A stretch of 64,000 bases of DNA, taken from an uncultured Acidobacteriaceae bacterium (GTDB taxonomy: Bacteria; Acidobacteriota; Terriglobia; Terriglobales; Acidobacteriaceae). The DNA is taken from positions 6,206,698 to 6,270,697 of the forward strand of contig OY969419.1 in assembly GCA_963699185.1 (NCBI GenBank). Reading direction: 5' to 3'. Below are positions 1-64,000 of this stretch, one piece after another (within the stretch, counting starts at the first letter, position 1; each line of letters begins with the position of its first letter). Position numbers and translations under genes: made by a program. The notes beneath the pieces are model-generated. The model did not search any database and was not told the origin of the DNA. It was given only the letters and a program-made list of their open reading frames with translations.

Positions 1-412
1 GCGGTAATTGTCCACCGGACCAGAACTTCACCCTACTCGATCAACAATCCACACTCCCGCGTGGTGCCAGGAATTTGAGGCGTTACAGAAGACGCTACGC
101 CAGTGTCCATCTGCCAACCTGATTTGCGCGCACCTTACGACTAGGTCCACGGCCGAGACAAGGTCTTATCACGACCATTGCAGCTCCCGGATCATGCTTG
201 GTGCCGCATTGACGTTCCGTTGTTTTTCCGTTTCAAGGCGAGGAATGCGGAATCCATAAATTGCTTTGGAATTGGCCGAAGATTGTGCCATTCTCCCCCA
301 AGGCCGGACTGTCGGGATCAATATCTCTGCTGAGGGTGTCTTCGATGTGTCACCTTTGATGGATGAGGAGCTTTACACCCGCGAGCGACAAATCGAGTAA
401 GTCGAGGATGTT

Positions 413-1450
413 ATGGCATGTACTAGCAAGATAAAGAGAATCTTCCTGGCGCCGCACCCAAGGTCCTTGGCGGAGATCTTCCACCCATCCGATCTCGAGC
501 ATTTGCGCACGCTGTGCGAGCTCGTAATTCACGAAAAACCGGACCTCATCGAACATGTCTTCCAAAAACTTGTTACGCCTGCCGACATAATCATCGGGCA
601 ATTCGATCTCCCTCAATCTCGCCTGGAACGAATTCCCCAATTGAAAGCGATCTTCAATGTCGAAGGGAATTTTCTACCGAACGTCGATTATCCATATTGT
701 TTCCGTCGCGGCATACGTGTCCTCACGATCAGCCCTGTCTTCGCCGAGCCGGTCGCAGAATTGGCACTCGCACTGGCGATCGACTTGGGGCGCGGAATAA
801 CTCGGTCAGATCATGACTTCAGAGCCGGCGTGGAGAAGTATGGCCTCGCCGCCAACCGCGAGGTCCAGAGCCTGTTCGACCAGCCCGTCGGCTTCCTGGG
901 TTTCGGTGATCTCGCAAGAGCTCTGCTGCCGCTGCTGATTCCGTTCCGCTGCCGCGTGCGTGTTTACGATCCCTGGCTGCCGGAGGAACTGATCGCCGAG
1001 GCGCGCTGCGAACCGTGTTCCCTGGATGATGTCCTACGACAGAGCCGCGTTATCTTTATGCTCGCAAGTGCTACGGCGGAGAACAAGGCATTTGTCGGAG
1101 CACCGCAGTTTGCACGAATGCAGCCGGGAACTGTATTCGTACTGGTAAGTCGTGCAGCCGTTGTGGACTTCGATGCCATGATCCAGGCTGCCCAAAGCGG
1201 TCATATCCGCGCCGCGACCGACGTTTTCCCGGATGAGCCCTTGCCTGCTGATCATGCTGCCCGTCGCACCACAGGAATCTTGTTATCCGCTCACAAAGCA
1301 GGGGCACTGGAGCAAGCCCTGAAGAGAATCGGAACAATCGTGGTTGCGGACGTTGAAATGATTTCGCGAGGACTGCCACCAGTCATGTCCAAAGTTGCAC
1401 AGCCTGAGACGGTAGCACTCTTTCGAGGCAAGCCGGTCGCCAAGAGCTAA
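413..1450 (+). CDS. D-isomer-specific 2-hydroxyacid dehydrogenase family protein (NAD-binding)
   Basis: 345-aa ORF. It has the nucleotide-binding motif 'GFLGFGDLARAL' and family-typical catalytic contexts 'SRAAVVD', 'DVFPDEP' and 'SAHKAG'. Confidence 0.75.
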   Translation: MACTSKIKRIFLAPHPRSLAEIFHPSDLEHLRTLCELVIHEKPDLIEHVFQKLVTPADIIIGQFDLPQSRLERIPQLKAIFNVEGNFLPNVDYPYCFRRGIRVLTISPVFAEPVAELALALAIDLGRGITRSDHDFRAGVEKYGLAANREVQSLFDQPVGFLGFGDLARALLPLLIPFRCRVRVYDPWLPEELIAEARCEPCSLDDVLRQSRVIFMLASATAENKAFVGAPQFARMQPGTVFVLVSRAAVVDFDAMIQAAQSGHIRAATDVFPDEPLPADHAARRTTGILLSAHKAGALEQALKRIGTIVVADVEMISRGLPPVMSKVAQPETVALFRGKPVAKS

Positions 1451-1702
1451 AGTCTCATGACATCCGTCACTGCAGAGAACTGCCACTTCGCTGGCGGCGA
1501 TTCCGCTCCGTCCAACAGTGGCTCGACACCAGCCTATTCGGTGGCAGTGGTCAGCGCCGCCAACACATTCCCGGCCGAGCTTTGTCATCGATATGCACGT
1601 CCGCTAGACTGATGGATTACACACTCACGGGTTCAGCGGCTGCGCAATCGAGGTCGTTCTGACCGTACCCGGAAACAAATCAGGCTGAGATAGGAGAAGC
1701 GT

Positions 1703-3940
1703 TTGACGGATCAGACCGCCAGAAAGTGGATCGCCAAACAGATCGGACGGTTCCGCACTCTTCGGCGAGCTTTCAGCAGGGGCAACGAAGAAGCGAAATA
1801 TAAGGTCATCCTTGGGATCGTATCGAGACTCCCGGTTGCGGACGCAACCACGCAAAGGGTTCTTGCCTGGTGCCTGAGTCACTTCTTGAACCGGCAACGG
1901 GACACGCTGAAATCGCAGCTCAAGCGCGCTCAGTCTGCGTGGGACGCCAAGGGACATAAGCGGTTGAAAGAGCTGCTTGCTGGGAATGAGACCCTGGAGA
2001 TTCCCGCCTGCAGCTCGCCAACGCTGACGTTCATCATCGTGGCAAAGAACAAAGCTCACCTTACCCTTCTTACCATCGAATCCGTACTGCAGTTCGCCGA
2101 CGTGCCCTACGAGCTTGTAATCGTCGACAACGGGTCGACCGACTCGGTCCCGACAATGCTCGACAGGATTCCCCAAGCAAAGGTCATTCGCAATCAAACC
2201 AACGTTGGGTTCGGACCGGCGTGCGTTCAGGCTGCCGAGATCGCCACGGGAGAATACTTGTGCTTCCTGAACAACGATGCCCTTCTGACAAGAGGTGCCG
2301 TCTCGGCCGCGCTGAAGAACTTCGATCGCGGGTCTGTGGGTGCAGTTGGCGCGAAGATCCTGCTGGCCAACGGACGACTGCAGGAGGCCGGATCGATGAT
2401 TTGGTCTGACGGGAGCGCCTTGGGATATGGACGCGGAGACGATCCTGATCTGCCTCAATATAACTTCCGGCGACCAGTTGATTTCTGCTCGGCGGTATTC
2501 CTGATAACTCCCAACGAAGTATTTCACCGGATGGGTGGTTTCAGCGAACGGTTTGCCCCCGCCTATTACGAAGACACCGACTATTGCATGGTCCTCTGGC
2601 AGAACGGCTTGAGAGTTATCTACGAGCCGCTCGCCCAGATTATGCATTATGAATCTGCCAGCTCGGGAGGAAATGATCTAGCTGCGCCGATGATGGCGGC
2701 GCACCAGGTCAAGTTCAAGGACAAATGGGGACCTGTGCTTGAGCGGCACTACTCTCCGAGTCCTGCGAATATCTGCAGCGCACGGACATCTGTTCATTCA
2801 CCCTCCCTGCGAATCCTCTACATCGACGATCGGATTCCGAAACGGACGTTGGGCTCTGGCTTCCCTCGAAGCAACGACGTCGTGACCGAGCTCGCACGTA
2901 TGGGTCATCATGCCGTTTGCTCGACGGCCACATTTCCGCTCATCGGCGATGGTTATGGGGATTTGCCCCGAGAGCTGGAGCTCTTCGACGGCTTCCGCTT
3001 TCGCCAGAGGTTGGTCGATGAATACATGCCCTGTGCCGACATTGTGTGGGTGAGTAGACCTCATAACCTTAAGCTGCTGCTGAATGAATATCCCTCGGTG
3101 TTCACCTCCCGTAAATTTGCTCTTGTCTATGATGCCGAAGCCATTTTCTCGCAGAGGGTAAGTGGCCGGGCGGCACTCTTTGGAGAGCCGACTGTTCCGA
3201 CCCATAGCCTCGAGCCGTCCGGCCTGGAAGAAGAGGTTTCCTTGGCGAAGATAGCAGACGCCGTCGTGGTCGTCTCAGAGGCCGATCGAAAGGTAATGCA
3301 GGATGCCGGTGTGCGATCGGCGCACATCGTGAGTTTCAGCATATCGGTTACTCCGACCGCCTCGCCGTTTCTGAAACGAGATGTGTTCCTCTTTGTCGGT
3401 TCAGTGCACGGCTCAGACAATCCGAACGCCGACTCAATCCGCGAGTTCTGCCGCGCCCACTGGGCCAAAGTTCATCGCGCAACCGGAGCTCATCTCGTAG
3501 TAGCAGGCTATGGAACGGAGCTGCTGCGAGACGAAATCGCCGACGACACGGTTCAGATACTGGGCATGCAGGAAGACTTGCGTCCGCTGTACGACCGCGC
3601 GCGGATATTTGTCGTCCCTACGCGGTACGCCGCGGGCCTGCCGTTCAAAGCCTACGAGGCGGCAGGTTATGGAGTGCCAATGGTCGTCTCTCCCCTGATC
3701 GCCCGGCAAATGCAATGGAGGGACGGAGCCGAGTACTTGGCCGCCAGTGATCCGGACCAGATGGCAGAGAATTGTGTCCGGCTTTATGGGGACGAGAAGT
3801 TGTGGGAGTGTCTTCGGGCCAATAGCCTGGCGCGGTTGGAGGCGGAACTGGGTCCCGCAGCTTTCGGCGCTAATCTCCGTTCGATTCTGAACGAAGTCAC
3901 CGCAGTCTCGGCTGCGACCGAACCGAAGACGGACATTTGA
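1703..3940 (+). CDS. Two-domain glycosyltransferase (N-terminal GT2, C-terminal GT1/GT4-like)
   Basis: 745-aa ORF with a TTG start. GT2 signatures are 'TFIIVAKN...VIVDNGSTD', 'FLNNDAL' and 'YYEDTDYC'. The C-terminal 'VVAGYG...IFVVPTRYAAGLPFKAYEAAGYGVPMV' resembles the GT4 EX7E region. Confidence 0.8.
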   Translation: MTDQTARKWIAKQIGRFRTLRRAFSRGNEEAKYKVILGIVSRLPVADATTQRVLAWCLSHFLNRQRDTLKSQLKRAQSAWDAKGHKRLKELLAGNETLEIPACSSPTLTFIIVAKNKAHLTLLTIESVLQFADVPYELVIVDNGSTDSVPTMLDRIPQAKVIRNQTNVGFGPACVQAAEIATGEYLCFLNNDALLTRGAVSAALKNFDRGSVGAVGAKILLANGRLQEAGSMIWSDGSALGYGRGDDPDLPQYNFRRPVDFCSAVFLITPNEVFHRMGGFSERFAPAYYEDTDYCMVLWQNGLRVIYEPLAQIMHYESASSGGNDLAAPMMAAHQVKFKDKWGPVLERHYSPSPANICSARTSVHSPSLRILYIDDRIPKRTLGSGFPRSNDVVTELARMGHHAVCSTATFPLIGDGYGDLPRELELFDGFRFRQRLVDEYMPCADIVWVSRPHNLKLLLNEYPSVFTSRKFALVYDAEAIFSQRVSGRAALFGEPTVPTHSLEPSGLEEEVSLAKIADAVVVVSEADRKVMQDAGVRSAHIVSFSISVTPTASPFLKRDVFLFVGSVHGSDNPNADSIREFCRAHWAKVHRATGAHLVVAGYGTELLRDEIADDTVQILGMQEDLRPLYDRARIFVVPTRYAAGLPFKAYEAAGYGVPMVVSPLIARQMQWRDGAEYLAASDPDQMAENCVRLYGDEKLWECLRANSLARLEAELGPAAFGANLRSILNEVTAVSAATEPKTDI

Positions 3941-4082
3941 CCAGTGCTGAATCGCAAGGCTTTTAATCACATGAGAATTTCCATCGAGTTCCGCCACAAC
4001 ACCAGGCGTCATTTCGACTGAGGATCTCGAAGCGGCGCGGTATCGTCGAGGATGTCGAGCGCGTGGTATAAGGTTGAACAGC

Positions 4083-5066
4083 ATGATTATCACTCGTTCA
4101 CCTCTACGCGTGTCGTTGGGTGGTGGAGGCACTGACTTACCCTCTTATTCGCGGCATCACGGCGGATTCCTGATTGCCGGTGCGATCGACAAGTATGTAT
4201 ACATAACCATCCATCCACGATTTGTGGATAGCTTCTTGCTGAAGTACTCGCAACTCGAGGAAGTGTCAGCGATCGAGGAGATTCGGCATCCGATTATCAG
4301 GGAGGCGCTACGGTTAGTGGGGGTCGAGGTCCGGAACCTAGAGATTTCCAGCATGGCGGACATCCCGGCGGGCACGGGCCTTGGTTCGTCGGGAAGCTTT
4401 ACAACTGCTCTTCTAAAAGCGCTGTATGCCCACAAAAAGCACTTGGTGCATCCTCATGAGCTGGCAGCTCAAGCGTGCCATCTCGAGATTGATGTTCTGG
4501 GCGAGCCGATCGGCAAGCAGGACCAATACATCGCGGCTTACGGTGGAATAACTTGTTTTGAGTATGGGACGGATGACTCCGTGCGGGCTTGGCCACTGGC
4601 TATTTCGGAAGAAACCCTCTTCAATTTAGAAGATAACCTACTTCTATTTTTTACCGGTTACTCGCGCTCCGCCTCAGCCATACTAAAGGAACAGGATGAT
4701 AAGAGTAGAATGTCGGATTCTGGGGTGCTAGAGAACCTTCATTTCACTAAGGATTTGGGGATGCGCAGCAAACTGGCCCTGGAGGCCGGGGATCTCGCAG
4801 AATTTGGCAGCCTTATGAATGTTCACTGGGAGTGGAAAAAACACCGGGGTGCAGGTATCAGCAATGGCAAGATCGACGAGTGGTATGCCTGCGCAATGTC
4901 GAATGGCGCGGTGGGAGGCAAGGTCATCGGCGCCGGTGGTGGAGGATTTCTAATGTTCTACGCAGGCGACAAGGCCAGACTGCGCCATGCCATGCGAGAA
5001 CAGGGCTTGAAGGAAGTTAGATTTCGTTTCGACTTTGAAGGTACTCGTGTCATCTCTTCCGACTGA
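4083..5066 (+). CDS. hddA: GHMP-family sugar kinase, D-glycero-alpha-D-manno-heptose 7-phosphate kinase-like
   Basis: N-terminus 'MIITRSPLRVSLGGGGTDLPSY' and GHMP motif 'PAGTGLGSSGS'. It sits in an operon with gmhA, gmhB and hddC. ATG at 4083 was preferred over TTG at 4074. Confidence 0.8.
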   Translation: MIITRSPLRVSLGGGGTDLPSYSRHHGGFLIAGAIDKYVYITIHPRFVDSFLLKYSQLEEVSAIEEIRHPIIREALRLVGVEVRNLEISSMADIPAGTGLGSSGSFTTALLKALYAHKKHLVHPHELAAQACHLEIDVLGEPIGKQDQYIAAYGGITCFEYGTDDSVRAWPLAISEETLFNLEDNLLLFFTGYSRSASAILKEQDDKSRMSDSGVLENLHFTKDLGMRSKLALEAGDLAEFGSLMNVHWEWKKHRGAGISNGKIDEWYACAMSNGAVGGKVIGAGGGGFLMFYAGDKARLRHAMREQGLKEVRFRFDFEGTRVISSD

Positions 5067-5088
5067 CTTAACTTCTGCTTCAGAGCTC

Positions 5089-5799
5089 ATGCCGGCAGTT
5101 ATTCTCGCGGGCGGACTTGCCACCCGTTTGCGGCCTCTTACGGAAACCATACCTAAGGCACTGATCGAGATAAACGGTCAGCCTTTCCTGTCGCACCAGC
5201 TGGAACTTCTCAAACGCAACCGCATTCTGAAAGTTGTGGTCCTTGTGGGCTATCTTGGAGAGAAGATCCAGGAGCGCTTCGGCGATGGATCGGACCTGGG
5301 AATCAAGATTGAATACTCCTTTGATGGCCCGGCTCTGCTGGGCACCGCAGGCGCAATCCGGCAAGCTCTGCCGTTGCTTCCAGAGCGCTTCTTCGTTCTT
5401 TACGGCGATTCCTACCTGGCATGCGACTATCGCGCAGTCGGAACCGCGTTCGTCCGGAGTGGCATGACTGGACTGATGACGGTTTATCGCAACGAAGGCC
5501 GTTACGACGTTAGCAACGTAGCTTACGATGGAGCGCAGATCGTACGCTACGATAAGGTGCATCGCACGCCGGCGATGCACCATATTGACTACGGTCTAGG
5601 CGCGTTCCGTCGAAGCGTATTCGCCACGATTCCTGACCGCGAAAAGTGGGATCTCGCCGCTGTTTACCAGGACCTGCTTCACGCTGGGAAGCTGGCAGCC
5701 TATGAGGTCCACGAGCGCTTCTACGAAATCGGTTCTTCTGAGGGGTTGCGTGAAACATCCGAGTACCTCACTACTCAACGCCAATTCGGTACAGACTGA
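5089..5799 (+). CDS. hddC: Sugar-1-phosphate nucleotidyltransferase, D-glycero-alpha-D-manno-heptose 1-phosphate guanylyltransferase-like
   Basis: 'MPAVILAGGLATRLRPLTETIPKALIEINGQPFL' is the canonical NTP-transferase N-terminus. ATG at 5089 is internal to the listed ORF 5035..5799. Confidence 0.8.
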   Translation: MPAVILAGGLATRLRPLTETIPKALIEINGQPFLSHQLELLKRNRILKVVVLVGYLGEKIQERFGDGSDLGIKIEYSFDGPALLGTAGAIRQALPLLPERFFVLYGDSYLACDYRAVGTAFVRSGMTGLMTVYRNEGRYDVSNVAYDGAQIVRYDKVHRTPAMHHIDYGLGAFRRSVFATIPDREKWDLAAVYQDLLHAGKLAAYEVHERFYEIGSSEGLRETSEYLTTQRQFGTD

Positions 5800-5884
5800 G
5801 TTAGACCTGAGACGTTCCCCTGCGCTAATGCCGGCAAGTCGAGCAACCTTCTGATTGTGTTATTCTGGCGAATTGACTACCCCC

Positions 5885-6514
5885 ATGTCGAAAGCACCCG
5901 ATATTTCAATGAGCTTTTCGGCCTTCTTTCTTGCTGAGGTGGAAGAGGTTGCGCGCCAACTGGATGCTGCTACCATCGAACGAATAGCGCTACTGTTGTC
6001 GCAAGTGCGCGAGCGCGGTGGACGCCTGTTCATCCTGGGTGTGGGCGGCAGTGCGGGGAATGCGTCGCACGCGGTCAACGATTTCCGCAAGCTGACAGGG
6101 ATTGAGGCGTATGCACCCACAGACAACGTGTCCGAGCTGACGGCGCGCACGAATGACGAAGGCTGGCCGACGGTGTTTGAAGCGTGGCTGCGAGTGAGTC
6201 GGCTGCAATCGCGCGATGCGATTCTGGTGTTCTCGGTGGGCGGAGGCAGCGTCGAGCGCAATGTCAGCCCGAACATCGTCGCGGCGCTGGATTACGCGAA
6301 GTCGGTAGGCGCGAGCGTGGTGGGAATTGTCGGGCGGGACGGTGGTTACACAGCGCGCGTCGCGGATGCTTGTGTCATCATTCCGACGGTGCATGCTGAC
6401 CGGGTTACGCCTCATTCGGAAGCATTTCAGGCGATTGTGTGGCACTTGCTGGTGTCACATCCGGCGCTCCAGCAGAAAGCTACCAAATGGGAATCGATAA
6501 CGCCAACGCGTTGA
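5885..6514 (+). CDS. gmhA: SIS-domain sedoheptulose 7-phosphate isomerase
   Basis: SIS motif 'LFILGVGGSAGNASHAVNDFRK', plus heptose-operon context. Confidence 0.8.
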   Translation: MSKAPDISMSFSAFFLAEVEEVARQLDAATIERIALLLSQVRERGGRLFILGVGGSAGNASHAVNDFRKLTGIEAYAPTDNVSELTARTNDEGWPTVFEAWLRVSRLQSRDAILVFSVGGGSVERNVSPNIVAALDYAKSVGASVVGIVGRDGGYTARVADACVIIPTVHADRVTPHSEAFQAIVWHLLVSHPALQQKATKWESITPTR

Positions 6515-7065
6515 GGCGCGCGGTGTTCCTGGATCGCGACGGCGTATTGAATGAGCCCGTGGTGCAGGAGGGCAAGCCCTATCCTCCTGCAGATGCCGCG
6601 TCTCTGCGGGTCTATCCGGGCACGGCAGAAGCCCTGAATCGGCTGAAAGCCCGCGGCTACTTGTTGGTGGTGGTCACTAATCAGCCCGATGTCGTCCGAG
6701 GCACTCAGAAGCGCGATACGATTGAAGAGATCAACCGCCGCTTGTCTACGGAGTTGCCGCTGGACGACGTGCTGACCTGCTACCATGATGATGCGGACGA
6801 TTGTGACTGCCGGAAGCCGCGTCCAGGACTGATAAGGCGCGCGGCGCGGCAGCATGGGATCGATCTGAACCTTAGTTATATGATCGGCGACCGCTGGCGG
6901 GATATTGATGCCGGCGCGAACGCCGGCTGCAAAACCATCCTGATTGACCGGGGATATGCGGAGCGAGCGCCAGCGTCTGCTCCCGCCGCGCGCGTCGGGT
7001 CGCTGTCTGACGCGGTCGATTGGATCCTGAAGACACCACGGAGATCGCTTGAGAAGTGTCGCTGA
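6487..7065 (+). CDS. gmhB: HAD-family D,D-heptose 1,7-bisphosphate phosphatase
   Basis: HAD motif I 'AVFLDRDGVLN', 'VVVTNQPDV', the Cys cluster 'CYHDDADDCDCRKPRPG' and 'MIGDRWRDIDAG'. The start was chosen at ATG 6487 and overlaps the gmhA end. Confidence 0.8.
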   Translation: MGIDNANALRRAVFLDRDGVLNEPVVQEGKPYPPADAASLRVYPGTAEALNRLKARGYLLVVVTNQPDVVRGTQKRDTIEEINRRLSTELPLDDVLTCYHDDADDCDCRKPRPGLIRRAARQHGIDLNLSYMIGDRWRDIDAGANAGCKTILIDRGYAERAPASAPAARVGSLSDAVDWILKTPRRSLEKCR

Positions 7066-7765
7066 ACTGAAGATCAAGTTGTTCGCCGATGGCGCCGACA
7101 AGGCGCAGATTGTGCAGGCACAAGCCAACCCACTGATTAGCGGGTTTACCACCAACCCCACCCTGATGCGCGCCGCCGGCGTGAAGGACTACGAGGCATT
7201 TGCGCATGAGATCCTCGAGGTCGTTACCGACCGTCCCATCTCATTCGAGGTGTTCGCCGACGAGTTTGATGAGATGGAGCGGCAGGCGCACGAGATTGCG
7301 GGCTGGGCGGAGAATGTTTACGTCAAGATTCCGGTGACCAACACCAGGCGCGAGTCGTCGATGGAGCTGATTCGCCGTCTGGCACACTCCGGTGTCAAGA
7401 TCAATGTCACCGCCATTCTGACACTGGACCAGGTTCGCGACGCCGCTGCAGCGCTGGCGGGTGGCGCACCGTCGGTGATTTCAGTGTTTGCCGGAAGGAT
7501 CGCGGACACGGGGCAAGACCCAGTTCCTGTTATGGCGTCGGCGGTAGAAATTGTGTTACGCCACCCCGGTATCGAATTGCTTTGGGCCAGCCCGCGTGAG
7601 TTGCTGAACATCTTTCAGGCGAATGACGTCGGGTGCCACATCATTACGGCGACCGACAGTGTGCTCGGCAAGCTGAAGACCGTCGGGAAGGATCTCGACG
7701 ACTACTCGCTCGAAACGGTGCGGATGTTTTACAACGACGCGGCCCATTCGGGATACCAACTCTAG
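7049..7765 (+). CDS. Transaldolase / fructose-6-phosphate aldolase family protein (short type)
   Basis: 'KLFADGAD...ISGFTTNPTLM' and 'VYVKIPVT' (Schiff-base Lys context). TTG start with GGAG 5 nt upstream. Confidence 0.75.
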   Translation: MRSVAELKIKLFADGADKAQIVQAQANPLISGFTTNPTLMRAAGVKDYEAFAHEILEVVTDRPISFEVFADEFDEMERQAHEIAGWAENVYVKIPVTNTRRESSMELIRRLAHSGVKINVTAILTLDQVRDAAAALAGGAPSVISVFAGRIADTGQDPVPVMASAVEIVLRHPGIELLWASPRELLNIFQANDVGCHIITATDSVLGKLKTVGKDLDDYSLETVRMFYNDAAHSGYQL

Positions 7766-7777
7766 GCAGGTTGAATC

Positions 7778-9025
7778 GTGGGGAGTTCCTACATGGTCGG
7801 TAGTCCTACTTCGACTCGCGAGGCGGAAGGCGGAGATGTGGAGCTGCTGGTTCCCGCCAACGACGTGGCTGATCCCGAACTCTCTATCGTGATTCCAGCG
7901 CTCAACGAGGAGCTCACGATCGCGCAGTTTGTGGATTGGTGCATGGAGGGTCTGCAGCGTGCCAACGTCAGAGGAGAGGTGCTGATTATCGACAGCTCTA
8001 CTGATGCCACAGCCGAGATCGCGGTGGCGAAGGGCGCGCGCGTGCTGAAGGTCCCCAAACGGGGACTGGGGCGTGCTTACATCGATGCCATTCCATTTAT
8101 TCGCGGCGAGTACGTCCTGATGGGCGACGCCGATTGTACCTACGACTTCCGCGAGCTGAAGCAGTTCATGACGAGCTTCCATGATGGCCACGAATATGTG
8201 ATGGGATCGCGCTTTCGCGGCTACATTGAGCCCGGGTCCATGCCTCCGCTCCACCAATACTTTGGCACGCCGATCACTACCTGGCTGCTGAACTTTCTTT
8301 ATGGCAGCGACTTCTCCGACATTCATTGCGGCATGCGCGGCATCTCTCGAAGTGCATTGCATCGCATGGACCTGCAATCGCAATCGTGGGAGTACGCATC
8401 GGAGATGGTTTTGAAGTCGGTACGCATGGAATTGCCGACTGCCGAAGTTCCTGTGGGCTTTCTGAAGGACCAGGAAGGGCGCTTCAGCCATCACAAGCGG
8501 TCTGGTTGGTTCTCGCCGTGGCATGCCGCCTGGATCAATCTCCGGGCGATGTTCGTTTATGGCGCCGATTTCTTTCTGTTCCGCCCGGGCCTGCTACTGC
8601 TATTCATCGGCCTGTTATTAACGCTGCCGATGACGTTCGGGCCAGTGACCGTCGGTCCCATTACCTTCTCGCTCTACTGGATGCTACTCGGGCTGTCATT
8701 GTCGGTGCTGGGGCTCCATGGCTTCTATGTGGGCGCGCTGGCACGAGTCTTTTTCGATTACAGCGGTAATACGACGCGGCGCTGGCTGAGCACGTTCTCA
8801 TATACGCGGTCCGTCGTATTGAGTGCGCTGGCTGTCGTTGCGGGTGGCGCGCTGGCAATGCCCCTGGTCCTGCAGTATCTGCGTTCTGGGTTGCGACTGC
8901 CTGGGGATGTCGTGTCGGCCAGTCATATGGCGGTAACTGGTCTCCTGTTTGCGATGGCCGGGGCTATGAACTTTACCTTTACACTGGCGCTCCATGCCGC
9001 GGTCGCGAATGTCAAACGAAGATAG
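7778..9025 (+). CDS. GT2 glycosyltransferase with C-terminal transmembrane domain (polyprenyl-phosphate sugar synthase-like, ArnC/GtrB/DPM1 type)
   Basis: 'LSIVIPALNEELTI', 'IIDSSTDAT' and 'GDADCTYD', followed by about four hydrophobic helices in the last ~150 aa. Confidence 0.75.
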   Translation: MGSSYMVGSPTSTREAEGGDVELLVPANDVADPELSIVIPALNEELTIAQFVDWCMEGLQRANVRGEVLIIDSSTDATAEIAVAKGARVLKVPKRGLGRAYIDAIPFIRGEYVLMGDADCTYDFRELKQFMTSFHDGHEYVMGSRFRGYIEPGSMPPLHQYFGTPITTWLLNFLYGSDFSDIHCGMRGISRSALHRMDLQSQSWEYASEMVLKSVRMELPTAEVPVGFLKDQEGRFSHHKRSGWFSPWHAAWINLRAMFVYGADFFLFRPGLLLLFIGLLLTLPMTFGPVTVGPITFSLYWMLLGLSLSVLGLHGFYVGALARVFFDYSGNTTRRWLSTFSYTRSVVLSALAVVAGGALAMPLVLQYLRSGLRLPGDVVSASHMAVTGLLFAMAGAMNFTFTLALHAAVANVKRR

Positions 9026-9674
9026 GATGGCGCGGCGTGAAGCCGCTCGCACTCGCGCCTACGGACAAGACTATCGGGCATCTGTGCTGGATCGATTCGG
9101 GGTTTGGCTCTCCGCTTGCCAGATTCGCCGATATATAGGGCCGTTGGCAGGTAAGCAACTTGGTGACTTCGGCTGCGGCTACCACGCAACTTTTGTTCGA
9201 CGCATCCTGCCTGAGTTGAGCCACGCAGTGCTGGTGGATTTCGTTTTATCGCCGGACCTTAGGAGCCTTCCGAATGTCACGGCAATCGAAGGGATTTTGC
9301 CTGGAGTGCTCAGCCAGGTGCCGTCGGCGAGCCTAGATATTGTGCTTTGCATCTCCGTTCTGGAACATCTGTGGGATCCGTTGACGGCGCTTCAGGGATG
9401 CTTGCGTATTGTGCGACCTGGAGGAACATGTATCTTCAATGTTCCGTCCTGGCGAGGGAAGCGGTTTCTCGAATATTCAGCCTTTCGGCTGGGACTAAGC
9501 CCGAAGGATGAGATGGATGACCATAAGGCATATTACGACGTAAGAGAATTCTGGCCATTGCTGGTGCGCGCCGGTTTCCGGCCGAGCAACGTTCGATGCT
9601 TCTCGCACAAGTTCGGCCTTAACACATTCGCAGTCTGCCGGTCGTCACATGGCGGCGCTGATACTGCAAAATGA
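8994..9674 (+). CDS. Class I SAM-dependent methyltransferase
   Basis: Motif I-like 'LGDFGCGYH', and 'ISVLEHLWDP...VRPGGTCIFNVP'. The start is uncertain (alternative ATGs at 9009 and 9027). Confidence 0.7.
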   Translation: MPRSRMSNEDRMARREAARTRAYGQDYRASVLDRFGVWLSACQIRRYIGPLAGKQLGDFGCGYHATFVRRILPELSHAVLVDFVLSPDLRSLPNVTAIEGILPGVLSQVPSASLDIVLCISVLEHLWDPLTALQGCLRIVRPGGTCIFNVPSWRGKRFLEYSAFRLGLSPKDEMDDHKAYYDVREFWPLLVRAGFRPSNVRCFSHKFGLNTFAVCRSSHGGADTAK

Positions 9675-10651
9675 CCAATTCCAAGCGTTATTTCATCGTC
9701 GGCGGAGCCGGGTTTATCGGCAGCCACTTTACCGACCGTCTGCTGGCCGATAATTCTGTGGCGGCTGTCACTTTGTACGACAATTTTTCTTCGGGCCGGG
9801 AGTGGCACTATACGCAGCACCTGGACGATCCCAGGTTTCGCGTGGTCCGCGGCGACGTTAAAGACATCGGATCGCTGACCGCTGCCATGCAAGGCCACGA
9901 CACCGTGATCCATCTAGCTTCCAATCCTGACATCGCCCGTGCCGCTACCGAGCCCAATATTGATTTCCGGGAGGGTACGTATCTAACCAACAACGTGGTC
10001 GAGGCCATGCGGAGAACGGGGACGGCGACGATCCTATACGCTTCGGGCAGCGGAGTTTATGGTGACCTGGGAGAAAAGGAAGCGGACGAGGACTATGGGC
10101 CCCTGCTGCCGATCTCGACATACGGGGCAAGCAAATTGGCGGGCGAGGTACTGATCACCTCGTACTGTCATATGTTTGATTTCACCGGCCGGGTCTGCCG
10201 TTTCGGAAATGTAGTCGGTCCAAGGCAGACGCACGGGGTAGGGTTCGATTTTTTGCGACAGCTGCTCAGGGACCCTCACAAGTTGCGGATTCTGGGCGAT
10301 GGGACGCAAAGCAAGTCCTACGTTTACGTCCACGACGTGGTGGAAGCTGTCTTACTAGCAGCCGAGCGCTCCCCGGGACGCTTTGCGGTACATAACGTGG
10401 CTACGAGCGACTACATCACCGTGACTGAGATCGCGCAACTCGCCGTGGAATGTGCCGGTCTTCAGCCGGGGCAAGTAGAGTTTGAGTACACCGGCGGCGA
10501 CCGCGGTTGGAAGGGGGACGTGCCGGTCGTCCGACTGAATACAGACCGCATTCGCTCTTTGGGCTGGAGCTGCAGCGCCGGCTCGGGCGAGGCCTTGCGC
10601 AAGTCGATGTTGGCCATGTTGCCCGACATGAAGGAGGGGAGGCTTAAGTGA
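9671..10651 (+). CDS. NAD-dependent nucleotide-sugar epimerase/dehydratase (SDR family)
   Basis: 'VGGAGFIGSHF', 'YASGSGVYG' and YxxxK 'YGASKLAGE'. ATGA start/stop overlap with the upstream gene. Confidence 0.8.
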   Translation: MTNSKRYFIVGGAGFIGSHFTDRLLADNSVAAVTLYDNFSSGREWHYTQHLDDPRFRVVRGDVKDIGSLTAAMQGHDTVIHLASNPDIARAATEPNIDFREGTYLTNNVVEAMRRTGTATILYASGSGVYGDLGEKEADEDYGPLLPISTYGASKLAGEVLITSYCHMFDFTGRVCRFGNVVGPRQTHGVGFDFLRQLLRDPHKLRILGDGTQSKSYVYVHDVVEAVLLAAERSPGRFAVHNVATSDYITVTEIAQLAVECAGLQPGQVEFEYTGGDRGWKGDVPVVRLNTDRIRSLGWSCSAGSGEALRKSMLAMLPDMKEGRLK

Positions 10652-10724
10652 TCACAATGCGATCCGTTCTTCAGTCTGGCCGGCCCGAGACGGGTTGGTT
10701 CGTTCCCGGTAAGGGGCGAATCGG

Positions 10725-12242
10725 ATGATTCTGACTCAAGTCCGCAAGACAGCTGTGATCCTGTTCCTCGGATTGTCGGCTAGTTATATCTGTCTCTCGC
10801 CCGGCTCCATAGCCGGCCAGGGATACGCTGCAGAAGAAATCGACTCGGGGTTGCGAATCCTCGCGGTCGCAAGCGCCTGGATCAAGGGGCACCCCGTGCC
10901 TCCGATGATATGGTCTCGCCATGGACCGGTGCCGGTCTTGTTCGATCTGCCATTTCTGAAGGCTGGCAAGCTTTTTGTTTCTCCGGATTTCATGCTTTCG
11001 TTTCAGCCGGCGATATTGACGGCGGCATTGGTGACCATCCTCTTTCTCTGGCTGCGCAATCTATGCTCGCCAGGGATGAGTCTGTTCCTGACGCTGACTG
11101 CAGCGTTCGGGACGATGCTCTGGCCGTATGCTTACATTGGGCTGGAGACCAAGCAATCGCTTTTTGTTTTCTTAGCGGGTTACCTGGCGCTTGCAGGAGG
11201 AAAAATTCGTAGCTGGCCGCGCCTGCTGTTATTTGCGGTGGTGTGCGGTCTCACGTTGGCCGCGAAGTCCACAGGAATCATTCTGTGGCCAGTGATCGCG
11301 TATCTGGTTTACGTACAGTTTCAGGGCGAATGGCGTGAGCAGCGCAAGCAGGTTCTGGTCTCGATCCTCATCATTGGGTCTATCTGGGCGCTGGGACACT
11401 GGGGCACCGATCGTTATTGGGGTCCTCGTGGTGGCGGAGCCGGGAGTTTTAGGATGTGGATGATCGATTCCCCGCTGCAGTACTTCACCAATCTGATGGG
11501 AGTCCTGGGCTCCCCCAGCAAAGGGTTTTTCGTCTATGCGCCCGTGATGCTGGTAAGCCTCTACGCGGTGCCGCGGGCATTTCGCACTCACCGTCCGATC
11601 GCGATCTTCGCCCTGCTCGTCACCGGATGCACCTTGGGTTTTATTTGCCTGCTGACTTCTCCTGCGGACGAGGTCTGGGGCCTGCGCTATATGCACATCG
11701 CCATCGCACCCCTGATGTTGTGTACCGGGGCCGCCTTTCCGAGGCTCGAGTGGCGCCGGCGTGCGGTGGTTGCACTTCTGGCCGTAATCGGCGTGGCGAT
11801 CTCATTTCTGGGCGTGTTTTATTACTACGGTGGGATTGACTTCGCCGCCACGAAGGACGGAGAGAACGTCTTAGAATGGCTCACCGGGGATAGCAGTTGG
11901 AATCCGATAGAATTTCATGCTCGTCTGTTCAGGGTATGGCTATTCGACAGAGGCGCCGCGCCCGTTCTGTGGACGCCGAAACACACCTGGGTGTGGACTC
12001 CGCCGCCCGATGCTCCGCCATCGAAGAGCATAGACCTGCGTGACTACTGCCAACCGCAGTCGTTTATGCTGCGCTTTTGGCACGCACCGAAGGACGGCGT
12101 TGTGTTACGGATCTTCGCGACCTACGTGTTCTCGCTCGTGCTCGGCGTTTTGCTGCTGACGTGGGTGGTTCTCCGTACTTTCAAGGAACCCGAGCGTGTC
12201 GGTGAATTCGGTCTGGGCGCCAGGGAAGTTCGCGCTACCTGA
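10725..12242 (+). CDS. Polytopic membrane protein, putative GT-C-type (ArnT/PMT-like) glycosyltransferase
   Basis: 505 aa with more than 10 hydrophobic segments. It lies downstream of a polyprenyl-P-sugar-synthase-like GT2. The assignment rests on architecture and context only. Confidence 0.45.
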   Translation: MILTQVRKTAVILFLGLSASYICLSPGSIAGQGYAAEEIDSGLRILAVASAWIKGHPVPPMIWSRHGPVPVLFDLPFLKAGKLFVSPDFMLSFQPAILTAALVTILFLWLRNLCSPGMSLFLTLTAAFGTMLWPYAYIGLETKQSLFVFLAGYLALAGGKIRSWPRLLLFAVVCGLTLAAKSTGIILWPVIAYLVYVQFQGEWREQRKQVLVSILIIGSIWALGHWGTDRYWGPRGGGAGSFRMWMIDSPLQYFTNLMGVLGSPSKGFFVYAPVMLVSLYAVPRAFRTHRPIAIFALLVTGCTLGFICLLTSPADEVWGLRYMHIAIAPLMLCTGAAFPRLEWRRRAVVALLAVIGVAISFLGVFYYYGGIDFAATKDGENVLEWLTGDSSWNPIEFHARLFRVWLFDRGAAPVLWTPKHTWVWTPPPDAPPSKSIDLRDYCQPQSFMLRFWHAPKDGVVLRIFATYVFSLVLGVLLLTWVVLRTFKEPERVGEFGLGAREVRAT

Positions 12243-12269
12243 GCGCAGAGGTCATTTCAGAAAGGATGC

Positions 12270-13016
12270 TTGACCAAGATGAGCTCGAAATCGCTACCTG
12301 ATACTGAGTGGCTCAAGGCAAGGATTACCGAGGAACCATACTGGTTCCATCGGATGGAGTTTGCCGGTGGAATTGTGACGCCGGGTTGGAGTGACCCCGA
12401 AGTCGACAAACTACCCCACTACGGCCTGCCCGCGGACATGACCGGGATGCGCGTCCTTGATATCGGCAACGCCGAAGGCTTTTTCTCCTTCGAAGCCGAA
12501 AAGCGAGGAGCTGCGGAAGTCATTGGTATTGAGAACTACCCTCCAATGGCCCGAAAGTTTGAGATCTGCCGAGCGGCGCTGGGATCCCGAGCGCGCACTT
12601 ATATGGCAAACGTCTACGATCTCAACCCCGGCACGTTTGGCACCTTCGATCTGGTGATGTTCTACGGAGTCCTATACCATCTGCGGCATCCGATTCTCGC
12701 CCTGCAGAAGATCGCCTCCGTTTGCACCGGCACCATCCTTATGCAGACGGCAACCTGCGACAACGCGAGCGACAAGCCGATGGCCGAGTTCCACCCTTTT
12801 GGCCTGAAGAGCGGACCACCAGAGAACCCAAGTTACGATCCCACCTGCTTCTGGTTCCCCAACATTGCCTGTTGCATCGCCATGCTTCAGCACGTTGGAT
12901 TTCAGAACGTCGAGCAGATCTCAAAGAATGCTCCGGTTGGCGGAGTATTCCGAGCCCGGGCGACTCTACAGCAAAAGGGCGCTCCCCCGGATGAAATGAA
13001 GGCCCCCTGGTCCTAG
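12270..13016 (+). CDS. Class I SAM-dependent methyltransferase (DUF1698/CmoB-like fold)
   Basis: 'MRVLDIGNAEGFFSFEAEKRGAAEVIGIE' and 'FDLVMFYGVLYHLRHP'. It is a paralogue of the 26792..27514 product. Confidence 0.7.
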   Translation: MTKMSSKSLPDTEWLKARITEEPYWFHRMEFAGGIVTPGWSDPEVDKLPHYGLPADMTGMRVLDIGNAEGFFSFEAEKRGAAEVIGIENYPPMARKFEICRAALGSRARTYMANVYDLNPGTFGTFDLVMFYGVLYHLRHPILALQKIASVCTGTILMQTATCDNASDKPMAEFHPFGLKSGPPENPSYDPTCFWFPNIACCIAMLQHVGFQNVEQISKNAPVGGVFRARATLQQKGAPPDEMKAPWS

Positions 13017-13364
13017 ACTGAGCTGTCTGCAAGAACTCTCGCTGGCTTCTGCCGAGCAACGCCTGACGACGCATTTCGATCTCGCACCAGATCGGCCATC
13101 CATCCAACGACAATTTTCCGACCGCACTGGTCCCGATTCCGCGGGAAAATGCTGCAAGTTGAGCGGCCCACGCTCGCAGGTGGAATCCCCGGCTGCGATG
13201 GAACGGACATGATGGCCTCCGAGTCAAGTTCGAGATCGTCGAACCGCTCACCACCCTTGCCACTGTGAGGAAGGACATTCGACTTGACCGTGTGGCAGTT
13301 CGCCAATGCCTGCTGATTTCTTGTCAGTGTGTTAATGTTGGGTTAAATCGCTGAGCTAAGGAAA

Positions 13365-14240
13365 ATGCTGCCCGGGAAACTCGTTGGAAGACTGAGTACC
13401 ATTAGAGACCGTTTCGTTGCCTCTAGGACCTCCCCGGGCCCCCTGATAGATCCGGTAATCGCGCACATCCATGTCCCGAAGTGCGGTGGCACCGCATTTC
13501 GCAAGTTTCTAATTCAACATTATCGGGCTGCACATCTCGCCCTTTACGTACCAGATACCTACTTTGTCTATCCGCAGGATCAGATCGCCGAGTATTTGCG
13601 CGACAGGTCCGTACGAGGGTTTAGCTCACATTTCGTAAGAACCTTTCCAGATCGGATTGCCGGGCGGGATATTGTGTACATCACTTTCCTGCGTAACCCC
13701 GTCGATCAGTTCATTTCGTACATCACCCATATAAAGAAACACTTCGGCACCATTCCGGATAAGCCTTTATTAAGCGCATTGCCTCCCGATCCAACTAGGA
13801 TGTCGGTACGTGAGATAGCACGATGGATCTTAACCAGCGATCAAGAGGTGAACTTTCACGAGAACTACACCGTTAATTTTTTCGCTCGTTACTCAATGCC
13901 GGGCGAGACGGGGCCATTCCGCAAAGACAAAGCCTACGTAAGACACCGTCTGTCCGCAGCGTCGCGCATTCTAGATCGCTTCTTTTTCGTGGGAGTCGCC
14001 GAACGGATGGGCCTAAGCGTGGCGATCCTCAGAAACTTGATGTTGCGGTCCAATCTCGATTTTCCTCAGGGCGAAGTACCTGTCGACAACACATCGTTTG
14101 AGTTCAGGGACGACCTCAGCTGGATTCACCACAAAGATGAGGTTGGGCGGTTGCTCTTGAAGTCGCTGCAAGAAGATCAGAGGTTGTACCAGCGGGCGAT
14201 GGAACGGTTTCAGGCGCTAGCGCTGCGATTCCCATTGTAG
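13365..14240 (+). CDS. Sulfotransferase family protein
   Basis: 5'-PSB-like motif 'HVPKCGGTAFR' and 3'-PB-like motif 'LRNPVDQFIS'. Confidence 0.6.
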   Translation: MLPGKLVGRLSTIRDRFVASRTSPGPLIDPVIAHIHVPKCGGTAFRKFLIQHYRAAHLALYVPDTYFVYPQDQIAEYLRDRSVRGFSSHFVRTFPDRIAGRDIVYITFLRNPVDQFISYITHIKKHFGTIPDKPLLSALPPDPTRMSVREIARWILTSDQEVNFHENYTVNFFARYSMPGETGPFRKDKAYVRHRLSAASRILDRFFFVGVAERMGLSVAILRNLMLRSNLDFPQGEVPVDNTSFEFRDDLSWIHHKDEVGRLLLKSLQEDQRLYQRAMERFQALALRFPL

Positions 14241-14649
14241 GAATGGCGACCTGACGGAAGAGCAATACCTGCCGCACCAACACCGCGCTCGATTACCATT
14301 GACCAGTCGCTGGTTACTACGATAGGAGCGTCGATCCGTCATGCCGCTTCGATTACTCGTCATTTCTCTCTAGTGGTCGGCGCAACCCTACTGCCGTTCG
14401 CCGTTGCCGAGAGCACCGATTGCACATCACCCGTGATCATCATCCCGGATGGTCGGCCCACACAGAGCTCGTTCCCCCAAGATACAACCTTGTGGTACGG
14501 CATTTACGTCCATCTCTAACAATGTTGGGAGTGTCAAGAGTTTTTTGAGCACACTACTCCCGGCCCTCCGAGGAGCGCGCCATTTCGCTCTCGTTGAAAA
14601 CTCGCCATCGTCGACCCAGGCTCGCGTCTAATCTTTCGGGCGGCACTCA

Positions 14650-15960
14650 GTCCGACCCAACCATCTCTCCGGTCACAACTGCGATCATGATTACCACTTC
14701 GAACTCCCTCTTAGGAGGGAGCGGGAGGTCCAATCAAGTGGGCGGTGATTTACTGCACACCATGGACGTAGTCGGACTCTCCCGCGTGCGAACCGAATTT
14801 CATAGTCTGTTGATAATCCCGTTGCGTGCGCCACATCCAGTAGAGCGAGACCGCTAGCTTCCTCGCCATCGCTACCTTGGCAATCCGTCTTTCGCGTCGC
14901 ATCGCCAAGTGGGTATACCGGCGTCGCCAGTCGGGGTCGCGCCGTACCGCAGCTTGCGCTGCCTCCACCAGCAGGAAGCGCAGCAGAGAGTTGCCTTGCT
15001 TGGTGATATGTCCCAGCCGCCTCCGATCGGCGCTGGAGTCTTCACAAGGGATCAGCCCGACGTAGCTGGCGATCTGCTTGCCACAAGCAAAGCGCTCCGC
15101 CGAGCCAACAATCAGCACGAAGGCCAGGGCGGTAATAGGTCCCACCCCAGGATGCGTCGTCAGGCGCAACACCTCGGGCCGTTGCTTGGCTTCCTGCTCG
15201 ACGGTCGTGCTTAACTCCTCGATCGTCGGATTCAATCGATCCAGCAGCTCCAGTAAGTCGTGCCGGCGCCGTGCCGCCCAGGGAGCCAGCGGAAGCGACT
15301 CTAACTGTGCTCGCCCCGACTTGCTCCACAGCCCTTTCTTGCGGCGTACTCCTTCATTCATGGCCACGGCCTGCAACTGATTCATGATCCGCGTTCGCAT
15401 CTGCACCAGCCGATGCCGATGCCACAGCAGCTGACGCAGATCTCGATTTTCCGCACTGGGTACCCACACCCGAGGAAAGCGATCCTCTAGCAGCAGCTGC
15501 AGCAGCAGCGCGGCATCCAGGCGATCTGTCTTCTGCTTTCGCACTCGCTTGGCCTTGATCTGCGCCGGATCTCCGATCCACAGCTCGAAGCCCAGTTCCG
15601 CCAGCAGCCGCTCGAACCAGCGGGCATGTCCGGTCGCCTCCATCCCCACTCGCACACTGCAGCCTGCTGCCTTCAGCTCACGATAGAACTTCTCGGCTTC
15701 TCCATCGCTATGATTCAGTCGCCGTTCAGCGCACTCCTCGGTGTCGGTATTTACAAGCGCGATTTGTTGAACGCTGGGGTGATAGTCCACACCTATAATC
15801 CACATATCGGCTCCTTCCTGCCGAGCCTTGGGTCGTCGACAAACCGAAGTCTACTCGGTGGTCGAGGGGGCCGACATTGTTATGAAATCAAGCCAGACAC
15901 TCTTACTCGGTTGAATTCGAGCCCCCTGCGGACAATTACCTGAATGCCAACCGGCCTCAA
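14650..15960 (-). mobile_element. IS110-family insertion sequence (boundaries approximate)
   Basis: It contains a complete IS110-type transposase gene. The family lacks obvious terminal inverted repeats, so the ends were not resolved by eye. Confidence 0.7.
14750..15805 (-). CDS. IS110 family transposase
   Basis: 351 aa. N-terminus 'MWIIGVDYHPSVQQIALV' (DEDD RuvC-like), and C-terminal 'ASYVGLIPCEDSSADRRRLGHITKQGNSLLRFLLVEAA' (Transposase_20 region). Confidence 0.9.
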   Translation of the reverse strand: MWIIGVDYHPSVQQIALVNTDTEECAERRLNHSDGEAEKFYRELKAAGCSVRVGMEATGHARWFERLLAELGFELWIGDPAQIKAKRVRKQKTDRLDAALLLQLLLEDRFPRVWVPSAENRDLRQLLWHRHRLVQMRTRIMNQLQAVAMNEGVRRKKGLWSKSGRAQLESLPLAPWAARRRHDLLELLDRLNPTIEELSTTVEQEAKQRPEVLRLTTHPGVGPITALAFVLIVGSAERFACGKQIASYVGLIPCEDSSADRRRLGHITKQGNSLLRFLLVEAAQAAVRRDPDWRRRYTHLAMRRERRIAKVAMARKLAVSLYWMWRTQRDYQQTMKFGSHAGESDYVHGVQ

Positions 15961-16008
15961 TTCAGCACACTTGGTATTTTCGGTCCCACTGACTATCTGC
16001 AAGCGGCC

Positions 16009-16506
16009 GTGGAACTTCCAGCGTGGCAGTTACGCAGAATAGTGGCTATGCTCCCGTCATCCTTAAGAAAGGACTGGCGCAGGACGCAGAGCGTCGTTCA
16101 CGGCACCGAGTGCCGGACTCTACATGGTCTCTTTCACCAACATTGGCGGCACGGCAGCTATTCATTTCGCGCCGTCGATACAACACTCGTCACTGTTCGA
16201 TGGAACACGGCAACCGACTATGACGCTCTGTGGGCCTTGTTGAATGTTTCTGACATGCCGATCACGGGAACCATTACGGTGATCGACATGAACGGCCAAG
16301 TCCTGACCGCATTACAACTGAGCATCCCCCCTGGGGGCCGCGTCGCGCGGTCTTCCGGGACCTCTGATGTTAACGTCCCTCGTAACACGGCTGGCTCGGC
16401 CCTGTTTAGCCACAACGGGCCGCCTAACTCAGTCATGGCGGAGGCTCCCATGATTGGTCCCACTTCGACTTTGCCGCAGAAGTTCGAGGCCCTCACGCCC
16501 CGATGA
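16009..16506 (+). pseudogene. Probable remnant of a secreted beta-rich protein gene (frameshifted region flanking the IS110)
   Basis: The 165-aa ORF lacks a convincing start. Neighbouring frames at 15940-16230 and 14340-14520 carry ORF pieces, including a signal-peptide-like 'VVGATLLPFAVAES'. Confidence 0.3.
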
Positions 16507-16800
16507 ATAGTCCTGCTGGAACCAGGTCCGGCATCTAGGCCGAAGGCGACTTCGTCGTCTAAGCGACCGACTGTTGCCGGCCGCACCCAAGGCGGATGCA
16601 AGCAACTATTAGTGTCCGTCCGTGAAAAGCTGACCACTTCTACTCAGGATACAGGCATGGTTCCGTGGGGCGACGTCGCCTGGATGTAGGGAAAGAGCAT
16701 GATACGATAACTGTTTCGACGCTCGCTGCGGTCGAAAAAGACTCCTTGTTACCCGAGTTATTCGGAAACAACGCCACCGACGGCGCCGCGGGAGTGGTTT

Positions 16801-19800
16801 TTGAAGCTTATGGCACTCGCTGGACAGTTCTCTAGCCTTCATCAAGTCATTGAAAGTCTCCAGATTGGTGACGAATTCCTCTGGGAGCCGCTCCGACTGA
16901 CTCATGTCAGTCCCTGGGCCGGTCACCTGACCACGGCGTTTTGGCTTACCAAGGCCGTCAGACCCCGCGTCTTTGTGGAACTTGGCACTCACACTGGCAA
17001 TTCTTATTCCGCATTTTGCCAAGCCATCTCATGGCTCGGATTGCCGGCGCTCGCTTTCGCTGTCGACACCTGGCGGGGTGATGACCAAACCGGGTTTTAT
17101 GAGGAAGACGTCTTCAACGACCTTCGCGCCTTTAACGAGAATCATTTTGCCGGCTTCTCCAAGCTCCTGCGCACTACCTTTGACGAAGCCCATGAGTACT
17201 TCGATGATGGCAGTGTTGATCTCCTGCATATCGATGGCCTCCACACCTACGAGGCTGTCAGGCACGATTTCGAGACTTGGAAGAACGCGGCCTCGTCATC
17301 TGCGGTTGTCATCTTCCACGACACCAACGGGCGAGGGCGAGATTTCGGCGTCTGGAGGCTCTGGCGCGAGTTGGCGGAAACATATCCTGCATTTGAATTC
17401 CACCACTCGGAAGGACTAGGGATTCTGGGAGTTGGCCAGAATCAAACGCCACTCTTACAGCGGCTTTTTGAACTTGGGGGCAATCCGGAATCGCGCGCCA
17501 TGATACAACGGATCTTTGCTGCTCGTGGCGACGCTTTTCTCGGACGCGCGCGGACCCTTGAGGTCACCCGTCAGTTCAATGCCGTGTCGGCCGATCTCCA
17601 GGCGCAGTTAGGTCGTATCTCTGATCTTGAGGCCGGCCTTGCCAGCCTCAATGCGGTAATTCGAGACCGCGATCTCGAGCTCGAGACCAGCCGTCAGGCG
17701 ATTAGCGCCCTGCAACAGGAACTGGTTGGCCGCGACGCAACCCTCGCGGGCCGTGAACAGGAAGTTCGGACCAAAGCTGAATCGATCAGCAACCTCCAGC
17801 AGGAACTTGCCGGCCGTGAACAGGAAGTTCGGACCAAAGCTGGCTTGATCAGCAGCCTCCAACAGGAACTTGCTGGTCGCGACGAGGAGATCCGTCGCGC
17901 GAGCACCGTCGTTCAGCAACGGGAGCTTACGATTGCCTCGAAAAACAAGATAATCGGTGCGAGTCAGCGGAAGATCGCAGAGCTGGATGAATGTGCCTCC
18001 AAGCTGCGAGAGCACATTGCCGACGCAACTAAGAGTTTTGACGAGGAGAGGTCGACCGCCGCGGACCGCATCGAGCGCTTGCAACAGGAATTGGCAGGCA
18101 CCCAGCAGACGCTGGGTCTAATTGAGAGCAGTACCTCTTGGACAATCGCGTCCCGGGTTCGCTCTGCCTTTCAGAATTACCCGACAGTGCGCCTGTACGT
18201 TCGTCGACTCGCTCGCCTCCTCTGGTGGATGGTATCTTTCCAGCTGATTGGCCGGCTCCGCGCTCGGCATCGTCTGCTCGAGACACGCGACATGATCGCC
18301 CAGTCTTCGTTGTTTGACGGAGCGTGGTACCTGTCACAATATGCGGGTATCGCCGAGGCCGGCTGCGATCCGGCGCTGCATTACGCGTTGTTCGGCGCCA
18401 CCGAGCGCCGCAATCCAGGGCCGCAGTTCGACGCCGAGGCTTATCTGCTGCGCTATCCGGATGTGGCCGAGGCCGGAGTGAACCCTCTGATCCACTATCT
18501 GGAACATGGAGCAAGCGAGGGGCGAGTCATCAGTTCGGTAGGCGCACCCCCAGACGACACGAAAGTCCCGGCTGAAATGACGAAGCATGACTATCAGAGC
18601 TGGGTAACTTGCTACGATACGATTAAAGATGAGGACAGGGCCGCGATCATCAGACACATCGAGCTGTTGCGGGATCGGCCGCTGATCTCGGTACTAATGC
18701 CCGTTTATGACACCAAGCCGGCCTTTCTTCGAAAAGCGCTGGATTCGGTACTGTCACAGCTCTACCCGATTTGGGAGCTCTGCATCGCTGATGACGCTTC
18801 TTCCAATCCCGAAACCCGCACCATCCTCGACGATTATGCCCGCCGTGACCGGCGTATTAAGCTGGTTTATCGGAATGAGAATGGCCACATCTCCGCAGCC
18901 AGCAATTCCGCTTTGCAACTGGCGACTGGCGACTTCATAGCGTTAATGGATCACGATGACGAGTTGCCAGTGCATGCGCTCTACATGGTGGCGGTCACAG
19001 TCAATGAGTATCCCGAAGCTGACATCATCTACTCCGATGAAGACAAGATCGATGCCGACGGTGTGCGCCAGACACCTTACTTTAAGCCGGATTGGAACCC
19101 GGAGCTTTTCTATTCGCAAAACTATCTAAGTCATTTCGGCGTCTTCCGTGCATCGTTGGTGCGTGCGGTCGGAGGCTTCCGCCTCGGGTACGAAGGCAGC
19201 CAGGATTACGACTTGGCGTTAAGGATTGTTGCGCTTACGAAGCCAGACCGGATCCGCCACATTCCGCACGTACTCTACCATTGGCGCACCGCTCCTGGGC
19301 TCCAGACGTTTTCCATCGACCATCTGCCCACTGCCGTGCAATCTTCGCGTCGCGCGATCGCTGATTATCTTGCTGAGCGAGGCGAAAATGTTCGAGTTAC
19401 CGGCGGCAGCCTGCCTCAATTCAATCGCGTCGTCAGGCAACTTCCCAATCCTGCTCCCTTCGTCTCGGTGATCATCCCAACCCGCGACCGCGTTTCATTG
19501 CTTCGCGGCTGTGTGGACGGTCTCCTTCATCGCACGGCCTACGACAACCTGGAAATCATCATCGTTGACAATGACAGCTGCGAGGTGGATACCGTCGAAT
19601 ACTTGAATAGCCTGCGAAAGGAATCTAAGGTTCGCGTTTTGCGAATCGAAGGCGAGTTCAACTATTCCGCCTTGAACAATCGTGCTGTCTGTCAGGCCCG
19701 GGGCGACTTGATTGGGTTGCTTAATAATGACATTGAAGTCATCCACCCCGAATGGCTGCAGGAGATGGTCACGCAGGTTATGCAGCCTGGTGTAGGGGCG

Positions 19801-20409
19801 GTGGGCGCAAAGCTCTACTATTCCGACAACACAATTCAGCACGCCGGGGTAATAATTGGATTAGGTGGAGTAGCGGGTCACAGCCACCTCCGGCAGTCCC
19901 GCTCCGACCCCGGTTATTTTGGTAGGTTGCATTTGGTTCATGACGTGTCCTGCGTCACCGGTGCCTGTCTTTTGACGCATAAGAGCCTTTTTCTTGATTT
20001 GGGAGGGCTCGACGAGAAAGACCTGAAGATAGCTTTCAACGACGTAGACCTCTGCCTCAGGCTTCGCAAAGCAGGTTACCGCATAGTCTGGACGCCCTAT
20101 GCTGAGCTATATCATCTGGAATCGGCGTCTAGGGGCTATGACTTCGATCCGGTCCGCGTGGAACGGATTACCCAGGAATCGAGGGTAATGATCGAGCGCT
20201 GGGGTAAGACGCTCGAAGAAGATCCCCTCTACAATCCCAACCTATCTCTAATAGCCAGCGAGAACCACAAGCCTGCCTTTCCCCCGCGCATACAGAAATC
20301 TTGGCTTTGTCCGTTTCCGGTCTCGGCAAACAGCGACCAGCAGACTGCTGCTGCATGGAGTAGCCTTGAAGCGCCGCGCCCCGGTACGCAAGAAAGCATC
20401 ACGACTTAA
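16801..20409 (+). CDS. Multidomain glycan assembly protein: N-terminal class I methyltransferase (Methyltransf_24-like), ~200-aa coiled coil, two GT2 glycosyltransferase domains
   Basis: 1202 aa. The methyltransferase region has 'VELGTHTGNSY...VDLLHIDGLHTYEAV'. Heptad-rich repeats are 'LQQELAGREQEVRTKA'. GT2 domain 1 has 'ISVLMPVYDT...CIADDAS...LMDHDDEL'. GT2 domain 2 has 'VSVIIPTRDR...IIVDNDS...LLNNDIE'. TTG start with GGAG 7 nt upstream. Confidence 0.85.
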   Translation: MKLMALAGQFSSLHQVIESLQIGDEFLWEPLRLTHVSPWAGHLTTAFWLTKAVRPRVFVELGTHTGNSYSAFCQAISWLGLPALAFAVDTWRGDDQTGFYEEDVFNDLRAFNENHFAGFSKLLRTTFDEAHEYFDDGSVDLLHIDGLHTYEAVRHDFETWKNAASSSAVVIFHDTNGRGRDFGVWRLWRELAETYPAFEFHHSEGLGILGVGQNQTPLLQRLFELGGNPESRAMIQRIFAARGDAFLGRARTLEVTRQFNAVSADLQAQLGRISDLEAGLASLNAVIRDRDLELETSRQAISALQQELVGRDATLAGREQEVRTKAESISNLQQELAGREQEVRTKAGLISSLQQELAGRDEEIRRASTVVQQRELTIASKNKIIGASQRKIAELDECASKLREHIADATKSFDEERSTAADRIERLQQELAGTQQTLGLIESSTSWTIASRVRSAFQNYPTVRLYVRRLARLLWWMVSFQLIGRLRARHRLLETRDMIAQSSLFDGAWYLSQYAGIAEAGCDPALHYALFGATERRNPGPQFDAEAYLLRYPDVAEAGVNPLIHYLEHGASEGRVISSVGAPPDDTKVPAEMTKHDYQSWVTCYDTIKDEDRAAIIRHIELLRDRPLISVLMPVYDTKPAFLRKALDSVLSQLYPIWELCIADDASSNPETRTILDDYARRDRRIKLVYRNENGHISAASNSALQLATGDFIALMDHDDELPVHALYMVAVTVNEYPEADIIYSDEDKIDADGVRQTPYFKPDWNPELFYSQNYLSHFGVFRASLVRAVGGFRLGYEGSQDYDLALRIVALTKPDRIRHIPHVLYHWRTAPGLQTFSIDHLPTAVQSSRRAIADYLAERGENVRVTGGSLPQFNRVVRQLPNPAPFVSVIIPTRDRVSLLRGCVDGLLHRTAYDNLEIIIVDNDSCEVDTVEYLNSLRKESKVRVLRIEGEFNYSALNNRAVCQARGDLIGLLNNDIEVIHPEWLQEMVTQVMQPGVGAVGAKLYYSDNTIQHAGVIIGLGGVAGHSHLRQSRSDPGYFGRLHLVHDVSCVTGACLLTHKSLFLDLGGLDEKDLKIAFNDVDLCLRLRKAGYRIVWTPYAELYHLESASRGYDFDPVRVERITQESRVMIERWGKTLEEDPLYNPNLSLIASENHKPAFPPRIQKSWLCPFPVSANSDQQTAAAWSSLEAPRPGTQESITT
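17749..17874 (+). repeat. Tandem 63-bp (21-codon) duplication inside the coiled-coil region
   Basis: Copies 17749-17811 and 17812-17874 are identical at 57 of 63 positions (GREQEVRTKAESISNLQQELA / GREQEVRTKAGLISSLQQELA). More degenerate units flank them. Confidence 0.9.
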
Positions 20410-21425
20410 CGGCGGAAAGCGTGCCTCAGCGACCGAAGCGGCTCTGTTAGTTTCCACGACCGGGAGTTTAAGACAGATGCCAGGGTCTGTTTGATCGTTT
20501 GCAATTCTTCTTCCTTCTGAGCTAGCGAGAGTCTCAAGCGCAACTCCTCGTCAGACGCCACGGGCTTGGGGGCAGGAAGGCTTGGTGCGCTACCCTCCGA
20601 GGTGGCCTTGCAGTCCGCAACCGATGACGCCGCGCGGCGCCAGCTCTCAACTGTCTGCTCCCGGTCTGTGCACAGTCTTAGAACAGTGACAAACTCCAGT
20701 TGTCCAGGCTCAGTATCGTAGAGTGCCTCGCAAGCAAAGTGGATCAGTCCCCCCGCCGCAGCCTCCGCGAACAGCTCCGCAAACGAACGCGGCGTGAACA
20801 CCCAGCAGTGGACATCGTGGTAGTTACCGTTTGCGATCTGATCTCTCGAAACCCCCATTCCGCCTTGAAGATCGTGTCCCGGAACCCGAGGTAACTCAGC
20901 AGGCAACTTGCCTGCCCAGGCTGCTTGCAGGTCAACCTGCCTCATTGAGATAAAAAAGTCCAGGATCGCGATTGGAATGGGTGTACGAGCCTTCAGCACA
21001 TACGCATTAACTACGTCGCAGAGCCGGCTCTCGCGGCGCAGGTAGTCGAAGGTAAACCGGCGGTCCGGTACTACTAGCCTCAAGCTTCCCCCAGGCCTGA
21101 GAACCGCTTCAATCTCTTCCAGCCACGTAATCACGTCGGGTACATGTTCAATTACGTGCGAGGCGATGACATAATCAGCTTTCTCGCCCTTCAGGCATAC
21201 CTCAAGCGTCTGCTTTCCCCATACAGCATCCACCTCGACAATTTCATCGGTATTTACCGCTGGATCGTCGGCATATTTCTTGCGAAGATACTCGCTATCT
21301 GCATGATCGACGTAGATTATCTTCCCTTCCGACTTGGCGACCGCAGGCCTGCACAGAGGGCCGATCTCTAAGCCGGTGCTGGTAGTAAGATCCAATCCTG
21401 ACAGCAGCTTTTCTCGACGATCCAT
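20406..21425 (-). CDS. Class I SAM-dependent methyltransferase with C-terminal coiled-coil tail
   Basis: 'ADYVIASHVIEHVPD...LRPGGSLRLVVPD'. The C-terminus is 'LRLRLSLAQKEEELQTIKQTLASVLNSRSWKLTEPLRSL'. Its stop overlaps the stop of the convergent 16801..20409 gene (TTAA). Confidence 0.7.
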   Translation of the reverse strand: MDRREKLLSGLDLTTSTGLEIGPLCRPAVAKSEGKIIYVDHADSEYLRKKYADDPAVNTDEIVEVDAVWGKQTLEVCLKGEKADYVIASHVIEHVPDVITWLEEIEAVLRPGGSLRLVVPDRRFTFDYLRRESRLCDVVNAYVLKARTPIPIAILDFFISMRQVDLQAAWAGKLPAELPRVPGHDLQGGMGVSRDQIANGNYHDVHCWVFTPRSFAELFAEAAAGGLIHFACEALYDTEPGQLEFVTVLRLCTDREQTVESWRRAASSVADCKATSEGSAPSLPAPKPVASDEELRLRLSLAQKEEELQTIKQTLASVLNSRSWKLTEPLRSLRHAFRR

Positions 21426-21684
21426 GTTAGGTCACCTGTTCGCCAACGCGATGTTATCTTGCCTTATTTTCACGCACATATACTCTTGCCTGGCTATGGA
21501 ACTTGGTCGGACAAATTTGATATGCACGAGTTAGCGTGGCATTTAAAGCCGGTTTTACGGTATATGTTTGCAGAATGTTTGCAGGCTGGTTTTCTTCTCA
21601 AGAGCGGTAAAAGCACCTATGACCCCCGGTTAACAGTTGATATGGGACTCGAAGACCATGTGCAACCATAGTAGTGGGTATTCC

Positions 21685-22578
21685 CTAGTTTGGTTTTCTG
21701 CAAAGAATCAAATCTTGACGGTTCGCAATCCCCTTCTTGATAACTTTCTCAATTTCAAAGACCTTGCTCCAATGCCTGTGAATATAATCTTCCGTATGGA
21801 ATGACGTTTGATAAAACTCCGGCAACCCTTCCGTTTTGTTGCCTACTGAGTAATAAAAGCCATTTTCTCGAAGCTGCTCCTTGTTTTCTTCCGAGGAATC
21901 CTGCAATAATTCCTCACTATGTGTGGTTAGAAGCAGATAACCGCCTCGTCTAGTTACGCGTCGAAGCTCTTCAAGCCATGCAAGTTCCATGTCTTCAGGC
22001 AAATGCGTAAATATCGATATGGAATAGACAAATTCAAACATATCGTCAGCAAATGGTAAGGGTGGCGAATCTTTGTTTGCGATAAAAGCCCCTATTTGCG
22101 ACAAGTGATGTTGGCACCATACTATTGCTTCTTCATCTATGTCCGTTCCATATAATCTAGTTTGCGCATATAATTTACGGAAATATCTAATAATACGACC
22201 ACAACCACATCCAAAGTCCAACACACGATGTTGCTCACCTAATTCAATTATTGAGTTGATTGAAGAATAAATATTAAACGATACCATTCTTCCAATGATC
22301 TCGAAGGCTGTAAGATCGACATTGCCATGAACTCTTTGTCGTAGATGGTCGGGAGGGATATACTCCGGAGGAACTGATCTCAGGAAATCCTCCATAGGCC
22401 CTTTAAGCGCGTTATAAAGCTCAGGTGCGACACCAGGGCGATGTTCACGGAAGCCATGATAAATGTAATGCTCCAAACCGCAGGAAATAGAGCCGCCTTT
22501 AATAGCTTCCAATACATCGGGATTCAATTGTAAATATGTTACTTCATCAAAACTCTGAAAGGGGTGTTTCATTATCAT
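21685..22578 (-). CDS. Class I SAM-dependent methyltransferase
   Basis: Motif I 'RVLDFGCGCGRIIRYF' and 'VYSISIFTHLPED...RRGGYLLLTTH'. The ATG at 22578 was chosen to avoid overlap with the upstream gene. The DNA is visibly AT-richer than its surroundings. Confidence 0.7.
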   Translation of the reverse strand: MIMKHPFQSFDEVTYLQLNPDVLEAIKGGSISCGLEHYIYHGFREHRPGVAPELYNALKGPMEDFLRSVPPEYIPPDHLRQRVHGNVDLTAFEIIGRMVSFNIYSSINSIIELGEQHRVLDFGCGCGRIIRYFRKLYAQTRLYGTDIDEEAIVWCQHHLSQIGAFIANKDSPPLPFADDMFEFVYSISIFTHLPEDMELAWLEELRRVTRRGGYLLLTTHSEELLQDSSEENKEQLRENGFYYSVGNKTEGLPEFYQTSFHTEDYIHRHWSKVFEIEKVIKKGIANRQDLILCRKPN

Positions 22579-22615
22579 AGGATCACTTAGTTGAACTTCA
22601 AAAAGGAAATGTGGG

Positions 22616-24706
22616 TTAAAGATCTCTAGATAGCTGAGAGAGCATTCCGGGAGATGAGAGTGATGAATATCCAATATAGAGTCCCGAGCCAATAAATACG
22701 ATCAAAAATGGCGATGCTGGTGAACAGTAATGTAGAAAATACGTAGAGAACGAGGTCGCATCAATATAAGCCAACAGCATAATTCTGCTGATTACCGCCG
22801 TCAGGCTTCCGATGGCCAAAGCAAGCAACGCGAGAGACGGTCTGTGCCGCCGGAATCTCACAATCGCGACTAGCACCCCTATCGCCGCTAGAACAGTAAG
22901 ACCGCGAGAAGTTTTGGCATATACCTTGCCAATCAGCGATCCAATCCGCTGTTGTTTCGCCCGTCGACGTTCACCAAACGAACTGGAGGCGTCATCGGCG
23001 GAGGCGTGCTCAATATACAGAATCAACTCCGGCGTGTTAATAGGAGCTCCGCTTACGAGTTTTCCGAATGGAATCAGAACCTGTCCGGCACGTGACTCGA
23101 TGGCCAGGTCGCATTCCAGAACGGGACAATCCGATTCAATCGTGAATCGCACGGACTTCAGATCAGGGAGCACTGCGGCCACGTCGGGGGCCGGTGAAGT
23201 AGTAATGGATTGCTTTAGCTCTCGCTTCGTGTAAGTAACAATCTTCAACGTGGGCACCTCGAAACGGCCGGCCACCCACCCGCTCGCTCTTCCCAGCGGA
23301 AAGTCCTGTACGGTTCCTCCCAGGGGCGGTGACAGATTCTCGTCGGTGATGTCCGCGAAAGTCGCGAGCCCCTGAGGTGATCCGATACTGGGTACGGCAC
23401 CTACCTCTCCCTTTCCCATGTCGAAGACCATGCTGGCCAGCCCCTTGGCACTGTCCAAGGCTTCACGCGCGTATTCCCAGTGGAAGGGAGGCATAAAGGT
23501 TTCCCGCAGTGGCTGGCACCGAATCTTGCCCAAGTCGCACGCACTATTGATCTCAGTCGCAATCCTTGAGTAAAATGCCTCTGATTCTTTCGCTGAACGA
23601 TAGTGCCCCGCTCCGGAAGCGGCGTCGCGCATTGCCCACATGAACCAGGATTGCTGGTCGCAAGGCGGGGGGATGGGGTGCGTAGAACATCCTAAGGCAG
23701 CCCAGCCATGTGCTTGTCCGTCCTCAAGTGAACTCGAAAGCTCTCTCGCTGCGGCACTCACTTCGTATGCCTTCTGCCTCGCGTCAAGCGGAATGGGAAC
23801 GAATCGCCGGAAATGACTCCTCTCAATACGCGCCAGTGCACCGTATGCCTTTACAAAGCCGCCGGAGCGAAACTCATTAGTACGAAAAACGCCGTAATAA
23901 TGCCAGTTGAGAACAGCTATTGACCCGACGGCAAGAAGACAGACTACGCCTCCCACCAGTAAAGGCAGTACGATTGGCCGCCACTCCTTCCACAATGCGT
24001 TGTTCTCTACGGAAGTGGTAAATCGGGTTTTCCGCTCGACGAAAACCTTAGCTGCCCCAAATGCGATAAGTATCATGCACGCAGGAAGGAGCCATACACT
24101 TTCTTCCCGGGTTAGCCAAAAAGCCCCCCAGACTAGCCCGAAGCCCAGCCCTAGCAATGCGTTGCGTTGCAACTTACGAAGCTCGGGAAAGCTGATGAGT
24201 ACAACTAGCCCAAACAGGCATAACGAAAGGGCGGTGTACAAGCTCTCTCGGGAGACGCGGGCAAGCCACGGATGCCAGAGAACAGGATTCAATGCCAACC
24301 CAACAAACGTCAGCAATCCTACCCAGCGGCGGCGTGCGGCGCGGGCCGTCACGAATGCCGTAATACCCGATGCCGCTAAATAGATCAGTTGCTCGGCAAT
24401 CTTTAAGGGGATCGAGGCGACAAACGCCACGGCGATGAAAAGCGGATAGAACATTCCCTTGCTGAGGGTCATCTTGTCATAGGGTCCTAACCACTGACCG
24501 GCCAGCAGGTAATTGGCCGTGCGCAGAAAGAACTGGTCATCGTGGACCGCAACGGAGGCAGCAACCAGGGGTATCCCCGCCCGTATCCACAAACTGACAA
24601 GGCAGACGATCGCTGCCACCAAGATCGTTGTCTTGTACGAGATATCGCGTACCGGGGCAACTGCCTGCCGCTCGACTGCCGTTGTGTATTCCGTTCGAAA
24701 CGTCAT
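22616..24706 (-). CDS. Large polytopic membrane protein with a ~330-aa extracytoplasmic domain, possible GT-C-like glycosyltransferase
   Basis: The ATG at 24706 has GGAG 6 nt upstream. The N-terminal half has ~9 hydrophobic helices and an acidic first loop 'VAVHDDQFF'. A soluble domain follows, then two C-terminal helices. No recognised catalytic motif was found. Confidence 0.4.
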   Translation of the reverse strand: MTFRTEYTTAVERQAVAPVRDISYKTTILVAAIVCLVSLWIRAGIPLVAASVAVHDDQFFLRTANYLLAGQWLGPYDKMTLSKGMFYPLFIAVAFVASIPLKIAEQLIYLAASGITAFVTARAARRRWVGLLTFVGLALNPVLWHPWLARVSRESLYTALSLCLFGLVVLISFPELRKLQRNALLGLGFGLVWGAFWLTREESVWLLPACMILIAFGAAKVFVERKTRFTTSVENNALWKEWRPIVLPLLVGGVVCLLAVGSIAVLNWHYYGVFRTNEFRSGGFVKAYGALARIERSHFRRFVPIPLDARQKAYEVSAAARELSSSLEDGQAHGWAALGCSTHPIPPPCDQQSWFMWAMRDAASGAGHYRSAKESEAFYSRIATEINSACDLGKIRCQPLRETFMPPFHWEYAREALDSAKGLASMVFDMGKGEVGAVPSIGSPQGLATFADITDENLSPPLGGTVQDFPLGRASGWVAGRFEVPTLKIVTYTKRELKQSITTSPAPDVAAVLPDLKSVRFTIESDCPVLECDLAIESRAGQVLIPFGKLVSGAPINTPELILYIEHASADDASSSFGERRRAKQQRIGSLIGKVYAKTSRGLTVLAAIGVLVAIVRFRRHRPSLALLALAIGSLTAVISRIMLLAYIDATSFSTYFLHYCSPASPFLIVFIGSGLYIGYSSLSSPGMLSQLSRDL

Positions 24707-25086
24707 CTTAGACTCCGGCGCCGAAGTAGCCGCCAACGACACCCTTTCCTCTCGTCCAAAATCATATATGATTTTGGACGGACGCAGTGGGTCGGTCAGA
24801 TCCATTGCTAGGTGCCCGGAGAGAGTCCTAGTGCAGCTCGAGCACCCGAACGGTCCGTCTTTCTCGATCGCAGCTCGACGTCCATGAGAAGGGCTTAAGC
24901 GACGGCAGTCTTTTTCCCGCATCGAGATATTGCTGCAAGTTCGCGCGTCTCAGAATGGCAGTATCCGCCATTCAAACCGCAGTCCCCGCTATTCTGCCTC
25001 TTCGAGCTTGGATTTGTTACCATTAAGATGTTCAGGTTTACGCGCGGGTTCATGCCAGCAATTAGCTCGGTTCGTCCGCCCTGGAG

Positions 25087-25872
25087 TTGCACGACTTGAG
25101 AGAACTTGTTGTTGAAACGTACCGCTATCGCGAGTTGATATGGGCCCTTGCCCTCAAGGAACTGAAGATTCGCTACAAGCGGTCGGTGCTGGGGTTCATG
25201 TGGGCCTTGCTGAACCCGGCCCTGATGATGCTGGTGATGAGCGTGGTGTTCTCCACCATCATGCGCTTTAACATACCGAACTATGCTATTTTCCTGCTTA
25301 GCGTGCTGTTGCCGTGGACTTTTTTTTCGCAGTCCTTAAGTTACGCGACGGAATCGATTGTTAGCAACGGCGAACTGATTAAGAAAGTTTCGGTACCCAA
25401 GTTGGTGTTCCCGGTTGCCGCCGTGGTTTCAAACATCATCAATCTGCTGTTGTCCTTCCTACCTCTGGCGCTTCTCGTCGTAGGAATGCGACATCCGTTT
25501 TACAAGACCTGGCTGTTCCTTCCGGTTCCGATGCTGGCGCTCGTCATCTTTACGCTGGGGGTAACGTTCTTCTGCGCCGCCGCCAACGTGTATTACCGCG
25601 ACGTGGCCCATATTGTGCAGGTAGTCCTGGCAGCATGGTTTTATTTCACTCCGATTATCTACTCGCTTGACTTAATCCCGCCTGATCGGCGGTGGCTCTT
25701 CAAGCTGAATCCCATTATTTATGTGATCAATGGATTCCGCCTCGCGGTTTACAACGGCATTCTGCCCAGGTGGCAGTCGGTTGCTGCCTCGTTTGCCTGC
25801 GCATTCCTTGCGTTGTTTATCGGTTTCGCGATTTTCCGCAAATACCAGGACGAGTTTGTGTTCTATGTCTGA
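25087..25872 (+). CDS. wzm: ABC-2 type polysaccharide exporter permease
   Basis: 'YRYRELIWALALKELKIRYKRSVLGFMWALLNP' is the typical Wzm/TagG N-terminus. Six hydrophobic helices follow. Confidence 0.9.
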   Translation: MHDLRELVVETYRYRELIWALALKELKIRYKRSVLGFMWALLNPALMMLVMSVVFSTIMRFNIPNYAIFLLSVLLPWTFFSQSLSYATESIVSNGELIKKVSVPKLVFPVAAVVSNIINLLLSFLPLALLVVGMRHPFYKTWLFLPVPMLALVIFTLGVTFFCAAANVYYRDVAHIVQVVLAAWFYFTPIIYSLDLIPPDRRWLFKLNPIIYVINGFRLAVYNGILPRWQSVAASFACAFLALFIGFAIFRKYQDEFVFYV

Positions 25873-26659
25873 GCCTCAGCTCATCGACAACTCAGTGGTC
25901 GTCAGAGTTGAAAACGTCACGCAGCGGTTCCGTGTCACACACGAACGTCCTGATTCACTGCGCGAGCTTTTTTCCACGTTTCTTCGCCATACCGTGAGTT
26001 ACCACGTTCTCGATGCCGTCAAGGACGTATCGCTCGAAGTGCCCCGAGGCCAAATGTTGGGATTGATCGGTCGTAACGGCTCGGGCAAGAGTACGTTGTT
26101 GAAAATCATCGCCGGCGTTTACAAACCCACGGCCGGGCGGGTCAGCGTACAGGGAAAAATCGCGCCGCTGATCGAGTTGGGTGCCGGGTTCCATCACGAA
26201 CTGACAGGACGCGAAAATATCCTGCTGAACGGACTGCTTATGGGTTATTCCAAGGAGGAGATGCGTGAGCGGGAACAGAGCATCATTGATTTCGCTGAAA
26301 TTGGCGATTTCATCGACGCTCCCATCAAACAGTATTCCTCAGGCATGCACACTCGGCTGGCGTTTGCAGTTGCCACCGAAGTAGATCCCCAGGTCCTTAT
26401 TTTGGACGAAATCCTTGCCGTGGGCGATGACGCGTTTCAGCAGAAGTGCTTCGCGCGCATTCAGAACTTCCGACAGGCCGGGAAGACGATCCTTTTCGTG
26501 TCGCATGCCATGCAGTCCGTCATTCGCTTTTGTGATCGTTCGATCCTGCTGGAAAATGGATCGATTGTGGCGGATGGCGATCCCACCGAGGTAGCCGCGG
26601 TCTATCACAACCTGTTGTCCACCCCCCTTCACCCTCTGGTCCACGCTGGCGCCGAATAG
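25865..26659 (+). CDS. wzt: ABC polysaccharide exporter ATP-binding protein, short form without a C-terminal carbohydrate-binding module
   Basis: Walker A 'GRNGSGKST', signature 'YSSGMHTRL', Walker B 'LILDEILAVGD' and H-loop 'FVSHAM'. The ATG at 25865 overlaps the wzm stop (ATGTCTGA). The protein ends ~45 aa after the H-loop. Confidence 0.9.
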   Translation: MSEPQLIDNSVVVRVENVTQRFRVTHERPDSLRELFSTFLRHTVSYHVLDAVKDVSLEVPRGQMLGLIGRNGSGKSTLLKIIAGVYKPTAGRVSVQGKIAPLIELGAGFHHELTGRENILLNGLLMGYSKEEMREREQSIIDFAEIGDFIDAPIKQYSSGMHTRLAFAVATEVDPQVLILDEILAVGDDAFQQKCFARIQNFRQAGKTILFVSHAMQSVIRFCDRSILLENGSIVADGDPTEVAAVYHNLLSTPLHPLVHAGAE

Positions 26660-26791
26660 TGGGCAATAATTTACTTGACACACTGACGTTACGGCGACAA
26701 TCTCAGTCGGACTCTCACCTATGTGCGGGGCGCAGGCAAGTGTGCGACCTGGCTAGCGGGTTAGGGTTAGCTACAACTAGCGGGGGAAGTC

Positions 26792-27514
26792 ATGGCGAGC
26801 GGCTTCACGGCGCACAACATCAGGCTTGACGACGGATCTTTCACCAAGCCGGAGCAGCCCTGGCAGATGGAAGATCTCGTGCTGCTTAAGTTCACCAGGC
26901 AATTCCTGCGGATACTGTTTCCGGATGGCGTCGCCGGCAAACGGATTGTTGATCTTGGGTGCCTCGAGGGTGGCTATACCGTCGAACTGGCGCGTGCTGG
27001 TTTCGATGCGCTGGGCATCGAGGTTCGGCAGAATAATTTTGAGAATTGTCAGCGAGTCAAAGCGGGGACCAATCTGCCCAACCTGACTTTCGCATGTGAT
27101 GATGTCCACAACTTGGCGAAGTACGGTGTCTTCGATGTGGTTTTCTGCTGCGGCCTCCTTTACCACTTGGATGAGCCGCGCAAATTCGTCGACCTGATGG
27201 CGCAAGTGTGCCGGCGGGTCGTCATTATCGATACCCACGTCGCGAATACCCAGCCCAACGATAAGTTTGAGCTTTCCGAAATAACCGAGAATGAGGGTTG
27301 GGCTGGACGGTGGTTTTCCGAGTTCGACGACGACCATGCGCGGCATACGGACAAGTGGTCAGCCTGGAGCAATCGGAAATCATTCTGGCCGATGAAGCGA
27401 GACTTGATGCAAGGGTTGTTTCAAGCGGGGTTCACCATGGTTCTGGAATCCCCCACCTTCGAACCCTACCTCGAACTCACCCACAGAGTGACGATCGTCG
27501 CCTTGAAGGATTGA
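26792..27514 (+). CDS. Class I SAM-dependent methyltransferase (DUF1698/CmoB-like fold)
   Basis: 'KRIVDLGCLEGGYTVELARAGFDALGIE' and 'FDVVFCCGLLYHLDEP'. Confidence 0.7.
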   Translation: MASGFTAHNIRLDDGSFTKPEQPWQMEDLVLLKFTRQFLRILFPDGVAGKRIVDLGCLEGGYTVELARAGFDALGIEVRQNNFENCQRVKAGTNLPNLTFACDDVHNLAKYGVFDVVFCCGLLYHLDEPRKFVDLMAQVCRRVVIIDTHVANTQPNDKFELSEITENEGWAGRWFSEFDDDHARHTDKWSAWSNRKSFWPMKRDLMQGLFQAGFTMVLESPTFEPYLELTHRVTIVALKD

Positions 27515-27718
27515 CCGTAGGCCTTCGACTAGCAGCAGCAGCGGCCCGTTCGCTTGTGATGTTGGACACTCCGCAATGGCCGGTGGTTCGCCGAATGCGC
27601 ACGTGATAGTTGTGCGCCAAGTAAGTTGTTACCAAAACTAGGACGTTAACTGACTCCTCGCGATCACTGCGTGGGCGGCACGCGAACCGCCCAGCCGAAC
27701 CTTACCGCGCGCACATTC

Positions 27719-28390
27719 CTAACGTACCGCGCTGTCCGCCAGTCCGTTCATGCCGCGCAACAATTCACGCTGCTGATCGTCGAAGCTGTTGCGGAACTCG
27801 TCCGAGTTCATATATTGCGCGCGCTGCTCGGGCGTCATGTTGCGCAGTTTGTGGTACGCCTGCGACAACTGTGTCTTCTGGTCGGGTGGCAGACTGTGAT
27901 ACTGCTGAAAAAGGGTACGCGCCTCTGCCTGCTTTTCCGGAGGTAGGTGTTCATACGTCTCCATCCGGTTGAGGATCGCCTGCTGCTTATTCGGAGGCAG
28001 GCTGTTAAAGGAACGCAACCGGTTGAGCAGGTGCTCCTGCTTGTCGGCAGGCAGCGACTTGAACACCGGATCTTGTTCCAGTGTCTTCTCCTGCTGGCTC
28101 GGCGAAAGCCTGAAGTATTTGCGCAGCCAGTCTCCATTGTGCGGCCCGGGCCCTTTGAGGTGCATCTGCGCGCCACCGCTTGCCGGCTGCGGAACAGCAC
28201 CGGGGTTCATCGGGCGGGCCTGCGCAAGCATATCGAACGGCACCTGGTCGCCGGCTTGCGGCAACGGTGTTGTAGCAGCAGTCGGCGGCTGCTTGCGCTT
28301 AGGCCAGAGCGCCGTGGCTGACGCCGACAACGTGCTCAAAGCCACTACGAAAGCGATCAGGATGGAAGACGGCGCGCGCATAGCTTTCAA
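27719..28390 (-). CDS. Secreted DUF3106-like repeat protein
   Basis: Signal peptide 'MKAMRAPSSILIAFVVALSTLSASA'. Repeated 'LP(P/A)xKQ / TPEQR' helical motifs. Co-operonic with the anti-sigma and ECF sigma genes. Confidence 0.6.
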   Translation of the reverse strand: MKAMRAPSSILIAFVVALSTLSASATALWPKRKQPPTAATTPLPQAGDQVPFDMLAQARPMNPGAVPQPASGGAQMHLKGPGPHNGDWLRKYFRLSPSQQEKTLEQDPVFKSLPADKQEHLLNRLRSFNSLPPNKQQAILNRMETYEHLPPEKQAEARTLFQQYHSLPPDQKTQLSQAYHKLRNMTPEQRAQYMNSDEFRNSFDDQQRELLRGMNGLADSAVR

Positions 28391-28860
28391 TTGGTTTCAG
28401 TCTGGTTGTCGTCCAGAGCGTCAAAGTCAGAAAACAGGTCAGCGTTGTTGTCCAGATATTGCAGGTCAGTGACGGCGTTGGTGCTCACTACGGTGCCGGC
28501 ATTGTTGGCCAGTCTATCCTGATGGTCCGTTTTCCAATGCGCACCTTCGAGCAAGCCGACGCCGACCGCAAGCAACGCGGCCGCAGCCGTCATTACCGCC
28601 GGACGCCGTATCCACGCCAGCCAGCCGACGCTTTGCGTGGCGTGCTCCTCACGCATGCGCGCCCGCAAGCGCGCAGAGAAATACGGTGACGGCTCCGGCG
28701 TCTGCCAATCGTCCAGCAACACCATCGTCTGGCGCAGCGACGCTACTTCCTCGGCACAGGCTGAACACGTTGTCAGATGCTCCCGCACCGCAGGAGTAGC
28801 CAGTTCCGGCCCGTTCAGCACCGACTCCATCAACTGTTCGCGAATGTTCAAGCACTTCAT
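28387..28860 (-). CDS. Anti-sigma factor (zf-HC2 type) with one transmembrane helix
   Basis: N-terminal 'C..REQL...H...C..C' (HxxxCxxC) motif and a central hydrophobic helix. ATGA overlap with the downstream gene. Confidence 0.75.
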   Translation of the reverse strand: MKCLNIREQLMESVLNGPELATPAVREHLTTCSACAEEVASLRQTMVLLDDWQTPEPSPYFSARLRARMREEHATQSVGWLAWIRRPAVMTAAAALLAVGVGLLEGAHWKTDHQDRLANNAGTVVSTNAVTDLQYLDNNADLFSDFDALDDNQTETN

Positions 28861-28886
28861 GACCGCACCCTGCTTCCTGCAACTGC

Positions 28887-29495
28887 TTATATAAACTTTT
28901 TCAGTGTCTCCCGCAGCGTCTCGTACGCCCGGAACAACAACGATTTCGTGGCCGACTCGCTCAAATTCAGTACTGCCGCAATCTGCTTGTAATCCATGTT
29001 CTGGTACTTGTGCATGAGCACCGCCGCGCGCTGCCGTTCGGGTAGCGCCTCAACTTCCCGCCGGATCGCCGCCAGTCTCTCCCGGCGAAGCATGACCTGC
29101 TCGGCATTCAATCCGCGGTCCGCGACATCCACCGTCATTCCGGTTTCTGTGTCAGGCTCGTCGATGTTGACCGTGTTCTCCGGCCGCTCGTGCCTGGTGT
29201 CGCGCGCGTGATTCACCGCCAGGTTGGTCGCAATGCGATACAGCCATGTAGTGAACTTTGCGCTCGCCGCGTAAGTCTGTCGCGAACGGTACACCCGCAA
29301 GAACACTTCCTGCGCCAGCTCTTCTGCCACCGCCTGGTTTCGCGTCATGCGGTACATAAAGCTGTTCATCGGACGCCGGAATTTTTCCACCAGGTAGTCG
29401 AATGCGGCGTCGTCTCCCGCGGCCACGCGCAGCATGACCTCGGCATCGCTCAGCATCTCCAGAATCGGGGTCTCACCCACGGATGCCCGCGCCAT
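28887..29495 (-). CDS. ECF-type RNA polymerase sigma-70 family factor
   Basis: Region 2 'FDYLVEKFRRPMNSFMYRMTRNQAVAEELAQEVFLRVY' and region 4 'LPERQRAAVLMHKYQNMDYKQIAAVLNLSESATKSLLFRA'. The ATG at 29495 has GGAG 9 nt upstream. Longer forms (ATG at 29705 or 29855) are possible. Confidence 0.8.
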   Translation of the reverse strand: MARASVGETPILEMLSDAEVMLRVAAGDDAAFDYLVEKFRRPMNSFMYRMTRNQAVAEELAQEVFLRVYRSRQTYAASAKFTTWLYRIATNLAVNHARDTRHERPENTVNIDEPDTETGMTVDVADRGLNAEQVMLRRERLAAIRREVEALPERQRAAVLMHKYQNMDYKQIAAVLNLSESATKSLLFRAYETLRETLKKFI

Positions 29496-29841
29496 GTCTG
29501 GCAGCTCCGCAGTCCCCGCTGCCGATCCGCCCAAAAGTGCGCCTCGATTCAGTGCGATGCTGGCCACACTCCCTGTAACCCCCGTAGCTCCTGAAAGTTG
29601 TGTCGCGACGGGCCAGGTTTGGCCCGGTTTCTGCGGCTTCGCAATCGTTCCTGCCGGGGCTGGTTTTTGGCTTTCCCAATCGCGTTTTTTGCCGCCTGAT
29701 GACATTGTGGCTAACTGCCCTGCCACTCCAGTGTAAAACAGTATTATGCACAAGTCGCCCCAGCGCCGGCGGTTGGAATCTTGGGCTGAATTGACCCCAA
29801 TCCGAGTGGGCTCAACGAGCCGCGATGTAACATGCGCAAGA

Positions 29842-30495
29842 ATGCCTTTGGGCATCGTTTCGTGTCAGGGCACGGCTTCAGCCGTGCCGCTAAGCCCTGT
29901 ATTTTCTTCCCGAGCGGACTTTCGTCCGCGAGGCCCCGCTCTTTTCAGCAAGCTCTATAGCCCGAAAGTGTGTGCCGTCGCGCTAGCGTGGTTTTGCCTG
30001 ATGGCTGGATGCGTTTGTCAGTCCCGCGCGGCAACTCCCGCCCCGCAAGAGAAGCAGCCGGACGCTGCAGCACAGTCTCAGTCCGCGGCCCAGACCGAGC
30101 CCGCTGACCAGCCCGCACCTCAACCCATCGACCTTTCCGACGAGGTGATTCGCGACGTGCTCGACCACCTTCAGCGCGGCATTGAAACCCACGACCTCGA
30201 GCGTGTCCTCGACATCTTCGACCGCCAGAACATGAAGGACTTCGCCCAATTCCAGGACCAGATGGTGGCCTTCTTTCGCCGTTACGACAGCATCCGCTTT
30301 CGCTATCAGCTTCTGCAGGTCACGTCCGACAAAGACAGCGGGTCCGCCATCGCCGACATCGATATGGACGCCGATCCCAGCGACATCCTGCCGACTCCGC
30401 AGCGGCGTAGCACCCAGATGCGCTTCCAGTTGAAGCGCAGCCCCAAAGGCTGGAAGGTGGTCGCGCTGAAACCCGCTGACTTTTTCAACCAATAA
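29842..30495 (+). CDS. Hypothetical lipoprotein, NTF2/Tim44-like fold suspected
   Basis: Lipobox-like 'FCLMAGC' after a hydrophobic stretch, then a Pro/Gln/Ala-rich linker and a ~120-aa alpha+beta C-terminal domain. The start codon is uncertain. Confidence 0.4.
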   Translation: MPLGIVSCQGTASAVPLSPVFSSRADFRPRGPALFSKLYSPKVCAVALAWFCLMAGCVCQSRAATPAPQEKQPDAAAQSQSAAQTEPADQPAPQPIDLSDEVIRDVLDHLQRGIETHDLERVLDIFDRQNMKDFAQFQDQMVAFFRRYDSIRFRYQLLQVTSDKDSGSAIADIDMDADPSDILPTPQRRSTQMRFQLKRSPKGWKVVALKPADFFNQ

Positions 30496-30519
30496 AGATG
30501 CCTCGTCCGTTTACAAATT

Positions 30520-30636
30520 GTCATCCTGAGCGAAGCGCTCGCCTGGTACTTCCGACCCGCTTCTTTCGCGGGTCGGGCGAGCGCGGAGTCGAAGAGCCTG
30601 CCCTGAGCTTGCCGGAGGGACCTGCTTTTCTTCTCC
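30520..30636. repeat. REP-like structured intergenic element (family B)
   Basis: Conserved flanks are 'gtcatcctgagcg' (30520-30532) and 'ggagtcgaag' (30585-30594). They bracket nested stems 30535-30543/30576-30584 and 30553-30560/30568-30575. A second copy lies at 33358-33419. Confidence 0.7.
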
Positions 30637-30661
30637 CGTCGGATCGCTCGGTGCTGCACCC

Positions 30662-31099
30662 ATGAAACGCGACTATCCCGACAGACCGATCATTGGCGTA
30701 GGAGCCGTCATCGTCAGCGGTGATCGTGCTTTATTGGTCCGCCGCGCCACCGAACCGCTCAAGGGAGAATGGTCTGTTCCCGGCGGCGTCTTGGAGCTCG
30801 GCGAGAAACTCCGCGCTGGCGCAGCCCGCGAAGCCTTCGAGGAAACCAGCCTGCGCGTCGAAGTCGGCGAAGTGCTCGACGTCTTCGACAGCATCTTCAC
30901 CGACGATGACGGCCGCACGCAATATCACTACGTGCTGATCGATTTCCTCTGCCGTCCACAACCCGGAGAAGCCATCCCAGGCAGCGACGTCAGCGAGGTG
31001 AAGTGGGTGACTGAGTCCGAACTTGCAGCAATGGAATTGCGAGCTTCGATAGCGCAAGTAGTGCGCAAGGGATTGGCCGCCGCCCACAACGCTGGATAG
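30662..31099 (+). CDS. NUDIX hydrolase
   Basis: Nudix box 'GEWSVPGGVLELGEKLRAGAAREAFEETSL'. Confidence 0.9.
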   Translation: MKRDYPDRPIIGVGAVIVSGDRALLVRRATEPLKGEWSVPGGVLELGEKLRAGAAREAFEETSLRVEVGEVLDVFDSIFTDDDGRTQYHYVLIDFLCRPQPGEAIPGSDVSEVKWVTESELAAMELRASIAQVVRKGLAAAHNAG

Positions 31100-31152
31100 A
31101 TGGCCCCGATCCGGTTCGCCGGAAGCTCACGCCGCAACTAGCGCTTCGAGCC

Positions 31153-31173
31153 TTACTTACGACATGGCGATTT
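31153..31173 (+). repeat. 21-bp perfect direct repeat, copy 1 (ttacttacgacatggcgattt)
   Basis: Identical to 31909-31929. The flanks are also similar over roughly 60 nt. Confidence 0.9.
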
Positions 31174-31272
31174 ACCCCAACAATCCCGAAACCGTGACTA
31201 GAATGGAGACTTCTAGCGACGGGAGATGGACGTACAATCGTGCCGCTTTTGAGTCAAAAAGGAGGTCCTGCT

Positions 31273-31674
31273 TTGCATGAATATTTGAGACAGGGCAACC
31301 AACCCCCATCTGCAATTGCGAGGAATGGCTGGCGTTATCACCACATTGGTATTCCTACTCAAACCCCGCGTCCCGATGAGATTCACGTGCCCCGCCTGCA
31401 TATTCACGTGGCGGGATTTGAAACCAGTCCATTTGGCGTTCAGTGGATGCGATTTGATCCAGATGCACCCTATCCCGAGGCGGTCAAGACCATTCCTCAT
31501 GTAGCTTTCGAGGTAGACGATCTTGCAACTGCACTGGTTGGGCAGGAGATTTTGATTCCGCCGAACAGTCCGAGCGCGGGAGTCAAAGTGGCCATGGTCC
31601 TCGATCATGGCGCACCAATTGAACTAATGGAGTTTTCCCGACCCCAGGAATTGCAAAGAGAAGAAGCGTCGTAA
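31273..31674 (+). CDS. VOC (glyoxalase/bleomycin-resistance/dioxygenase) family protein
   Basis: 'YHHIGIP...HVAFEVDDL...IELMEF' pattern. TTG start with AAAGGAGG 7 nt upstream. Confidence 0.55.
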   Translation: MHEYLRQGNQPPSAIARNGWRYHHIGIPTQTPRPDEIHVPRLHIHVAGFETSPFGVQWMRFDPDAPYPEAVKTIPHVAFEVDDLATALVGQEILIPPNSPSAGVKVAMVLDHGAPIELMEFSRPQELQREEAS

Positions 31675-31908
31675 GCCAAACCAGAGGTCATGAGGCAGCC
31701 ATTCAGCGCAGGGCAAGAAAAACCGCTTTGCAGAAGGGCGGCTTCGCAGCTTGCATTCAAAACGACTCAAGTTTAGACGAATGCTCAATGTTCCGGAGGC
31801 AGTTGTGCTGATCCGGATTCAATTCTCTCTTGCCGTGAGGCTACAACGGCCAGTTGTCGTAACCAGGCCGTTTCGTAAGTTATCCCGAGTGGCGGCGCTC
31901 AGAGCGGA

Positions 31909-31929
31909 TTACTTACGACATGGCGATTT
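31909..31929 (+). repeat. 21-bp perfect direct repeat, copy 2
   Basis: Identical to 31153-31173. Confidence 0.9.
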
Positions 31930-32041
31930 TGCGACAACAACCGCATAGAATTCCCAAAAAGAAATCCCATCTGCTTGTTGGACTCCTCTGATAGAGACCG
32001 CGATAATTGATGTTGGAGTCCTGGGAAGGAAGTCAAGTCAC

Positions 32042-32452
32042 ATGCCGAAGGCGAAGGAGTTTACAGTAACCATCGCAGACAAACCTGGCGCCCTGGGGAA
32101 GTTCTTCCTCGCCCTGGCCGAGCGCGGAGTGAACATTCTTGCCTTTCAATCGTATGTAGAGGAGGGCGAAAGTCTGGCCCGATTCGTGGCGGATGATATG
32201 GCCAGCGCCATGGAGGTGCTGCGCAGCCTGCGCATGATCTTCGAGCACACGGACGTCGTCGTAGTCAGGCTGGCGCACCGTCCGGGTGAGTTGGGCCGCG
32301 CGGCCGCCCGGTTGGGTGAAAAGCAAATCAACATTGACTACAGCTACTGCGGACTGGAACCAGGCTCGACGCTCGCCCTATTGGTCTTCGGGGTTGACAA
32401 CTTGACTACCGCTGCGACCGTGCTCGACGAGCTAGCCGTCGAAAATGCCTAA
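32042..32452 (+). CDS. ACT domain-containing protein
   Basis: Two ACT-like halves: 'FTVTIADKPGALGKFFLALAERGVNILAF' and 'VVVVRLAHRPGELGRAAARLGEKQINIDY'. Confidence 0.6.
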   Translation: MPKAKEFTVTIADKPGALGKFFLALAERGVNILAFQSYVEEGESLARFVADDMASAMEVLRSLRMIFEHTDVVVVRLAHRPGELGRAAARLGEKQINIDYSYCGLEPGSTLALLVFGVDNLTTAATVLDELAVENA

Positions 32453-32510
32453 ACCACCGCGACCGGCTCGGCCAGGAATACGCAGATCAGCGTGGCAACA
32501 GATGGCCGGT

Positions 32511-32549
32511 GCCCCAGGTTCGCGCCGCGCTTTTCGGCGCTAACCTGGG
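32511..32549 (+). repeat. REP-like palindromic element (family A)
   Basis: 'gccccaggttcgcgccgcgcttttcggcgctaacctggg' has internal 14-nt arms with 13/14 complementarity. 32 of 39 positions match the reverse complement of 42600-42638. Confidence 0.8.
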
Positions 32550-32685
32550 TCGCTGGCCATTCACCACCACTGCCTGGTTACCCACCCCCCACCTTCGTAA
32601 CGTCCACCCGCTCTAGATCACAGACTTTCCCCTTGACACCTCCCTACCCTAAAAACTGGAGAACTATGCCCGGACGGTGGGTGCC

Positions 32686-32716
32686 CCATCCTTTCGCCGT
32701 TTTTGCGAAAGGGTGG
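32686..32716. repeat. REP-like hairpin (ccatcctttcgc / gcgaaagggtgg)
   Basis: 12-nt arms (11/12 complementary) with a 7-nt loop. It lies inside the spurious ORF 32492..32815. Confidence 0.6.
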
Positions 32717-32810
32717 GATCACTACCGCTTGGGGTGGTTCCACAATTTTTATCGTGCGAGCCGGCACAAACGATTCGGTTTCTGCCTTCTGGTTTTCGGT
32801 TTTGGCTTTA

Positions 32811-32877
32811 GCTAATTGTTTATTGCTAATTGCTAATTACTAACCACCAGCTACCAGTTGCCAGTCACCAGTTGCCA
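32811..32877 (+). repeat. Micro-tandem repeats directly upstream of the 32896 gene
   Basis: 'gctaatt' occurs at 32811, 32825 and 32832. 'accagttgcca' occurs at 32853-32863 and 32867-32877. The block ends 8 nt before the AAGGAGGAG RBS. Confidence 0.8.
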
Positions 32878-32895
32878 TCGCCAAGGAGGAGACTC

Positions 32896-33885
32896 ATGAA
32901 CGACTACAAAACCTGCACTCACGCCTACGACAGCGGACGCACCTGCAAATCCGCTGCCGCCACAGGCCGCGAATTCTGCGGCTATCACCTCCGTTATCGC
33001 GGACGCCTCCTGCGCATGGCTCAGTTCCGCGCCCGCCACCAACACTTCGACATCACCCTGCCGCCGCTCGATAGCCTGTGCTCCATCCAGTCGGCGCTCA
33101 GCCAGGTCGCCGAAGCCCTCGCCGCCGACATGATCGATCCTCGCCGCGCGATGGGCCTTCTCAAGGCGCTCCGCTTTGCCAAAAAGAATCTCAAGGACGG
33201 CCTCAAGGACGACAGCTCCCACTGGCACGACACTCCCTACCTCACCGAAGACGCCACCGCCTACGACAACTTCGAAGCCGACTACGGCCTCCCCAAAGGC
33301 ATCGACCTCACCGCTCCCCCCGAAGTCGCCTTCCCCCCACCGCCTGAATCACAAGGTGTCATCCTGAGCGGAGGCGGCGCGCCTTTTGCGTCGCCGGAGT
33401 CGAAGGACCCCTGTTTCTCGACACACCCCCCGCGCGGCCTACAATTCCCTTCCTTCGACCGCGCGCCTCTTATCCCCGACATCCCGGCACCCGTCGTCCG
33501 CGATTACACCGCCGAAGCCGAGGTCGCTATGTTCGAGTCCACGCCCGAGGACATCGAGTTGATGGAAATCATGAAAGAACAAGGCTACAAAGCCATGGAG
33601 CGTCGCGGCCGCGAGCATCAACGCCGTTTCGATCGCAAGAGGCAGCGCAAGCTCTTCCGCGCCAACTATGAGCGCTACGTCGCCGAAGCCAAGCTCAAGA
33701 ACATCCAACGCGCCGCCGAAAAACTCCTGGCAGAAAAACTGGCGGCCGAAAAAGCCGCCGCCCAAAACGCGGCGGCGCAGGCCGATCACACGAGCGTTTC
33801 CGCCGCAACCAGGAAACAGCCCACTTCCGACAAGGTCTCATCGGAAACAGCGCAACAACAGAAGGAGGTCACGTCCATCGCCTAA
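32896..33885 (+). CDS. Hypothetical protein with N-terminal Cys/His knuckle and Lys/Glu/Ala-rich C-terminus
   Basis: ATG preceded by AAGGAGGAG. N-terminus 'CTHAYDSGRTCKSAAATGREFCGYH'. C-terminal charged helical region 'KLKNIQRAAEKLLAEKLAAEKAAAQ'. A REP-like element lies in frame at 33358-33419. Confidence 0.55.
   Translation: MNDYKTCTHAYDSGRTCKSAAATGREFCGYHLRYRGRLLRMAQFRARHQHFDITLPPLDSLCSIQSALSQVAEALAADMIDPRRAMGLLKALRFAKKNLKDGLKDDSSHWHDTPYLTEDATAYDNFEADYGLPKGIDLTAPPEVAFPPPPESQGVILSGGGAPFASPESKDPCFSTHPPRGLQFPSFDRAPLIPDIPAPVVRDYTAEAEVAMFESTPEDIELMEIMKEQGYKAMERRGREHQRRFDRKRQRKLFRANYERYVAEAKLKNIQRAAEKLLAEKLAAEKAAAQNAAAQADHTSVSAATRKQPTSDKVSSETAQQQKEVTSIA
33358..33419 (+). repeat. REP-like element (family B) embedded in frame in a CDS
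   Basis: It has the same 'gtcatcctgagcg' ... 'ggagtcgaag' flanks as 30520-30636, with a shorter internal hairpin. It is translated as 'VILSGGGAPFASPESKDPCFS'. Confidence 0.7.
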
Positions 33886-33932
33886 GTTGAGTTGTCGAAT
33901 CGGAGTGGTCGAGCTCGCACGCCGGCAGAGCT

Positions 33933-34012
33933 GTGCCTTCAAAAGGGTGAAGTGCGCTTTCAGCGGGGCAAGTCACGCCTTCAAATGGGTGGAGTACGCC
34001 TTCAGGCGTACA
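33933..34012. repeat. REP-like cluster (family C, 'gccttcaaa' units plus hairpin)
   Basis: The 25-nt units at 33933-33957 and 33975-33999 match at 21/25 positions. The hairpin 'gtacgccttcaggcgtac' lies at 33995-34012. Confidence 0.65.
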
Positions 34013-34496
34013 TTGATCCGGCCCGTCCAGAATTTGCGCTTTAGCGCCCGAGGTAATTGGTCTTTTAGCTCAACGGCTATATAGCCGGCTGCCACGAAGC
34101 GGTGCTCCAACCCGCTCTGAAGGTGCCTAACTCCCACGGGCAGACATAGATAGCTATAACTATCAATAAAATGAATGACATACGAACAATTTCCGCCTAA
34201 CTCAATGAAAACAAAGGGGGGCGTAACAGCAAATTTGCCGAATCGTACGACATTTTTTTCGGCATGGGCGAAACCTTTGCTCTCCTCCGGAGTCCTATCT
34301 GGCATTGCGCGGGGTTCAGAAACCGGGGACCTTCACTTTCGTATGCGGCAGCCCGGGCCGCATCACAACGGACGAAGAAAAGGATTCCCTTAACCCGGGA
34401 AATCCGACAGAATGCTTCGCACGTATGTTGCATAGGGCCACAGTAGAGATCTGACATTCAGGTCTTCCAACTAAACCTTTAGAGGAGAAATCACCA

Positions 34497-34787
34497 ATGA
34501 CGAAATCGATGAAGTCACTCATGATGGGCGCAGCACTGGCGGGATTCATGGCGGGCAACACCGCTATGGCGCAGACACCGTCGTCCACCTCCAACAGCTT
34601 TTCCAGCAACCCGAATCTGGGCCAGTTGTCGACCTCCTTCTCGAAAGACAAGCACGCCTGCAAGGGCCAGAACTCTTGTAAAGGCAAAGGCGGCTGTAAG
34701 ACCGGCGACCAGGGCTGCAAGGGCAAGAACAGCTGCAAGGGCAAGGGCGGATGCGCGACTGACGGATCCAAGCCTCCGGCGCAGTAA
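34497..34787 (+). CDS. Sec-exported Cys/Lys/Gly-repeat RiPP precursor peptide (bufferin-2 / HvfA-like)
   Basis: 96 aa, with GGAG 9 nt upstream. Signal peptide 'MTKSMKSLMMGAALAGFMAGNTAMA'. An S/T/N-rich spacer follows. Two 'CKGxNSCKGKGGC' units give 6 Cys. The gene is immediately upstream of a DUF692 gene. Confidence 0.8.
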   Translation: MTKSMKSLMMGAALAGFMAGNTAMAQTPSSTSNSFSSNPNLGQLSTSFSKDKHACKGQNSCKGKGGCKTGDQGCKGKNSCKGKGGCATDGSKPPAQ

Positions 34788-34810
34788 CCTCGAATACCCT
34801 TTGATCACGA

Positions 34811-34835
34811 GGGCCGGAGCCGCAACGTCCGGCCC
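34811..34835 (+). promoter_or_regulatory. Stem-loop between the precursor and modifying-enzyme genes
   Basis: Perfect 8-bp GC-rich stem gggccgga/tccggccc with a 9-nt loop and no U-tract. It may be a partial terminator or an mRNA-stability element. Confidence 0.35.
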
Positions 34836-34872
34836 CCGCGATCAACGTCTGGTCAGTTGTCTTTGAACTCGT

Positions 34873-35715
34873 ATGCCTGCGAATCGCTTTAACGGCTTCA
34901 CCGAATACGGAGTGGGAATCGGGCTGCGGATCCCGCACTATAACCACATCCTCGAGCGCAAGCCGGTGGTCGATTGGTTCGAAATCATCTCGGAAAATTT
35001 TATGGTGGAGGGCGGACGTCCACTGCATTTGCTCGACCAGATTCTCGAGCAGTATCGTGTGGTGCAGCACGGCGTCTCCATGTACTTCGGTTCCGTGGAA
35101 CCGCTGAATCGCGAGCATCTGCGGCGGCTGAAATCGCTGGTACGGCGCACCAAGACGCCCTGGCTCTCTGACCACCTGTGCTGGGGCAGTGTTGATGGCT
35201 CATACTCGCACGACCTGCTGCCCATGCCTTACACCTTCGAGGCAGCCAAGAAAACAGCGCAGAAGATCCGCGAGGCGCGCGATTTCCTGGAAGTGCCCGT
35301 CGTGGTGGAGAACGTCAGCAGCTACGCCGAGTTTCACGCTTCCGAAGTGACGGAGTGGCAGTTCCTCACCGAAGTTGTAGAAGATGCGGACTGCGGAATT
35401 CTGCTCGACGTGAACAACATCTACGTTTCCTCGCGCAATCATAATTTCGATCCCTACGACTACTTGCACAACGTTCCTCACGAGCGGGTCGCGCAGATTC
35501 ATATCGCCGGGCACTCGAAGTTCGAGAAGTACATCCTCGACACGCATGACCATGCTGTGATCGATCCGGTGTGGAAGCTTTATGCGCGAGCGATCGAACT
35601 GACTGGCCCGACGGCGACGTTGCTGGAGTGGGACGATCACATTCCTTCGTTCGACGAAGTGCACGGCGAAGCCTTGAAGGCCAATCGCTATGTGCCCGAG
35701 AAAGTAGTCGCGTGA
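34873..35715 (+). CDS. DUF692-family MNIO enzyme (MbnB/BufB/HvfB-like)
   Basis: 280 aa. 'GVGIGLRIPHYNHIL...VDWFEIISENFM...HGVSMYFGS...SDHLCW...ENVSSY...LLDVNNIYVS...HIAGH' matches the TIM-barrel DUF692 pattern. Confidence 0.88.
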   Translation: MPANRFNGFTEYGVGIGLRIPHYNHILERKPVVDWFEIISENFMVEGGRPLHLLDQILEQYRVVQHGVSMYFGSVEPLNREHLRRLKSLVRRTKTPWLSDHLCWGSVDGSYSHDLLPMPYTFEAAKKTAQKIREARDFLEVPVVVENVSSYAEFHASEVTEWQFLTEVVEDADCGILLDVNNIYVSSRNHNFDPYDYLHNVPHERVAQIHIAGHSKFEKYILDTHDHAVIDPVWKLYARAIELTGPTATLLEWDDHIPSFDEVHGEALKANRYVPEKVVA

Positions 35716-36599
35716 TGGATCTCGACCGCATTCAGCGAAACATGTTTGACGCGGTGCGTCAGCCGCTGACCGCCGCCGAAAACATGCGGCAACGCACCAG
35801 CGATGGGCGTTCGCTGCGACATATTGCCGAGGAGATCATCAAGCCGAACGATCGCCTCACCTCGTTTGAGCGCCTGGAAATTTACAACCGGCAATATTGG
35901 TTCCGTGTGCTGGCTGCGCTGGCCGAGGACTTCGAGGGATTAAGGCTGATCATCGGCGATCGTCAATTTGAAAAGCTCTCCATCGCCTATCTGCAGGATT
36001 GTCCGTCGCAGTCGTTCACGCTGCGCAACCTGGGATCGCGTCTGGAGCCGTGGCTGCGTGCGCATCCCGAGTTCGTAGCTGGAGTCGAAACGATCGCGCT
36101 CGATATGGCGCGACTGGAGTGGGCGGAAATCGAAGCCTTCGACGAGGCATCGAAGCCGAAGCTGACGGAAGCAGACCTGGCCACGCTTGGCCCCGATCCG
36201 CAATTCGAACTGCAACCCTTTATTCGCCTGCTCGATTTGCAATTCCCCGTTGACGAAATGTTGCTCGCCATACGCCACGATCACCGGGAGAACGACATTG
36301 TCAGCAACGCCGTTGCGAGTAGTTCTGCGCGCAGACGTCCTCGCAAACGCTCTCTGCCAAAGCCTGAGAAGATTTTCCTGGCCGTACATCGCGCGGAAAA
36401 CTCGGTGTACTTCAAGCACCTCGACGCCGAAGCGTTCGGAATCCTGTGCGCGCTGCGCGATGGTAAGCGCCTTTCCGAGGCCGTCGAATTCGTTGAATGG
36501 AGCAGTCGCTCGGGCGAACAAGCGGCTGAGAATTTGCAGAGGTGGTTCGCGCTCTGGTCCTCTCTGGGCTGGTTCTGCAAAACGGAACAACATTCATGA
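35715..36599 (+). CDS. DUF2063-family partner protein (MbnC/BufC/HvfC-like)
   Basis: The ATG shares one nucleotide with the DUF692 stop (TGATG). N-terminus 'MDLDRIQRNMFDAVRQPLT...YNRQYWFRVLAAL'. Its size and position are those of the MNIO partner subunit. Confidence 0.75.
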   Translation: MDLDRIQRNMFDAVRQPLTAAENMRQRTSDGRSLRHIAEEIIKPNDRLTSFERLEIYNRQYWFRVLAALAEDFEGLRLIIGDRQFEKLSIAYLQDCPSQSFTLRNLGSRLEPWLRAHPEFVAGVETIALDMARLEWAEIEAFDEASKPKLTEADLATLGPDPQFELQPFIRLLDLQFPVDEMLLAIRHDHRENDIVSNAVASSSARRRPRKRSLPKPEKIFLAVHRAENSVYFKHLDAEAFGILCALRDGKRLSEAVEFVEWSSRSGEQAAENLQRWFALWSSLGWFCKTEQHS

Positions 36600-37075
36600 C
36601 AACGATCGCGGACAAATTGCAGCGGGCGTATTCGATCCTCGTTAAATGCGCCAACACCCTGCAACCGTTTCTGCTGCTATTCGTGCGTTTGTATTGGGGA
36701 TGGCAGTTCGTCGTAGATGGCTGGGGCAAACTGCACAACTTGCCGAAGGTCATCGAATACTTCGGCAGCCTCGGATTGCCGGCACCGGGTCCGACGGCAT
36801 ACTTCGTGTCGATCCTCGAACTGGTCGGAGGTGTCCTACTCGCGCTTGGACTGGGAAGCCGTCTCATCGCCCTCCTATTGACCGGCAACATGACCGTAGC
36901 CTACATCGCTGGCGATCGCGAGGCCCTGCTGTCCATCTTCTCCGATCCCGACAAGTTCTCCGCCGCTGCTCCATTCACGTATCTCATGGCCTCGCTGGTT
37001 ATCCTGATCTTCGGGCCGGGCCGCTTCTCGCTGGACTACCTGATCGCACGCCACGGGCAGCAGGGCTCCGTATGA
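36596..37075 (+). CDS. DoxX family membrane protein (HvfX/bufferin-cluster type)
   Basis: ATGA overlap with the upstream stop. Four hydrophobic helices, with 'LLLFVRLYWGWQFVVDGWGKL' and 'ELVGGVLLALGLGSR'. Confidence 0.8.
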   Translation: MTTIADKLQRAYSILVKCANTLQPFLLLFVRLYWGWQFVVDGWGKLHNLPKVIEYFGSLGLPAPGPTAYFVSILELVGGVLLALGLGSRLIALLLTGNMTVAYIAGDREALLSIFSDPDKFSAAAPFTYLMASLVILIFGPGRFSLDYLIARHGQQGSV

Positions 37076-37124
37076 GCTGGTGGCAAGGCGACCGTGGCCC
37101 CTCGGGAATCAAGATTTGAAGCAC

Positions 37125-38105
37125 ATGCAGTTTTCGCCCGGCCGGCGTTTGCACCGCATACTCGCAATCTCTGTGATGGCGGTTTGCGCTTTCAGGGCTA
37201 TCTTTTGGCTGGCATCGGAGCGAGAGCAGGCAGCGGGTCCGGCTACGAGCATCAGTATCTGCGGGTCTACTATCGACGTTCGCTTCCTGGGAGAAACAAG
37301 TACGATCTCCCAAACCGACCTGATGAACTGGGTCCATCGTGCAGGGGACGCGGTGTGCACTTACTATGGCAAGTTCCCTGTTCCCCACGTCGGTCTGGAT
37401 GTTCGAGTCCGCGGAGGAGCCGGCGTCCACGGTGGAGTGACCTACCCCACGAGCGGCGGATACATCAGCATCTCTCTGGGGGCGGACACCACAGTTGCGC
37501 ACCTCGATGACGATTGGATGCTCACCCACGAGATGATCCACCTGGCCTTCCCCGAAATGGACCGAAAGCATCACTGGATCGAGGAAGGGATCTCGGTTTA
37601 CGTCGAGCCGATTGCGCGGGTCCAGGCCGGACAGCTTTCGGCTGAGCGAATGTGGCACGATGTCGTACGCGATATGCCGCAGGGCGAACCTGAAGCGGGC
37701 GATAAGGGACTCGATCACACGCCGACCTGGGGACGCACGTACTGGGGCGGAGCGATGTTCTGCCTGATGGCTGATGTCCGTATCCGAGAGCAAACGCACA
37801 ACCAGAAGGGACTGCAAGACGCGCTGCGGGGCATTCTTGCAGCAGGTGGAAACATCACGCAGGATTGGGAGATCGAACGCGCGTTTGCGGCGGGCGACAA
37901 GGCTACAGGTACCACTGTGCTTACCGATCTGTATCAGGAAATGCGCGACAAGCCCGATCCAGTGGATCTCGCGGCATTATGGAAACGACTGGGGATTCAA
38001 CGCCAACCGGATGGGTCAATCAAGTTCGATGCCAGCGCACCCGAAGCCGAAATACGCGGTGCCATCACTCGCCCCTACCCCAAGGCACAGCAAGGGCAAC
38101 GGTGA
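37125..38105 (+). CDS. Secreted or membrane-anchored zinc metalloprotease (HExxH, gluzincin-like)
   Basis: N-terminal signal anchor 'LHRILAISVMAVCAFRAIFWLAS'. 'HEMIHLAFPEMDRKHHWIEEG' carries the HExxH motif plus a downstream Glu. It starts 49 nt after the DoxX stop on the same strand. Confidence 0.65.
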   Translation: MQFSPGRRLHRILAISVMAVCAFRAIFWLASEREQAAGPATSISICGSTIDVRFLGETSTISQTDLMNWVHRAGDAVCTYYGKFPVPHVGLDVRVRGGAGVHGGVTYPTSGGYISISLGADTTVAHLDDDWMLTHEMIHLAFPEMDRKHHWIEEGISVYVEPIARVQAGQLSAERMWHDVVRDMPQGEPEAGDKGLDHTPTWGRTYWGGAMFCLMADVRIREQTHNQKGLQDALRGILAAGGNITQDWEIERAFAAGDKATGTTVLTDLYQEMRDKPDPVDLAALWKRLGIQRQPDGSIKFDASAPEAEIRGAITRPYPKAQQGQR

Positions 38106-38128
38106 GAGCTTCGCGCGAGACTGGAAGC

Positions 38129-39622
38129 TTAGAGGTAGACCCGCTCCTGGGCGCGAATTGCGCGATAGCGTTCGAAGACCCTGCGGTCGCTTTCCAGTCC
38201 GAGCGCCGATCGCAAGCTGCTTCCGCGGAAGGTGTGCGACAGCATGCGCGGCCAATTCTTAAGAACGAACCACGGTTCCTTAGCGATGACGGAAGGCATG
38301 TGCGCGGTCTTCATCCAGCGTTCTTTCCGCCAGCGCTCGTACTCAATCTCTTCGGGCGCGAGGTGTTCCGTCGCAACCACGGCAGTCGTGCCATCGTATT
38401 CTTCGAGCCGCTCGATCTTGATAAGGTTGCGGGCGCGGAAGTCCTTCGTCATCGGGGTGCCGGGATAGGGCGTGGGGTGCTGAATGTAAGGCCAGTCAAC
38501 GTACTTACGCGCGAAGTCGAGGTTGGTGCGGATGGAGTCGAGAGTGTCATCGGGATTGCCGACGATCAGGCCGCCTACGACGTACATCTTGTGCTTGTGC
38601 AGGATGTCAATTGCACGAATGCTGGCATTGCCGGTGCGCTTGCCGTCTTCGCGAAACGAGTTCTTGGCCGAAGCCTTCAGGTACACCAGGTCGTCTTCCA
38701 GGATGTTTTCTATCCCCAGAAACACGTAACGGAAGCCCGCCTTTTGCATCAACGGCGCAAGCGTCTCCCCGTGCATGGCGATAGGCGAGGTCATAGCCTG
38801 AACGGTGTACGCGATGTCGTTCAGCCCGGCATCGATGATGGCCTGGCACAGCGCCTCGAAGCGCTTAATGTTCAACGAAATGTTGTCGTCAACCAGGAAG
38901 ATTGCTCGCGCTCCGTTGTCCCGGGCATCACGAATGTCGGCCAGCACGCGGTCGAACGAGTAGGTGTGAAAATTGCGGCCGCGCATCTCGATAATCGAAC
39001 AGAAGCCGCAATCGAAAGTGCAGCCGCGCGAGGTCTCGATCACGTCAACCTGCCTGCCCATCATGGTGTAGCCACCGAGCACGCGCGCCTTGCGATTGGG
39101 CAACTTGATCTCGTCGCCTTCCAAGGTGTGCACGGGACGAGGAATGTTTTCACGCCACGTCGTGCCTTCGCGATAGGTCAGGCCCGCGATTCCGTCGTAA
39201 CTATGACCGTTTTCCAGGGCGCGCAACAACTCGCGGAAGGTCAGTTCGCCCTCACCGCGCACGATGAAGTCAATGCCAGTTCCCTGCTCGCGGTAAGCAT
39301 CCGAGGCGAGACTGGGATCGTAGCCGCCCACTACAACTCGTACTCCGGGCTTCAGCGAGCGGACCAGTTCAACCACGCGAAAAGCGGTCTTGCGCTGGAA
39401 GGTCATGACCGACAGTCCAACGATGTCGGGATCGAGTTCGCGCATCAGCCGCTCGACGGTCGGCCGGACACGTTGCTGCACAAGAATAAGGTCGGCAACT
39501 GCGACTTTGTGGTGAGGATCGACATTGCCCGCCAGTGAGGTCAGGCCCCCGTTCGGCATACGCACCGCGACGGTGGGCATGTGCTCGAACGAATCGGGCA
39601 TGGAGAGCAGGAGTACTTTCAA
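38129..39622 (-). CDS. B12-binding domain-containing radical SAM protein (class B)
   Basis: TTG start with GGAG 7 nt upstream gives 'MKVLLLSMPD'. There is an N-terminal cobalamin-binding-like Rossmann region. The radical SAM motif is 'RGCTFDCGFC' (CxxxCxxC). Confidence 0.8.
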   Translation of the reverse strand: MKVLLLSMPDSFEHMPTVAVRMPNGGLTSLAGNVDPHHKVAVADLILVQQRVRPTVERLMRELDPDIVGLSVMTFQRKTAFRVVELVRSLKPGVRVVVGGYDPSLASDAYREQGTGIDFIVRGEGELTFRELLRALENGHSYDGIAGLTYREGTTWRENIPRPVHTLEGDEIKLPNRKARVLGGYTMMGRQVDVIETSRGCTFDCGFCSIIEMRGRNFHTYSFDRVLADIRDARDNGARAIFLVDDNISLNIKRFEALCQAIIDAGLNDIAYTVQAMTSPIAMHGETLAPLMQKAGFRYVFLGIENILEDDLVYLKASAKNSFREDGKRTGNASIRAIDILHKHKMYVVGGLIVGNPDDTLDSIRTNLDFARKYVDWPYIQHPTPYPGTPMTKDFRARNLIKIERLEEYDGTTAVVATEHLAPEEIEYERWRKERWMKTAHMPSVIAKEPWFVLKNWPRMLSHTFRGSSLRSALGLESDRRVFERYRAIRAQERVYL

Positions 39623-39876
39623 GATGCGGCTCCTTCGAGTTTTGCCGAGGGCCCCACAACGGCCTGAGTGCATAAATGGTACACCGAAATCCCTGCGACG
39701 GGAGAAGCATGGCCGCAGTTTGCGGTTCGTCTTTCGAGCAAGTGGGCAGGAGCTCTCAACCTGATGTGCGCAGGCCGAGGTGTAAACTTCCAACCATTAC
39801 AATGTAATCGGCATAGTAGTACAGGCAGCGGCGGAGGAGGGTCATGCGCCGCGTCCTGAATTTAGCAAGGAGGCTT

Positions 39877-40404
39877 ATGATTCGCAGAGTCTTGATCACC
39901 GCATTTCTTCTGATTATGACGATTTCCGCTGTTGGCCAGAGCGCGTCCGGCCCAGCGATCGTGGCGGGAGCGGACCTGAAGAAGGTCGTGCCTGATAGTT
40001 ACTTCTTCCGTGGGTTGAGCGCGACCACACAGTTGCGCAACTCTTCCGCGATTCACTATCCCGACGACTTCTATGTCATCGTCGGACTGGTCGACACTTC
40101 GGGATACTCGTCTGACGTTAAGGCGAAATACAACGGCATGTTCATCACCGAGAAGACGCTTAAGTTTGGCGGCAACACGCTGGGCCCCGGGCAATACGGC
40201 ATGGGCTACACAGCGGACGGCAAGTTTCACATATTGAGCGTCGACGGGAATGAGCTGCTGGTCGCCGACATTGTGACGGACGACAAGTTGGCTCGCCCGC
40301 AACCGCTGAAGATCGTCATGGACGGAGCGACGGCGAAACTCTACCTGGGAAAGAAGTACGTGACCTTTTTCGCGGTAGGTTCGACCGGGGTTCCCGCGCA
40401 GTGA
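39877..40404 (+). CDS. Secreted hypothetical protein
   Basis: Signal peptide 'MIRRVLITAFLLIMTISAVGQSA' and an AGGAGG RBS. No recognisable motif. Confidence 0.5.
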   Translation: MIRRVLITAFLLIMTISAVGQSASGPAIVAGADLKKVVPDSYFFRGLSATTQLRNSSAIHYPDDFYVIVGLVDTSGYSSDVKAKYNGMFITEKTLKFGGNTLGPGQYGMGYTADGKFHILSVDGNELLVADIVTDDKLARPQPLKIVMDGATAKLYLGKKYVTFFAVGSTGVPAQ

Positions 40405-40473
40405 CATTGTTCTCGCGTGGGGTGCGGTACGTCTAAACAGGCTGATCAGAAAGTCGTGAAAAGCGGATTGCTC

Positions 40474-40538
40474 GTGGGCTCAAGCCCACTCGGAATAACA
40501 ATAATGAAGGACTTATACGGCGCACCTGAAGGTGCGCC
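40474..40538. repeat. Pair of REP-like hairpins
   Basis: 'gtgggctcaagcccac' (40474-40489) and 'ggcgcacc tgaa ggtgcgcc' (40519-40538), followed by 'ccttcaaa' motifs like those at 33933-34012. Confidence 0.6.
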
Positions 40539-40603
40539 CCTTCAAACAACTTGAAACCAACCTCTTCCCCAGTCTGCGAAGCCGTGACCTTCAAAACTAA
40601 CTT

Positions 40604-42529
40604 ATGAGAATCGTTTCGAGATTTGTCAAAGTATTCGCCTTACTCGTCGCCGTCGCGATGTCAAACGCCGTCGCGCAGAGCAAGCCCGAAGCACCTGCGC
40701 CATTCGATGTGCGCGAGTACTACACGAAGTATGAGTACTCGATTCCCATGCGCGACGGGAAGAAGCTGTTCACAGCGGTCTATGTGCCCAAGGACAGCTT
40801 GCACTCTTACCCTTTCCTTATGGATCGGACCCCTTACAGCGTCGCTCCCTATGGCGTCGATAACTACCGGACTGTGGTCGGGCCGTCGGAAGCATTCGAG
40901 AAGGCCGGTTACATCTTTGTCTATCAGGACGTGCGCGGGCGCTATATGTCGGAAGGTACGTTTATCGAGATGCGGCCGCACATCGATCACAAGTCGTCAA
41001 ACAGCGATGTAGACGAAAGCACGGACACCTACGACACGATTGAGTGGCTGCTGAAGAATGTCCCCAACAACAATGGACGCGTCGGCATCTGGGGAATTTC
41101 CTATCCTGGATTCTTTACCTCGGCCAGTATCATCGACTCGCATCCCGCGCTGAAGGCCGCATCGCCACAGGCTCCCATGACCGACCTGTTCATGGGCGAC
41201 GATGCCTACCACGGCGGAGCTTTCATGCTGGCGGCCAACTTCGGCTTCTACAGCGCGTTCAAGCCGCAGAACAATCCGGCGCTGCCGCCCAAGGAGCGAC
41301 AGTCTTTCGACTACGGCACCGCGAGTGGCTATGACTTCTTCCGAGCGATGGGGCCACTGGCGAATGCCAACGCGCAGTACTTTCACGGTCAGAGTTTTCT
41401 TTGGAATGACCAGGTGGGGCATGACACCTACGATGATTACTGGAAGGCGCGTAATCTTGCGCCGCACATGAAGAACATCCACTGCGCGGTGTTGACCGTC
41501 GGTGGCTGGTTTGACGCCGAAGACCTGGCCGGGCCGGTGCGCACCTTTCACGCCATCGATCAGAACAATCCGGGAATCTTCAACGCTCTGGTCGAAGGGC
41601 CGTGGGTGCATGGTGGCTGGTCGCGCTACGAGGGCCGTCGGCTGGGGTACGTGGACTTTGCTTCCGACACCGGCGATTACTTTCGCGAGAAGATTCAATT
41701 CCCGTTCTTCGAGGCGTATCTGAAGGGCGATGGCAATGCGAAACTGCCCAAGGCCTACGTCTTCGAAACCGGAACAAACGCCTGGCGGCAGTACGACGCA
41801 TGGCCTCCGAAAAACGCGGAATCGAAAACGCTCTACTTGAACGACAAGGGACGCCTCACGTTTGATCCGCCAACTTCGCCGGGACAGGTCTTCGACGAGT
41901 ACGCGAGCGATCCTGCCAAGCCGGTGCCGTTCGTGGGCTACACCGCGATGGGAGTTCCGCAAGAATATATGGATTCCGACCAGCGCTTCGCCGCTTCCCG
42001 CACCGATGTGCTCGTGTACCAGACCGAAGACTTGCAGGAAGACGTCACCATCGCCGGCCCGGTGTCTCCGAAACTGTTCGTCTCCACCAGCGGCACAGAC
42101 TCCGACTGGGTGGTGAAGTTGATCGATGTCTATCCGCCGTATTATCCCGAGCCCGATGCCGACAAGCCCGAGGCGCCGCGCAAAGATGTTGGTCTGCCCG
42201 TCGTCAAGATGGCGGGCTTTCAGCAATTGGTAAGGGGCGAGCCCATGCGTGGCAAGTTCCGCAAAAGTTTTGAACATCCCGAGCCGTTCGTTCCCGGCAA
42301 GATGGAAGAGGTCAGCTTCGAGATGCCCGACATCAACCACACCTTCCGGCGCGGACATCGCATCATGGTGCAGGTGCAGAGTTCGTGGTTCCCGCTGACG
42401 GACCTGAATCCGCAGACCTTCGTTAACATTCCAGACGCCAAGCAGTCGGATTTCCGCCCGGCTACCGAGCGCGTGTATCGTTCGCAAAGTGCGCCATCGG
42501 GGATCGGAGTGCTGGTTGTGCGGCCCTAG
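40604..42529 (+). CDS. CocE/NonD family hydrolase (S15 X-Pro dipeptidyl-peptidase-like), secreted
   Basis: 641 aa with a signal peptide. 'DRTPYS', nucleophile elbow 'GIWGISYPG' and a large C-terminal beta domain. Confidence 0.85.
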   Translation: MRIVSRFVKVFALLVAVAMSNAVAQSKPEAPAPFDVREYYTKYEYSIPMRDGKKLFTAVYVPKDSLHSYPFLMDRTPYSVAPYGVDNYRTVVGPSEAFEKAGYIFVYQDVRGRYMSEGTFIEMRPHIDHKSSNSDVDESTDTYDTIEWLLKNVPNNNGRVGIWGISYPGFFTSASIIDSHPALKAASPQAPMTDLFMGDDAYHGGAFMLAANFGFYSAFKPQNNPALPPKERQSFDYGTASGYDFFRAMGPLANANAQYFHGQSFLWNDQVGHDTYDDYWKARNLAPHMKNIHCAVLTVGGWFDAEDLAGPVRTFHAIDQNNPGIFNALVEGPWVHGGWSRYEGRRLGYVDFASDTGDYFREKIQFPFFEAYLKGDGNAKLPKAYVFETGTNAWRQYDAWPPKNAESKTLYLNDKGRLTFDPPTSPGQVFDEYASDPAKPVPFVGYTAMGVPQEYMDSDQRFAASRTDVLVYQTEDLQEDVTIAGPVSPKLFVSTSGTDSDWVVKLIDVYPPYYPEPDADKPEAPRKDVGLPVVKMAGFQQLVRGEPMRGKFRKSFEHPEPFVPGKMEEVSFEMPDINHTFRRGHRIMVQVQSSWFPLTDLNPQTFVNIPDAKQSDFRPATERVYRSQSAPSGIGVLVVRP

Positions 42530-42552
42530 TCAACGGTGAGCGTCGCGGAATG

Positions 42553-42587
42553 AACAAAACCCACTCAAGCAAAGGCTGCTTGAGTGG
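42553..42587 (-). terminator. Putative intrinsic terminator of the NrfD-like operon
   Basis: On the minus strand an 11-bp perfect stem (ccactcaagca/tgcttgagtgg) with a 5-nt loop is followed by GTTTTGTT. It lies 64 nt after the stop at 42651. Confidence 0.45.
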
Positions 42588-42599
42588 GGCACCCGCGTT

Positions 42600-42638
42600 C
42601 CCAGGCTGGCGCCGAAAGAACCGGCGCGAACTTGGGGC
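42600..42638 (-). repeat. REP-like palindromic element (family A, inverted copy)
   Basis: The reverse complement 'gccccaagttcgcgccggttctttcggcgccagcctggg' matches 32511-32549 at 32/39 positions. Confidence 0.8.
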
Positions 42639-42650
42639 GCCCGATCAATT

Positions 42651-43832
42651 TCAGGCCTGTGCTGCCAGTCCATTGTTTGAAATCCAGCGTGCGGGCAGTT
42701 GCGGCTTTGCCTTGGGCAGGATGTCGAGGTACATGACCGCATAGCGGAAGGCCATCACAGCCGCCGCAATGACAAGCACGCTTGAAGCCAGCTCGGTCCA
42801 CTTCGGAACGTAGTGTGTTCCCATCGCGGCCTGCAACGCGTTGATGGACACGTTCAGCCGGTTGACGATGAATCCGGCGACAACGATGGCGCACGTCCAG
42901 TACAAGCCATCCGGACTGTTGCGCACTCGTTCGAAGCTCAGCAGCACAATCGGGATGACCATCAGCATTGCGACTTCCAGCCAGAAGTAGCCGGCTTCGC
43001 TCGTGCGTTGGAATGCGTAATGCAAGGCGTGGTTTCCGGCCAAGTCGAGCAGGCGGAAGAACACGAATACGATTAGCAACATCTGGATCATGCGACCGCA
43101 GTCGCTGAGGATGCTAAAGTCTACGCGCACATTCAGTGAACGCATTGACAAGTAAACCGCCATCACGGTGAGAGCCAGGCCAGCGGGAATCGCGGACATA
43201 TAGAAGATGGCGTGCATGTTCGACGAATACCACAGGGGATGTACTTTGCCTTCGGCGATGAGGTAGAGGCCGCCGAGGAAGGACTGGTGCATGGACGAGA
43301 GCAACACACCGGCCAGCACTACTCCGATGAGGATCTTGTGGTGGTAGCGCAGAATGGTTTCACGCAATCCCTTCCAGGGCAGCTTCTCGATCACCGCGGG
43401 TGCGAACTCAAAGGTCAGCACGGTGAAGTAGGTCATGATGCAGACGCACACGTCGAACAGGACGGAGCGTTCGTTCCACATGACCACCGGATGCCAAAAG
43501 CGCCAGGGCAAACCAATCTCGTAGAGGTAACCGACCATCACGGTGCAGTAGCCGAGGAAGGAAATCAGGATCGACGCCCGAAGGATGGGGCGATAACGTT
43601 CCATGCCCAGCAGATAAACTGCCGCGCTGATTCCGAAACCGGCCGCGGAGAGGCCCACGCCACAAAGGGTGCCCAGGCCGACCCACAGGCCCCAGGGCAT
43701 CTGGTCGGAGAGATTCGTGCTGGCGCGGAAGCCCTCGAAGAACCGCACGTACGTGGCATAGATGCCGGTGACAAATATGATGGCTACGATGACGCGCCAT
43801 AATGTAATTTCAGAACGAATTCGCGCTGTCAT
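42651..43832 (-). CDS. NrfD/PsrC-family polytopic membrane protein (quinone-interacting subunit)
   Basis: 393 aa with ~10 helices. It directly follows a 4Fe-4S ferredoxin gene (2-nt gap), as in NrfCD/PsrBC/HybAB-type modules. Confidence 0.7.
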   Translation of the reverse strand: MTARIRSEITLWRVIVAIIFVTGIYATYVRFFEGFRASTNLSDQMPWGLWVGLGTLCGVGLSAAGFGISAAVYLLGMERYRPILRASILISFLGYCTVMVGYLYEIGLPWRFWHPVVMWNERSVLFDVCVCIMTYFTVLTFEFAPAVIEKLPWKGLRETILRYHHKILIGVVLAGVLLSSMHQSFLGGLYLIAEGKVHPLWYSSNMHAIFYMSAIPAGLALTVMAVYLSMRSLNVRVDFSILSDCGRMIQMLLIVFVFFRLLDLAGNHALHYAFQRTSEAGYFWLEVAMLMVIPIVLLSFERVRNSPDGLYWTCAIVVAGFIVNRLNVSINALQAAMGTHYVPKWTELASSVLVIAAAVMAFRYAVMYLDILPKAKPQLPARWISNNGLAAQA

Positions 43833-43834
43833 GG

Positions 43835-44608
43835 TTAGCTCCTTTCCTCTTTTATCCGGTTGATGGTCAGTTTTTCTTCCGCTTCGGCGAGAGCAACCTC
43901 GCGGCGACGCTGCGTGATCCAGTAGAGGGCCGACAGAATTGTTCCGCCCATGATCACAACCTTGGGCGAGTCGCCCATTGCGGCTGTGGTCAGAGTTGGC
44001 AGCGGCTGGTTGCCAGTCGGAAGCGGCTTGAAGCCGAGCTTTTCGAACTCTACGTCGGAGACGAACAGCACCGAGCCTCCGCCTGCTTCTGTGGTGCCGT
44101 AAATCCGCGGAACGTAACTCGAGTCAGTGCGGATGCGGTTCCACGCGTCGGCGATTAACTTATCGCGGTCGCCGAAGATGCTGGCTTGCACCGGGCAGGC
44201 TTCCGTGCAGGCGGGCTGTCCACCGGTCTTCACGCGCTCGGAGCAGAGGTCGCACTTCTTCACGAAGGGAGCCAGCTTGCTCCACTGGTACCGCGGCACC
44301 TGGTACGGACAGGCGAGCATGCAATAGCGGCAGCCGATACATTTGTCGGCGTCGTAAACCACCGGTCCCAGGGCGGTCTTCTTGATCGCGCCCACCGGGC
44401 AGGCCGAGGCGCAGGCCGGATCGTTGCAGTGCATACAGACCTTGCGGACGAACTTGTCGCTGCGGGATTCGATCACCGTGAAGGCAGTATCCGAGAGGGT
44501 TGGCTCGGGATCGGTATTGAAACCGTGCAACTGTTTGCAGGCAGTCTCGCAGCTGCCACAGCCGATGCAGCGTTTGATGTCGATCAGCATTGCTTTCTGT
44601 TTTGGCAT
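43835..44608 (-). CDS. 4Fe-4S dicluster protein (NrfC/HybA-like) without a Tat signal, with a C-terminal membrane anchor
   Basis: Four Cys clusters: 'CIGCGSCETAC', 'CMHCNDPACASACP', 'CIGCRYCMLACP' and 'CDLCSERVKTGGQPACTEACP'. The N-terminus 'MPKQKAMLIDIKRC' has no RRxF motif. The C-terminal helix is 'VVIMGGTILSALYWI'. Confidence 0.8.
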   Translation of the reverse strand: MPKQKAMLIDIKRCIGCGSCETACKQLHGFNTDPEPTLSDTAFTVIESRSDKFVRKVCMHCNDPACASACPVGAIKKTALGPVVYDADKCIGCRYCMLACPYQVPRYQWSKLAPFVKKCDLCSERVKTGGQPACTEACPVQASIFGDRDKLIADAWNRIRTDSSYVPRIYGTTEAGGGSVLFVSDVEFEKLGFKPLPTGNQPLPTLTTAAMGDSPKVVIMGGTILSALYWITQRRREVALAEAEEKLTINRIKEERS

Positions 44609-44642
44609 GGCGTTCTCCTTGGTTCTTTTTTGGCAATCGGGG

Positions 44643-45308
44643 CTATGTCAGGAAAAATTCTTTGACCAGCTGCTGTTGCACGCTGGCATCGACCTGAAAA
44701 AGCAAACCCTTCATGGGAAGGCCGCCATCTTGCGCCAAAGCCGGGCTGAGTTGCTGCATCATCCCGCCGAGGCGGGCGATGCTGTTCTGCATCCACGCCG
44801 GAACGATCGGTCCCCGCAACAAGTTCTTGGTGTTGGTTGCCAGTTCCGGAGCTTTCACGACGCAGAGCCAGCCATTCTTGTAGGGGTCTTCCGTGACGAG
44901 GTTGGGGTTCTTCAGCACTTCGTGGTTCACGGATATCAGGACACCTTCGACGGGTGAGAGCATTTCAACGCTCTTCTCACCGTGCTTCACTGTGCACAGC
45001 TTCTGCCCTTGGCGAACCCAGCGGTTCAGATCGGCGAGTTCAACGGCGTCAACCTGGCCGAAAAGATTTCCAGCAAAGGCATCGATGCCGACGCGAGCGT
45101 TCTGGCGCCCTTCGTCGTGAACCCAGGTGTGGCCGGGATGGAAGCTATAGCTCTCGGGAACTTCGAACCCAGCGGTCTTGATCATTCTTGGTATGCCCAC
45201 CTTCTGAGATGGTGCAACTTGTACAGCCGCCACCGGCACTTCGGGCCGACGGAAATACATGATGGAAAGAATTAAGAGGAAGGTAAGAAGTACAAATAAG
45301 ATCGACAT
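44643..45308 (-). CDS. Membrane-anchored glycine-cleavage-H-like (lipoyl/biotinyl-fold) protein
   Basis: ATG with AAGGAGG 4 nt upstream. N-terminal helix 'SILFVLLTFLLILSIMYF' is followed by RRPE. The GcvH-like core is 'HPGHTWV...ARVGIDAFA...LCTVKHGEKSVEMLSPVEGVLISVN'. Confidence 0.6.
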   Translation of the reverse strand: MSILFVLLTFLLILSIMYFRRPEVPVAAVQVAPSQKVGIPRMIKTAGFEVPESYSFHPGHTWVHDEGRQNARVGIDAFAGNLFGQVDAVELADLNRWVRQGQKLCTVKHGEKSVEMLSPVEGVLISVNHEVLKNPNLVTEDPYKNGWLCVVKAPELATNTKNLLRGPIVPAWMQNSIARLGGMMQQLSPALAQDGGLPMKGLLFQVDASVQQQLVKEFFLT

Positions 45309-45590
45309 AGGGCCTCCTTGCTCCAGGACAACCGTCAACCAACCAGCCGCTCGAACCGAATGGAGCACGAGTTCGATTCGAAGTGCCTGGCTTGGCGGGT
45401 ACCGCTTGGAACGAATGTGTCGAGATTCATGGCCTCATGCTCCACTCTTGCTAGAGCACGTGGAGTGCAATTCTCGCGGAGCATGAATTTGCTGATTAGA
45501 AAGCTCTTAGATTTCGCTGTGTGAGGTCAAAACGGGAATCGCTGCATTCCGCAGGGGTGGTCGTGCGTTTTGCAGTAGTGCGAGACGCTG

Positions 45591-46976
45591 CTAGGTAACT
45601 TCCTGAAGCTTCTTGAGTCGGCGCATCAGCGAGGTGGGATGAATCCCAAGAATCCGAGCAGCATGTGTTTTGTTCTGTCCTGTAGCGTTCAAGACATCCT
45701 GGATGTAGTGGTCTTCCAACTCACTTAGCGTGACGAACTGATCTCCAGTAGGTGAGAGATCGTAGGCCGAGAGCGGTCCTACCTGTGGCGACGACGCCTC
45801 GTGATCACGCACCTCCTCTGGAAGATCAGCAGCATCGATCTCAGTTTCCTTGCAGAGGATCATGGTCCGCTCAATAACATTGCGCAATTCGCGGATGTTG
45901 CCCGGCCACGGGTAATTCTTGAGCAACTCCGCCGCTGCCGGAGTGAATCCGACGAAGCTTTTCTTCAGATCCTTATTGAACTGGCCAATGAAATCAAGCG
46001 CCAGGGGAACAACGTCTTCCTTGCGCTCACGTAGCGGCGGGATGAACAACGGCAGCACGTTGAGCCGGTAATAGAGATCTTCGCGAAACTCACCTTTCGC
46101 CACCGCTTCTTTCAATAGCGTGTTGGTGGCGGCAATGATGCGGACGTTCGCCTGGATCACTTTGGTCCCACCCAGACGCATGAATGTACCCTCTTCCAAA
46201 ACACGCAACAGTTTGGCTTGCAAGCTCGGAGAAGTATTGCCAATCTCGTCGAGGAAGAGCGTTCCTCCAGTAGCCTTCTCGATGAGGCCTTCTTTGCGGC
46301 GGCGGGCATCGGTGAATGCGCCAGGTTCGTAGCCGAACAACTCGCTTTCGAGAAGCGTGTCGGGCAGGGCTGCGCAATTGAGGCTGATCAGTGGCATCTG
46401 CGCGCGAGGGCTGTTGTAGTGGATCGCCTTCGCCAGCACCTCTTTGCCGGTGCCGCTCTCGCCCTGAATCAGAATCGTGGTGCGCTCGCTTTCAGCTGCG
46501 CGGCGGGCCATCTGCAAGATCTCGCGCATGACCGGGCTCATGGTAACGACGCGTCCGAAGTCGTAGAGGCCCTTAGCGTTTTGCACGGTATCGTGTACGC
46601 GCACCCGCAAGGCAAGCATTTCGGCAGCGCGCTGCAACGTGTTCACCATGTCAGCGACGTGGAAGGGCTTGATCAGGTAGTCGTAAGCGCCGAGTTTCAT
46701 CGCCTCCACCGCACGATCGACCATGTGGTAGGCGCTCATCATCAGGATGATCGTGGCGGACGAGCTGACCTTCGCCTGACGCAAGACATCGATGCCATCC
46801 ATGGCGGGCAGCACCACGTCGAGCAGGGCGAAGTCGGGCTTTTCGTCGGCGAGGATCGGCAGCGCCTCTTCGCCACTCATCGCCAGAAACACTTCGAAGC
46901 CTTCGTCCCCGAGCGCACGTCCCAGCGTCCGCAAGGTCAGCGCCTCGTCATCGACGATCAGGACGGAGTAAGGCAT
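45591..46976 (-). CDS. Sigma-54-dependent response regulator (NtrC family)
   Basis: Receiver 'VLIVDDE...LLDVVLP', AAA+ 'GESGTGKEVLAKAIH', GAFTGA-like 'EPGAFTDA', and C-terminal Fis-type HTH 'NKTHAARILGIHPTSLMRRLKK'. Confidence 0.93.
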   Translation of the reverse strand: MPYSVLIVDDEALTLRTLGRALGDEGFEVFLAMSGEEALPILADEKPDFALLDVVLPAMDGIDVLRQAKVSSSATIILMMSAYHMVDRAVEAMKLGAYDYLIKPFHVADMVNTLQRAAEMLALRVRVHDTVQNAKGLYDFGRVVTMSPVMREILQMARRAAESERTTILIQGESGTGKEVLAKAIHYNSPRAQMPLISLNCAALPDTLLESELFGYEPGAFTDARRRKEGLIEKATGGTLFLDEIGNTSPSLQAKLLRVLEEGTFMRLGGTKVIQANVRIIAATNTLLKEAVAKGEFREDLYYRLNVLPLFIPPLRERKEDVVPLALDFIGQFNKDLKKSFVGFTPAAAELLKNYPWPGNIRELRNVIERTMILCKETEIDAADLPEEVRDHEASSPQVGPLSAYDLSPTGDQFVTLSELEDHYIQDVLNATGQNKTHAARILGIHPTSLMRRLKKLQEVT

Positions 46977-46978
46977 GA

Positions 46979-48067
46979 CTACGCGATGACCTCCTGGTAT
47001 TCGGTAGCGGTCTTACCTGGCTGATGAACCGGCAAGGTTACACGAACGGACGTTCCGGCACCGGGAGTACTCTCCAACTGAATGTCGCCCCCGTGACTGC
47101 GGATATAGCTTTGGCTGATGCTGAGTCCCAGACCAGTACCCTTGCCGCGCTTGGTGGTGAAGAAAGGTTCGAAGACATGCGGCAAAATGTCAGCAGGAAT
47201 TCCGCTGCCCGAATCGCGCACGCGCAGTTCAATGATGCGAGCGGACTGCTCCATCGCGGCCGAAATGGTAATGCTGCCGCCTGCAGGCGTGGCTTGTGCG
47301 GCGTTCAACAGCAGGTTCATCAGGATCTGCGATAACTGATTCACGTCAGCGGTGATTGCCGGCAGGTCGAGCGGTACGCGATTCGCCAACGTTATGTGGC
47401 GAAACATGGGCTGGTGCTCGACGAATTTTAATGTCTCCGCAACCAGCTTGAACAGGTTCACCTTGCCCAGCAACAGGGGACCCGGCCGCGCGTAATCCAA
47501 AAGGCCCCTCACCGCCGAGGAGATTCGTTTCGTGCCCTCGATACACTGTTCGACCTCGACGCGTTGTTCGCCAGACGTGCTTTTCCATTCCAGTTCGAGG
47601 TGCGACATGATCCCGAGCAGAGGATTGTTGATCTCATGCGCCGCCCCCAGAGCGAGTTGCGCAAGCGAGGCGTACTTCTCGTACTCGGCAAGTTGGGAAT
47701 CGAACTGCATCTTCTCTTTAGCCAGCTCGCGCTCTTCTTCCAGCCTGCGCACTAGTTCTTGCTGCGCCAGGTTGCGTTCGTATTCGCGATGGTCGGCGAG
47801 TTCCATGGATCTCCGGAGTTCCTGCTTTGTTACTTTCAGGCGAGTACGCGCCAGGCAGGCCACGATGACCAACAGAAGAAAGCCGAGCGCGAAGCCGCTC
47901 AGGAAACCGGCGCTGGGCATAGAGGAAGTTTTCGCTTGAGCGGCGACCAAAAGCGGCGAGCTACTTAACACAAACAACGCTGACAAACCGGCAAAACACA
48001 GCGGAGCACCGTTCGCACGGGTGTGCGACGGTCGGGGTCCTTCCTGTCGCGAAAGCCAGCGGAGCAT
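46979..48067 (-). CDS. Sensor histidine kinase (two N-terminal helices with a minimal loop, HisKA, HATPase_c)
   Basis: H-box 'LGAAHEINNPL', N-box 'LLNAAQA', and G-boxes 'DSGSGI' and 'GTGLGLSIS'. Confidence 0.9.
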   Translation of the reverse strand: MLRWLSRQEGPRPSHTRANGAPLCFAGLSALFVLSSSPLLVAAQAKTSSMPSAGFLSGFALGFLLLVIVACLARTRLKVTKQELRRSMELADHREYERNLAQQELVRRLEEERELAKEKMQFDSQLAEYEKYASLAQLALGAAHEINNPLLGIMSHLELEWKSTSGEQRVEVEQCIEGTKRISSAVRGLLDYARPGPLLLGKVNLFKLVAETLKFVEHQPMFRHITLANRVPLDLPAITADVNQLSQILMNLLLNAAQATPAGGSITISAAMEQSARIIELRVRDSGSGIPADILPHVFEPFFTTKRGKGTGLGLSISQSYIRSHGGDIQLESTPGAGTSVRVTLPVHQPGKTATEYQEVIA

Positions 48068-48197
48068 GTAGCTCTCCCTTTAGACCTTCGCGCTTTTTGT
48101 CCGGAAGAGCAGTGATTGCAGTCACTTGCGAGGGTGATGTGAGACGGGCGAGAGTGGTTTCGGGAGGGTGTGCAGAACTGAGTGCCAGATCCGGACT

Positions 48198-49364
48198 CTA
48201 GATAAGGATGCCGCCAACAATGGTTCGCACGACTTCTCCAGCCGGCGTGAACACTGCGATGTCGGCGTCCGCTCCGACGGTCAGGTGTCCTTTACGCTTT
48301 CCGATTCCCAGCACGCTCGCAGGATTAAACGTAGCCATACGAATTGCATTTTGCAGGCTGACGTTGGCGAACTTCATCGTGTTGCGGACTGCCCGGTCGA
48401 GCGTCAGAACGCTACCCGCCAGCCTGCCATCGAACTCACAGCGGCCGTCGCGCACCTGCACTTCCAAGCCGCCAAGCATGTAGGTTCCGTCGGGCATGCC
48501 AGTGGCGCTGATGGCGTCGGTAATCAGCACTGCGCCTTCCACTCCCTTGGCGCGCACGAACAAATCGACCATTACCGGATCGACGTGGATGCCGTCCACA
48601 ATAATGTCTGCGGTCACGGTGCGGTCAGTCAGAACAGCGCCCAGCAGTCCGGGATCGCGATGGTCCAGCGGACGCATCGCATTAAATGTGTGCGTCGCAT
48701 GACGCGCGCCTGCCTCGATCGCCGCACGAGCTTCCGGCAACTTGGCATCGGAGTGCCCGACGCTAACGCAAACCCCACGCCGGCTAGCTTCGGCGATCAA
48801 GTCAATCGCGCCTTCGATTTCCGGAGCGATGGTCATTACGCTGACGTGTCCGCTGGCCGCCTGCCACATGCGTTCGAACAATTCGTGAGATGCCGGCTGC
48901 AGCAGCGCGGGAGGATGAACCCCTCGCTTTGCGTGACTCAAGAACGGCCCTTCGAAATGCACTCCGAGTGGCTTGGCTCGTGTGCCATCGCCATTATTGC
49001 TAGTTGCACGCTGCACGGCGTTGCCCAGCGCGTCCAACGAGCGCATTGTCGCATCGACGGGCGCGGTCACCGTCGTTGGACAGTAGCTCGTGACGCCGTG
49101 CTTCGTCATCAAGCGCTCGATCGCAGCCAGGCTCTCGTCGGAGCCTTCCATGACATCGTGTCCAGCGCCGCCGTGGATGTGAAGGTCTATCAACCCCGGA
49201 GCCAGCACGGCATCGCCGAAGTCGATCACCTGTGCATTGGGCGGAACGGACACTTCGACCCTGGTGCCGACGGCTGTAATGACGCCGTCTTCGATCATTA
49301 GTATTGCGTCGTCGATCGCTTCCAGTGGAGTAAACAACTGCCGCGCCAGCAGAACCGTTACCAA
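48198..49364 (-). CDS. nagA: N-acetylglucosamine-6-phosphate deacetylase
   Basis: 'GLIDLHIHGGAGHD', 'HFEGPFLS', 'VGHSDA', 'ATHTFNAM' and 'ITDAISA' are amidohydrolase/NagA motifs. Confidence 0.88.
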   Translation of the reverse strand: MVTVLLARQLFTPLEAIDDAILMIEDGVITAVGTRVEVSVPPNAQVIDFGDAVLAPGLIDLHIHGGAGHDVMEGSDESLAAIERLMTKHGVTSYCPTTVTAPVDATMRSLDALGNAVQRATSNNGDGTRAKPLGVHFEGPFLSHAKRGVHPPALLQPASHELFERMWQAASGHVSVMTIAPEIEGAIDLIAEASRRGVCVSVGHSDAKLPEARAAIEAGARHATHTFNAMRPLDHRDPGLLGAVLTDRTVTADIIVDGIHVDPVMVDLFVRAKGVEGAVLITDAISATGMPDGTYMLGGLEVQVRDGRCEFDGRLAGSVLTLDRAVRNTMKFANVSLQNAIRMATFNPASVLGIGKRKGHLTVGADADIAVFTPAGEVVRTIVGGILI

Positions 49365-49621
49365 GTCTGGACCTCGTGCGCTCGTGTACGCTCAACGATG
49401 CCGTCGCACTCGCTAAGCCTGAGATTGCAGAATGAGTTTACGGTTTTGACGGCGAAATGCCCAACTCGGTACGTCCAAACGCGCGAGCCCTACGCAACTC
49501 CAACGGGCGAAGCATCCCGCAGCAACTCTGTTATACTGACGATTGGCGCGTTGTTCGAAAGCTCACGCCCGTGAGGCCCGCGTCGTATCTTCCTCAATTG
49601 CGGGGAGGGTTGCAAGCATGT

Positions 49622-49698
<77 letters not shown>

Positions 49699-49851
49699 AT
49701 CTTTTCAATAACATCCGTTGGGTTAGGGTCGGGTTTATCACCCTGGGGATCCCAAAAGGGGTCCTACAAATCGCCAGCCCCGTCGTTGCTTGAGTTCTTT
49801 GACGGTTTCGCGACGTTTGTTTTTTCTTCCTTCTCTTCAGGCTCGGTCATC

Positions 49852-50330
49852 ACCGCTTCGACATGACGAGAAGTGACCGCGTTGGTTCCGGCACAACCTG
49901 AAGTACCCTTCGGATTTCCACCAGCGGAAGCAACACCGGGGGTTTGACCGTGCGTTTCCTTGGCAGCTTCACGCCGACGGCCGGGTTCTTCAACAGCATC
50001 TCTCACGCAATTGCCTGGTTCAGCGCTGCGCGGAGCGTGCCGTGAACGAGCTTGATGGTCTTCGGCGAAAGCCTATACGGTCGGGAGTTTGAGAAGGAGC
50101 AACATTTGCCTTACGTGGGACTGACTGCGATGAGCCATGCCCGCCAAGGTCTCAATTCTCAATCCCGCGCGGCGGCCGAATTCGAACATGATGCCTTGGT
50201 TGATTGGATTCTCGTTTTCGCAGAATTGGCGGAGATTAACGGCAAACGGGTAAAGGTCGGGAGGTACTTGCAAGTTCATCAGGTGCTCCGGGGAATGAGT
50301 TTCACCCTTACACCGGCTGGCTAGTATAGG
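49852..50330 (-). pseudogene. Tyrosine integrase remnant next to tRNA-Pro (frameshift, in-frame TGA, catalytic domain missing)
   Basis: The minus-strand translation 50073-49852 reads 'RLSPKTIKLVHGTLRAALNQAIA*EMLLKNPAVGVKLPRKRTVKPPVLLPLVEIRRVL'. This is an integrase core-binding domain with TGA where Trp is expected. The upstream part is in another frame, and no R..HxxR..Y domain follows. Confidence 0.55.
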
Positions 50331-50969
50331 ACTTTCGCTCGGAAACCGAGATTCGGGGTTCAGTTTGCGCGCGGCAGAAGCTGTTTCACGAACACGTGAA
50401 TCCCTGGCTGAAGAAGCCGCTTTCCGTTGACCCACGAACCGCGAACCCGGGCAATGGGCTGATATTGCCAATTCGGCAACAAGTTAAGTCTTGCAACGTC
50501 GCGCCGGAAAACTGAGTGTGGGACGGAGCGTATGAACGTGTCTTCGTTTTGGTTCCTTGCCGCGAAAAGGTCGAGCAGATGAATGAATCAACGGCACAGT
50601 TTTATATTTCGTACCCGACGCCCACGGCAGCACCTGACCAAAACCCTTGTTCAAATCAACCGTGTAAGAGCAGCGAAACACAGAGCCAAGAAACGCCGTT
50701 TGGGCTGTCTTAAAAGGTATGGGTTTTAAACTGCCGACAGCAGATCTGATAGCTCTAGTACCAATCGTTGGCCTCGTCGACTTGCTTTGATGAAAGCAAA
50801 TTAACGAGCAAGGCGGCACGAAGATACCGTGCGAGAAAGCAGTGCGCCTCGCTATAATCGGCTGTTCCCATGCCCATCAACCCCGAGGATCTGGCCCGCC
50901 AGAACATTGACCGCCTCCAGCGCGTCATTTCTATTGACGAGACGTATAGTGTAGCTATACGCTATACGA

Positions 50970-51248
50970 ATGATTCGGAGCTACCGGCACAAGGGATTGA
51001 AGCAGTTTGCCGAGACTGGCTCAAAGGCAGGCATCCAGCCGAAACATGCTCCGCGACTGAGACGGCTGCTGACCGCGCTCGATGTGGCGAGCCGCCCCGA
51101 AGACATGAACGCGCCGGGCAACGACCTGCATATGTTAAAAGGCAACCTTGCCGGACACTGGTCGGTGAACGTGAGCGGCAATTGGCGGCTGACCTTTCGG
51201 TTCGAGGGCGAAGATGCAGTGTTGGTGGATTACCAGGACTATCACTAG
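50970..51248 (+). CDS. higB: HigB-type toxin (plasmid maintenance system killer, RelE superfamily)
   Basis: 'MIRSYRHKGLKQF...LHMLKGNLAGHWSVNVSGNWRLTFRFEGEDAVLVDYQDYH'. Confidence 0.88.
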   Translation: MIRSYRHKGLKQFAETGSKAGIQPKHAPRLRRLLTALDVASRPEDMNAPGNDLHMLKGNLAGHWSVNVSGNWRLTFRFEGEDAVLVDYQDYH

Positions 51249-51257
51249 GAGGAGACC

Positions 51258-51557
51258 ATGATTTTCAATCCAGCCCATCCGGGAGAGGTGTTGAGGGATT
51301 ATATCGGCGAGATGAGCGTCGCGGAGGCGGCCGAGCGTCTGGGCGTTACCAGGGCACACCTGTCCCGCATTCTGAACGGGCGTGCCGGAGTGTCGGCCGC
51401 GATGTCGTTGCGACTTTCGGCGGCGCTCGGGACTTCGCCGGAGTTCTGGCTCAAGATGCAGATGCAGTACGACCTGTGGCGAGCGCAAAGCGCGAAGCGG
51501 CCGAAGATCCGCCTGTTTCCGCACGTGGCGAAGACCAAAGAGTTGAAGCTGGCCTGA
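51258..51557 (+). CDS. higA: HigA-type antitoxin (XRE-family HTH)
   Basis: 'NPAHPGEVLRDY...MSVAEAAERLGVTRAHLSRILNGRAGVSAAMSLRLSAALGTSPEFWLKMQMQYDL'. Confidence 0.88.
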   Translation: MIFNPAHPGEVLRDYIGEMSVAEAAERLGVTRAHLSRILNGRAGVSAAMSLRLSAALGTSPEFWLKMQMQYDLWRAQSAKRPKIRLFPHVAKTKELKLA

Positions 51558-51567
51558 GCCAACATCC

Positions 51568-53023
51568 ATGACCAGTAACGGCATCGTTCAAAAACTCTGG
51601 GACTATTGCAACGTCCTGCGTGACGACGGCCTCAGCTACGGTGACTACGTCGAGCAGCTCACGTACCTGCTTTTCCTGAAGATGGCGGATGAGCAGTCGA
51701 AGCCGCCTTTCAACCGGCCAGCGATCATCCCGAACGACCTCGACTGGGCCAGCCTGCTTCGTCTGGACGGCGACCCACTCGAGACTCAGTACCGGCACAT
51801 CCTGACCGAGTTGGGAAAGAGCAAGGCACGCCGGCGTCATCTTCCGCAAAGCGTAGAACAAGATTCAGGACCCAGCGAAGCTGCGCCGCCTGATTGCCGA
51901 CCTCATCGACAAAGAGCAGTGGATGTCACTCGATGTCGATGTGAAAGGCGACGCCTACGAGGGACTGCTGGAGAAGAATGCGTCGGATGTCAAAGGCGGA
52001 GCGGGGCAGTACTTCACGCCGCGCGCGCTGATTGAAGCCATCGTGGACGTAATGCGCCCGGCGCCAGGGCAGACCATTCACGATCCGGCCTGTGGGACCG
52101 GTGGATTCCTTCTCAAGACGAACGCCTACATCAGCAATCCCGAACGCTACCAGCTCGACGTAGACCAGAAAAAGCATCTGAAGTTCGACGCCCTGAGTGG
52201 CACCGAGATCGTGGACGCTGCGGCCCGGCTCGCCGCCATGAATCTCTATCTGAACGGCATCGGCGGCGACCAGTGCCCCATCGTAGTCGCTGACAGCTTG
52301 AATCAGAAGCCTTCGACAGCCTACGACATGGTGCTCACCAATCCGCCGTTCGGTAAGAAATCGAGCATCACCGTCATCAACGAGGAGGGAGAAGAAGCGA
52401 AGGAGAGCCTGGTCGTGGTGCGTGACGACTTCTGGGCCTCGACCAGCAACAAGCAGCTTAACTTCTTCCAGCACGTAAAGAGCTGCCTGAAGATTCAAGG
52501 ACGAGCGGCAATCGTGGTGCCGGACAATGTGCTATTTGAAGGCGGAGCGGGAGAGACGGTTCGCCGCAAGCTGCTGCACGAGTGCGACGTCCACACTCTG
52601 CTGCGCCTTCCGACGGGCATCTTCTATGCCCAAGGTGTGAAGGCGAACGTGTTGTTCTTCGATCGCAAACCTGCCAGTGAGAAACCGTGGACGACGACGC
52701 TGTGGATTTACGACTTTCGAACCAACGAGCACTTCACGCTGAAGACGAATCCGCTGAAGCGAACTGATCTGGATGATTTCGTCGCCTGCTACAACCCGGA
52801 GAATCGCCACGAGCGGAAAGAGACAGAACGGTTCAAGTCATTCGCCTACGACGACCTGATCAAGCGCGACAAGGTCAGTCTCGACATCTTCTGGCTGAAG
52901 GACGACAGCCTGGAAGATTCGGCTAATCTGCCCGACCCAGACGTAATCGCGGCGGAGATCGTCGAGGACTTGCAGGCCGCGCTGGATCAGTTTGCGCAAA
53001 TTGCAGCGGAGCTGCGCAAGTGA
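51568..53023 (+). pseudogene. hsdM: Type I restriction-modification methyltransferase subunit, disrupted and orphan
   Basis: The HsdM_N region 'IVQKLWDYCNVLRDDGLSYGDYVEQLTYLLFLKM' is in one frame. The catalytic part 'GQYFTPR...DPACGTGGFLL...NPPFG' is in the +1 frame. A frameshift lies near 51826-51836, with an in-frame TAG at 51854-51856 ('IFRKA*NKIQDP'). No hsdS or hsdR is adjacent. Confidence 0.8.
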
Positions 53024-53219
53024 AGGCTACGAGCGGATTTCCCATCTCAATTAAATAGAGACTTAAGGGCGCACAGATTCGAAGGCACTGGCCGACTTCT
53101 CAGTACCAATTCGCACGTTCCCCACCTGGATTGCCGCTCGATAGCCGACAACCCGCCCACTGGCCGCTCTCATACGGAACGTGACAGATGTTAGACTGCA
53201 CGCAATTGTGAAGTTCCAG

Positions 53220-53882
53220 ATGCCGACGATGATTACGATTTCAAAAGAGGACTATCTGAAAGCCATCGCGGAAGCGGAAGCCGAGGGTCAGACAGTTATT
53301 CCGGCGACCCTTGCTCATTGGCTATCCGTGACCAGACCGGCCGTAACGTTTGCTCTGAAGCGCCTGACCAAGGATGGCCTCGTGTCCGTCAAGAGCGACG
53401 GGCATATTCGGCTTACCTCGCAAGGTCGGGAAATCGCCGAACGCACGATCGTCCGTCATCACCTGATCGAGCGTATGCTGTCTGAGATTTTCGGAATGCC
53501 CTGGTACGCGATCCACGACGAGGCGGAACGGCTGGAGCACGCGGTTTCTCCCGCGTTTGAGAAGAAGCTGGTCGAAAAGCTCGGGCATAAGGACACTTGC
53601 CCTCATGGAAACGAGTTGGTTCTCCGCAGCCCAGCGGAGCGCCGCAAGCGCGGATTGCGTCTGCTCAGCGAGTCAGAACCGGGCTCAAGATATGTGGTTG
53701 CCAGTGTTTACGAGCGTGACCGGCAGCTCTTGGAGTTCTTCGAGAATGAGGGAATCCGCCCGGGAGTTCGCATTGCGGTGGAAGCCCGAAACTACGATGG
53801 AACGGTTTCTCTGTCGATCGGAAAGCATCAGATTCGTCTTGGCGCGTCCGCCGCCGAGAGGGTCTGGCTGTCAAAAGCATAA
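53220..53882 (+). CDS. DtxR/MntR-family metal-dependent transcriptional repressor with C-terminal FeoA/SH3-like domain
   Basis: 'SKEDYLKAI...WLSVTRPAVTFALKRLTKDGLV...RHHLIERML...HDEAERLEH'. Confidence 0.85.
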   Translation: MPTMITISKEDYLKAIAEAEAEGQTVIPATLAHWLSVTRPAVTFALKRLTKDGLVSVKSDGHIRLTSQGREIAERTIVRHHLIERMLSEIFGMPWYAIHDEAERLEHAVSPAFEKKLVEKLGHKDTCPHGNELVLRSPAERRKRGLRLLSESEPGSRYVVASVYERDRQLLEFFENEGIRPGVRIAVEARNYDGTVSLSIGKHQIRLGASAAERVWLSKA

Positions 53883-54033
53883 TATTCACACAGGTGTTTA
53901 CTATAGTTAACGCATCATGGTGTATCCTGATTTCCAGGTAAAGCACGGGCCGGTCTTTCGCCAGCCCTGAATTTCCTGGAGGGATTTGCCGTGAGATCGG
54001 GTTCCAAGCGCCGTCTGCGCCTCGTGCTCCATC

Positions 54034-54168
54034 TCACTCTCTTTGCCAGCGGGTGATGGCCAGCAACACCTTCTGATGTTGGCAGTTCATCCGCCTATGA
54101 CTGCGGTCAAGAAAAGACTGTCCAGCACAGCGAACAATGTCGGCCATCTCCAGCGGAAGTCGGCTCAT
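54034..54168 (-). pseudogene. IS91-family (Y2) transposase N-terminal remnant
   Basis: The ATG directly follows the recombinase stop (TAAATG). 'MSRLPLEMADIVRCAGQSFLDRSHRRMNCQHQKVLLAITRW..' resembles the IS91 TnpA N-terminus. It is truncated after ~44 codons, and the zinc-finger and HUH regions are absent. Confidence 0.5.
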
Positions 54169-55009
54169 TTAGGGCTTTAGCGGGGGCTCTCGTTTCTGCT
54201 TGTCGGTGGACAAAGCCAAGGAGTCCAACGGGCTTGCGGTGGCGCTGAGATGGCGTTTGGATAGATGCAGATAAATGGTGGTCTCTTCCAAATCGTGATG
54301 CCCCAGCAGCAACTGAATGGTTCGCAGATCAGCGCCGTCTTCTAACAGGTGGGTGGCGAAACAATGGCGCAAGGTGTGGGGATGGATGTTTTTCTCCTGC
54401 AGGCCAGCGCGTCGGGCGGCCTGGCGGCAGGCGTGATACACGGCCTTGGGGGTGATCGGATGCTCCGCCGTATGGCGACAGCCCCCCGGGAACAACCAGT
54501 GGGAGGGTTTACGCTTTAACCCGCGCCAATACTCGTGCAGTGCCTCCAGCAACTTGGGGCTGAGCATGACGTCACGATCCTGGCGACCCTTGCCCCCTTG
54601 GATGTGGATGACCATCCGCTGACTATCAATATCGCTGACCTTCAGGCGCGCCAGTTCAGCACGTCGCACACCGGTGGCATAGAGCGTCATCAGTACTATG
54701 CGGTGAAAAGGAGTCTGTGTCGCGTTGATCAGACGAGCGACCTCCTCTTGACTGAGAATGATCGGTAGCTTCAGAACTCTCTTGGGATAGGGAGTTTCGG
54801 CCGCGCTCCAGGCCCGCTTGAGGGTCTGGATGTAGAAGAAGCGCGGAGCTGCCAACCGCTGGTTCACCGTATTCGGCGCCAACTTCCACTTCTTAAACAA
54901 TGCGGCTTGGTACTCGCGGATGTGTTGTGGGCCCAACTGTTCGGGCGAACGGTGGAAGTACCGGGAGAAGTGTTCGACGGTGCGAACGTAACAATCGATG
55001 GTGGTCTGG
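54169..55009 (-). pseudogene. Tyrosine recombinase (XerC/D-like, IS-associated), 3' portion, interrupted by IS256-family insertion
   Basis: Catalytic motifs are 'ATGVRRAEL', 'HTLRHCFATHLL' and 'LLGHHDLEETTIYLH'. The listed ORF continues to 55251, but those 80 codons lie inside the IS left end. The true N-terminus is at 56355-56296. Confidence 0.8.
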
Positions 55010-56293
55010 GTGACGTAACTTCGATTGTGTAAAAAGCGAGAGGGTGTAAGTTGGCTTTGGCCTTGACAAGCTGAAGCCATTCTCACAAGGAGACTTACAC
55101 CCATGGCGAAGGTAACACCCATCACCGAGCAGTTCCAACATTTCGTCAGCGAGCTGAAAGAGAGTTTTTGGGGCGACCTGCAGGGACAGGTGCAGCAGAG
55201 CATGCGCCGGCTGTTCGAGCTGCTGTCAGAGCGGCAACGCGACCTGTACATGGTGCGCCCGCGTCATAGCCGGCAGAAGCCGCGTCAGGATTACCGCAAC
55301 GGCTATTACGCGCGCGACTTTGTGACTCGCTTTGGGACCCTGCGTTTGCGCATTGCCCGCACTCGCAAGCGCGGTTTTCTGCCGGAGGTGCTCAAGAAGT
55401 TTCAGCGGCGGGCGGAAGAAGTCTCACTGTTAATTCGCGAGGCCTTTTTGCGGGGCATTTCGACCCGCCAAGTCGGGCGGGTGGTGGGCATTGTGACCGG
55501 CGAAGTGGTCAGTCCGCAAACCGTGTCCCGCTTGAGTCGCGATCTGGATGAAGCGGTACGGCAGTTTCATCAGGCGCCGCTGCAGGACGAATGGGCGTAC
55601 CTGTTCCTGGACGGGGTGAGTTTGCGAATGCGACGGCCCAGTGGGCGGCAGCGGGTGCACATGCTGGTGGCTTACGGAGTACGGGCCGACGGTACCCGGC
55701 AACTCCTGGGCTTTCTGCGCAGTAAAGGCGAAAGCCAAAGCGCCTGGGAAGGTCTGCTGGAGGATCTGTATCGCCGCAGACTGCAAGGCGAGAAGCTGCT
55801 GCTGATCGTCACCGATAGTTGTCCCGGGCTGGCCGCAGCCATCGAGACCGTCTATCCCCGAGCGCTGCATCAGCGCTGCTGGGTACACAAGATGCGCAAT
55901 ATCCTGGAAAAAGTACGCCGTCGCGACCATGACGCGGTGAAAGCCGACGCGCAGGCCATCTATCGCGCTGACAGCCGTCGCCAGGCCGAAGCTGCTTTTC
56001 GCGCCTTCCGCCGCCGCTGGCAGGCGCTGTACGGTTCCATGGTGCGACAACTGGAGCGCGACTTGCCGGAGTTGCTGTCGTTTTTCAGCTTTCCCCGGCA
56101 CCTGTGGAGGAAGCTACGCACCACCAACATCATCGAGCGCTGCTTCGTGGAGGTGCGCCGGCGGACGCGTCCCATGGTGTGCTTCGTGAACGTGAAAAGC
56201 GTCGATCGCATCATCTACTCCATCTTCCAGCGCTTCAACCTGGAATGGAAAACCCGCACCCTCCGCGTTTTTACACAAGCAGCTTGACGTCAC
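55010..56293 (+). mobile_element. IS256-family insertion sequence, apparently intact
   Basis: Imperfect ~37-bp terminal inverted repeats lie at 55010-55046 and 56257-56293. Both begin GTGACGT and share TTGTGTAAAAA....GAGGGTG. They enclose a full-length transposase. Confidence 0.85.
55103..56287 (+). CDS. IS256 family transposase (Transposase_mut)
   Basis: 394 aa. 'YLFLDGVSLRMR', 'LIVTDSCPGLAAAIETVYP...QRCWVHKMRN' and 'TTNIIERCFVEVRRR'. Confidence 0.93.
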   Translation: MAKVTPITEQFQHFVSELKESFWGDLQGQVQQSMRRLFELLSERQRDLYMVRPRHSRQKPRQDYRNGYYARDFVTRFGTLRLRIARTRKRGFLPEVLKKFQRRAEEVSLLIREAFLRGISTRQVGRVVGIVTGEVVSPQTVSRLSRDLDEAVRQFHQAPLQDEWAYLFLDGVSLRMRRPSGRQRVHMLVAYGVRADGTRQLLGFLRSKGESQSAWEGLLEDLYRRRLQGEKLLLIVTDSCPGLAAAIETVYPRALHQRCWVHKMRNILEKVRRRDHDAVKADAQAIYRADSRRQAEAAFRAFRRRWQALYGSMVRQLERDLPELLSFFSFPRHLWRKLRTTNIIERCFVEVRRRTRPMVCFVNVKSVDRIIYSIFQRFNLEWKTRTLRVFTQAA

Positions 56294-56355
56294 TCTGTCT
56301 GAGCGTAGTTGCGACGGTGGAGTTCTTCGAGCATGATCTTGCGAAGATGGGTCAC
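56294..56355 (-). pseudogene. 5' fragment of the IS256-interrupted tyrosine recombinase
   Basis: The GTG start at 56355 gives 'MTHLRKIMLEELHRRNYAQT'. This joins in frame to 'TIDCYVRTVEHFSRYF' at 55009 once the IS and one copy of the CAGAC duplication are removed. Confidence 0.7.
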
Positions 56356-56617
56356 AGAGAGAAATCTTCCTTTCTCTGCCAGCCACCTTAGATCAGCCCA
56401 CTCCAAACTGCTCGCCTACGACACGCGTAAGCGTCCGCCGTAGCACGGCTTCGTTCAAGTCGGCATCTGGGAAGTTGACGGCTCCGAAAAACGACATCCG
56501 GCGGATCGGGCCTGAACTGGGCGAACCCCTGAGTTATTGATCTTGCTATGTACAGTCTGGCGAGCGACAGCCTCATTTGGTCGACTCAACTGGAACTTCA
56601 ACCCTGAGTCGACCGTG

Positions 56618-57586
56618 TTAGTGCCCAGCAACGAGCGCATATCTCTCAGGTTGTTTGTCGAAAGTTTGCTTGCAGCCGGCGCAGCAAAAGTAAAACGAAA
56701 CGCCCCGAAATTCAGACTTGTGTTTAGCCTTGCCGACATCCACCGTCATCCCGCAGATCGGGTCGCGAGCCTCTGGTGTCAGCACAGGAAGCACGGCTTC
56801 GCTCACTGGTTGCACTGCATTCGTCTTTCTCACCTGAATGATTTCAGCAAGAATGCTGACCGCGATTTCCTCGGGCGAAGAGGCATGAATGTCGAGTCCG
56901 GCGGGTGCCCGGACTCTGGCCAGTTTGTCGGCGGGAATACCTCCCTCTTTCAAAGAGTCGAGCGTCTTGACCGCCTTCGTCTTGCTGGCGACGAATGCCA
57001 CATAGCTTGATCCAGTCTGCAGGGCCCCTTCCAGCGCTTGTTCGTCAGACTCTCCCTGGGTGGACACCACAATGAACGTCTGCGGCGTGATCTTCAGAGG
57101 GGCGAGATCGAAATTCGTCTGCACCAGGTCAGCGTCGGGAAAAGTCTCGCGGTCTGCGTCAGGAGCGGCTACGGAGACCGCGTAGCCGATGGCCTTGGCA
57201 AGTTTGCAGAGAGTCTGAGCGACAGGAGAACGGCCAAGGATCAGCACGTGCGGCTTGGGAAGCACGGGCTCTATGTAGATATCTAAAGTGCCGCCGCTGT
57301 GGCAAGTCATGGTGTAGTCCACAATCCCTTCCTCGGGCGATGACGACGGGCTGATGCGAACCAGCCGCGGTTGGCCGTCGGCCAGCGCTTTGAGCGCCTC
57401 TTTCACAATGACGGGTTGCGCGCAACCGCCGCCGATCCAGCCCCAGAGTTTGCCGTCCGCCCGAATGATGGCCTTGTTGCCCGGCTTCCCCGAGATTGGC
57501 GCCTCATAACGGACCACCAGGGCAACGGCGAATGGTTCGCCCTTGGCGAGCAGCTCGTCCGCCTTGCTCAGGAATTGATCAAACAT
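56618..57586 (-). CDS. coxF: XdhC/CoxF-like Mo-cofactor maturation protein fused to a C-terminal YHS (TRASH) metal-binding domain
   Basis: XdhC_CoxI N-terminus 'GEPFAVALVV...GWIGGGCAQP', Rossmann 'HVLILGRSPVAQ', and C-terminal 'DPICGMTVDVGKAKHKSEFRGVSFYFCCAGCKQTFDKQPERY'. Confidence 0.8.
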   Translation of the reverse strand: MFDQFLSKADELLAKGEPFAVALVVRYEAPISGKPGNKAIIRADGKLWGWIGGGCAQPVIVKEALKALADGQPRLVRISPSSSPEEGIVDYTMTCHSGGTLDIYIEPVLPKPHVLILGRSPVAQTLCKLAKAIGYAVSVAAPDADRETFPDADLVQTNFDLAPLKITPQTFIVVSTQGESDEQALEGALQTGSSYVAFVASKTKAVKTLDSLKEGGIPADKLARVRAPAGLDIHASSPEEIAVSILAEIIQVRKTNAVQPVSEAVLPVLTPEARDPICGMTVDVGKAKHKSEFRGVSFYFCCAGCKQTFDKQPERYALVAGH

Positions 57587-57606
57587 TTCAGTTCACCTTG
57601 ATACAG

Positions 57607-58734
57607 CTACAGATATTTCTCAAGCGCCAGCAGGCTCTCTAAATTGTGCGCCGGCGCGAAGACGTCAACGTGAGGGAGCGCGGCGCTCATGGCACGGGTA
57701 ATGGGCTGGTACTCCTTGAGCCCTAAGAGTGGATTGAGCCACAGAAGCTTTTGCACCCGGCTGCGTGTGTGACGAAGCTCAGCTGCCAGCATTTCTGGCG
57801 CACCTGTGTCCCAGCCGTCACTCAAAATCATAAAGAATGTGTTACGCGTAAGGATTTTGCGACCGCTCTGGCGATTGAACTCCCGCAGCGATTCGCCAAT
57901 CTTCGTGCCGCCTGACCATTCCGTCGCCCTTTGCGACAGTGCATTCAGTGCGTCGGAGAGCTTGCGCGCGCGCAGCAGGTCGCTGACTTCAACCACGCTG
58001 GTGCTGAAGAGGAAGGTGTCCACGCCCTTGAAATGTTTTTGCAGTACGTAGGCGAAGCGAACTAGAAACAAGCTGTAGAGATTCATGGATCCGCTGATGT
58101 CGAGGAAGATCACCAGTTTCTTTTTTTGCTTCTTTCGGCCCCTGAAAGCCAGCGTAATGGGATCGCCCCCGCGTGAGATGTTCCGGCGAATGGACCGGCG
58201 CAGGTCCACGCGATCGCCTCGGTCCTCGATCTTCATCCTGCGAGAAAGTCGCACGCTCATCTGCCGCAACAGGCGAAGCGACAGCTTTTCAAGCTCGGCC
58301 AGGTCAGTCTGCGATGCTTCAGAGAAATCCACCCGCTTTAGTCGTTGTTGCGAGCTGGCGCCGGAAACCAGCTTGCCTTCGTTGTCTCGCGACGGCGCAT
58401 CGCTGCTCTGCGCGCTGATGAGCAAGCGCGAATCGTCCGATTGGTTCTTTGTGACCTGGTTGCGACACGGCCGATCCTTCTGGGAATCGGGCTGGTTTCG
58501 CTCTGAATTCCAGAATGCGTCAAAGAGTTGACCAAATTGGTCCCATTCTTCCTGCGAGGAACATAGGACCGTCCGCAGCGCGAACGAAATGCGCTGCCGG
58601 TCAGTGAGACCGATGAAATTGGCTGCTTCCACCGCCGCTAGAGTCTGGTGCATGCCGACGGGTAGACCGTGGGAGCGGGCGAAGCGGCAGAAGGCCACGA
58701 TCGAAGCCGCCATCCGATCCGGGTCTTCGCGCAT
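57607..58734 (-). CDS. coxE: VWA domain-containing CoxE-like protein
   Basis: 'LVIFLDISGSMNLYS' (MIDAS DxSxS) and 'FMILSDGWDTG'. ATG at 58734 was chosen; the listed ORF extends to 58845. Confidence 0.8.
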   Translation of the reverse strand: MREDPDRMAASIVAFCRFARSHGLPVGMHQTLAAVEAANFIGLTDRQRISFALRTVLCSSQEEWDQFGQLFDAFWNSERNQPDSQKDRPCRNQVTKNQSDDSRLLISAQSSDAPSRDNEGKLVSGASSQQRLKRVDFSEASQTDLAELEKLSLRLLRQMSVRLSRRMKIEDRGDRVDLRRSIRRNISRGGDPITLAFRGRKKQKKKLVIFLDISGSMNLYSLFLVRFAYVLQKHFKGVDTFLFSTSVVEVSDLLRARKLSDALNALSQRATEWSGGTKIGESLREFNRQSGRKILTRNTFFMILSDGWDTGAPEMLAAELRHTRSRVQKLLWLNPLLGLKEYQPITRAMSAALPHVDVFAPAHNLESLLALEKYL

Positions 58735-58789
58735 AGTAGTCACTCGTCGGCTCCGCGATAACTTCCTCTGGGTAGAAAAACGCCCGCGC

Positions 58790-59707
58790 CTAGTTCGATT
58801 GTGAAAGCATGTTTTCGATCCCCGCCGCTTTAAGGGCTGCGCCATCTTCCATCGACTTCACCAGGCAGCCTAGCGTTTGCTCAACCGTTTCGACATTCAG
58901 GAGGCTGTCTTTGCCCAGAGCCATGGCCGCCTGTGCACAGTCCAGAGTTTCGGCGATGCCTGGGGGTTTCGCGAGTTCCAGTTGCCTAACCCTCTGAACG
59001 AGTTGGACGACCTGGATCGCCAACTTTTCTTCGACCTCCGGCAGTCGGGCGCGAACAATCTTCATTTCCTTGTCGAAGCTCGGGTAGTCGATCCAGTGAT
59101 AGAGGCACCTGCGCTTCAGGGCGGCACTGAGTTCCCGGCTGCGATTGGAGGTCAGGATGACGTATGGGACGTACTTCGCCTTGATGGTGCCCAGCTCAGG
59201 CACGGTGATCTGAAAATCGGAGAGCAACTCCAGCAGAAATGCCTCGAACGCCTCATCGGCACGATCGACCTCGTCAATCAACAGCACGGGCGCGGTATGC
59301 TCTTCCATGATCGAGAGCAGCAGCGGGCGTTCCAGAAGGAACTCTTTGCTGAAGATATGCTTTTCCTTCTCTTCTACTGTTTGGTCCGATTTCTCCTGCA
59401 GCTTGATGGCCAACAGTTGCTTCTGGTAGTTCCACTCGTAAACGGCAGAGCTGATATCCAGCCCCTCGTAACATTGCAGCCTGATGAGACGCGTGGCCAG
59501 TGAAGCGGCGAGCACCTTGGCAACTTCGGTCTTGCCCAAGCCGGCGTGTCCTTCGATGAGAAGCGGCTTGCGCAACCGCATGCTTAAGTAGATCGAGGTA
59601 GCAAGGGCGGCGTCGGTGACATATCCTAGGCGCTCGAACTCCTGGACGAGCGCATCTACGTCTTTCATCTCATTGGCGCGGGGAGTGTTGTGCGACGGCG
59701 ACATCAT
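58790..59707 (-). CDS. coxD: MoxR-like AAA+ ATPase (CoxD-like)
   Basis: Walker A 'GHAGLGKTEVAK' and Walker B 'VLLIDEVDRA'. Confidence 0.88.
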   Translation of the reverse strand: MMSPSHNTPRANEMKDVDALVQEFERLGYVTDAALATSIYLSMRLRKPLLIEGHAGLGKTEVAKVLAASLATRLIRLQCYEGLDISSAVYEWNYQKQLLAIKLQEKSDQTVEEKEKHIFSKEFLLERPLLLSIMEEHTAPVLLIDEVDRADEAFEAFLLELLSDFQITVPELGTIKAKYVPYVILTSNRSRELSAALKRRCLYHWIDYPSFDKEMKIVRARLPEVEEKLAIQVVQLVQRVRQLELAKPPGIAETLDCAQAAMALGKDSLLNVETVEQTLGCLVKSMEDGAALKAAGIENMLSQSN

Positions 59708-60303
59708 GCACTTCGGCCTGAAAACAGGCCCTTCAACCCCTGCAGCAAACGGCCGAACATCTGTTTGACGGCCTGCCAGGCGATTGATCCGGGCTCAATG
59801 GGTACAGGAGGCTTCACCTCGGCAGTGGCGATTGCAGGCTGATCGGAGGGCTGCTGCAGCAATGCCTGGAAGTTCTTGCTGAAGTTCTCGAACATGATGT
59901 TGGAAACTTCGGTGATGACGCGCGATCCCATCTGCGCAAGGATGCCAACGACATTGACTTCAGACGTACTGATGACTTGAGTGGCTCCGCCGTCCAATGT
60001 CGCGAGTTTGCCGGTCATCGACATCGATGCGCTGCCGCGCCCTCGCACGTCCTGCCCTTTTCCCAAGATTTCAATCTCGTGGTTTTGTGGATCCAGGCGC
60101 ACAATCTGGACTTCACCCTTATAGTCCGTGACGCTGGGCCCGACCTTCACGCTGATCGAGCCCTTGTAGGTCCTGTCGTCAATCTTCTCGATGATCTGCG
60201 CGCCAGGCACGCAGCTAGCGACCTTTGTGGGATCGCTGAGGAAGCTCCATACCTTCTCGATGGGCTCGTTCACCTGAAAGGTCTTTTCGATCCGGAGCGC
60301 CAC
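59704..60303 (-). CDS. coxG: Carbon monoxide dehydrogenase subunit G (SRPBCC fold)
   Basis: 'MALRIEKTFQVNEPIEKVWSFLSDPTKVASCVPGA'. Confidence 0.85.
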   Translation of the reverse strand: MALRIEKTFQVNEPIEKVWSFLSDPTKVASCVPGAQIIEKIDDRTYKGSISVKVGPSVTDYKGEVQIVRLDPQNHEIEILGKGQDVRGRGSASMSMTGKLATLDGGATQVISTSEVNVVGILAQMGSRVITEVSNIMFENFSKNFQALLQQPSDQPAIATAEVKPPVPIEPGSIAWQAVKQMFGRLLQGLKGLFSGRSA

Positions 60304-60304
60304 G

Positions 60305-62656
60305 CTAGCTTACGACCCCTTTCTCCTTGAGTACGTTCCACACCTTCCATGGCGTGATGGGCATGTCGATGTGCCGCACGCCTAGATGCGACAGCGCGTC
60401 GACGACAGCGTTGACGAATGCTGCCGGAGAACCGACGTTGGGCGACTCGCCGACACCCTTAGCCCCGAAAGGATGGTGCGGAGACGGCGTGCAGGTTTTG
60501 TCTGTCTCCCAGTGAGGAGTTTCGACGGCGGTCGGTATCAGATAGTCCATGAAGCTGCCGCCCTGTACGTTGCCGTTTTCGTCGTAGCCAATCTCCTGCA
60601 TGAACGCGATCGCCAACCCTTCGGTCAAGCCACCATGAATCTGGCCGTCAACAATCATGGGATTGATAATGTTGCCGCAGTCATCGACAGCAACGAAACG
60701 CCGCACCTTCACTTCTCCGGTTCCCTTGTCGATGTCCACGACACAGATGTAAGTCCCGAACGGAAACGTGAGATTTGGCGGGTCGTAGTAGTCCACCGCT
60801 TCCAGCCCGGCCTCCAATCCTTCCGGGACGTTGGTATATGCAGCGAACGCGATGTCTTGAATGCTCTTCGACTTGCTGGGTGCACCTTTCACGAAGAACT
60901 TGCCGGGCTCCCATTCCAGGTCCTCCTCGCTGCATTCGAGCAGATGCGCGGCGATCTTCTTGGCCTTGTCGCGGATCTTGCGGGCAGCCACTGCAGTCGC
61001 CGCTCCCGACACAGGCGTGCTGCGGCTGGCGTAGGTTCCCAGGCCATAGGGTGCCGTATCGGTGTCGCCTTCTTCGACGGTGACGTCAGCCGCAGGTATT
61101 CCAAGCTCCTGCGCGACGATCTGCGCGTAAGTCGTCTCGTGCCCCTGTCCCTGGCTCTTGGTTCCCATCCGGCACATCGCTTTGCCGGTGGGATGAATGC
61201 GGATTTCGGCGCTGTCGAACATCTTGATGCCGACGATGTCGAAGGTGTGCCCCGGACCGGCTCCCACAGCCTCTACGAAGCTGGAAACGCCGATACCCAT
61301 CAGCTCGCCCTTCATGCGCTTCTCTTCCTGTTCCTTGCGAAGTTCCTGATAGCCGACTTTATCCAGCGCCAAGTTCATCGCGGCTTCGTAGTTGCCACTG
61401 TCGTAGCTCCAGCCAAGGGCTGACTTGTACGGAAATTTGTCTGGCTGGATGAAGTTCTTGCGCCGCAATTCGACGGGGTCGGTTTTCAACTCCAACGCCA
61501 GAACGTCAATCGCGCGCTCGATCAGGTAAGCCGCTTCGGTAACGCGGAACGAGCAGCGATAGGCAATGCCGCCCGGGGCCTTGTTGGTGTAGACGCCGTC
61601 GACCTCGCAAAACGCTGCCGGATAGTCGTAGGCTCCGGTGCAAATGCTGAACAGACCAGCGGGAAACTTCGTGGGCTGAGCAGCGGCATTGAAGGCACCG
61701 TGGTCGGCAAGGGTTTTCACTCGCATGGCCTGGATCTTGCCGTCCTTGTCGGCGGCCAGTTCGGCGGTCATGTGGTAGTCGCGCGCAAAGCCGGTGGACT
61801 GCAGGTTTTCCGAACGCGTCTCGATCCACTTCACCGGCCGCCCCAGGGTCAGCGAGCCGACTACCGCGCAAACATAGCCCGGGTAGATAGGAACCTTGTT
61901 GCCGAATCCACCACCGATGTCGGGCGAGATCACGCGAATGTTGTTCTCGGGAATTCCGCCGACTATGGCGAACAGCGTGCGGTGAGCATGCGGAGCCTGC
62001 GACGTCATATAAATGGTCAGTCTTCCAGTGGCGCGATTGAAATCGGCAACGCAGCCGCAGGTTTCCAGAGGTGCAGGATGGCAGCGCTGGAACACAGCAT
62101 GCACGTCGGCTTTGACGGCCGCATCCTGAAACGCTTTGTCTGTGGCGGCCTTGTCGCCCACTTCCCAATGGAAGATGTGATTGCTCTTCTCTTCGCGGTC
62201 CTCGCGGAGAATCGGAGAACTGGGATCCGTCGCCTTGTGCGGATCGACCAGCACGGGCAGCTCTTCGTATTCCACTTCGACTAGTTCAGCAGCGTCAGCG
62301 GCCGTGTAGCGGTCTTCGGCGATGACAAACGCCACTTCCTGCGATTGAAACAAGACCTTCCCGGTCGCCAGCACCATCTGCTTGTCGAAAAACAGAGTAG
62401 GCATCCAAGCCAGGTTGGCCTTGGCCAGGTCTTCGCCGGTGATGACCGCCAAAACTCCCGGCAACTGCTTCGCCTTCTCCGTGTTGATGCTCTTCAGGCG
62501 AGCGTGCGCGTATGGGCTGCGGACTAACTGCCCGTAAACCATGTCGGGCAGGTGAACGTCGTCCACGTAATTGCCCTTGCCCTGGTTGAATCGCAGGTCT
62601 TCCTTGCGCTTGATGGAGTGGCCCATGCCACCGACTTCGGGAGTTGTCTGAAACAT
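60305..62656 (-). CDS. coxL: Aerobic carbon monoxide dehydrogenase large (Mo-Cu) subunit, form I
   Basis: 783 aa from ATG 62656. It carries the form I active-site signature 'AYRCSFR' and the N-terminus 'GHSIKRKEDLRFNQGKGNYVDD'. Gene order is coxM-S-L. Confidence 0.9.
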   Translation of the reverse strand: MFQTTPEVGGMGHSIKRKEDLRFNQGKGNYVDDVHLPDMVYGQLVRSPYAHARLKSINTEKAKQLPGVLAVITGEDLAKANLAWMPTLFFDKQMVLATGKVLFQSQEVAFVIAEDRYTAADAAELVEVEYEELPVLVDPHKATDPSSPILREDREEKSNHIFHWEVGDKAATDKAFQDAAVKADVHAVFQRCHPAPLETCGCVADFNRATGRLTIYMTSQAPHAHRTLFAIVGGIPENNIRVISPDIGGGFGNKVPIYPGYVCAVVGSLTLGRPVKWIETRSENLQSTGFARDYHMTAELAADKDGKIQAMRVKTLADHGAFNAAAQPTKFPAGLFSICTGAYDYPAAFCEVDGVYTNKAPGGIAYRCSFRVTEAAYLIERAIDVLALELKTDPVELRRKNFIQPDKFPYKSALGWSYDSGNYEAAMNLALDKVGYQELRKEQEEKRMKGELMGIGVSSFVEAVGAGPGHTFDIVGIKMFDSAEIRIHPTGKAMCRMGTKSQGQGHETTYAQIVAQELGIPAADVTVEEGDTDTAPYGLGTYASRSTPVSGAATAVAARKIRDKAKKIAAHLLECSEEDLEWEPGKFFVKGAPSKSKSIQDIAFAAYTNVPEGLEAGLEAVDYYDPPNLTFPFGTYICVVDIDKGTGEVKVRRFVAVDDCGNIINPMIVDGQIHGGLTEGLAIAFMQEIGYDENGNVQGGSFMDYLIPTAVETPHWETDKTCTPSPHHPFGAKGVGESPNVGSPAAFVNAVVDALSHLGVRHIDMPITPWKVWNVLKEKGVVS

Positions 62657-63144
62657 TACTTTGCCCCTCCTTGCTCCATCTTGTCCGCAGCGTACTGCAC
62701 GGCTTTCACAATGTTTTGATATCCGGTGCAGCGGCACAGATTGCCGGAGATTCCCCAGCGAATGTCTTCCTCGCTGGGCTTGGCAGTCTTTTGCAGCAGC
62801 GCATAGGAGGACATCAGCATGCCTGGCGTACAGAAGCCGCATTGCAGGCCGTGCTCTTCCTTGAAGCCTTCCTGCAGAGGATGCAGCTGACCGTCCTTGA
62901 TCAGTCCTTCCACGGTGAAGAGCTCACAACCGTCAGCCTGTGGGGCGAACATCGTGCACGACTTGACCGTCTTGCCGTCGAGCAATACGGTGCATGCGCC
63001 GCAGTGGCTGGTATCGCAACCGACGTGCGTGCCGGTGAGTCCCAGCACCTCGCGAATAAAGTGAACCAGGAGCAGCCGGGACTCAACTTCGGCCTCGCGC
63101 TCGCGGCCATTCACTTTGACGTGAACTACTTGCTTCTTCGCCAT
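62656..63144 (-). CDS. coxS: CO dehydrogenase small subunit, [2Fe-2S]
   Basis: '[12 protein letters not shown]' and 'CGFCTPGM...CRCTGY'. The stop overlaps the coxL ATG (TAATG). Confidence 0.93.
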
Positions 63145-63162
63145 CTTGCGATCCTCCGCAAA

Positions 63163-63999
63163 CTATTTGCCGGCGCGCTCGACCGCGCGTGACAGAGCAC
63201 GAAATGCCAATTCCTTGACCAGACCCTTTTTATATTCCGCCGGGCCGCGCAGGTCCGCGCTGGGTTGCGCCGCGTCCGCAGCTAATTGAGCAGCCTGCCG
63301 CAGAATGGCCTCGTCCGGCTTCTTGCCGCGCAGGAAGTCCTCCGCTTTCGTCGCCTTTATCGGAGTCGGGCCTACGTTCGTCAGACCGATGCCGGCCCGC
63401 TGGCAAACTCCGCCAGCATCCAACGTGATTTGCGCAGCCACTGCGGATGTGGCGAAGTCTCCGACCTTGCGCTCCAACTTGAAATATGCGCCGCCACTGT
63501 GCGCAAGCGGCACTGGGATTTGAATTTCCGTCACGATCTCGTTGGGCTGAAGTGCGGTGGTGAATAACGAGACGAAGAAATTTTCGATTGGAATGACGCG
63601 GGCGCCGGCGGGGCCCGTGGCGACGACTCTCGCGCCGAGCGCCAACATCGTGGCCGGATGATCATTGGCCGGATCGCCGTGCGCCAGGTTGCCTGCCAGG
63701 GTGGCGAGGTTTCGTACCTGCGGGTCGGCGATGACGCGTGCGGTATCGAAAATGATCGGGTACTTGGAGCGGATCAGCGACGAGCTTTCCAATTCCGCTT
63801 CGCGGGTAAGTCCGCCGATTTTGAGATGTCCATCCTCTTCCTTGACGTAGGACAATCCCGCAATACGATTGATGTCGATCAGGTACGCGGGGCGCGCCAG
63901 CCTGAGCTTCATCATCGGAATCAGGCTCTGTCCGCCGCTCAGAATCTTGGCGTCGTCACCATACTGCTGGAGCAAAGCGATTGCTTCGGGAATCGTTTT
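63163..63999 (-). CDS. coxM: CO dehydrogenase medium FAD-binding subunit (5' end outside the window)
   Basis: 'AKILSGGQSLIPMMKLRLARPAYLIDI' and 'ATLAGNLAHGDP'. The reading frame stays open to the window edge ('KTIPEAIALLQQYGDD'). Confidence 0.88.
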   Translation of the reverse strand, partial: KTIPEAIALLQQYGDDAKILSGGQSLIPMMKLRLARPAYLIDINRIAGLSYVKEEDGHLKIGGLTREAELESSSLIRSKYPIIFDTARVIADPQVRNLATLAGNLAHGDPANDHPATMLALGARVVATGPAGARVIPIENFFVSLFTTALQPNEIVTEIQIPVPLAHSGGAYFKLERKVGDFATSAVAAQITLDAGGVCQRAGIGLTNVGPTPIKATKAEDFLRGKKPDEAILRQAAQLAADAAQPSADLRGPAEYKKGLVKELAFRALSRAVERAGK

Positions 64000-64000
64000 A

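Follow-up and report, generated by a model that had tools for sequence, protein, structure and literature searches.

The closest described system is the lincosamide GDP-octose pathway, in which LmbR/N/P/K/O (lincomycin) use ribose-5-phosphate as acceptor. In published comparisons, CcbK, CcbO and CcbZ have their nearest homologues outside the lincosamide clusters in acidobacteria, and CcbN and CcbP have theirs in Sorangium, although CcbN shares just 39% identity with its top match of this kind; the nearest relative of LmbR/CcbR (222 aa) is a transaldolase from Cellulomonas. Surface glycans commonly contain heptoses, and no straight-chain octose in a bacterial polysaccharide was found in the literature searched.

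We analysed a surface-polysaccharide locus with Wzm/Wzt, glycosyltransferases and many methyltransferases in a 64-kb window (the whole stretch of DNA studied) of an uncultured Acidobacteriaceae bacterium from soil. Within this locus, five consecutive + strand genes (4074-7765) encode the following enzymes:

4074..5066, +, GHMP sugar-phosphate anomeric kinase, HddA/LmbP-like (Pfam GHMP_kinases_N, GHMP_kinases_C)
5035..5799, +, sugar-1-phosphate nucleotidyltransferase, HddC/LmbO-like (Pfam NTP_transferase); true start likely near 5089
5855..6514, +, SIS-domain (SIS_2) ketose/aldose-phosphate isomerase, not of the GmhA family (TIGR00441 gmhA, 55.8 bits; cut-off 209); true start likely 5909
6439..7065, +, HAD-IIIA sugar-bisphosphate phosphatase, GmhB/LmbK-like (TIGR01656, 130 bits, and TIGR01662, 94.6 bits, both above cut-off); true start likely near 6487
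7049..7765, +, cassette transaldolase (TIGR02134, 330.4 bits; cut-off 282)

They represent one copy of a cassette that is widespread, has spread horizontally and is predicted to make a nucleotide-activated higher-carbon sugar; its carriers include Bryobacterales/Solibacter MAGs, Acidobacteriaceae, Polyangiaceae and the cultured strain Rhizobium jaguaris CCGE525. A sequence-only reading had described the first four as consecutive genes with overlapping ends, followed by a transaldolase-family gene, and family searches of the ORFs recovered every gene it listed at its position; the SIS and HAD ORFs overlap, as do the HAD and transaldolase ORFs, by 17 nt. The kinase, present in one copy in this genome, has HddA (NF049969) as its top NCBIfam match (155.6 bits; cut-off 600), and its nearest solved structures (3K85, WcbL 4USK/4USM and 4N3O; 128-166 bits) are heptose-7-phosphate kinases. 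It is of the GHMP type and not the HldE type, as had been proposed, a true HldE being encoded elsewhere in the genome. For the nucleotidyltransferase, the NCBIfam matches to MurU (113 bits), mannose-1-phosphate guanylyltransferase (95 bits) and HddC (93.5 bits against a cut-off of 300) are each below cut-off. The phosphatase likewise falls below the cut-offs of the GmhB models (118 vs 178 and 69 vs 250 bits), and matches GmhB structures in the PDB at ~72 bits.

The cassette isomerase belongs, judging from its sequence, to a family separate from GmhA. The assignment to GmhA made in the sequence-only reading is not supported: the TIGR00441 score is low, identity to the genome's own gmhA is 29%, the phosphate loop has 6 residues inserted relative to GmhA, and gmhA scores are distributed bimodally. 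Among 21 acidobacterial genomes, cassette SIS proteins score 37-58 bits and canonical gmhA 103-200 bits, and both types are present in 16. All solved GmhA structures score <=50 bits against the cassette isomerase, in which His-x3-Asp replaces the GmhA His-x3-Glu, placing Asp at the metal/catalytic Glu. The family comprises 453 clusters at 50% identity (E<1e-30), with motifs that include HAVNDFRK and TDNVSELTARxNDEGW; phosphoheptose isomerases are its only detectable relatives of known function. The canonical heptose route of this genome is separate from the cassette, with its own gmhA-hldE-GT9 (heptosyltransferase) set elsewhere.

The cassette transaldolase is the third in the genome, alongside two long housekeeping enzymes at 1.85 and 3.74 Mb. 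It is found no more than 10 kb from the cassette isomerase in 69 of 75 loci (~92%) from more than ten phyla; all five genes are present in 49 of those 69, usually in the order kinase-NTase-SIS-HAD-TAL. Of the six exceptions, four have a gene of the TIGR02134 class at another site in their genome, five loci have an FSA/TalC-type transaldolase in place of the TIGR02134 type, and one protein is a TAL::SIS fusion. In a survey of 301 Acidobacteriota genomes, the window-type transaldolase was found only where the SIS gene occurs, with the exception of one fragmentary genome. By this distribution the transaldolase is an integral, near-obligate member of the cassette, sometimes fused and sometimes non-orthologously replaced, and not an optional supplier of sedoheptulose-7-phosphate; the sequence-only reading had suggested that it supplies this intermediate on demand.

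We estimate at about even probability that the product of the cassette is an NDP-octose. By analogy with LmbR/N/P/K/O, the transaldolase would transfer a dihydroxyacetone unit from fructose-6-phosphate or sedoheptulose-7-phosphate onto ribose-5-phosphate to give octulose-8-phosphate, which the SIS enzyme would convert to octose-8-phosphate. The kinase would then form the 1,8-bisphosphate, the phosphatase would remove its 8-phosphate, and the nucleotidyltransferase would yield the NDP-octose, probably with GDP. We infer both the nucleotide and the use of a C5 rather than a C4 acceptor.

A tentative alternative, which we hold to be less probable, is that the cassette makes GDP-heptose and that the transaldolase boosts sedoheptulose-7-phosphate from fructose-6-phosphate and erythrose-4-phosphate, an extra supply that would spare the pentose-phosphate pool from the drain of a high-flux polysaccharide. 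Formation of sedoheptulose-7-phosphate is the normal, textbook transaldolase reaction, and the closest relatives of the kinase and isomerase described above, the phosphatase's proximity to GmhB, the JGI annotation of isomerase-family members as sedoheptulose-7-phosphate isomerase and the abundance of heptoses over octoses in reported surface glycans all favour this reading. The sequence-only reading had taken the locus for a GDP-heptose locus on these enzyme types, and the types stand; however, the isomerase is not of the GmhA family and four scores lie far under the curated cut-offs (155/600, 93/300, 56/209 and 69/250). RefSeq gives the cassette genes generic names only, and the genome already holds a canonical gmhA and two transaldolases. 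One gene string (L017) carries a canonical gmhA beside the full cassette with its SIS gene, which would be redundant if both served heptose synthesis. Moreover, sedoheptulose-7-phosphate is a universal metabolite, and an enzyme supplying it should therefore often be lost, yet the transaldolase is retained in most loci, swapped for another subfamily where lost, and fused once. In the literature searched, no GDP-heptose cluster, whether characterised or only published, included a transaldolase, and no transaldolase was tied to hddA/hddC. Heptose is a possible product, though no longer the best supported.

In our estimation, a nucleotide sugar other than one based on glycero-manno-heptose or the lincosamide-type gluco-octose is an unlikely product of the cassette. 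Such a product could arise from a C3 donor and a different aldose phosphate, for example arabinose-5-phosphate to give another octulose or a hexose phosphate to give a nonulose, or from a transaldolase/FSA-type enzyme acting as an aldolase with free dihydroxyacetone. FSA-type enzymes have a broad acceptor range, and both they and the TIGR02134 subfamily serve the cassette; the active-site and phosphate-loop residues of the isomerase family are altered relative to GmhA, and tailoring gene sets differ among close relatives. No particular alternative acceptor is positively indicated, however, and ribose-5-phosphate is the acceptor in the only characterised system that has these enzymes. We regard as very improbable that the adjacency is due to chance or that the locus has decayed and no longer makes a sugar. 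An IS110 element within the locus (14503-15892) could signal decay, but it is intergenic, 6.7 kb downstream of the cassette, and all five ORFs are intact and 57-89% identical to their counterparts across phyla, with conserved order; for the transaldolase, identity to the nearest counterparts, from more than a hundred soil-metagenome clusters, is 82-95%. The remaining genes of the locus are as follows:

413..1450, +, D-2-hydroxyacid dehydrogenase family gene (Pfam 2-Hacid_dh_C, 118.8 bits)
1703..3940, +, bifunctional glycosyltransferase, GT2 (Glycos_transf_2, residues 110-225) and GT4-type (Glyco_trans_1_4, residues 560-697)
7778..9025, +, GT2 (Glycos_transf_2) with 3-4 C-terminal hydrophobic segments (membrane helices)
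8994..9674, +, class I SAM methyltransferase (Methyltransf_11, Methyltransf_23)
9671..10651, +, extended SDR, NDP-sugar epimerase/dehydratase-type tailoring enzyme (Epimerase, 155 bits)
10725..12242, +, polytopic membrane protein of 505 aa with 7 or more hydrophobic segments
12270..13016, +, class I SAM methyltransferase (Methyltransf_9, Methyltransf_23, Methyltransf_31)
13365..14240, +, protein of 291 aa, faintly similar to sulfotransferases (Sulfotransfer_1, Gal-3-O_sulfotr, Sulfotransfer_2; E 0.003-0.016, below cut-off)
14503..15892, -, IS110-family insertion sequence, transposase ORF 14750-15805 (DEDD_Tnp_IS110, Transposase_20)
16801..20409, +, 1202-aa methyltransferase-spacer-GT2-GT2 protein (Methyltransf_24, residues 59-175; Glycos_transf_2, two stretches; Glyco_tranf_2_3, residues 886-1108)
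20406..21425, -, class I SAM methyltransferase (Methyltransf_23, Methyltransf_12, Methyltransf_11)
21685..22692, -, class I SAM methyltransferase (Methyltransf_25, Methyltransf_11)
22616..24922, -, 768-aa membrane protein: N-terminal helix bundle, ~330-aa soluble domain, two C-terminal helices (hydropathy, at least 7 hydrophobic segments)
25087..25872, +, Wzm, ABC-2 permease (ABC2_membrane, 65 bits)
25865..26659, +, Wzt, ABC ATPase (ABC_tran, 86 bits, residues 97-228 of the 309-aa ORF 25730-26659); start likely near 25865
26792..27514, +, class I SAM methyltransferase, final locus gene (Methyltransf_25, Methyltransf_11)

The proposal of an ABC-transporter-dependent glycan locus with an HddA-HddC-GmhA-GmhB-type set, including wzm/wzt, the SDR and five GT domains (two in 1703-3940, one in 7778-9025 and two in 16801-20409), is supported. 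Searches of the whole 6.57-Mb genome placed all Bac_transf, Glycos_transf_4 and Wzy_C matches outside the window, in agreement with the earlier failure to recognise a WecA/WbaP-type initiating transferase or a ligase there. The two membrane proteins described as GT-C-like are polytopic, but family searches did not confirm GT-C: the 505-aa protein, possibly a periplasmic glycosyltransferase, has no Pfam match and a single family match, to LA_3751/LA_3752 putative-GT (60.8 bits, below the cut-off of 200), and the 768-aa protein matched nothing in Pfam or NCBIfam. The latter, with a homologue at 58% identity in L036, lies in a lower-GC block (0.50 vs 0.57). Seven methyltransferase domains (six stand-alone genes and the N-terminus of the 1202-aa protein) and the IS110 element were absent from the earlier description; the genome has three further full-length IS110 copies (94-98% identity), a diverged copy and fragments. 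The 1202-aa protein, a candidate polymerase/terminator, has homologues of 1144-1166 aa in L006-L008. Locus membership of the dehydrogenase gene is doubtful: the syntenic contigs L005-L007, which are Korobacteraceae-like, lack it and instead have Lon and SpoIIE genes ahead of the GT2+GT4 gene, which itself keeps its position in L005/L006. At the other end, a DUF3106 gene and an ECF-type sigma factor follow on the opposite strand.

The GT2 at 7778..9025 is a candidate polyprenyl-phosphate sugar synthase using the cassette's sugar nucleotide. It co-occurs with the core cassette, the same SDR type and a methyltransferase in L037, L038, L040, L089 (Chlorobium), L106 and L114 (Polyangiaceae). In variant-B loci the synteny of the methyltransferase at 8994..9674 is kept and SDR orthologues (55-83% identity) accompany the cassette; an NCBIfam search with the SDR gave no equivalog at cut-off. 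The SDR and methyltransferases may tailor the sugar, which the membrane-anchored GT2 would probably load onto polyprenyl phosphate, a lipid-carrier step suggested by gene adjacency and hydropathy. A polytopic membrane protein could then transfer the sugar, on the outer face of the inner membrane, to a methylated glycan built by cytoplasmic glycosyltransferases and exported by Wzm/Wzt, a short Wzt without a C-terminal carbohydrate-binding extension.

Upstream of a core that is 60-79% identical, 29 of 80 loci encode two or all three of the following, in most cases together with an epimerase: a UDPG_MGDP_dh-family protein, an adh_short reductase and a Gfo/Idh/MocA oxidoreductase. The epimerase, UDPG_MGDP_dh-family protein and Gfo oxidoreductase of these relatives belong to the families of LmbM, LmbL and LmbZ, and their UGDH-like proteins have Thr for the catalytic Cys in 16/16 cases. 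Unlike the lincosamide pathway and many cassette relatives, the window has no LmbL/LmbZ-like genes, and LmbR/CcbR probably lies outside the TIGR02134 subfamily to which the cassette transaldolase belongs. The cassette resembles LmbR/N/P/K/O at the level of enzyme set, with a transaldolase, an isomerase, a GHMP kinase, a phosphatase and a nucleotidyltransferase. Common to many phyla, it would build an activated seven- or eight-carbon sugar from its own transaldolase, and the lincosamide GDP-octose route, its closest characterised match, appears to fit it at least as well as the heptose route.

The five cassette genes, which encode a GHMP kinase, a nucleotidyltransferase, a SIS isomerase, a HAD-IIIA phosphatase and a transaldolase, lie at 4074-7765 of the window. 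The gene map of the sequence-only reading, which had placed a GDP-heptose glycan locus at 413-27514, was borne out by open reading frame listing and family scans:

1703-3940, + strand: GT2 and GT4 fusion protein (family scan)
4074-5066, + strand: GHMP kinase (family scan)
5035-5799, start probably about 5089, + strand: NTP_transferase-family nucleotidyltransferase (family scan)
5855-6514, start probably 5909, + strand: SIS isomerase (family scan)
6439-7065, + strand: HAD-IIIA phosphatase (family scan)
7049-7765, + strand: transaldolase (TIGR02134)
7778-9025, + strand: GT2 with C-terminal membrane helices
8994-9674, + strand: methyltransferase
9671-10651, + strand: extended SDR of the 326-aa type
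10725-12242, + strand: polytopic membrane protein, 505 aa
12270-13016, + strand: methyltransferase
13365-14240, + strand: protein with a faint likeness to sulfotransferases
14503-15892: IS110-family element (transposase 14750-15805, - strand)
16801-20409, + strand: methyltransferase-spacer-GT2-GT2 protein, 1202 aa
20406-21425, - strand: methyltransferase
21685-22692, - strand: methyltransferase
22616-24922, - strand: membrane protein, 768 aa, matching no known family
25087-25872, + strand: Wzm (ABC2_membrane, 65 bits)
about 25865-26659, + strand: Wzt (ABC_tran, 86 bits)
26792-27514, + strand: methyltransferase, the final gene of the locus

The cassette is genuine and intact; it belongs to a widespread, uncharacterised type of transaldolase-primed sugar-nucleotide cassette and is housed in an ABC-transporter-dependent glycan locus. 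The gene order of this locus is kept in Korobacteraceae-like contigs, with the exception of the 2-hydroxyacid dehydrogenase gene at 413-1450, which is missing from these syntenic relatives and was therefore not accepted as one of the conserved genes here. Both of the membrane proteins proposed to be GT-C-like are present; family searches did not confirm them as GT-C, the signs of it being their hydropathy and a single sub-threshold match. The sequence-only reading recognised no initiating transferase or ligase in the window, and their absence was confirmed: the Bac_transf (five), Glycos_transf_4 (one) and Wzy_C (three) genes of the genome all lie outside the window.

The IS110 element is flanked by the gene with the faint sulfotransferase likeness and by a 165-aa open reading frame of no family, and three full-length copies (94-98% identity), one diverged copy and fragments occur elsewhere in the genome. 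It was rejected as a disruption of the cassette, since it is intergenic and 6.7 kb downstream. Positions 21400-24900, home to the 768-aa membrane protein and a methyltransferase gene on the - strand, have a GC content of 0.50 versus about 0.57, and this suggests that the locus is a mosaic in which this block was acquired laterally. Directly after the locus, at 27719-29855 on the - strand, are genes for a DUF3106 protein, a 157-aa open reading frame and an ECF-type sigma-70 factor, and positions 34873-36599 hold one gene each of the MbnB/TglH/ChrH (DUF692) and DUF2063 families.

We compared the cassette enzymes with the curated heptose families. HddA (NF049969) was the best-scoring family for the kinase, at 155.6 bits against a cut-off of 600, although LmbP of the lincosamide pathway would belong to this superfamily too; the nucleotidyltransferase scored 93.5 bits against HddC (NF049965; cut-off 300). 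The isomerase reached 55.8 bits with the gmhA model TIGR00441 (cut-off 209), and the phosphatase 69 bits with the alpha-specific GmhB model (cut-off 250), 118 bits with the beta model (cut-off 178) and 90 bits with a further GmhB equivalog (cut-off 150). The GDP-heptose assignment thus stands as far as the presence of the four enzyme classes, and falls short in that the HddA, HddC, GmhA and GmhB cut-offs are all far from reached. At the domain level the phosphatase scores above the cut-offs of the HAD-IIIA models (TIGR01656, 130 bits; TIGR01662, 94.6 bits), and the transaldolase is the sole cassette enzyme to pass its own model (TIGR02134, 330 bits versus a cut-off of 282). MurU (113 bits), archaeal GlmU-type (97.8 bits) and mannose-1-phosphate guanylyltransferase (94.8 bits) models all scored above HddC for the nucleotidyltransferase, scores from which nucleotide specificity is not readable. 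The nearest solved structures to the kinase are the heptose-phosphate kinases 3K85, WcbL and Campylobacter jejuni HddA (128-166 bits), while those nearest to the isomerase are phosphoheptose isomerases, all at 50 bits or less. Alignment of the isomerase with Burkholderia pseudomallei GmhA revealed that the H-x3-E motif retains its His while the Glu is replaced by Asp, and that six residues are inserted within the phosphate-binding STSG loop (SVGGGSVERNVS).

The organism has a separate set of heptose genes. Outside the window, at C1:212126-215608, a canonical-type gmhA (175-192 bits), a bifunctional hldE and a GT9 heptosyltransferase-like gene lie side by side; this hldE exceeds the cut-off of NF008454, at 530.6 bits, and those of both RfaE domain models. 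As this canonical ADP-heptose gene set is present elsewhere in the genome, the organism probably does not depend on the cassette for core heptose. The cassette kinase is not an HldE-type beta-kinase, in keeping with the sequence-only reading, the true HldE being the one encoded elsewhere. The cassette isomerase shares 29% identity with the genome's own gmhA product, and the cassette enzymes are single-copy in the genome. The cassette is clearly a second system, different from the ADP-heptose set. Two long transaldolases are encoded at 1.85 and 3.74 Mb of the genome, and we therefore rejected the cassette transaldolase as the cell's housekeeping enzyme.

Searching 1.84 billion cluster representatives with the isomerase yielded 453 clusters at E<1e-30, many of them fused with a nucleotidyltransferase or a phosphatase. 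One 449-aa protein, encoded at 10001-11350 of the related locus L035, consists of an N-terminal TIGR02134-class transaldolase fused to a cassette-type SIS isomerase, and its gene cluster also encodes an epimerase, a nucleotidyltransferase, a GHMP kinase, an adh_short protein, a Gfo/Idh/MocA oxidoreductase, a HAD protein and a Bac_transf initiating transferase. The window-type isomerase was present in 22 of the 301 Acidobacteriota genomes surveyed, and the window-type transaldolase (>250 bits) was restricted to those same genomes, bar one fragmentary assembly. In 20 of the 22 loci a transaldolase gene shares the contig of the SIS gene and is no more than 15 kb away from it; of the two exceptions, one contig stops directly after the SIS gene and the other genome has its transaldolase on another contig. 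The neighbour in five Acidobacteriota loci is another transaldolase, of the FSA/TalC type (best match TIGR00875), a non-orthologous replacement of the cassette transaldolase. A canonical-type gmhA (103-200 bits) also occurs in 16 of 21 cassette-bearing Acidobacteria, where the cassette isomerase scores 37-58 bits, giving a bimodal distribution. In the acidobacterial genome G288 such a gmhA (locus L017, 15698-16282; 193 bits) is directly upstream of, and co-directional with, a full cassette string in the order epimerase-UGDH-like-SDR-Gfo-kinase-NTase-SIS-HAD-TAL, placing two different SIS isomerases in one gene string.

Beyond the Acidobacteriota, a family-motif scan of 185,579 species genomes found at least 589 relatives, and the best 80 of these, with 65-89% identity to the query, were examined. 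They come from Acidobacteriota, Verrucomicrobiota, Planctomycetota, Methylomirabilales, Elusimicrobia, Nitrospirales, Myxococcota, Legionella, Bradyrhizobium, Beijerinckiaceae, Burkholderiales, Chlorobium, Leptospiraceae, Chloroflexota and Eremiobacterota. Among these best 80, a transaldolase gene lies within 10 kb of the isomerase gene in 69 of the 75 loci whose flanks were long enough; all five cassette genes are present in 49 of the 69, usually in the order kinase-NTase-SIS-HAD-TAL, and a TIGR02134-class gene is found elsewhere in the genome for four of the six loci that lack a nearby transaldolase. These counts, with the one fusion and the five replacements, speak against the proposition that the substrate is drawn from the general pentose-phosphate pool without a dedicated C-C bond-forming enzyme. 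In cultured organisms the isomerase family is carried by plasmid 3 of Lawsonia intracellularis and by two Rhizobium megaplasmids. On plasmid 3 of L. intracellularis PHE/MN1-00 (locus L116; isomerase 65% identity) the full cassette is visible, under the generic RefSeq labels SIS domain-containing protein, HAD-IIIA family hydrolase, transaldolase and galactokinase. The megaplasmid pRCCGE525c of Rhizobium jaguaris CCGE525 (locus L117), a cultivable non-pathogen, also has a family member at 65% identity, and both Rhizobium records are unannotated at the site. Judged by sequence, the isomerase belongs to a large family separate from GmhA, with the transaldolase as an integral partner.

Relatives differ in the tailoring genes that accompany the core. 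In the window it is joined by a GT2 anchored in the membrane, a methyltransferase and an SDR of the 326-aa type, a set that we term variant B and that also lies beside the core in loci L005-L007, L037, L038, L040, L089 (Chlorobium), L106 and L114 (Polyangiaceae). Extra tailoring genes adjoin a core of 60-79% identity in 29 of the 80 loci and in L008, L035, L017 and Lawsonia plasmid 3. They come from four kinds, encoding an SDR epimerase, a UDPG_MGDP_dh-family protein, an adh_short reductase or a Gfo/Idh/MocA oxidoreductase, and the UDPG_MGDP_dh-family gene is absent from L008 and L035. The close relative L036 (89% isomerase identity) has Gfo, adh_short and epimerase genes in place of the variant B set, and since this differs from the set in the window, tailoring modules are swapped between close relatives in the fashion of serotype loci. 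All 16 cassette-linked UGDH-family proteins (that at 3611-4903 of L086 and those of 15 loci, L041-L108) contain the motif (A/S/G)GGTLARD, in which Thr stands in the position of the catalytic Cys, and they therefore cannot act as acid-forming dehydrogenases; the ordinary UGDH genes of L044 and L098 encode GGSCFPKD, with the Cys kept. In the lincosamide octose pathway, the 6,8-dehydration catalysed by LmbL and LmbZ requires a chain of eight carbons, and the cassette-linked proteins are like them at the family level only.

As to the sugar that the cassette makes, we consider the case for an NDP-octose to be about evenly balanced, and that for a GDP-heptose to be possible but doubtful; some other sugar is improbable. 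The nearest named families are heptose enzymes, sedoheptulose-7-phosphate is a normal transaldolase product and heptoses are frequent in surface glycans, all of which would fit a GDP-heptose. In favour of the octose, sedoheptulose-7-phosphate is universal and the genome already has GmhA and two transaldolases, yet the cassette transaldolase is near-obligate across phyla, replaced when lost and once fused to the isomerase, the pattern expected if the enzyme makes a substrate that the cell otherwise lacks. The octose is also favoured by the isomerase being of a separate family, and by the sole characterised pathway of such composition making an octose.

The variant B gene company suggests a possible lipid-carrier route for the sugar. 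The sugar nucleotide would be tailored, and the tailored sugar would be moved onto polyprenyl phosphate; a polytopic membrane protein would then add it on the periplasmic side to a heavily methylated polymer, built by the cytoplasmic glycosyltransferases and exported by Wzm/Wzt. We tentatively propose, at somewhat less than even confidence, that straight-chain octoses made by a transaldolase-initiated route are widespread, unrecognised units of surface glycans, that the lincomycin sugar pathway either evolved from this route or is a sibling of it, and that in this locus the octose is methylated, lipid-linked and joined to a Wzm/Wzt polymer. Carriers of the putative octose route may include Acidobacteriota, Verrucomicrobiota, Planctomycetota, Myxococcota, Legionella-like organisms, rhizobia, Chlorobium, Leptospiraceae and Lawsonia. 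Were this correct, many annotations of these genes as a GDP-heptose pathway would be wrong, at least 589 of the 185,579 species representatives carrying the isomerase family; a new class of monosaccharide would be added to bacterial surface glycans, and the origin of the lincosamide sugar pathway of Streptomyces would be explained. Were the product a heptose, the cassette would still represent a second heptose route, one that depends on a transaldolase, uses a non-GmhA isomerase and is named by no curated model.

The GDP-heptose (Hdd/Gmh) pathway shares with the cassette the four enzyme classes that follow a ketose phosphate and is likewise used for surface glycans, and the solved structures of its GHMP kinases HddA and WcbL are the closest to the window kinase. 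In contrast to that pathway, all four window proteins are far under the family cut-offs, the isomerase differs in its phosphate loop and forms a family of its own, and the transaldolase is an integral fifth member. A literature search found no transaldolase inside hddA/hddC clusters, and nothing relevant on octoses in polysaccharides. With respect to export, the locus resembles the capping or ruler systems of Escherichia coli O9a (WbdA/WbdD) and Klebsiella O12 (WbbB) in having Wzm/Wzt and a large multidomain protein, in which a long spacer connects a methyltransferase domain with two GT2 domains. Unlike in these systems, methyltransferase and putative polymerase domains share one polypeptide; its Wzt has no C-terminal carbohydrate-binding module, and the locus itself is without an initiating transferase or ligase.

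The closest parallel in composition is the lincosamide GDP-octose pathway of Streptomyces lincolnensis and S. caelestis, whose enzymes LmbR, LmbN, LmbP, LmbK and LmbO are a transaldolase, a SIS isomerase, a GHMP kinase, a HAD phosphatase and a guanylyltransferase (PMC4351081, PMC12945683). With LmbO taken simply as a nucleotidyltransferase, these are one for one the classes of the cassette, and all five are encoded together in the window. In the Lmb pathway LmbM, LmbL, LmbZ and LmbS follow. The families of LmbM, LmbL and LmbZ, namely epimerase, UGDH-family and Gfo/Idh/MocA, occur in relatives of the cassette, whereas the window does not have this tailoring set and is without LmbL- or LmbZ-like genes. 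The setting also differs, the Lmb genes belonging to an antibiotic cluster and the cassette to a Gram-negative Wzm/Wzt polysaccharide locus: the adenylation, carrier-protein and thiol-conjugation genes of lincosamide clusters are absent from the window, as is an aminotransferase, and the surroundings are glycosyltransferases, methyltransferases and Wzm/Wzt. Moreover, the window transaldolase is TIGR02134-class, whereas LmbR/CcbR appears to be of a type of about 220 aa, probably another subfamily. No Lmb or Ccb sugar enzyme was among the PDB matches for seven queries, and the cluster search with the SIS protein returned closer, unnamed metagenome clusters, among them ten actinobacterial-looking ones that are not Lmb proteins. 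For the celesticetin enzymes, the nearest non-lincosamide homologues have been reported from Solibacter usitatus for CcbK (49% identity), Acidobacterium capsulatum for CcbO (38%), an uncultured acidobacterium for CcbZ (40%) and Sorangium for both CcbN (39%) and CcbP (37%; PMC4351081). Among the carriers of the cassette are Bryobacterales/Solibacter metagenome-assembled genomes, Acidobacteriaceae and Polyangiaceae.

Follow-up and report, generated by a model that had tools for sequence, protein, structure and literature searches.

Does a small exported Cys-rich peptide, encoded in an acidobacterial genome together with an oxidative enzyme, its partner and a membrane protein, represent a novel natural-product system or a further member of a known one, and where does the operon that encodes it end? 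Such questions are of interest as the bufferins and captophorins, a recently recognised form of bacterial copper defence, are, with loci numbering in the tens of thousands, among the largest of the RiPP families. The locus considered here lies within a 64-kb stretch of DNA, referred to below as the window, and had been described in a preliminary fashion as a Bufferin/HvfA-type operon of four genes, composed of the peptide gene and of genes encoding DUF692- (now MNIO), DUF2063- and DoxX-type proteins.

Comparison with the ORF list and the sequence demonstrated that the gene coordinates, the gap and the overlaps of that preliminary description match base for base (Table 1). Specifically, the good ribosome-binding site claimed for the precursor gene corresponds to a GAGGAG element situated 9 nt 5' of the precursor ATG; the 85-nt gap, bounded by the precursor TAA (34785-34787) and the MNIO ATG, is exact; the MNIO TGA and the ATG of the DUF2063 gene have one base in common (TGATG); and the TGA of the DUF2063 gene overlaps the doxX ATG (ATGA). 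These overlaps suggest that translation of the enzyme genes is coupled. While the four genes stand as described, the right boundary placed at 37075 was too short, excluding a fifth co-directional gene that forms part of the conserved cluster. The operon is composed of five conserved genes rather than four, together with a conserved promoter motif and a hairpin that follows the precursor gene. A scan of positions 33800-38300 detected neither a sigma-70 promoter nor an intrinsic terminator on the + strand, an Rfam scan of positions 33700-38300 was empty at an E-value of 1 or better, and no sigma/anti-sigma pair adjoins the operon.

Table 1. Features of the operon, in window coordinates.
Feature	Position	Strand	Basis or remarks
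Putative ECF-sigma-type promoter	34401..34425	+	-35 AATCC, 16-nt spacer, -10 CGTA
Shine-Dalgarno GAGGAG	34482..34487	+	Sequence reading; AGGAG or GGAGG at the same place in related loci
bufA2-like precursor, 96 aa	34497..34787	+	ORF; NCBIfam NF050166
GC-rich stem-loop in the precursor-MNIO spacer	34801..34845	+	Inverted repeat, folding energy, conservation
bufB, MNIO (formerly DUF692), 280 aa, predicted cytoplasmic	34873..35715	+	PF05114, NCBIfam MNIO_BufB
bufC, DUF2063-type MNIO partner (PME type 1), 294 aa	35715..36599	+	PF09836
bufD, DoxX-family integral membrane protein, 159 aa	36596..37075	+	PF07681
Fifth gene, predicted M61/M1-like gluzincin metallopeptidase, 326 aa	37125..38105	+	AlphaFold2 model and Foldseek

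Profile searches supported all four of the family assignments proposed initially (precursor, MNIO, DUF2063 and DoxX). Matches above the Pfam gathering scores were obtained for the MNIO with PF05114 (MbnB_TglH_ChrH; E 3.2e-106), for its partner with PF09836 (DUF2063; E 4.4e-13, 49.7 bits, cut-off 27.2), and for the DoxX protein with PF07681 (E 1.3e-20, 74.3 bits, cut-off 23.6); the preliminary description had staked its reading on the first two of these, the products of the genes starting at 34873 and 35715. With respect to subgroup, the MNIO exceeds the curated cut-off of the NCBIfam model 'MNIO family bufferin maturase' (MNIO_BufB; 344.1 bits, cut-off 310) and falls below those of the HvfB (252 bits, cut-off 360) and MbnB (39 bits, cut-off 325) models, and its top sequence match in the PDB is 3bww (E 3.3e-48). 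All nine of the iron ligands, as listed in the literature (PMC8888699), are kept in the MNIO, with H66 located by alignment to 3bww and the others (H101, E146, D179, N182, H210, D223, H225 and E252) by alignment to VcMbnB (7dz9). The base, D254, is also conserved. Judged by its sequence, the MNIO is a bufferin-subgroup enzyme with what reads as an intact iron site.

An AlphaFold2 model of BufC, built with database homologues (pLDDT 75.6), finds its closest PDB fold in chain A of the TglHI holoenzyme (8hi7_A; E 3.6e-5), which we take to be TglI, and the model thereby supports a TglI-like fold for BufC. The fold search also returned, for the C-terminal domain of BufC, a weak resemblance to RRE leader-binding domains (TbiB1; E about 1). 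Against the corresponding NCBIfam models of the Hvf system, BufC scored only 37 bits (HvfC equivalog; cut-off 142) and the DoxX protein 65.2 bits (HvfX family; cut-off 80), and sequence searches of the PDB with BufC, with the DoxX protein and with the product of the fifth gene each returned no meaningful match. DoxX has been shown to be dispensable in Caulobacter (PMC11626156), and the DoxX protein presumably functions as an accessory membrane protein.

The precursor begins, by inspection, with the Sec-type signal peptide that had been attributed to it, MTKSMKSLMMGAALAGFMAGNTAMA, followed directly by QT. Its n-region contains Lys3 and Lys6, next comes a hydrophobic stretch, and an A-M-A cleavage motif stands before the Gln; no lipobox was seen in it. 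The signal peptide (residues 1-25) is followed by a variable Ser/Thr/Asn-rich spacer (26-50) and by a core (51-92) containing two 19-aa units, CKGxNSCKGKGGCxxGDxG, within which the duplicated CKGxNSCKGKGGC motif had been stated correctly, and the six Cys residues occupy positions 55, 61, 67, 74, 80 and 86. A sequence search identified upwards of 7,600 homologues. When 62 related loci are compared, the core is the best conserved region (mean per-position identity 0.89), followed by the signal peptide (0.71), with the spacer far behind at 0.29; five of the Cys residues are invariant, the sixth, Cys74, being present in 85%. On the strength of these homologues and this region-wise conservation, the small ORF is judged a real gene. 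The sole family matched by the precursor is NCBIfam NF050166 (BufA2; E 2.5e-8), at 34 bits where the cut-off is 60; the BufA2-model scores of its relatives grade without a break from 34 to 63 bits, and one relative passes the cut-off. These scores support its placement as a divergent peptide of the BufA2 type. No Pfam family, DUF2282 included, matched the precursor at an E-value of 0.01 or better, no EGKCG repeat occurs in it, its motifs being CKG with Cys before Lys, and no second copy of it was found within the 64-kb window.

Taken together, these data make it very probable that a Terriglobia acidobacterium here carries a RiPP operon of the bufferin-2 type, also termed BUF_6/12Cys or 'Cys-Lys captophorin', with a copper-buffering peptide as its product. 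The published core order of bufferin clusters is precursor-MNIO-DUF2063-DoxX (PMC12452194), and the 'Cys-Lys' precursor group defined elsewhere agrees with the Cys-Lys-Gly motifs observed here (PMC13097082). As Buf2 has been characterised in Caulobacter (PMC11626156), and as sets of Buf2, MNIO, DUF2063 and DoxX have been catalogued in Ca. Koribacter versatilis and Acidobacterium (Table S2 of PMC12452194, a listing made with its authors' BUF_6/12Cys profile, while the precursor here was scored with NF050166), the core operon is an ordinary new member of a characterised class and not a new system. The initial designation of an uncharacterised acidobacterial member thus holds with regard to membership and fails with regard to novelty; similarly, of the label Bufferin/HvfA-type, the first half is retained while the HvfA/EGKCG subtype is abandoned in light of the HvfB score and the missing repeat. 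Because no copper or other metal genes adjoin the operon, the copper role is assigned by homology, and it is from studies of other members that both this role and the thiooxazole chemistry are taken (PMC11626156; PMC13097082). What has not been described previously in these soil Acidobacteria is the conserved fifth gene, encoding a membrane-anchored zinc peptidase.

Two elements outside the coding sequences are shared among the related loci. Firstly, 34 of the 62 loci carry an AATCC-N16/17-CGTA motif 5' of the precursor gene, as compared to 0.1% of shuffled upstream regions, and its spacers diverge between loci while both boxes stay; the motif is missing in the other 28. In the present locus its CGTA box ends 72 nt 5' of the precursor ATG, and AATCC-16-nt-CGTA has no other exact match in the 64-kb window. 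Transcription of the operon probably starts at this putative ECF-sigma-type promoter. The possibility that the motif recurs elsewhere, for instance ahead of the ECF sigma gene at 28887-29855, was considered and rejected, there being no further exact match in the window; single-mismatch copies are no more frequent than chance predicts, and the closest of them (11901-11925) lies inside a coding gene. Secondly, the spacer between the precursor and MNIO genes contains a stem-loop with 18-nt arms, 89% complementary, and a 9-nt loop (MFE -32.7 kcal/mol, z -1.7), with no T-run 3' of it in this window. Of the 62 loci, 55 have a stem of 8 bp or longer no more than 80 nt from the precursor stop codon, versus 18% of shuffles, and the stem sequences vary between clades. 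As a result of this stem-loop, precursor mRNA is probably more abundant relative to enzyme mRNA than it would otherwise be.

In the product of the fifth gene, a membrane helix near the N-terminus (residues 7-34) precedes a gluzincin domain of the M61/M1-like kind, with a zinc motif, H135-E136-x-x-H139, and a downstream Glu, E154. The HExxH motif, E154, Y159 and Y206 are invariant among 61 diverse relatives. Foldseek analysis of its AlphaFold2 model (pLDDT 93.3) returned as the top match the M61 aminopeptidase 7xyo (E 4e-9), followed by 4fgm, the M1 peptidase 6kp0 and ERAP/IRAP, the M61/M1 structures as a group matching at E 4e-9 to 1e-6 with a TM-score of about 0.5 on the query. Because no Pfam or NCBIfam family was matched by the protein itself, and because Peptidase_M61 matches among its relatives (16 of 61; best E 0.003) are weak and sub-threshold, the modelled protein is classed as a fold-level relative of M61 and not as a member of the Pfam family.

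A census of 80 genome loci, anchored on the fifth gene rather than on the precursor, placed this gene directly 3' of precursor-MNIO-DUF2063-DoxX in 66 (63, plus 3 truncated by contig ends), with the five-gene order and strand kept at fifth-gene identities of 50-89%. The order is also kept in locus L008, where other genes flank the operon and the start of the fifth gene lies 4 nt inside doxX. Sampling from the precursor side found the fifth gene in 4 of 4 close loci and in 0 of 2 distant ones. Buf2-type operons outside this clade lack the gene, which speaks against a role for the peptidase. The fifth protein is probably a membrane-anchored peptidase that faces the periplasm and is inherited with the operon in this clade. 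It is conceivable, albeit doubtful, that the protein trims the poorly conserved 25-residue spacer off the N-terminus of the exported peptide.

The chief competing explanation, to which we give slightly less than an even chance, retains the same four-gene bufferin-2 operon and considers the fifth gene a mere conserved neighbour, encoding a general periplasmic or envelope peptidase that does not act on the bufferin. Consistent with this explanation is the finding that close homologues of the fifth gene stand alone in unrelated contexts in 14 of the 80 loci, among which no shared neighbour was found, and that the wider family, comprising 2,626 cluster representatives, includes many secreted forms of 470-500 aa with no MNIO gene in their loci. 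Additionally, published surveys find no further conserved genes in bufferin clusters (PMC12452194), and because mature Caulobacter Buf2 retains its entire post-signal-peptide sequence (PMC11626156), trimming is no general requirement. A mere neighbour is harder to reconcile, however, with an order and strand kept in 66 of 80 loci at the identities given above, with the persistence of that order despite changed flanks and the doxX overlap in L008, with the restriction of the operon to a short, membrane-anchored form that lacks the N-terminal domain, and with the lack of any terminator-like site on the + strand between doxX and the fifth gene. A separate idea, that the 470-500-aa relatives are DoxX fusions, was rejected, as Pfam shows no DoxX domain in them and no family was matched by the additional domain at their N-terminus. 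The full proposal advanced here, namely that bufferin-2 operons in Terriglobia have acquired a dedicated zinc peptidase, M61-like and anchored in the membrane, which would remove the variable, disordered spacer from the modified peptide once export by Sec and cleavage of the signal peptide are complete, with the whole unit under a conserved ECF-sigma promoter, is more tentative than trimming considered by itself and may well prove incorrect.

With regard to the peptide, a bufferin-2 pathway would proceed, as extrapolated from Caulobacter Buf2 and related systems, through binding of the precursor by a cytoplasmic MNIO-DUF2063 complex (BufB-BufC) which, with O2 and the iron cluster, would oxidise the central Cys residues, probably Cys61, 67, 74 and 80, by four electrons each to yield 5-thiooxazoles. 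The peptide would then leave by Sec, with the signal peptide cut after Ala25; a Cys55-Cys86 disulfide would form; and the periplasmic product would chelate Cu(I)/Cu(II) and buffer copper stress. By analogy, the product is likely a periplasmic copper-buffering peptide with four 5-thiooxazoles and one disulfide. It is rather unlikely that the modified peptide is directed against something other than copper, for example another soft metal (Hg, Au, Ag, Cd) or redox stress, or that its Cys residues bind metal directly through their thiolates in the manner of a periplasmic metallothionein. Such roles would fit with the lack of copper genes nearby, the score of the precursor below the BufA2 equivalog cut-off, the unusually Lys- and Gly-rich core, and the fusion of some Buf1/Buf2 domains to MerC in mercury loci, the authors of that work having proposed roles beyond copper (PMC12452194). 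However, every tested member of the MNIO and DUF2063 class yields Cu-binding thiooxazole peptides (PMC11626156; PMC13097082), and the MNIO described here passes the BufB equivalog model with its active site intact. An HvfA/oxazolin-type or methanobactin-type system in place of Buf2 would share the enzyme superfamily and the partner protein, and the preliminary description had grouped these systems together, but it is highly improbable and already disfavoured by the HvfB and MbnB scores, by the missing EGKCG repeat and DUF2282 match, and by a Sec signal peptide that methanobactin precursors lack.

The core operon of the bufferin-2 reading adds only one more member to its class, from soil Acidobacteria, which are abundant and largely uncultured. 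Of more use is a testable lead, namely a structurally clear, unclassified peptidase family that appears to be inherited with the operon across a whole clade. We know of no protease for the bufferin/captophorin RiPP class, and if the trimming proposal is true, the class would gain in this peptidase its first dedicated maturation protease and, with it, a two-step leader removal. In addition, the conserved promoter motif and hairpin provide handles for tracing the regulator, and whichever signal induces the operon, in organisms without genetics.

Among known systems, bufferin 2 of Caulobacter vibrioides (BufA2B2C2, CCNA_02999-03001) shares with the locus a precursor with a Sec signal peptide, six Cys residues and a small Lys/Gly-rich core, as well as the precursor-MNIO-DUF2063 order and an MNIO of the BufB type; similarly, no sigma/anti-sigma gene is found in the cluster, as reported for Buf2. 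In contrast to Caulobacter bufferin 2, the precursor described here has a long, variable Ser/Thr-rich spacer and remains below the score required for BufA2, doxX is present whereas the Caulobacter buf2 cluster lacks it, and the operon carries an M61-like peptidase gene in an acidobacterial host. Bufferin 1 is defined by a DUF2282 precursor with four conserved Cys residues, and no DUF2282 match was obtained here. The 'Lys-Cys' captophorins, namely oxazolin (HvfABCX of Haemophilus influenzae), gonophorin and fontiphorin, have in common with this locus an MNIO, a DUF2063 partner, DoxX and a Sec-exported Cys-repeat precursor, and current work assigns to them 5-thiooxazole chemistry and a function in copper detoxification (PMC13097082). 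Their repeat, however, is EGKCG, with Lys before Cys, whereas the repeat here is C-K-G, and the HvfB, HvfC and HvfX equivalog models all remain below cut-off for the genes of this operon. FonBC left substrates with a charged residue after Cys unprocessed (PMC13097082), a result which argues for subtype-specific enzymes. Methanobactin biosynthesis (MbnABC) employs the same MNIO fold and iron ligands and likewise involves oxidation of Cys to a copper-binding heterocycle; it differs in its small precursor, which bears a leader and lacks a Sec signal peptide, in its partner, MbnC, and in its product, a secreted chalkophore for copper uptake.

For the fifth protein, the nearest known enzymes are the M61 glycyl aminopeptidases and two-domain M1 peptidases (7xyo, 8j9c, 6kp0), with which it shares the gluzincin fold, the HExxH motif with its downstream Glu, and the invariant Tyr. 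Identity to these enzymes is only 13-18%, the fifth protein has a membrane anchor and lacks their N-terminal beta domain, and no GxMEN exopeptidase motif was seen in it by eye. M1 peptidases of the AplP type cut leaders from class III lanthipeptides, and AplP thus provides a precedent for the trimming of a RiPP leader by an M1-type peptidase.

Every detail of the four-gene layout in the preliminary description, including its coordinates, the 85-nt spacer and the TGATG and ATGA overlaps, was reproduced from the ORF list and the raw sequence, confirming the observation. Only one copy of the operon occurs in the window, and the two have similar GC contents (0.585 for the operon, 0.571 for the window). 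Profile searches identified the MNIO, its partner and the DoxX protein as members of the Pfam families MbnB_TglH_ChrH (E 3.2e-106), DUF2063 (E 4.4e-13) and DoxX (E 1.3e-20), respectively.

Features of the bufferin-type operon (window coordinates)
Feature	Position	Strand	Detail	Basis
Putative promoter AATCC-N16-CGTA	34401-34425			Motif match
GAGGAG	34482-34487	+	Shine-Dalgarno position, before precursor	Raw sequence
Precursor ORF	34497-34787	+	96 aa	ORF list, raw sequence
Spacer, precursor to MNIO	between 34787 and 34873		85 nt	Raw sequence
Stem-loop	34801-34845		18-bp stem, 89% complementary; between precursor and MNIO genes	
MNIO ORF	34873-35715	+	280 aa	ORF list
Partner ORF	35715-36599	+	294 aa; start within TGATG	ORF list, raw sequence
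DoxX ORF	36596-37075	+	159 aa; start within ATGA	ORF list, raw sequence
Fifth gene ORF	37125-38105	+	Strand shared with doxX; 49 nt past doxX, then convergent radical-SAM gene	

The proposed Sec signal peptide can be read by eye in the precursor N-terminus, MTKSMKSLMMGAALAGFMAGNTAMA/QT, as three Sec regions and an AxA cleavage site (slash), and both copies of the proposed core, CKGxNSCKGKGGC, are present, the six Cys being residues 55, 61, 67, 74, 80 and 86. The precursor has zero Pfam matches; its sole NCBIfam match is the model "BufA2 family periplasmic bufferin-type metallophore" (E 2.5e-8), at 34 bits (cut-off 60). Since its relatives score 34-63 bits with this model, one of them above the cut-off, the window peptide appears to be a divergent BufA2 family member, at the far end of a continuous series. 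More than 7,600 homologues are present in databases, none named by the source databases. Compared position by position with the window peptide, the precursors of 62 related loci have mean identities of 0.71 in the signal peptide, 0.29 in residues 26-50 and 0.89 in the core, and five Cys are invariant; as judged from sequence, the precursor is a real gene under selection.

The 19-residue unit occurs two, three or four times per relative, giving 6, 9 or 12 Cys. Three units and 9 Cys are found in P0084, P0091 and P0100, while Cys74, the fourth Cys, is absent from a 5-Cys subclade with the core CKGQNSCKGKGGCGSTKGKNDCKGKGEC (loci L042, L045, L046, L047, L051, L053, L056, L062 and L065); neither count agrees with the "6 or 12 Cys" of published accounts. 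In Ca. Angelobacter (L096 / L097, 6001-6294), the precursor gene P0110 is an orphan: MNIO genes are absent within 6 kb, and a C39-peptidase ABC transporter gene lies ~2.6 kb upstream of P0110.

The MNIO scores 344.1 bits with the NCBIfam model "MNIO family bufferin maturase" (cut-off 310). It falls well short of HvfB (252 bits, cut-off 360) and scores well under the cut-offs for ApyH, ChrH and MbnB. The partner and DoxX proteins match the HvfC and HvfX models, both below cut-off. When the MNIO was aligned to Vibrio MbnB (7dz9) and 3bww, using the iron-ligand list of PMC8888699, the ligand set was complete (H66, H101, E146, D179, N182, H210, D223, H225, E252), and the proposed general base, D254, was likewise conserved. 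Among solved structures, the partner model (pLDDT 75.6) best matches a chain of the TglHI holoenzyme (E 3.6e-5) taken to be TglI, and its C-terminal domain bears a weak resemblance to RRE leader-binding domains. In L006 (8779-10592), an otherwise syntenic long-read MAG locus, the MNIO appears as a 148-aa fragment and DUF2063 and DoxX as one 455-aa fusion; L007, with an identical precursor, has all three genes intact, and these differences most likely reflect assembly indels rather than biology.

The putative promoter motif has no other exact match in the window, and in 34 of the 62 loci it likewise precedes the precursor, with divergent spacers, as compared with 0.1% of shuffles. ECF-sigma promoters typically have this two-box form. 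An imperfect palindrome, GGATTCCC-TTAACCCG-GGAAATCC (34382-34405), preceded by an A-run, overlaps the putative -35 box and was flagged by a scan as terminator-like on the minus strand; GATTCCC...GGGAAATC-like pairs occur in close relatives, and the palindrome may serve as an operator or terminate antisense transcripts. The sequence leading up to the precursor gene varies among related loci; here it comprises ~500 apparently non-coding nt (33886-34400) and a 351-aa ORF (32830-33885, plus strand) with no family match and a Lys/Ala/Glu-rich C-terminus. An ECF sigma gene (28887-29855; true start probably later, ~197 aa), a 157-aa ORF (28387-28860; from its position only, a guessed anti-sigma factor) and a DUF3106-like gene lie ~4.6 kb upstream of the operon (27719-29855, minus strand). 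The trio is syntenic in L004 and L006, and no copy of AATCC-N16/17-CGTA precedes it. No metal-related genes were found near the operon.

Of the 62 loci, 55 have a stem of 8 or more unbroken base pairs in the 80 nt after the precursor stop (18% of shuffles), with a mean stem length of 11.5 bp versus 6.4 bp when shuffled. The stems differ in sequence from clade to clade, many distant loci have a T-rich tail behind the stem, a tail that the window lacks, and Rfam gave zero matches in the operon region. Such a hairpin is in keeping with the common RiPP arrangement of more precursor mRNA than enzyme mRNA, and here might act by attenuating transcription or by stabilising the mRNA.

The fifth gene also directly follows doxX in L004, L006 and L007, as well as in L008, where the flanks differ and the two genes overlap by 4 nt. 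A genome scan anchored on the fifth protein returned 80 loci, nearly all from Terriglobia MAGs: 63 carry all five genes in order, three more are interrupted by a contig end, and 14 carry the fifth gene alone, with no shared neighbour found among them. Two Buf2-type operons outside the Terriglobia clade lack the gene. At its position, the Thermoanaerobaculia locus L091, with a 12-Cys precursor, has a DinB_2 gene (6148-6678) overlapping the doxX end, and the other has nothing. Beyond the fifth gene, a B12-binding radical SAM gene (38129-39793, minus strand), whose best NCBIfam matches (BchE, HpnR and RiPP C-methyltransferases) are all far under cut-offs, is syntenic in L004, L006 and L007; because it is missing in L008, it is probably outside the bufferin unit.

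The fifth protein has no Pfam, NCBIfam or PDB sequence match, and 2,626 relatives were found among 1.84 billion cluster representatives. Many carry an additional N-terminal domain of ~200 aa, which is not DoxX, and these long forms occur in unrelated gene contexts. Weak Peptidase_M61 matches were obtained for 16 of 61 diverse relatives, in whose alignment W131, H135, E136, H139, W151, E154, G155, Y159, E161, R165, Y206, G208 and G209 are invariant. The AlphaFold2 model (pLDDT 93.3) comprises a single N-terminal membrane helix and a catalytic domain, with the M61 aminopeptidases 7xyo (E 4e-9) and 8j9c as top solved matches, followed by 4fgm and M1 peptidases including ERAP and IRAP. Together, the fold, invariant residues and helix mark the protein as a membrane-anchored gluzincin peptidase, and its basic N-terminus implies an orientation towards the periplasm, where the exported peptide would also reside. 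The unconserved precursor spacer being a plausible substrate in that compartment, the favoured hypothesis, a tentative one that is possible rather than probable, is that the peptidase trims this spacer. Precedent is provided by the M1-type leader peptidases of class III lanthipeptides. Since mature Caulobacter Buf2 keeps its N-terminal region (PMC11626156), trimming is put forward here as a hypothesis.

Bufferins were defined in Caulobacter, where the central four of the six Buf2 Cys lose 4 Da each and a disulfide joins the outer pair, the peptide builds up in the periplasm and protects against copper, copper induces expression via an ECF sigma factor, and DoxX is dispensable (PMC11626156). 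5-Thiooxazoles have since been assigned across the class, named captophorins, with a "Cys-Lys" precursor group that includes BufA2 (PMC13097082). By homology to these tested systems, the MNIO-partner complex would oxidise four Cys to 5-thiooxazoles in the cytoplasm, after which the peptide would be exported by Sec, the disulfide would form and copper would be chelated. A survey recognised a core set of precursor, MNIO, DUF2063 and DoxX genes, with further conserved genes very rare and Buf2 clusters lacking sigma/anti-sigma genes, and lists for both Ca. Koribacter versatilis and Acidobacterium one Buf_6-12Cys, one MNIO, one DUF2063 and an adjacent DoxX (PMC12452194, Table S2). The literature thus supports the preliminary interpretation of a bufferin-type operon as right in kind; the novelty is smaller than suggested, the subtype being known and already catalogued. 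As an example of a very large, known class, the core operon is ordinary; the five-gene form specific to Terriglobia, in which the M61-like peptidase is unclassified, is a new, if modest, variant and merits one experiment. As for known systems, the window peptide is by its CKG motifs consistent with the "Cys-Lys" captophorin group (PMC13097082), and the putative two-box promoter agrees with the ECF control of the Caulobacter bufferins.
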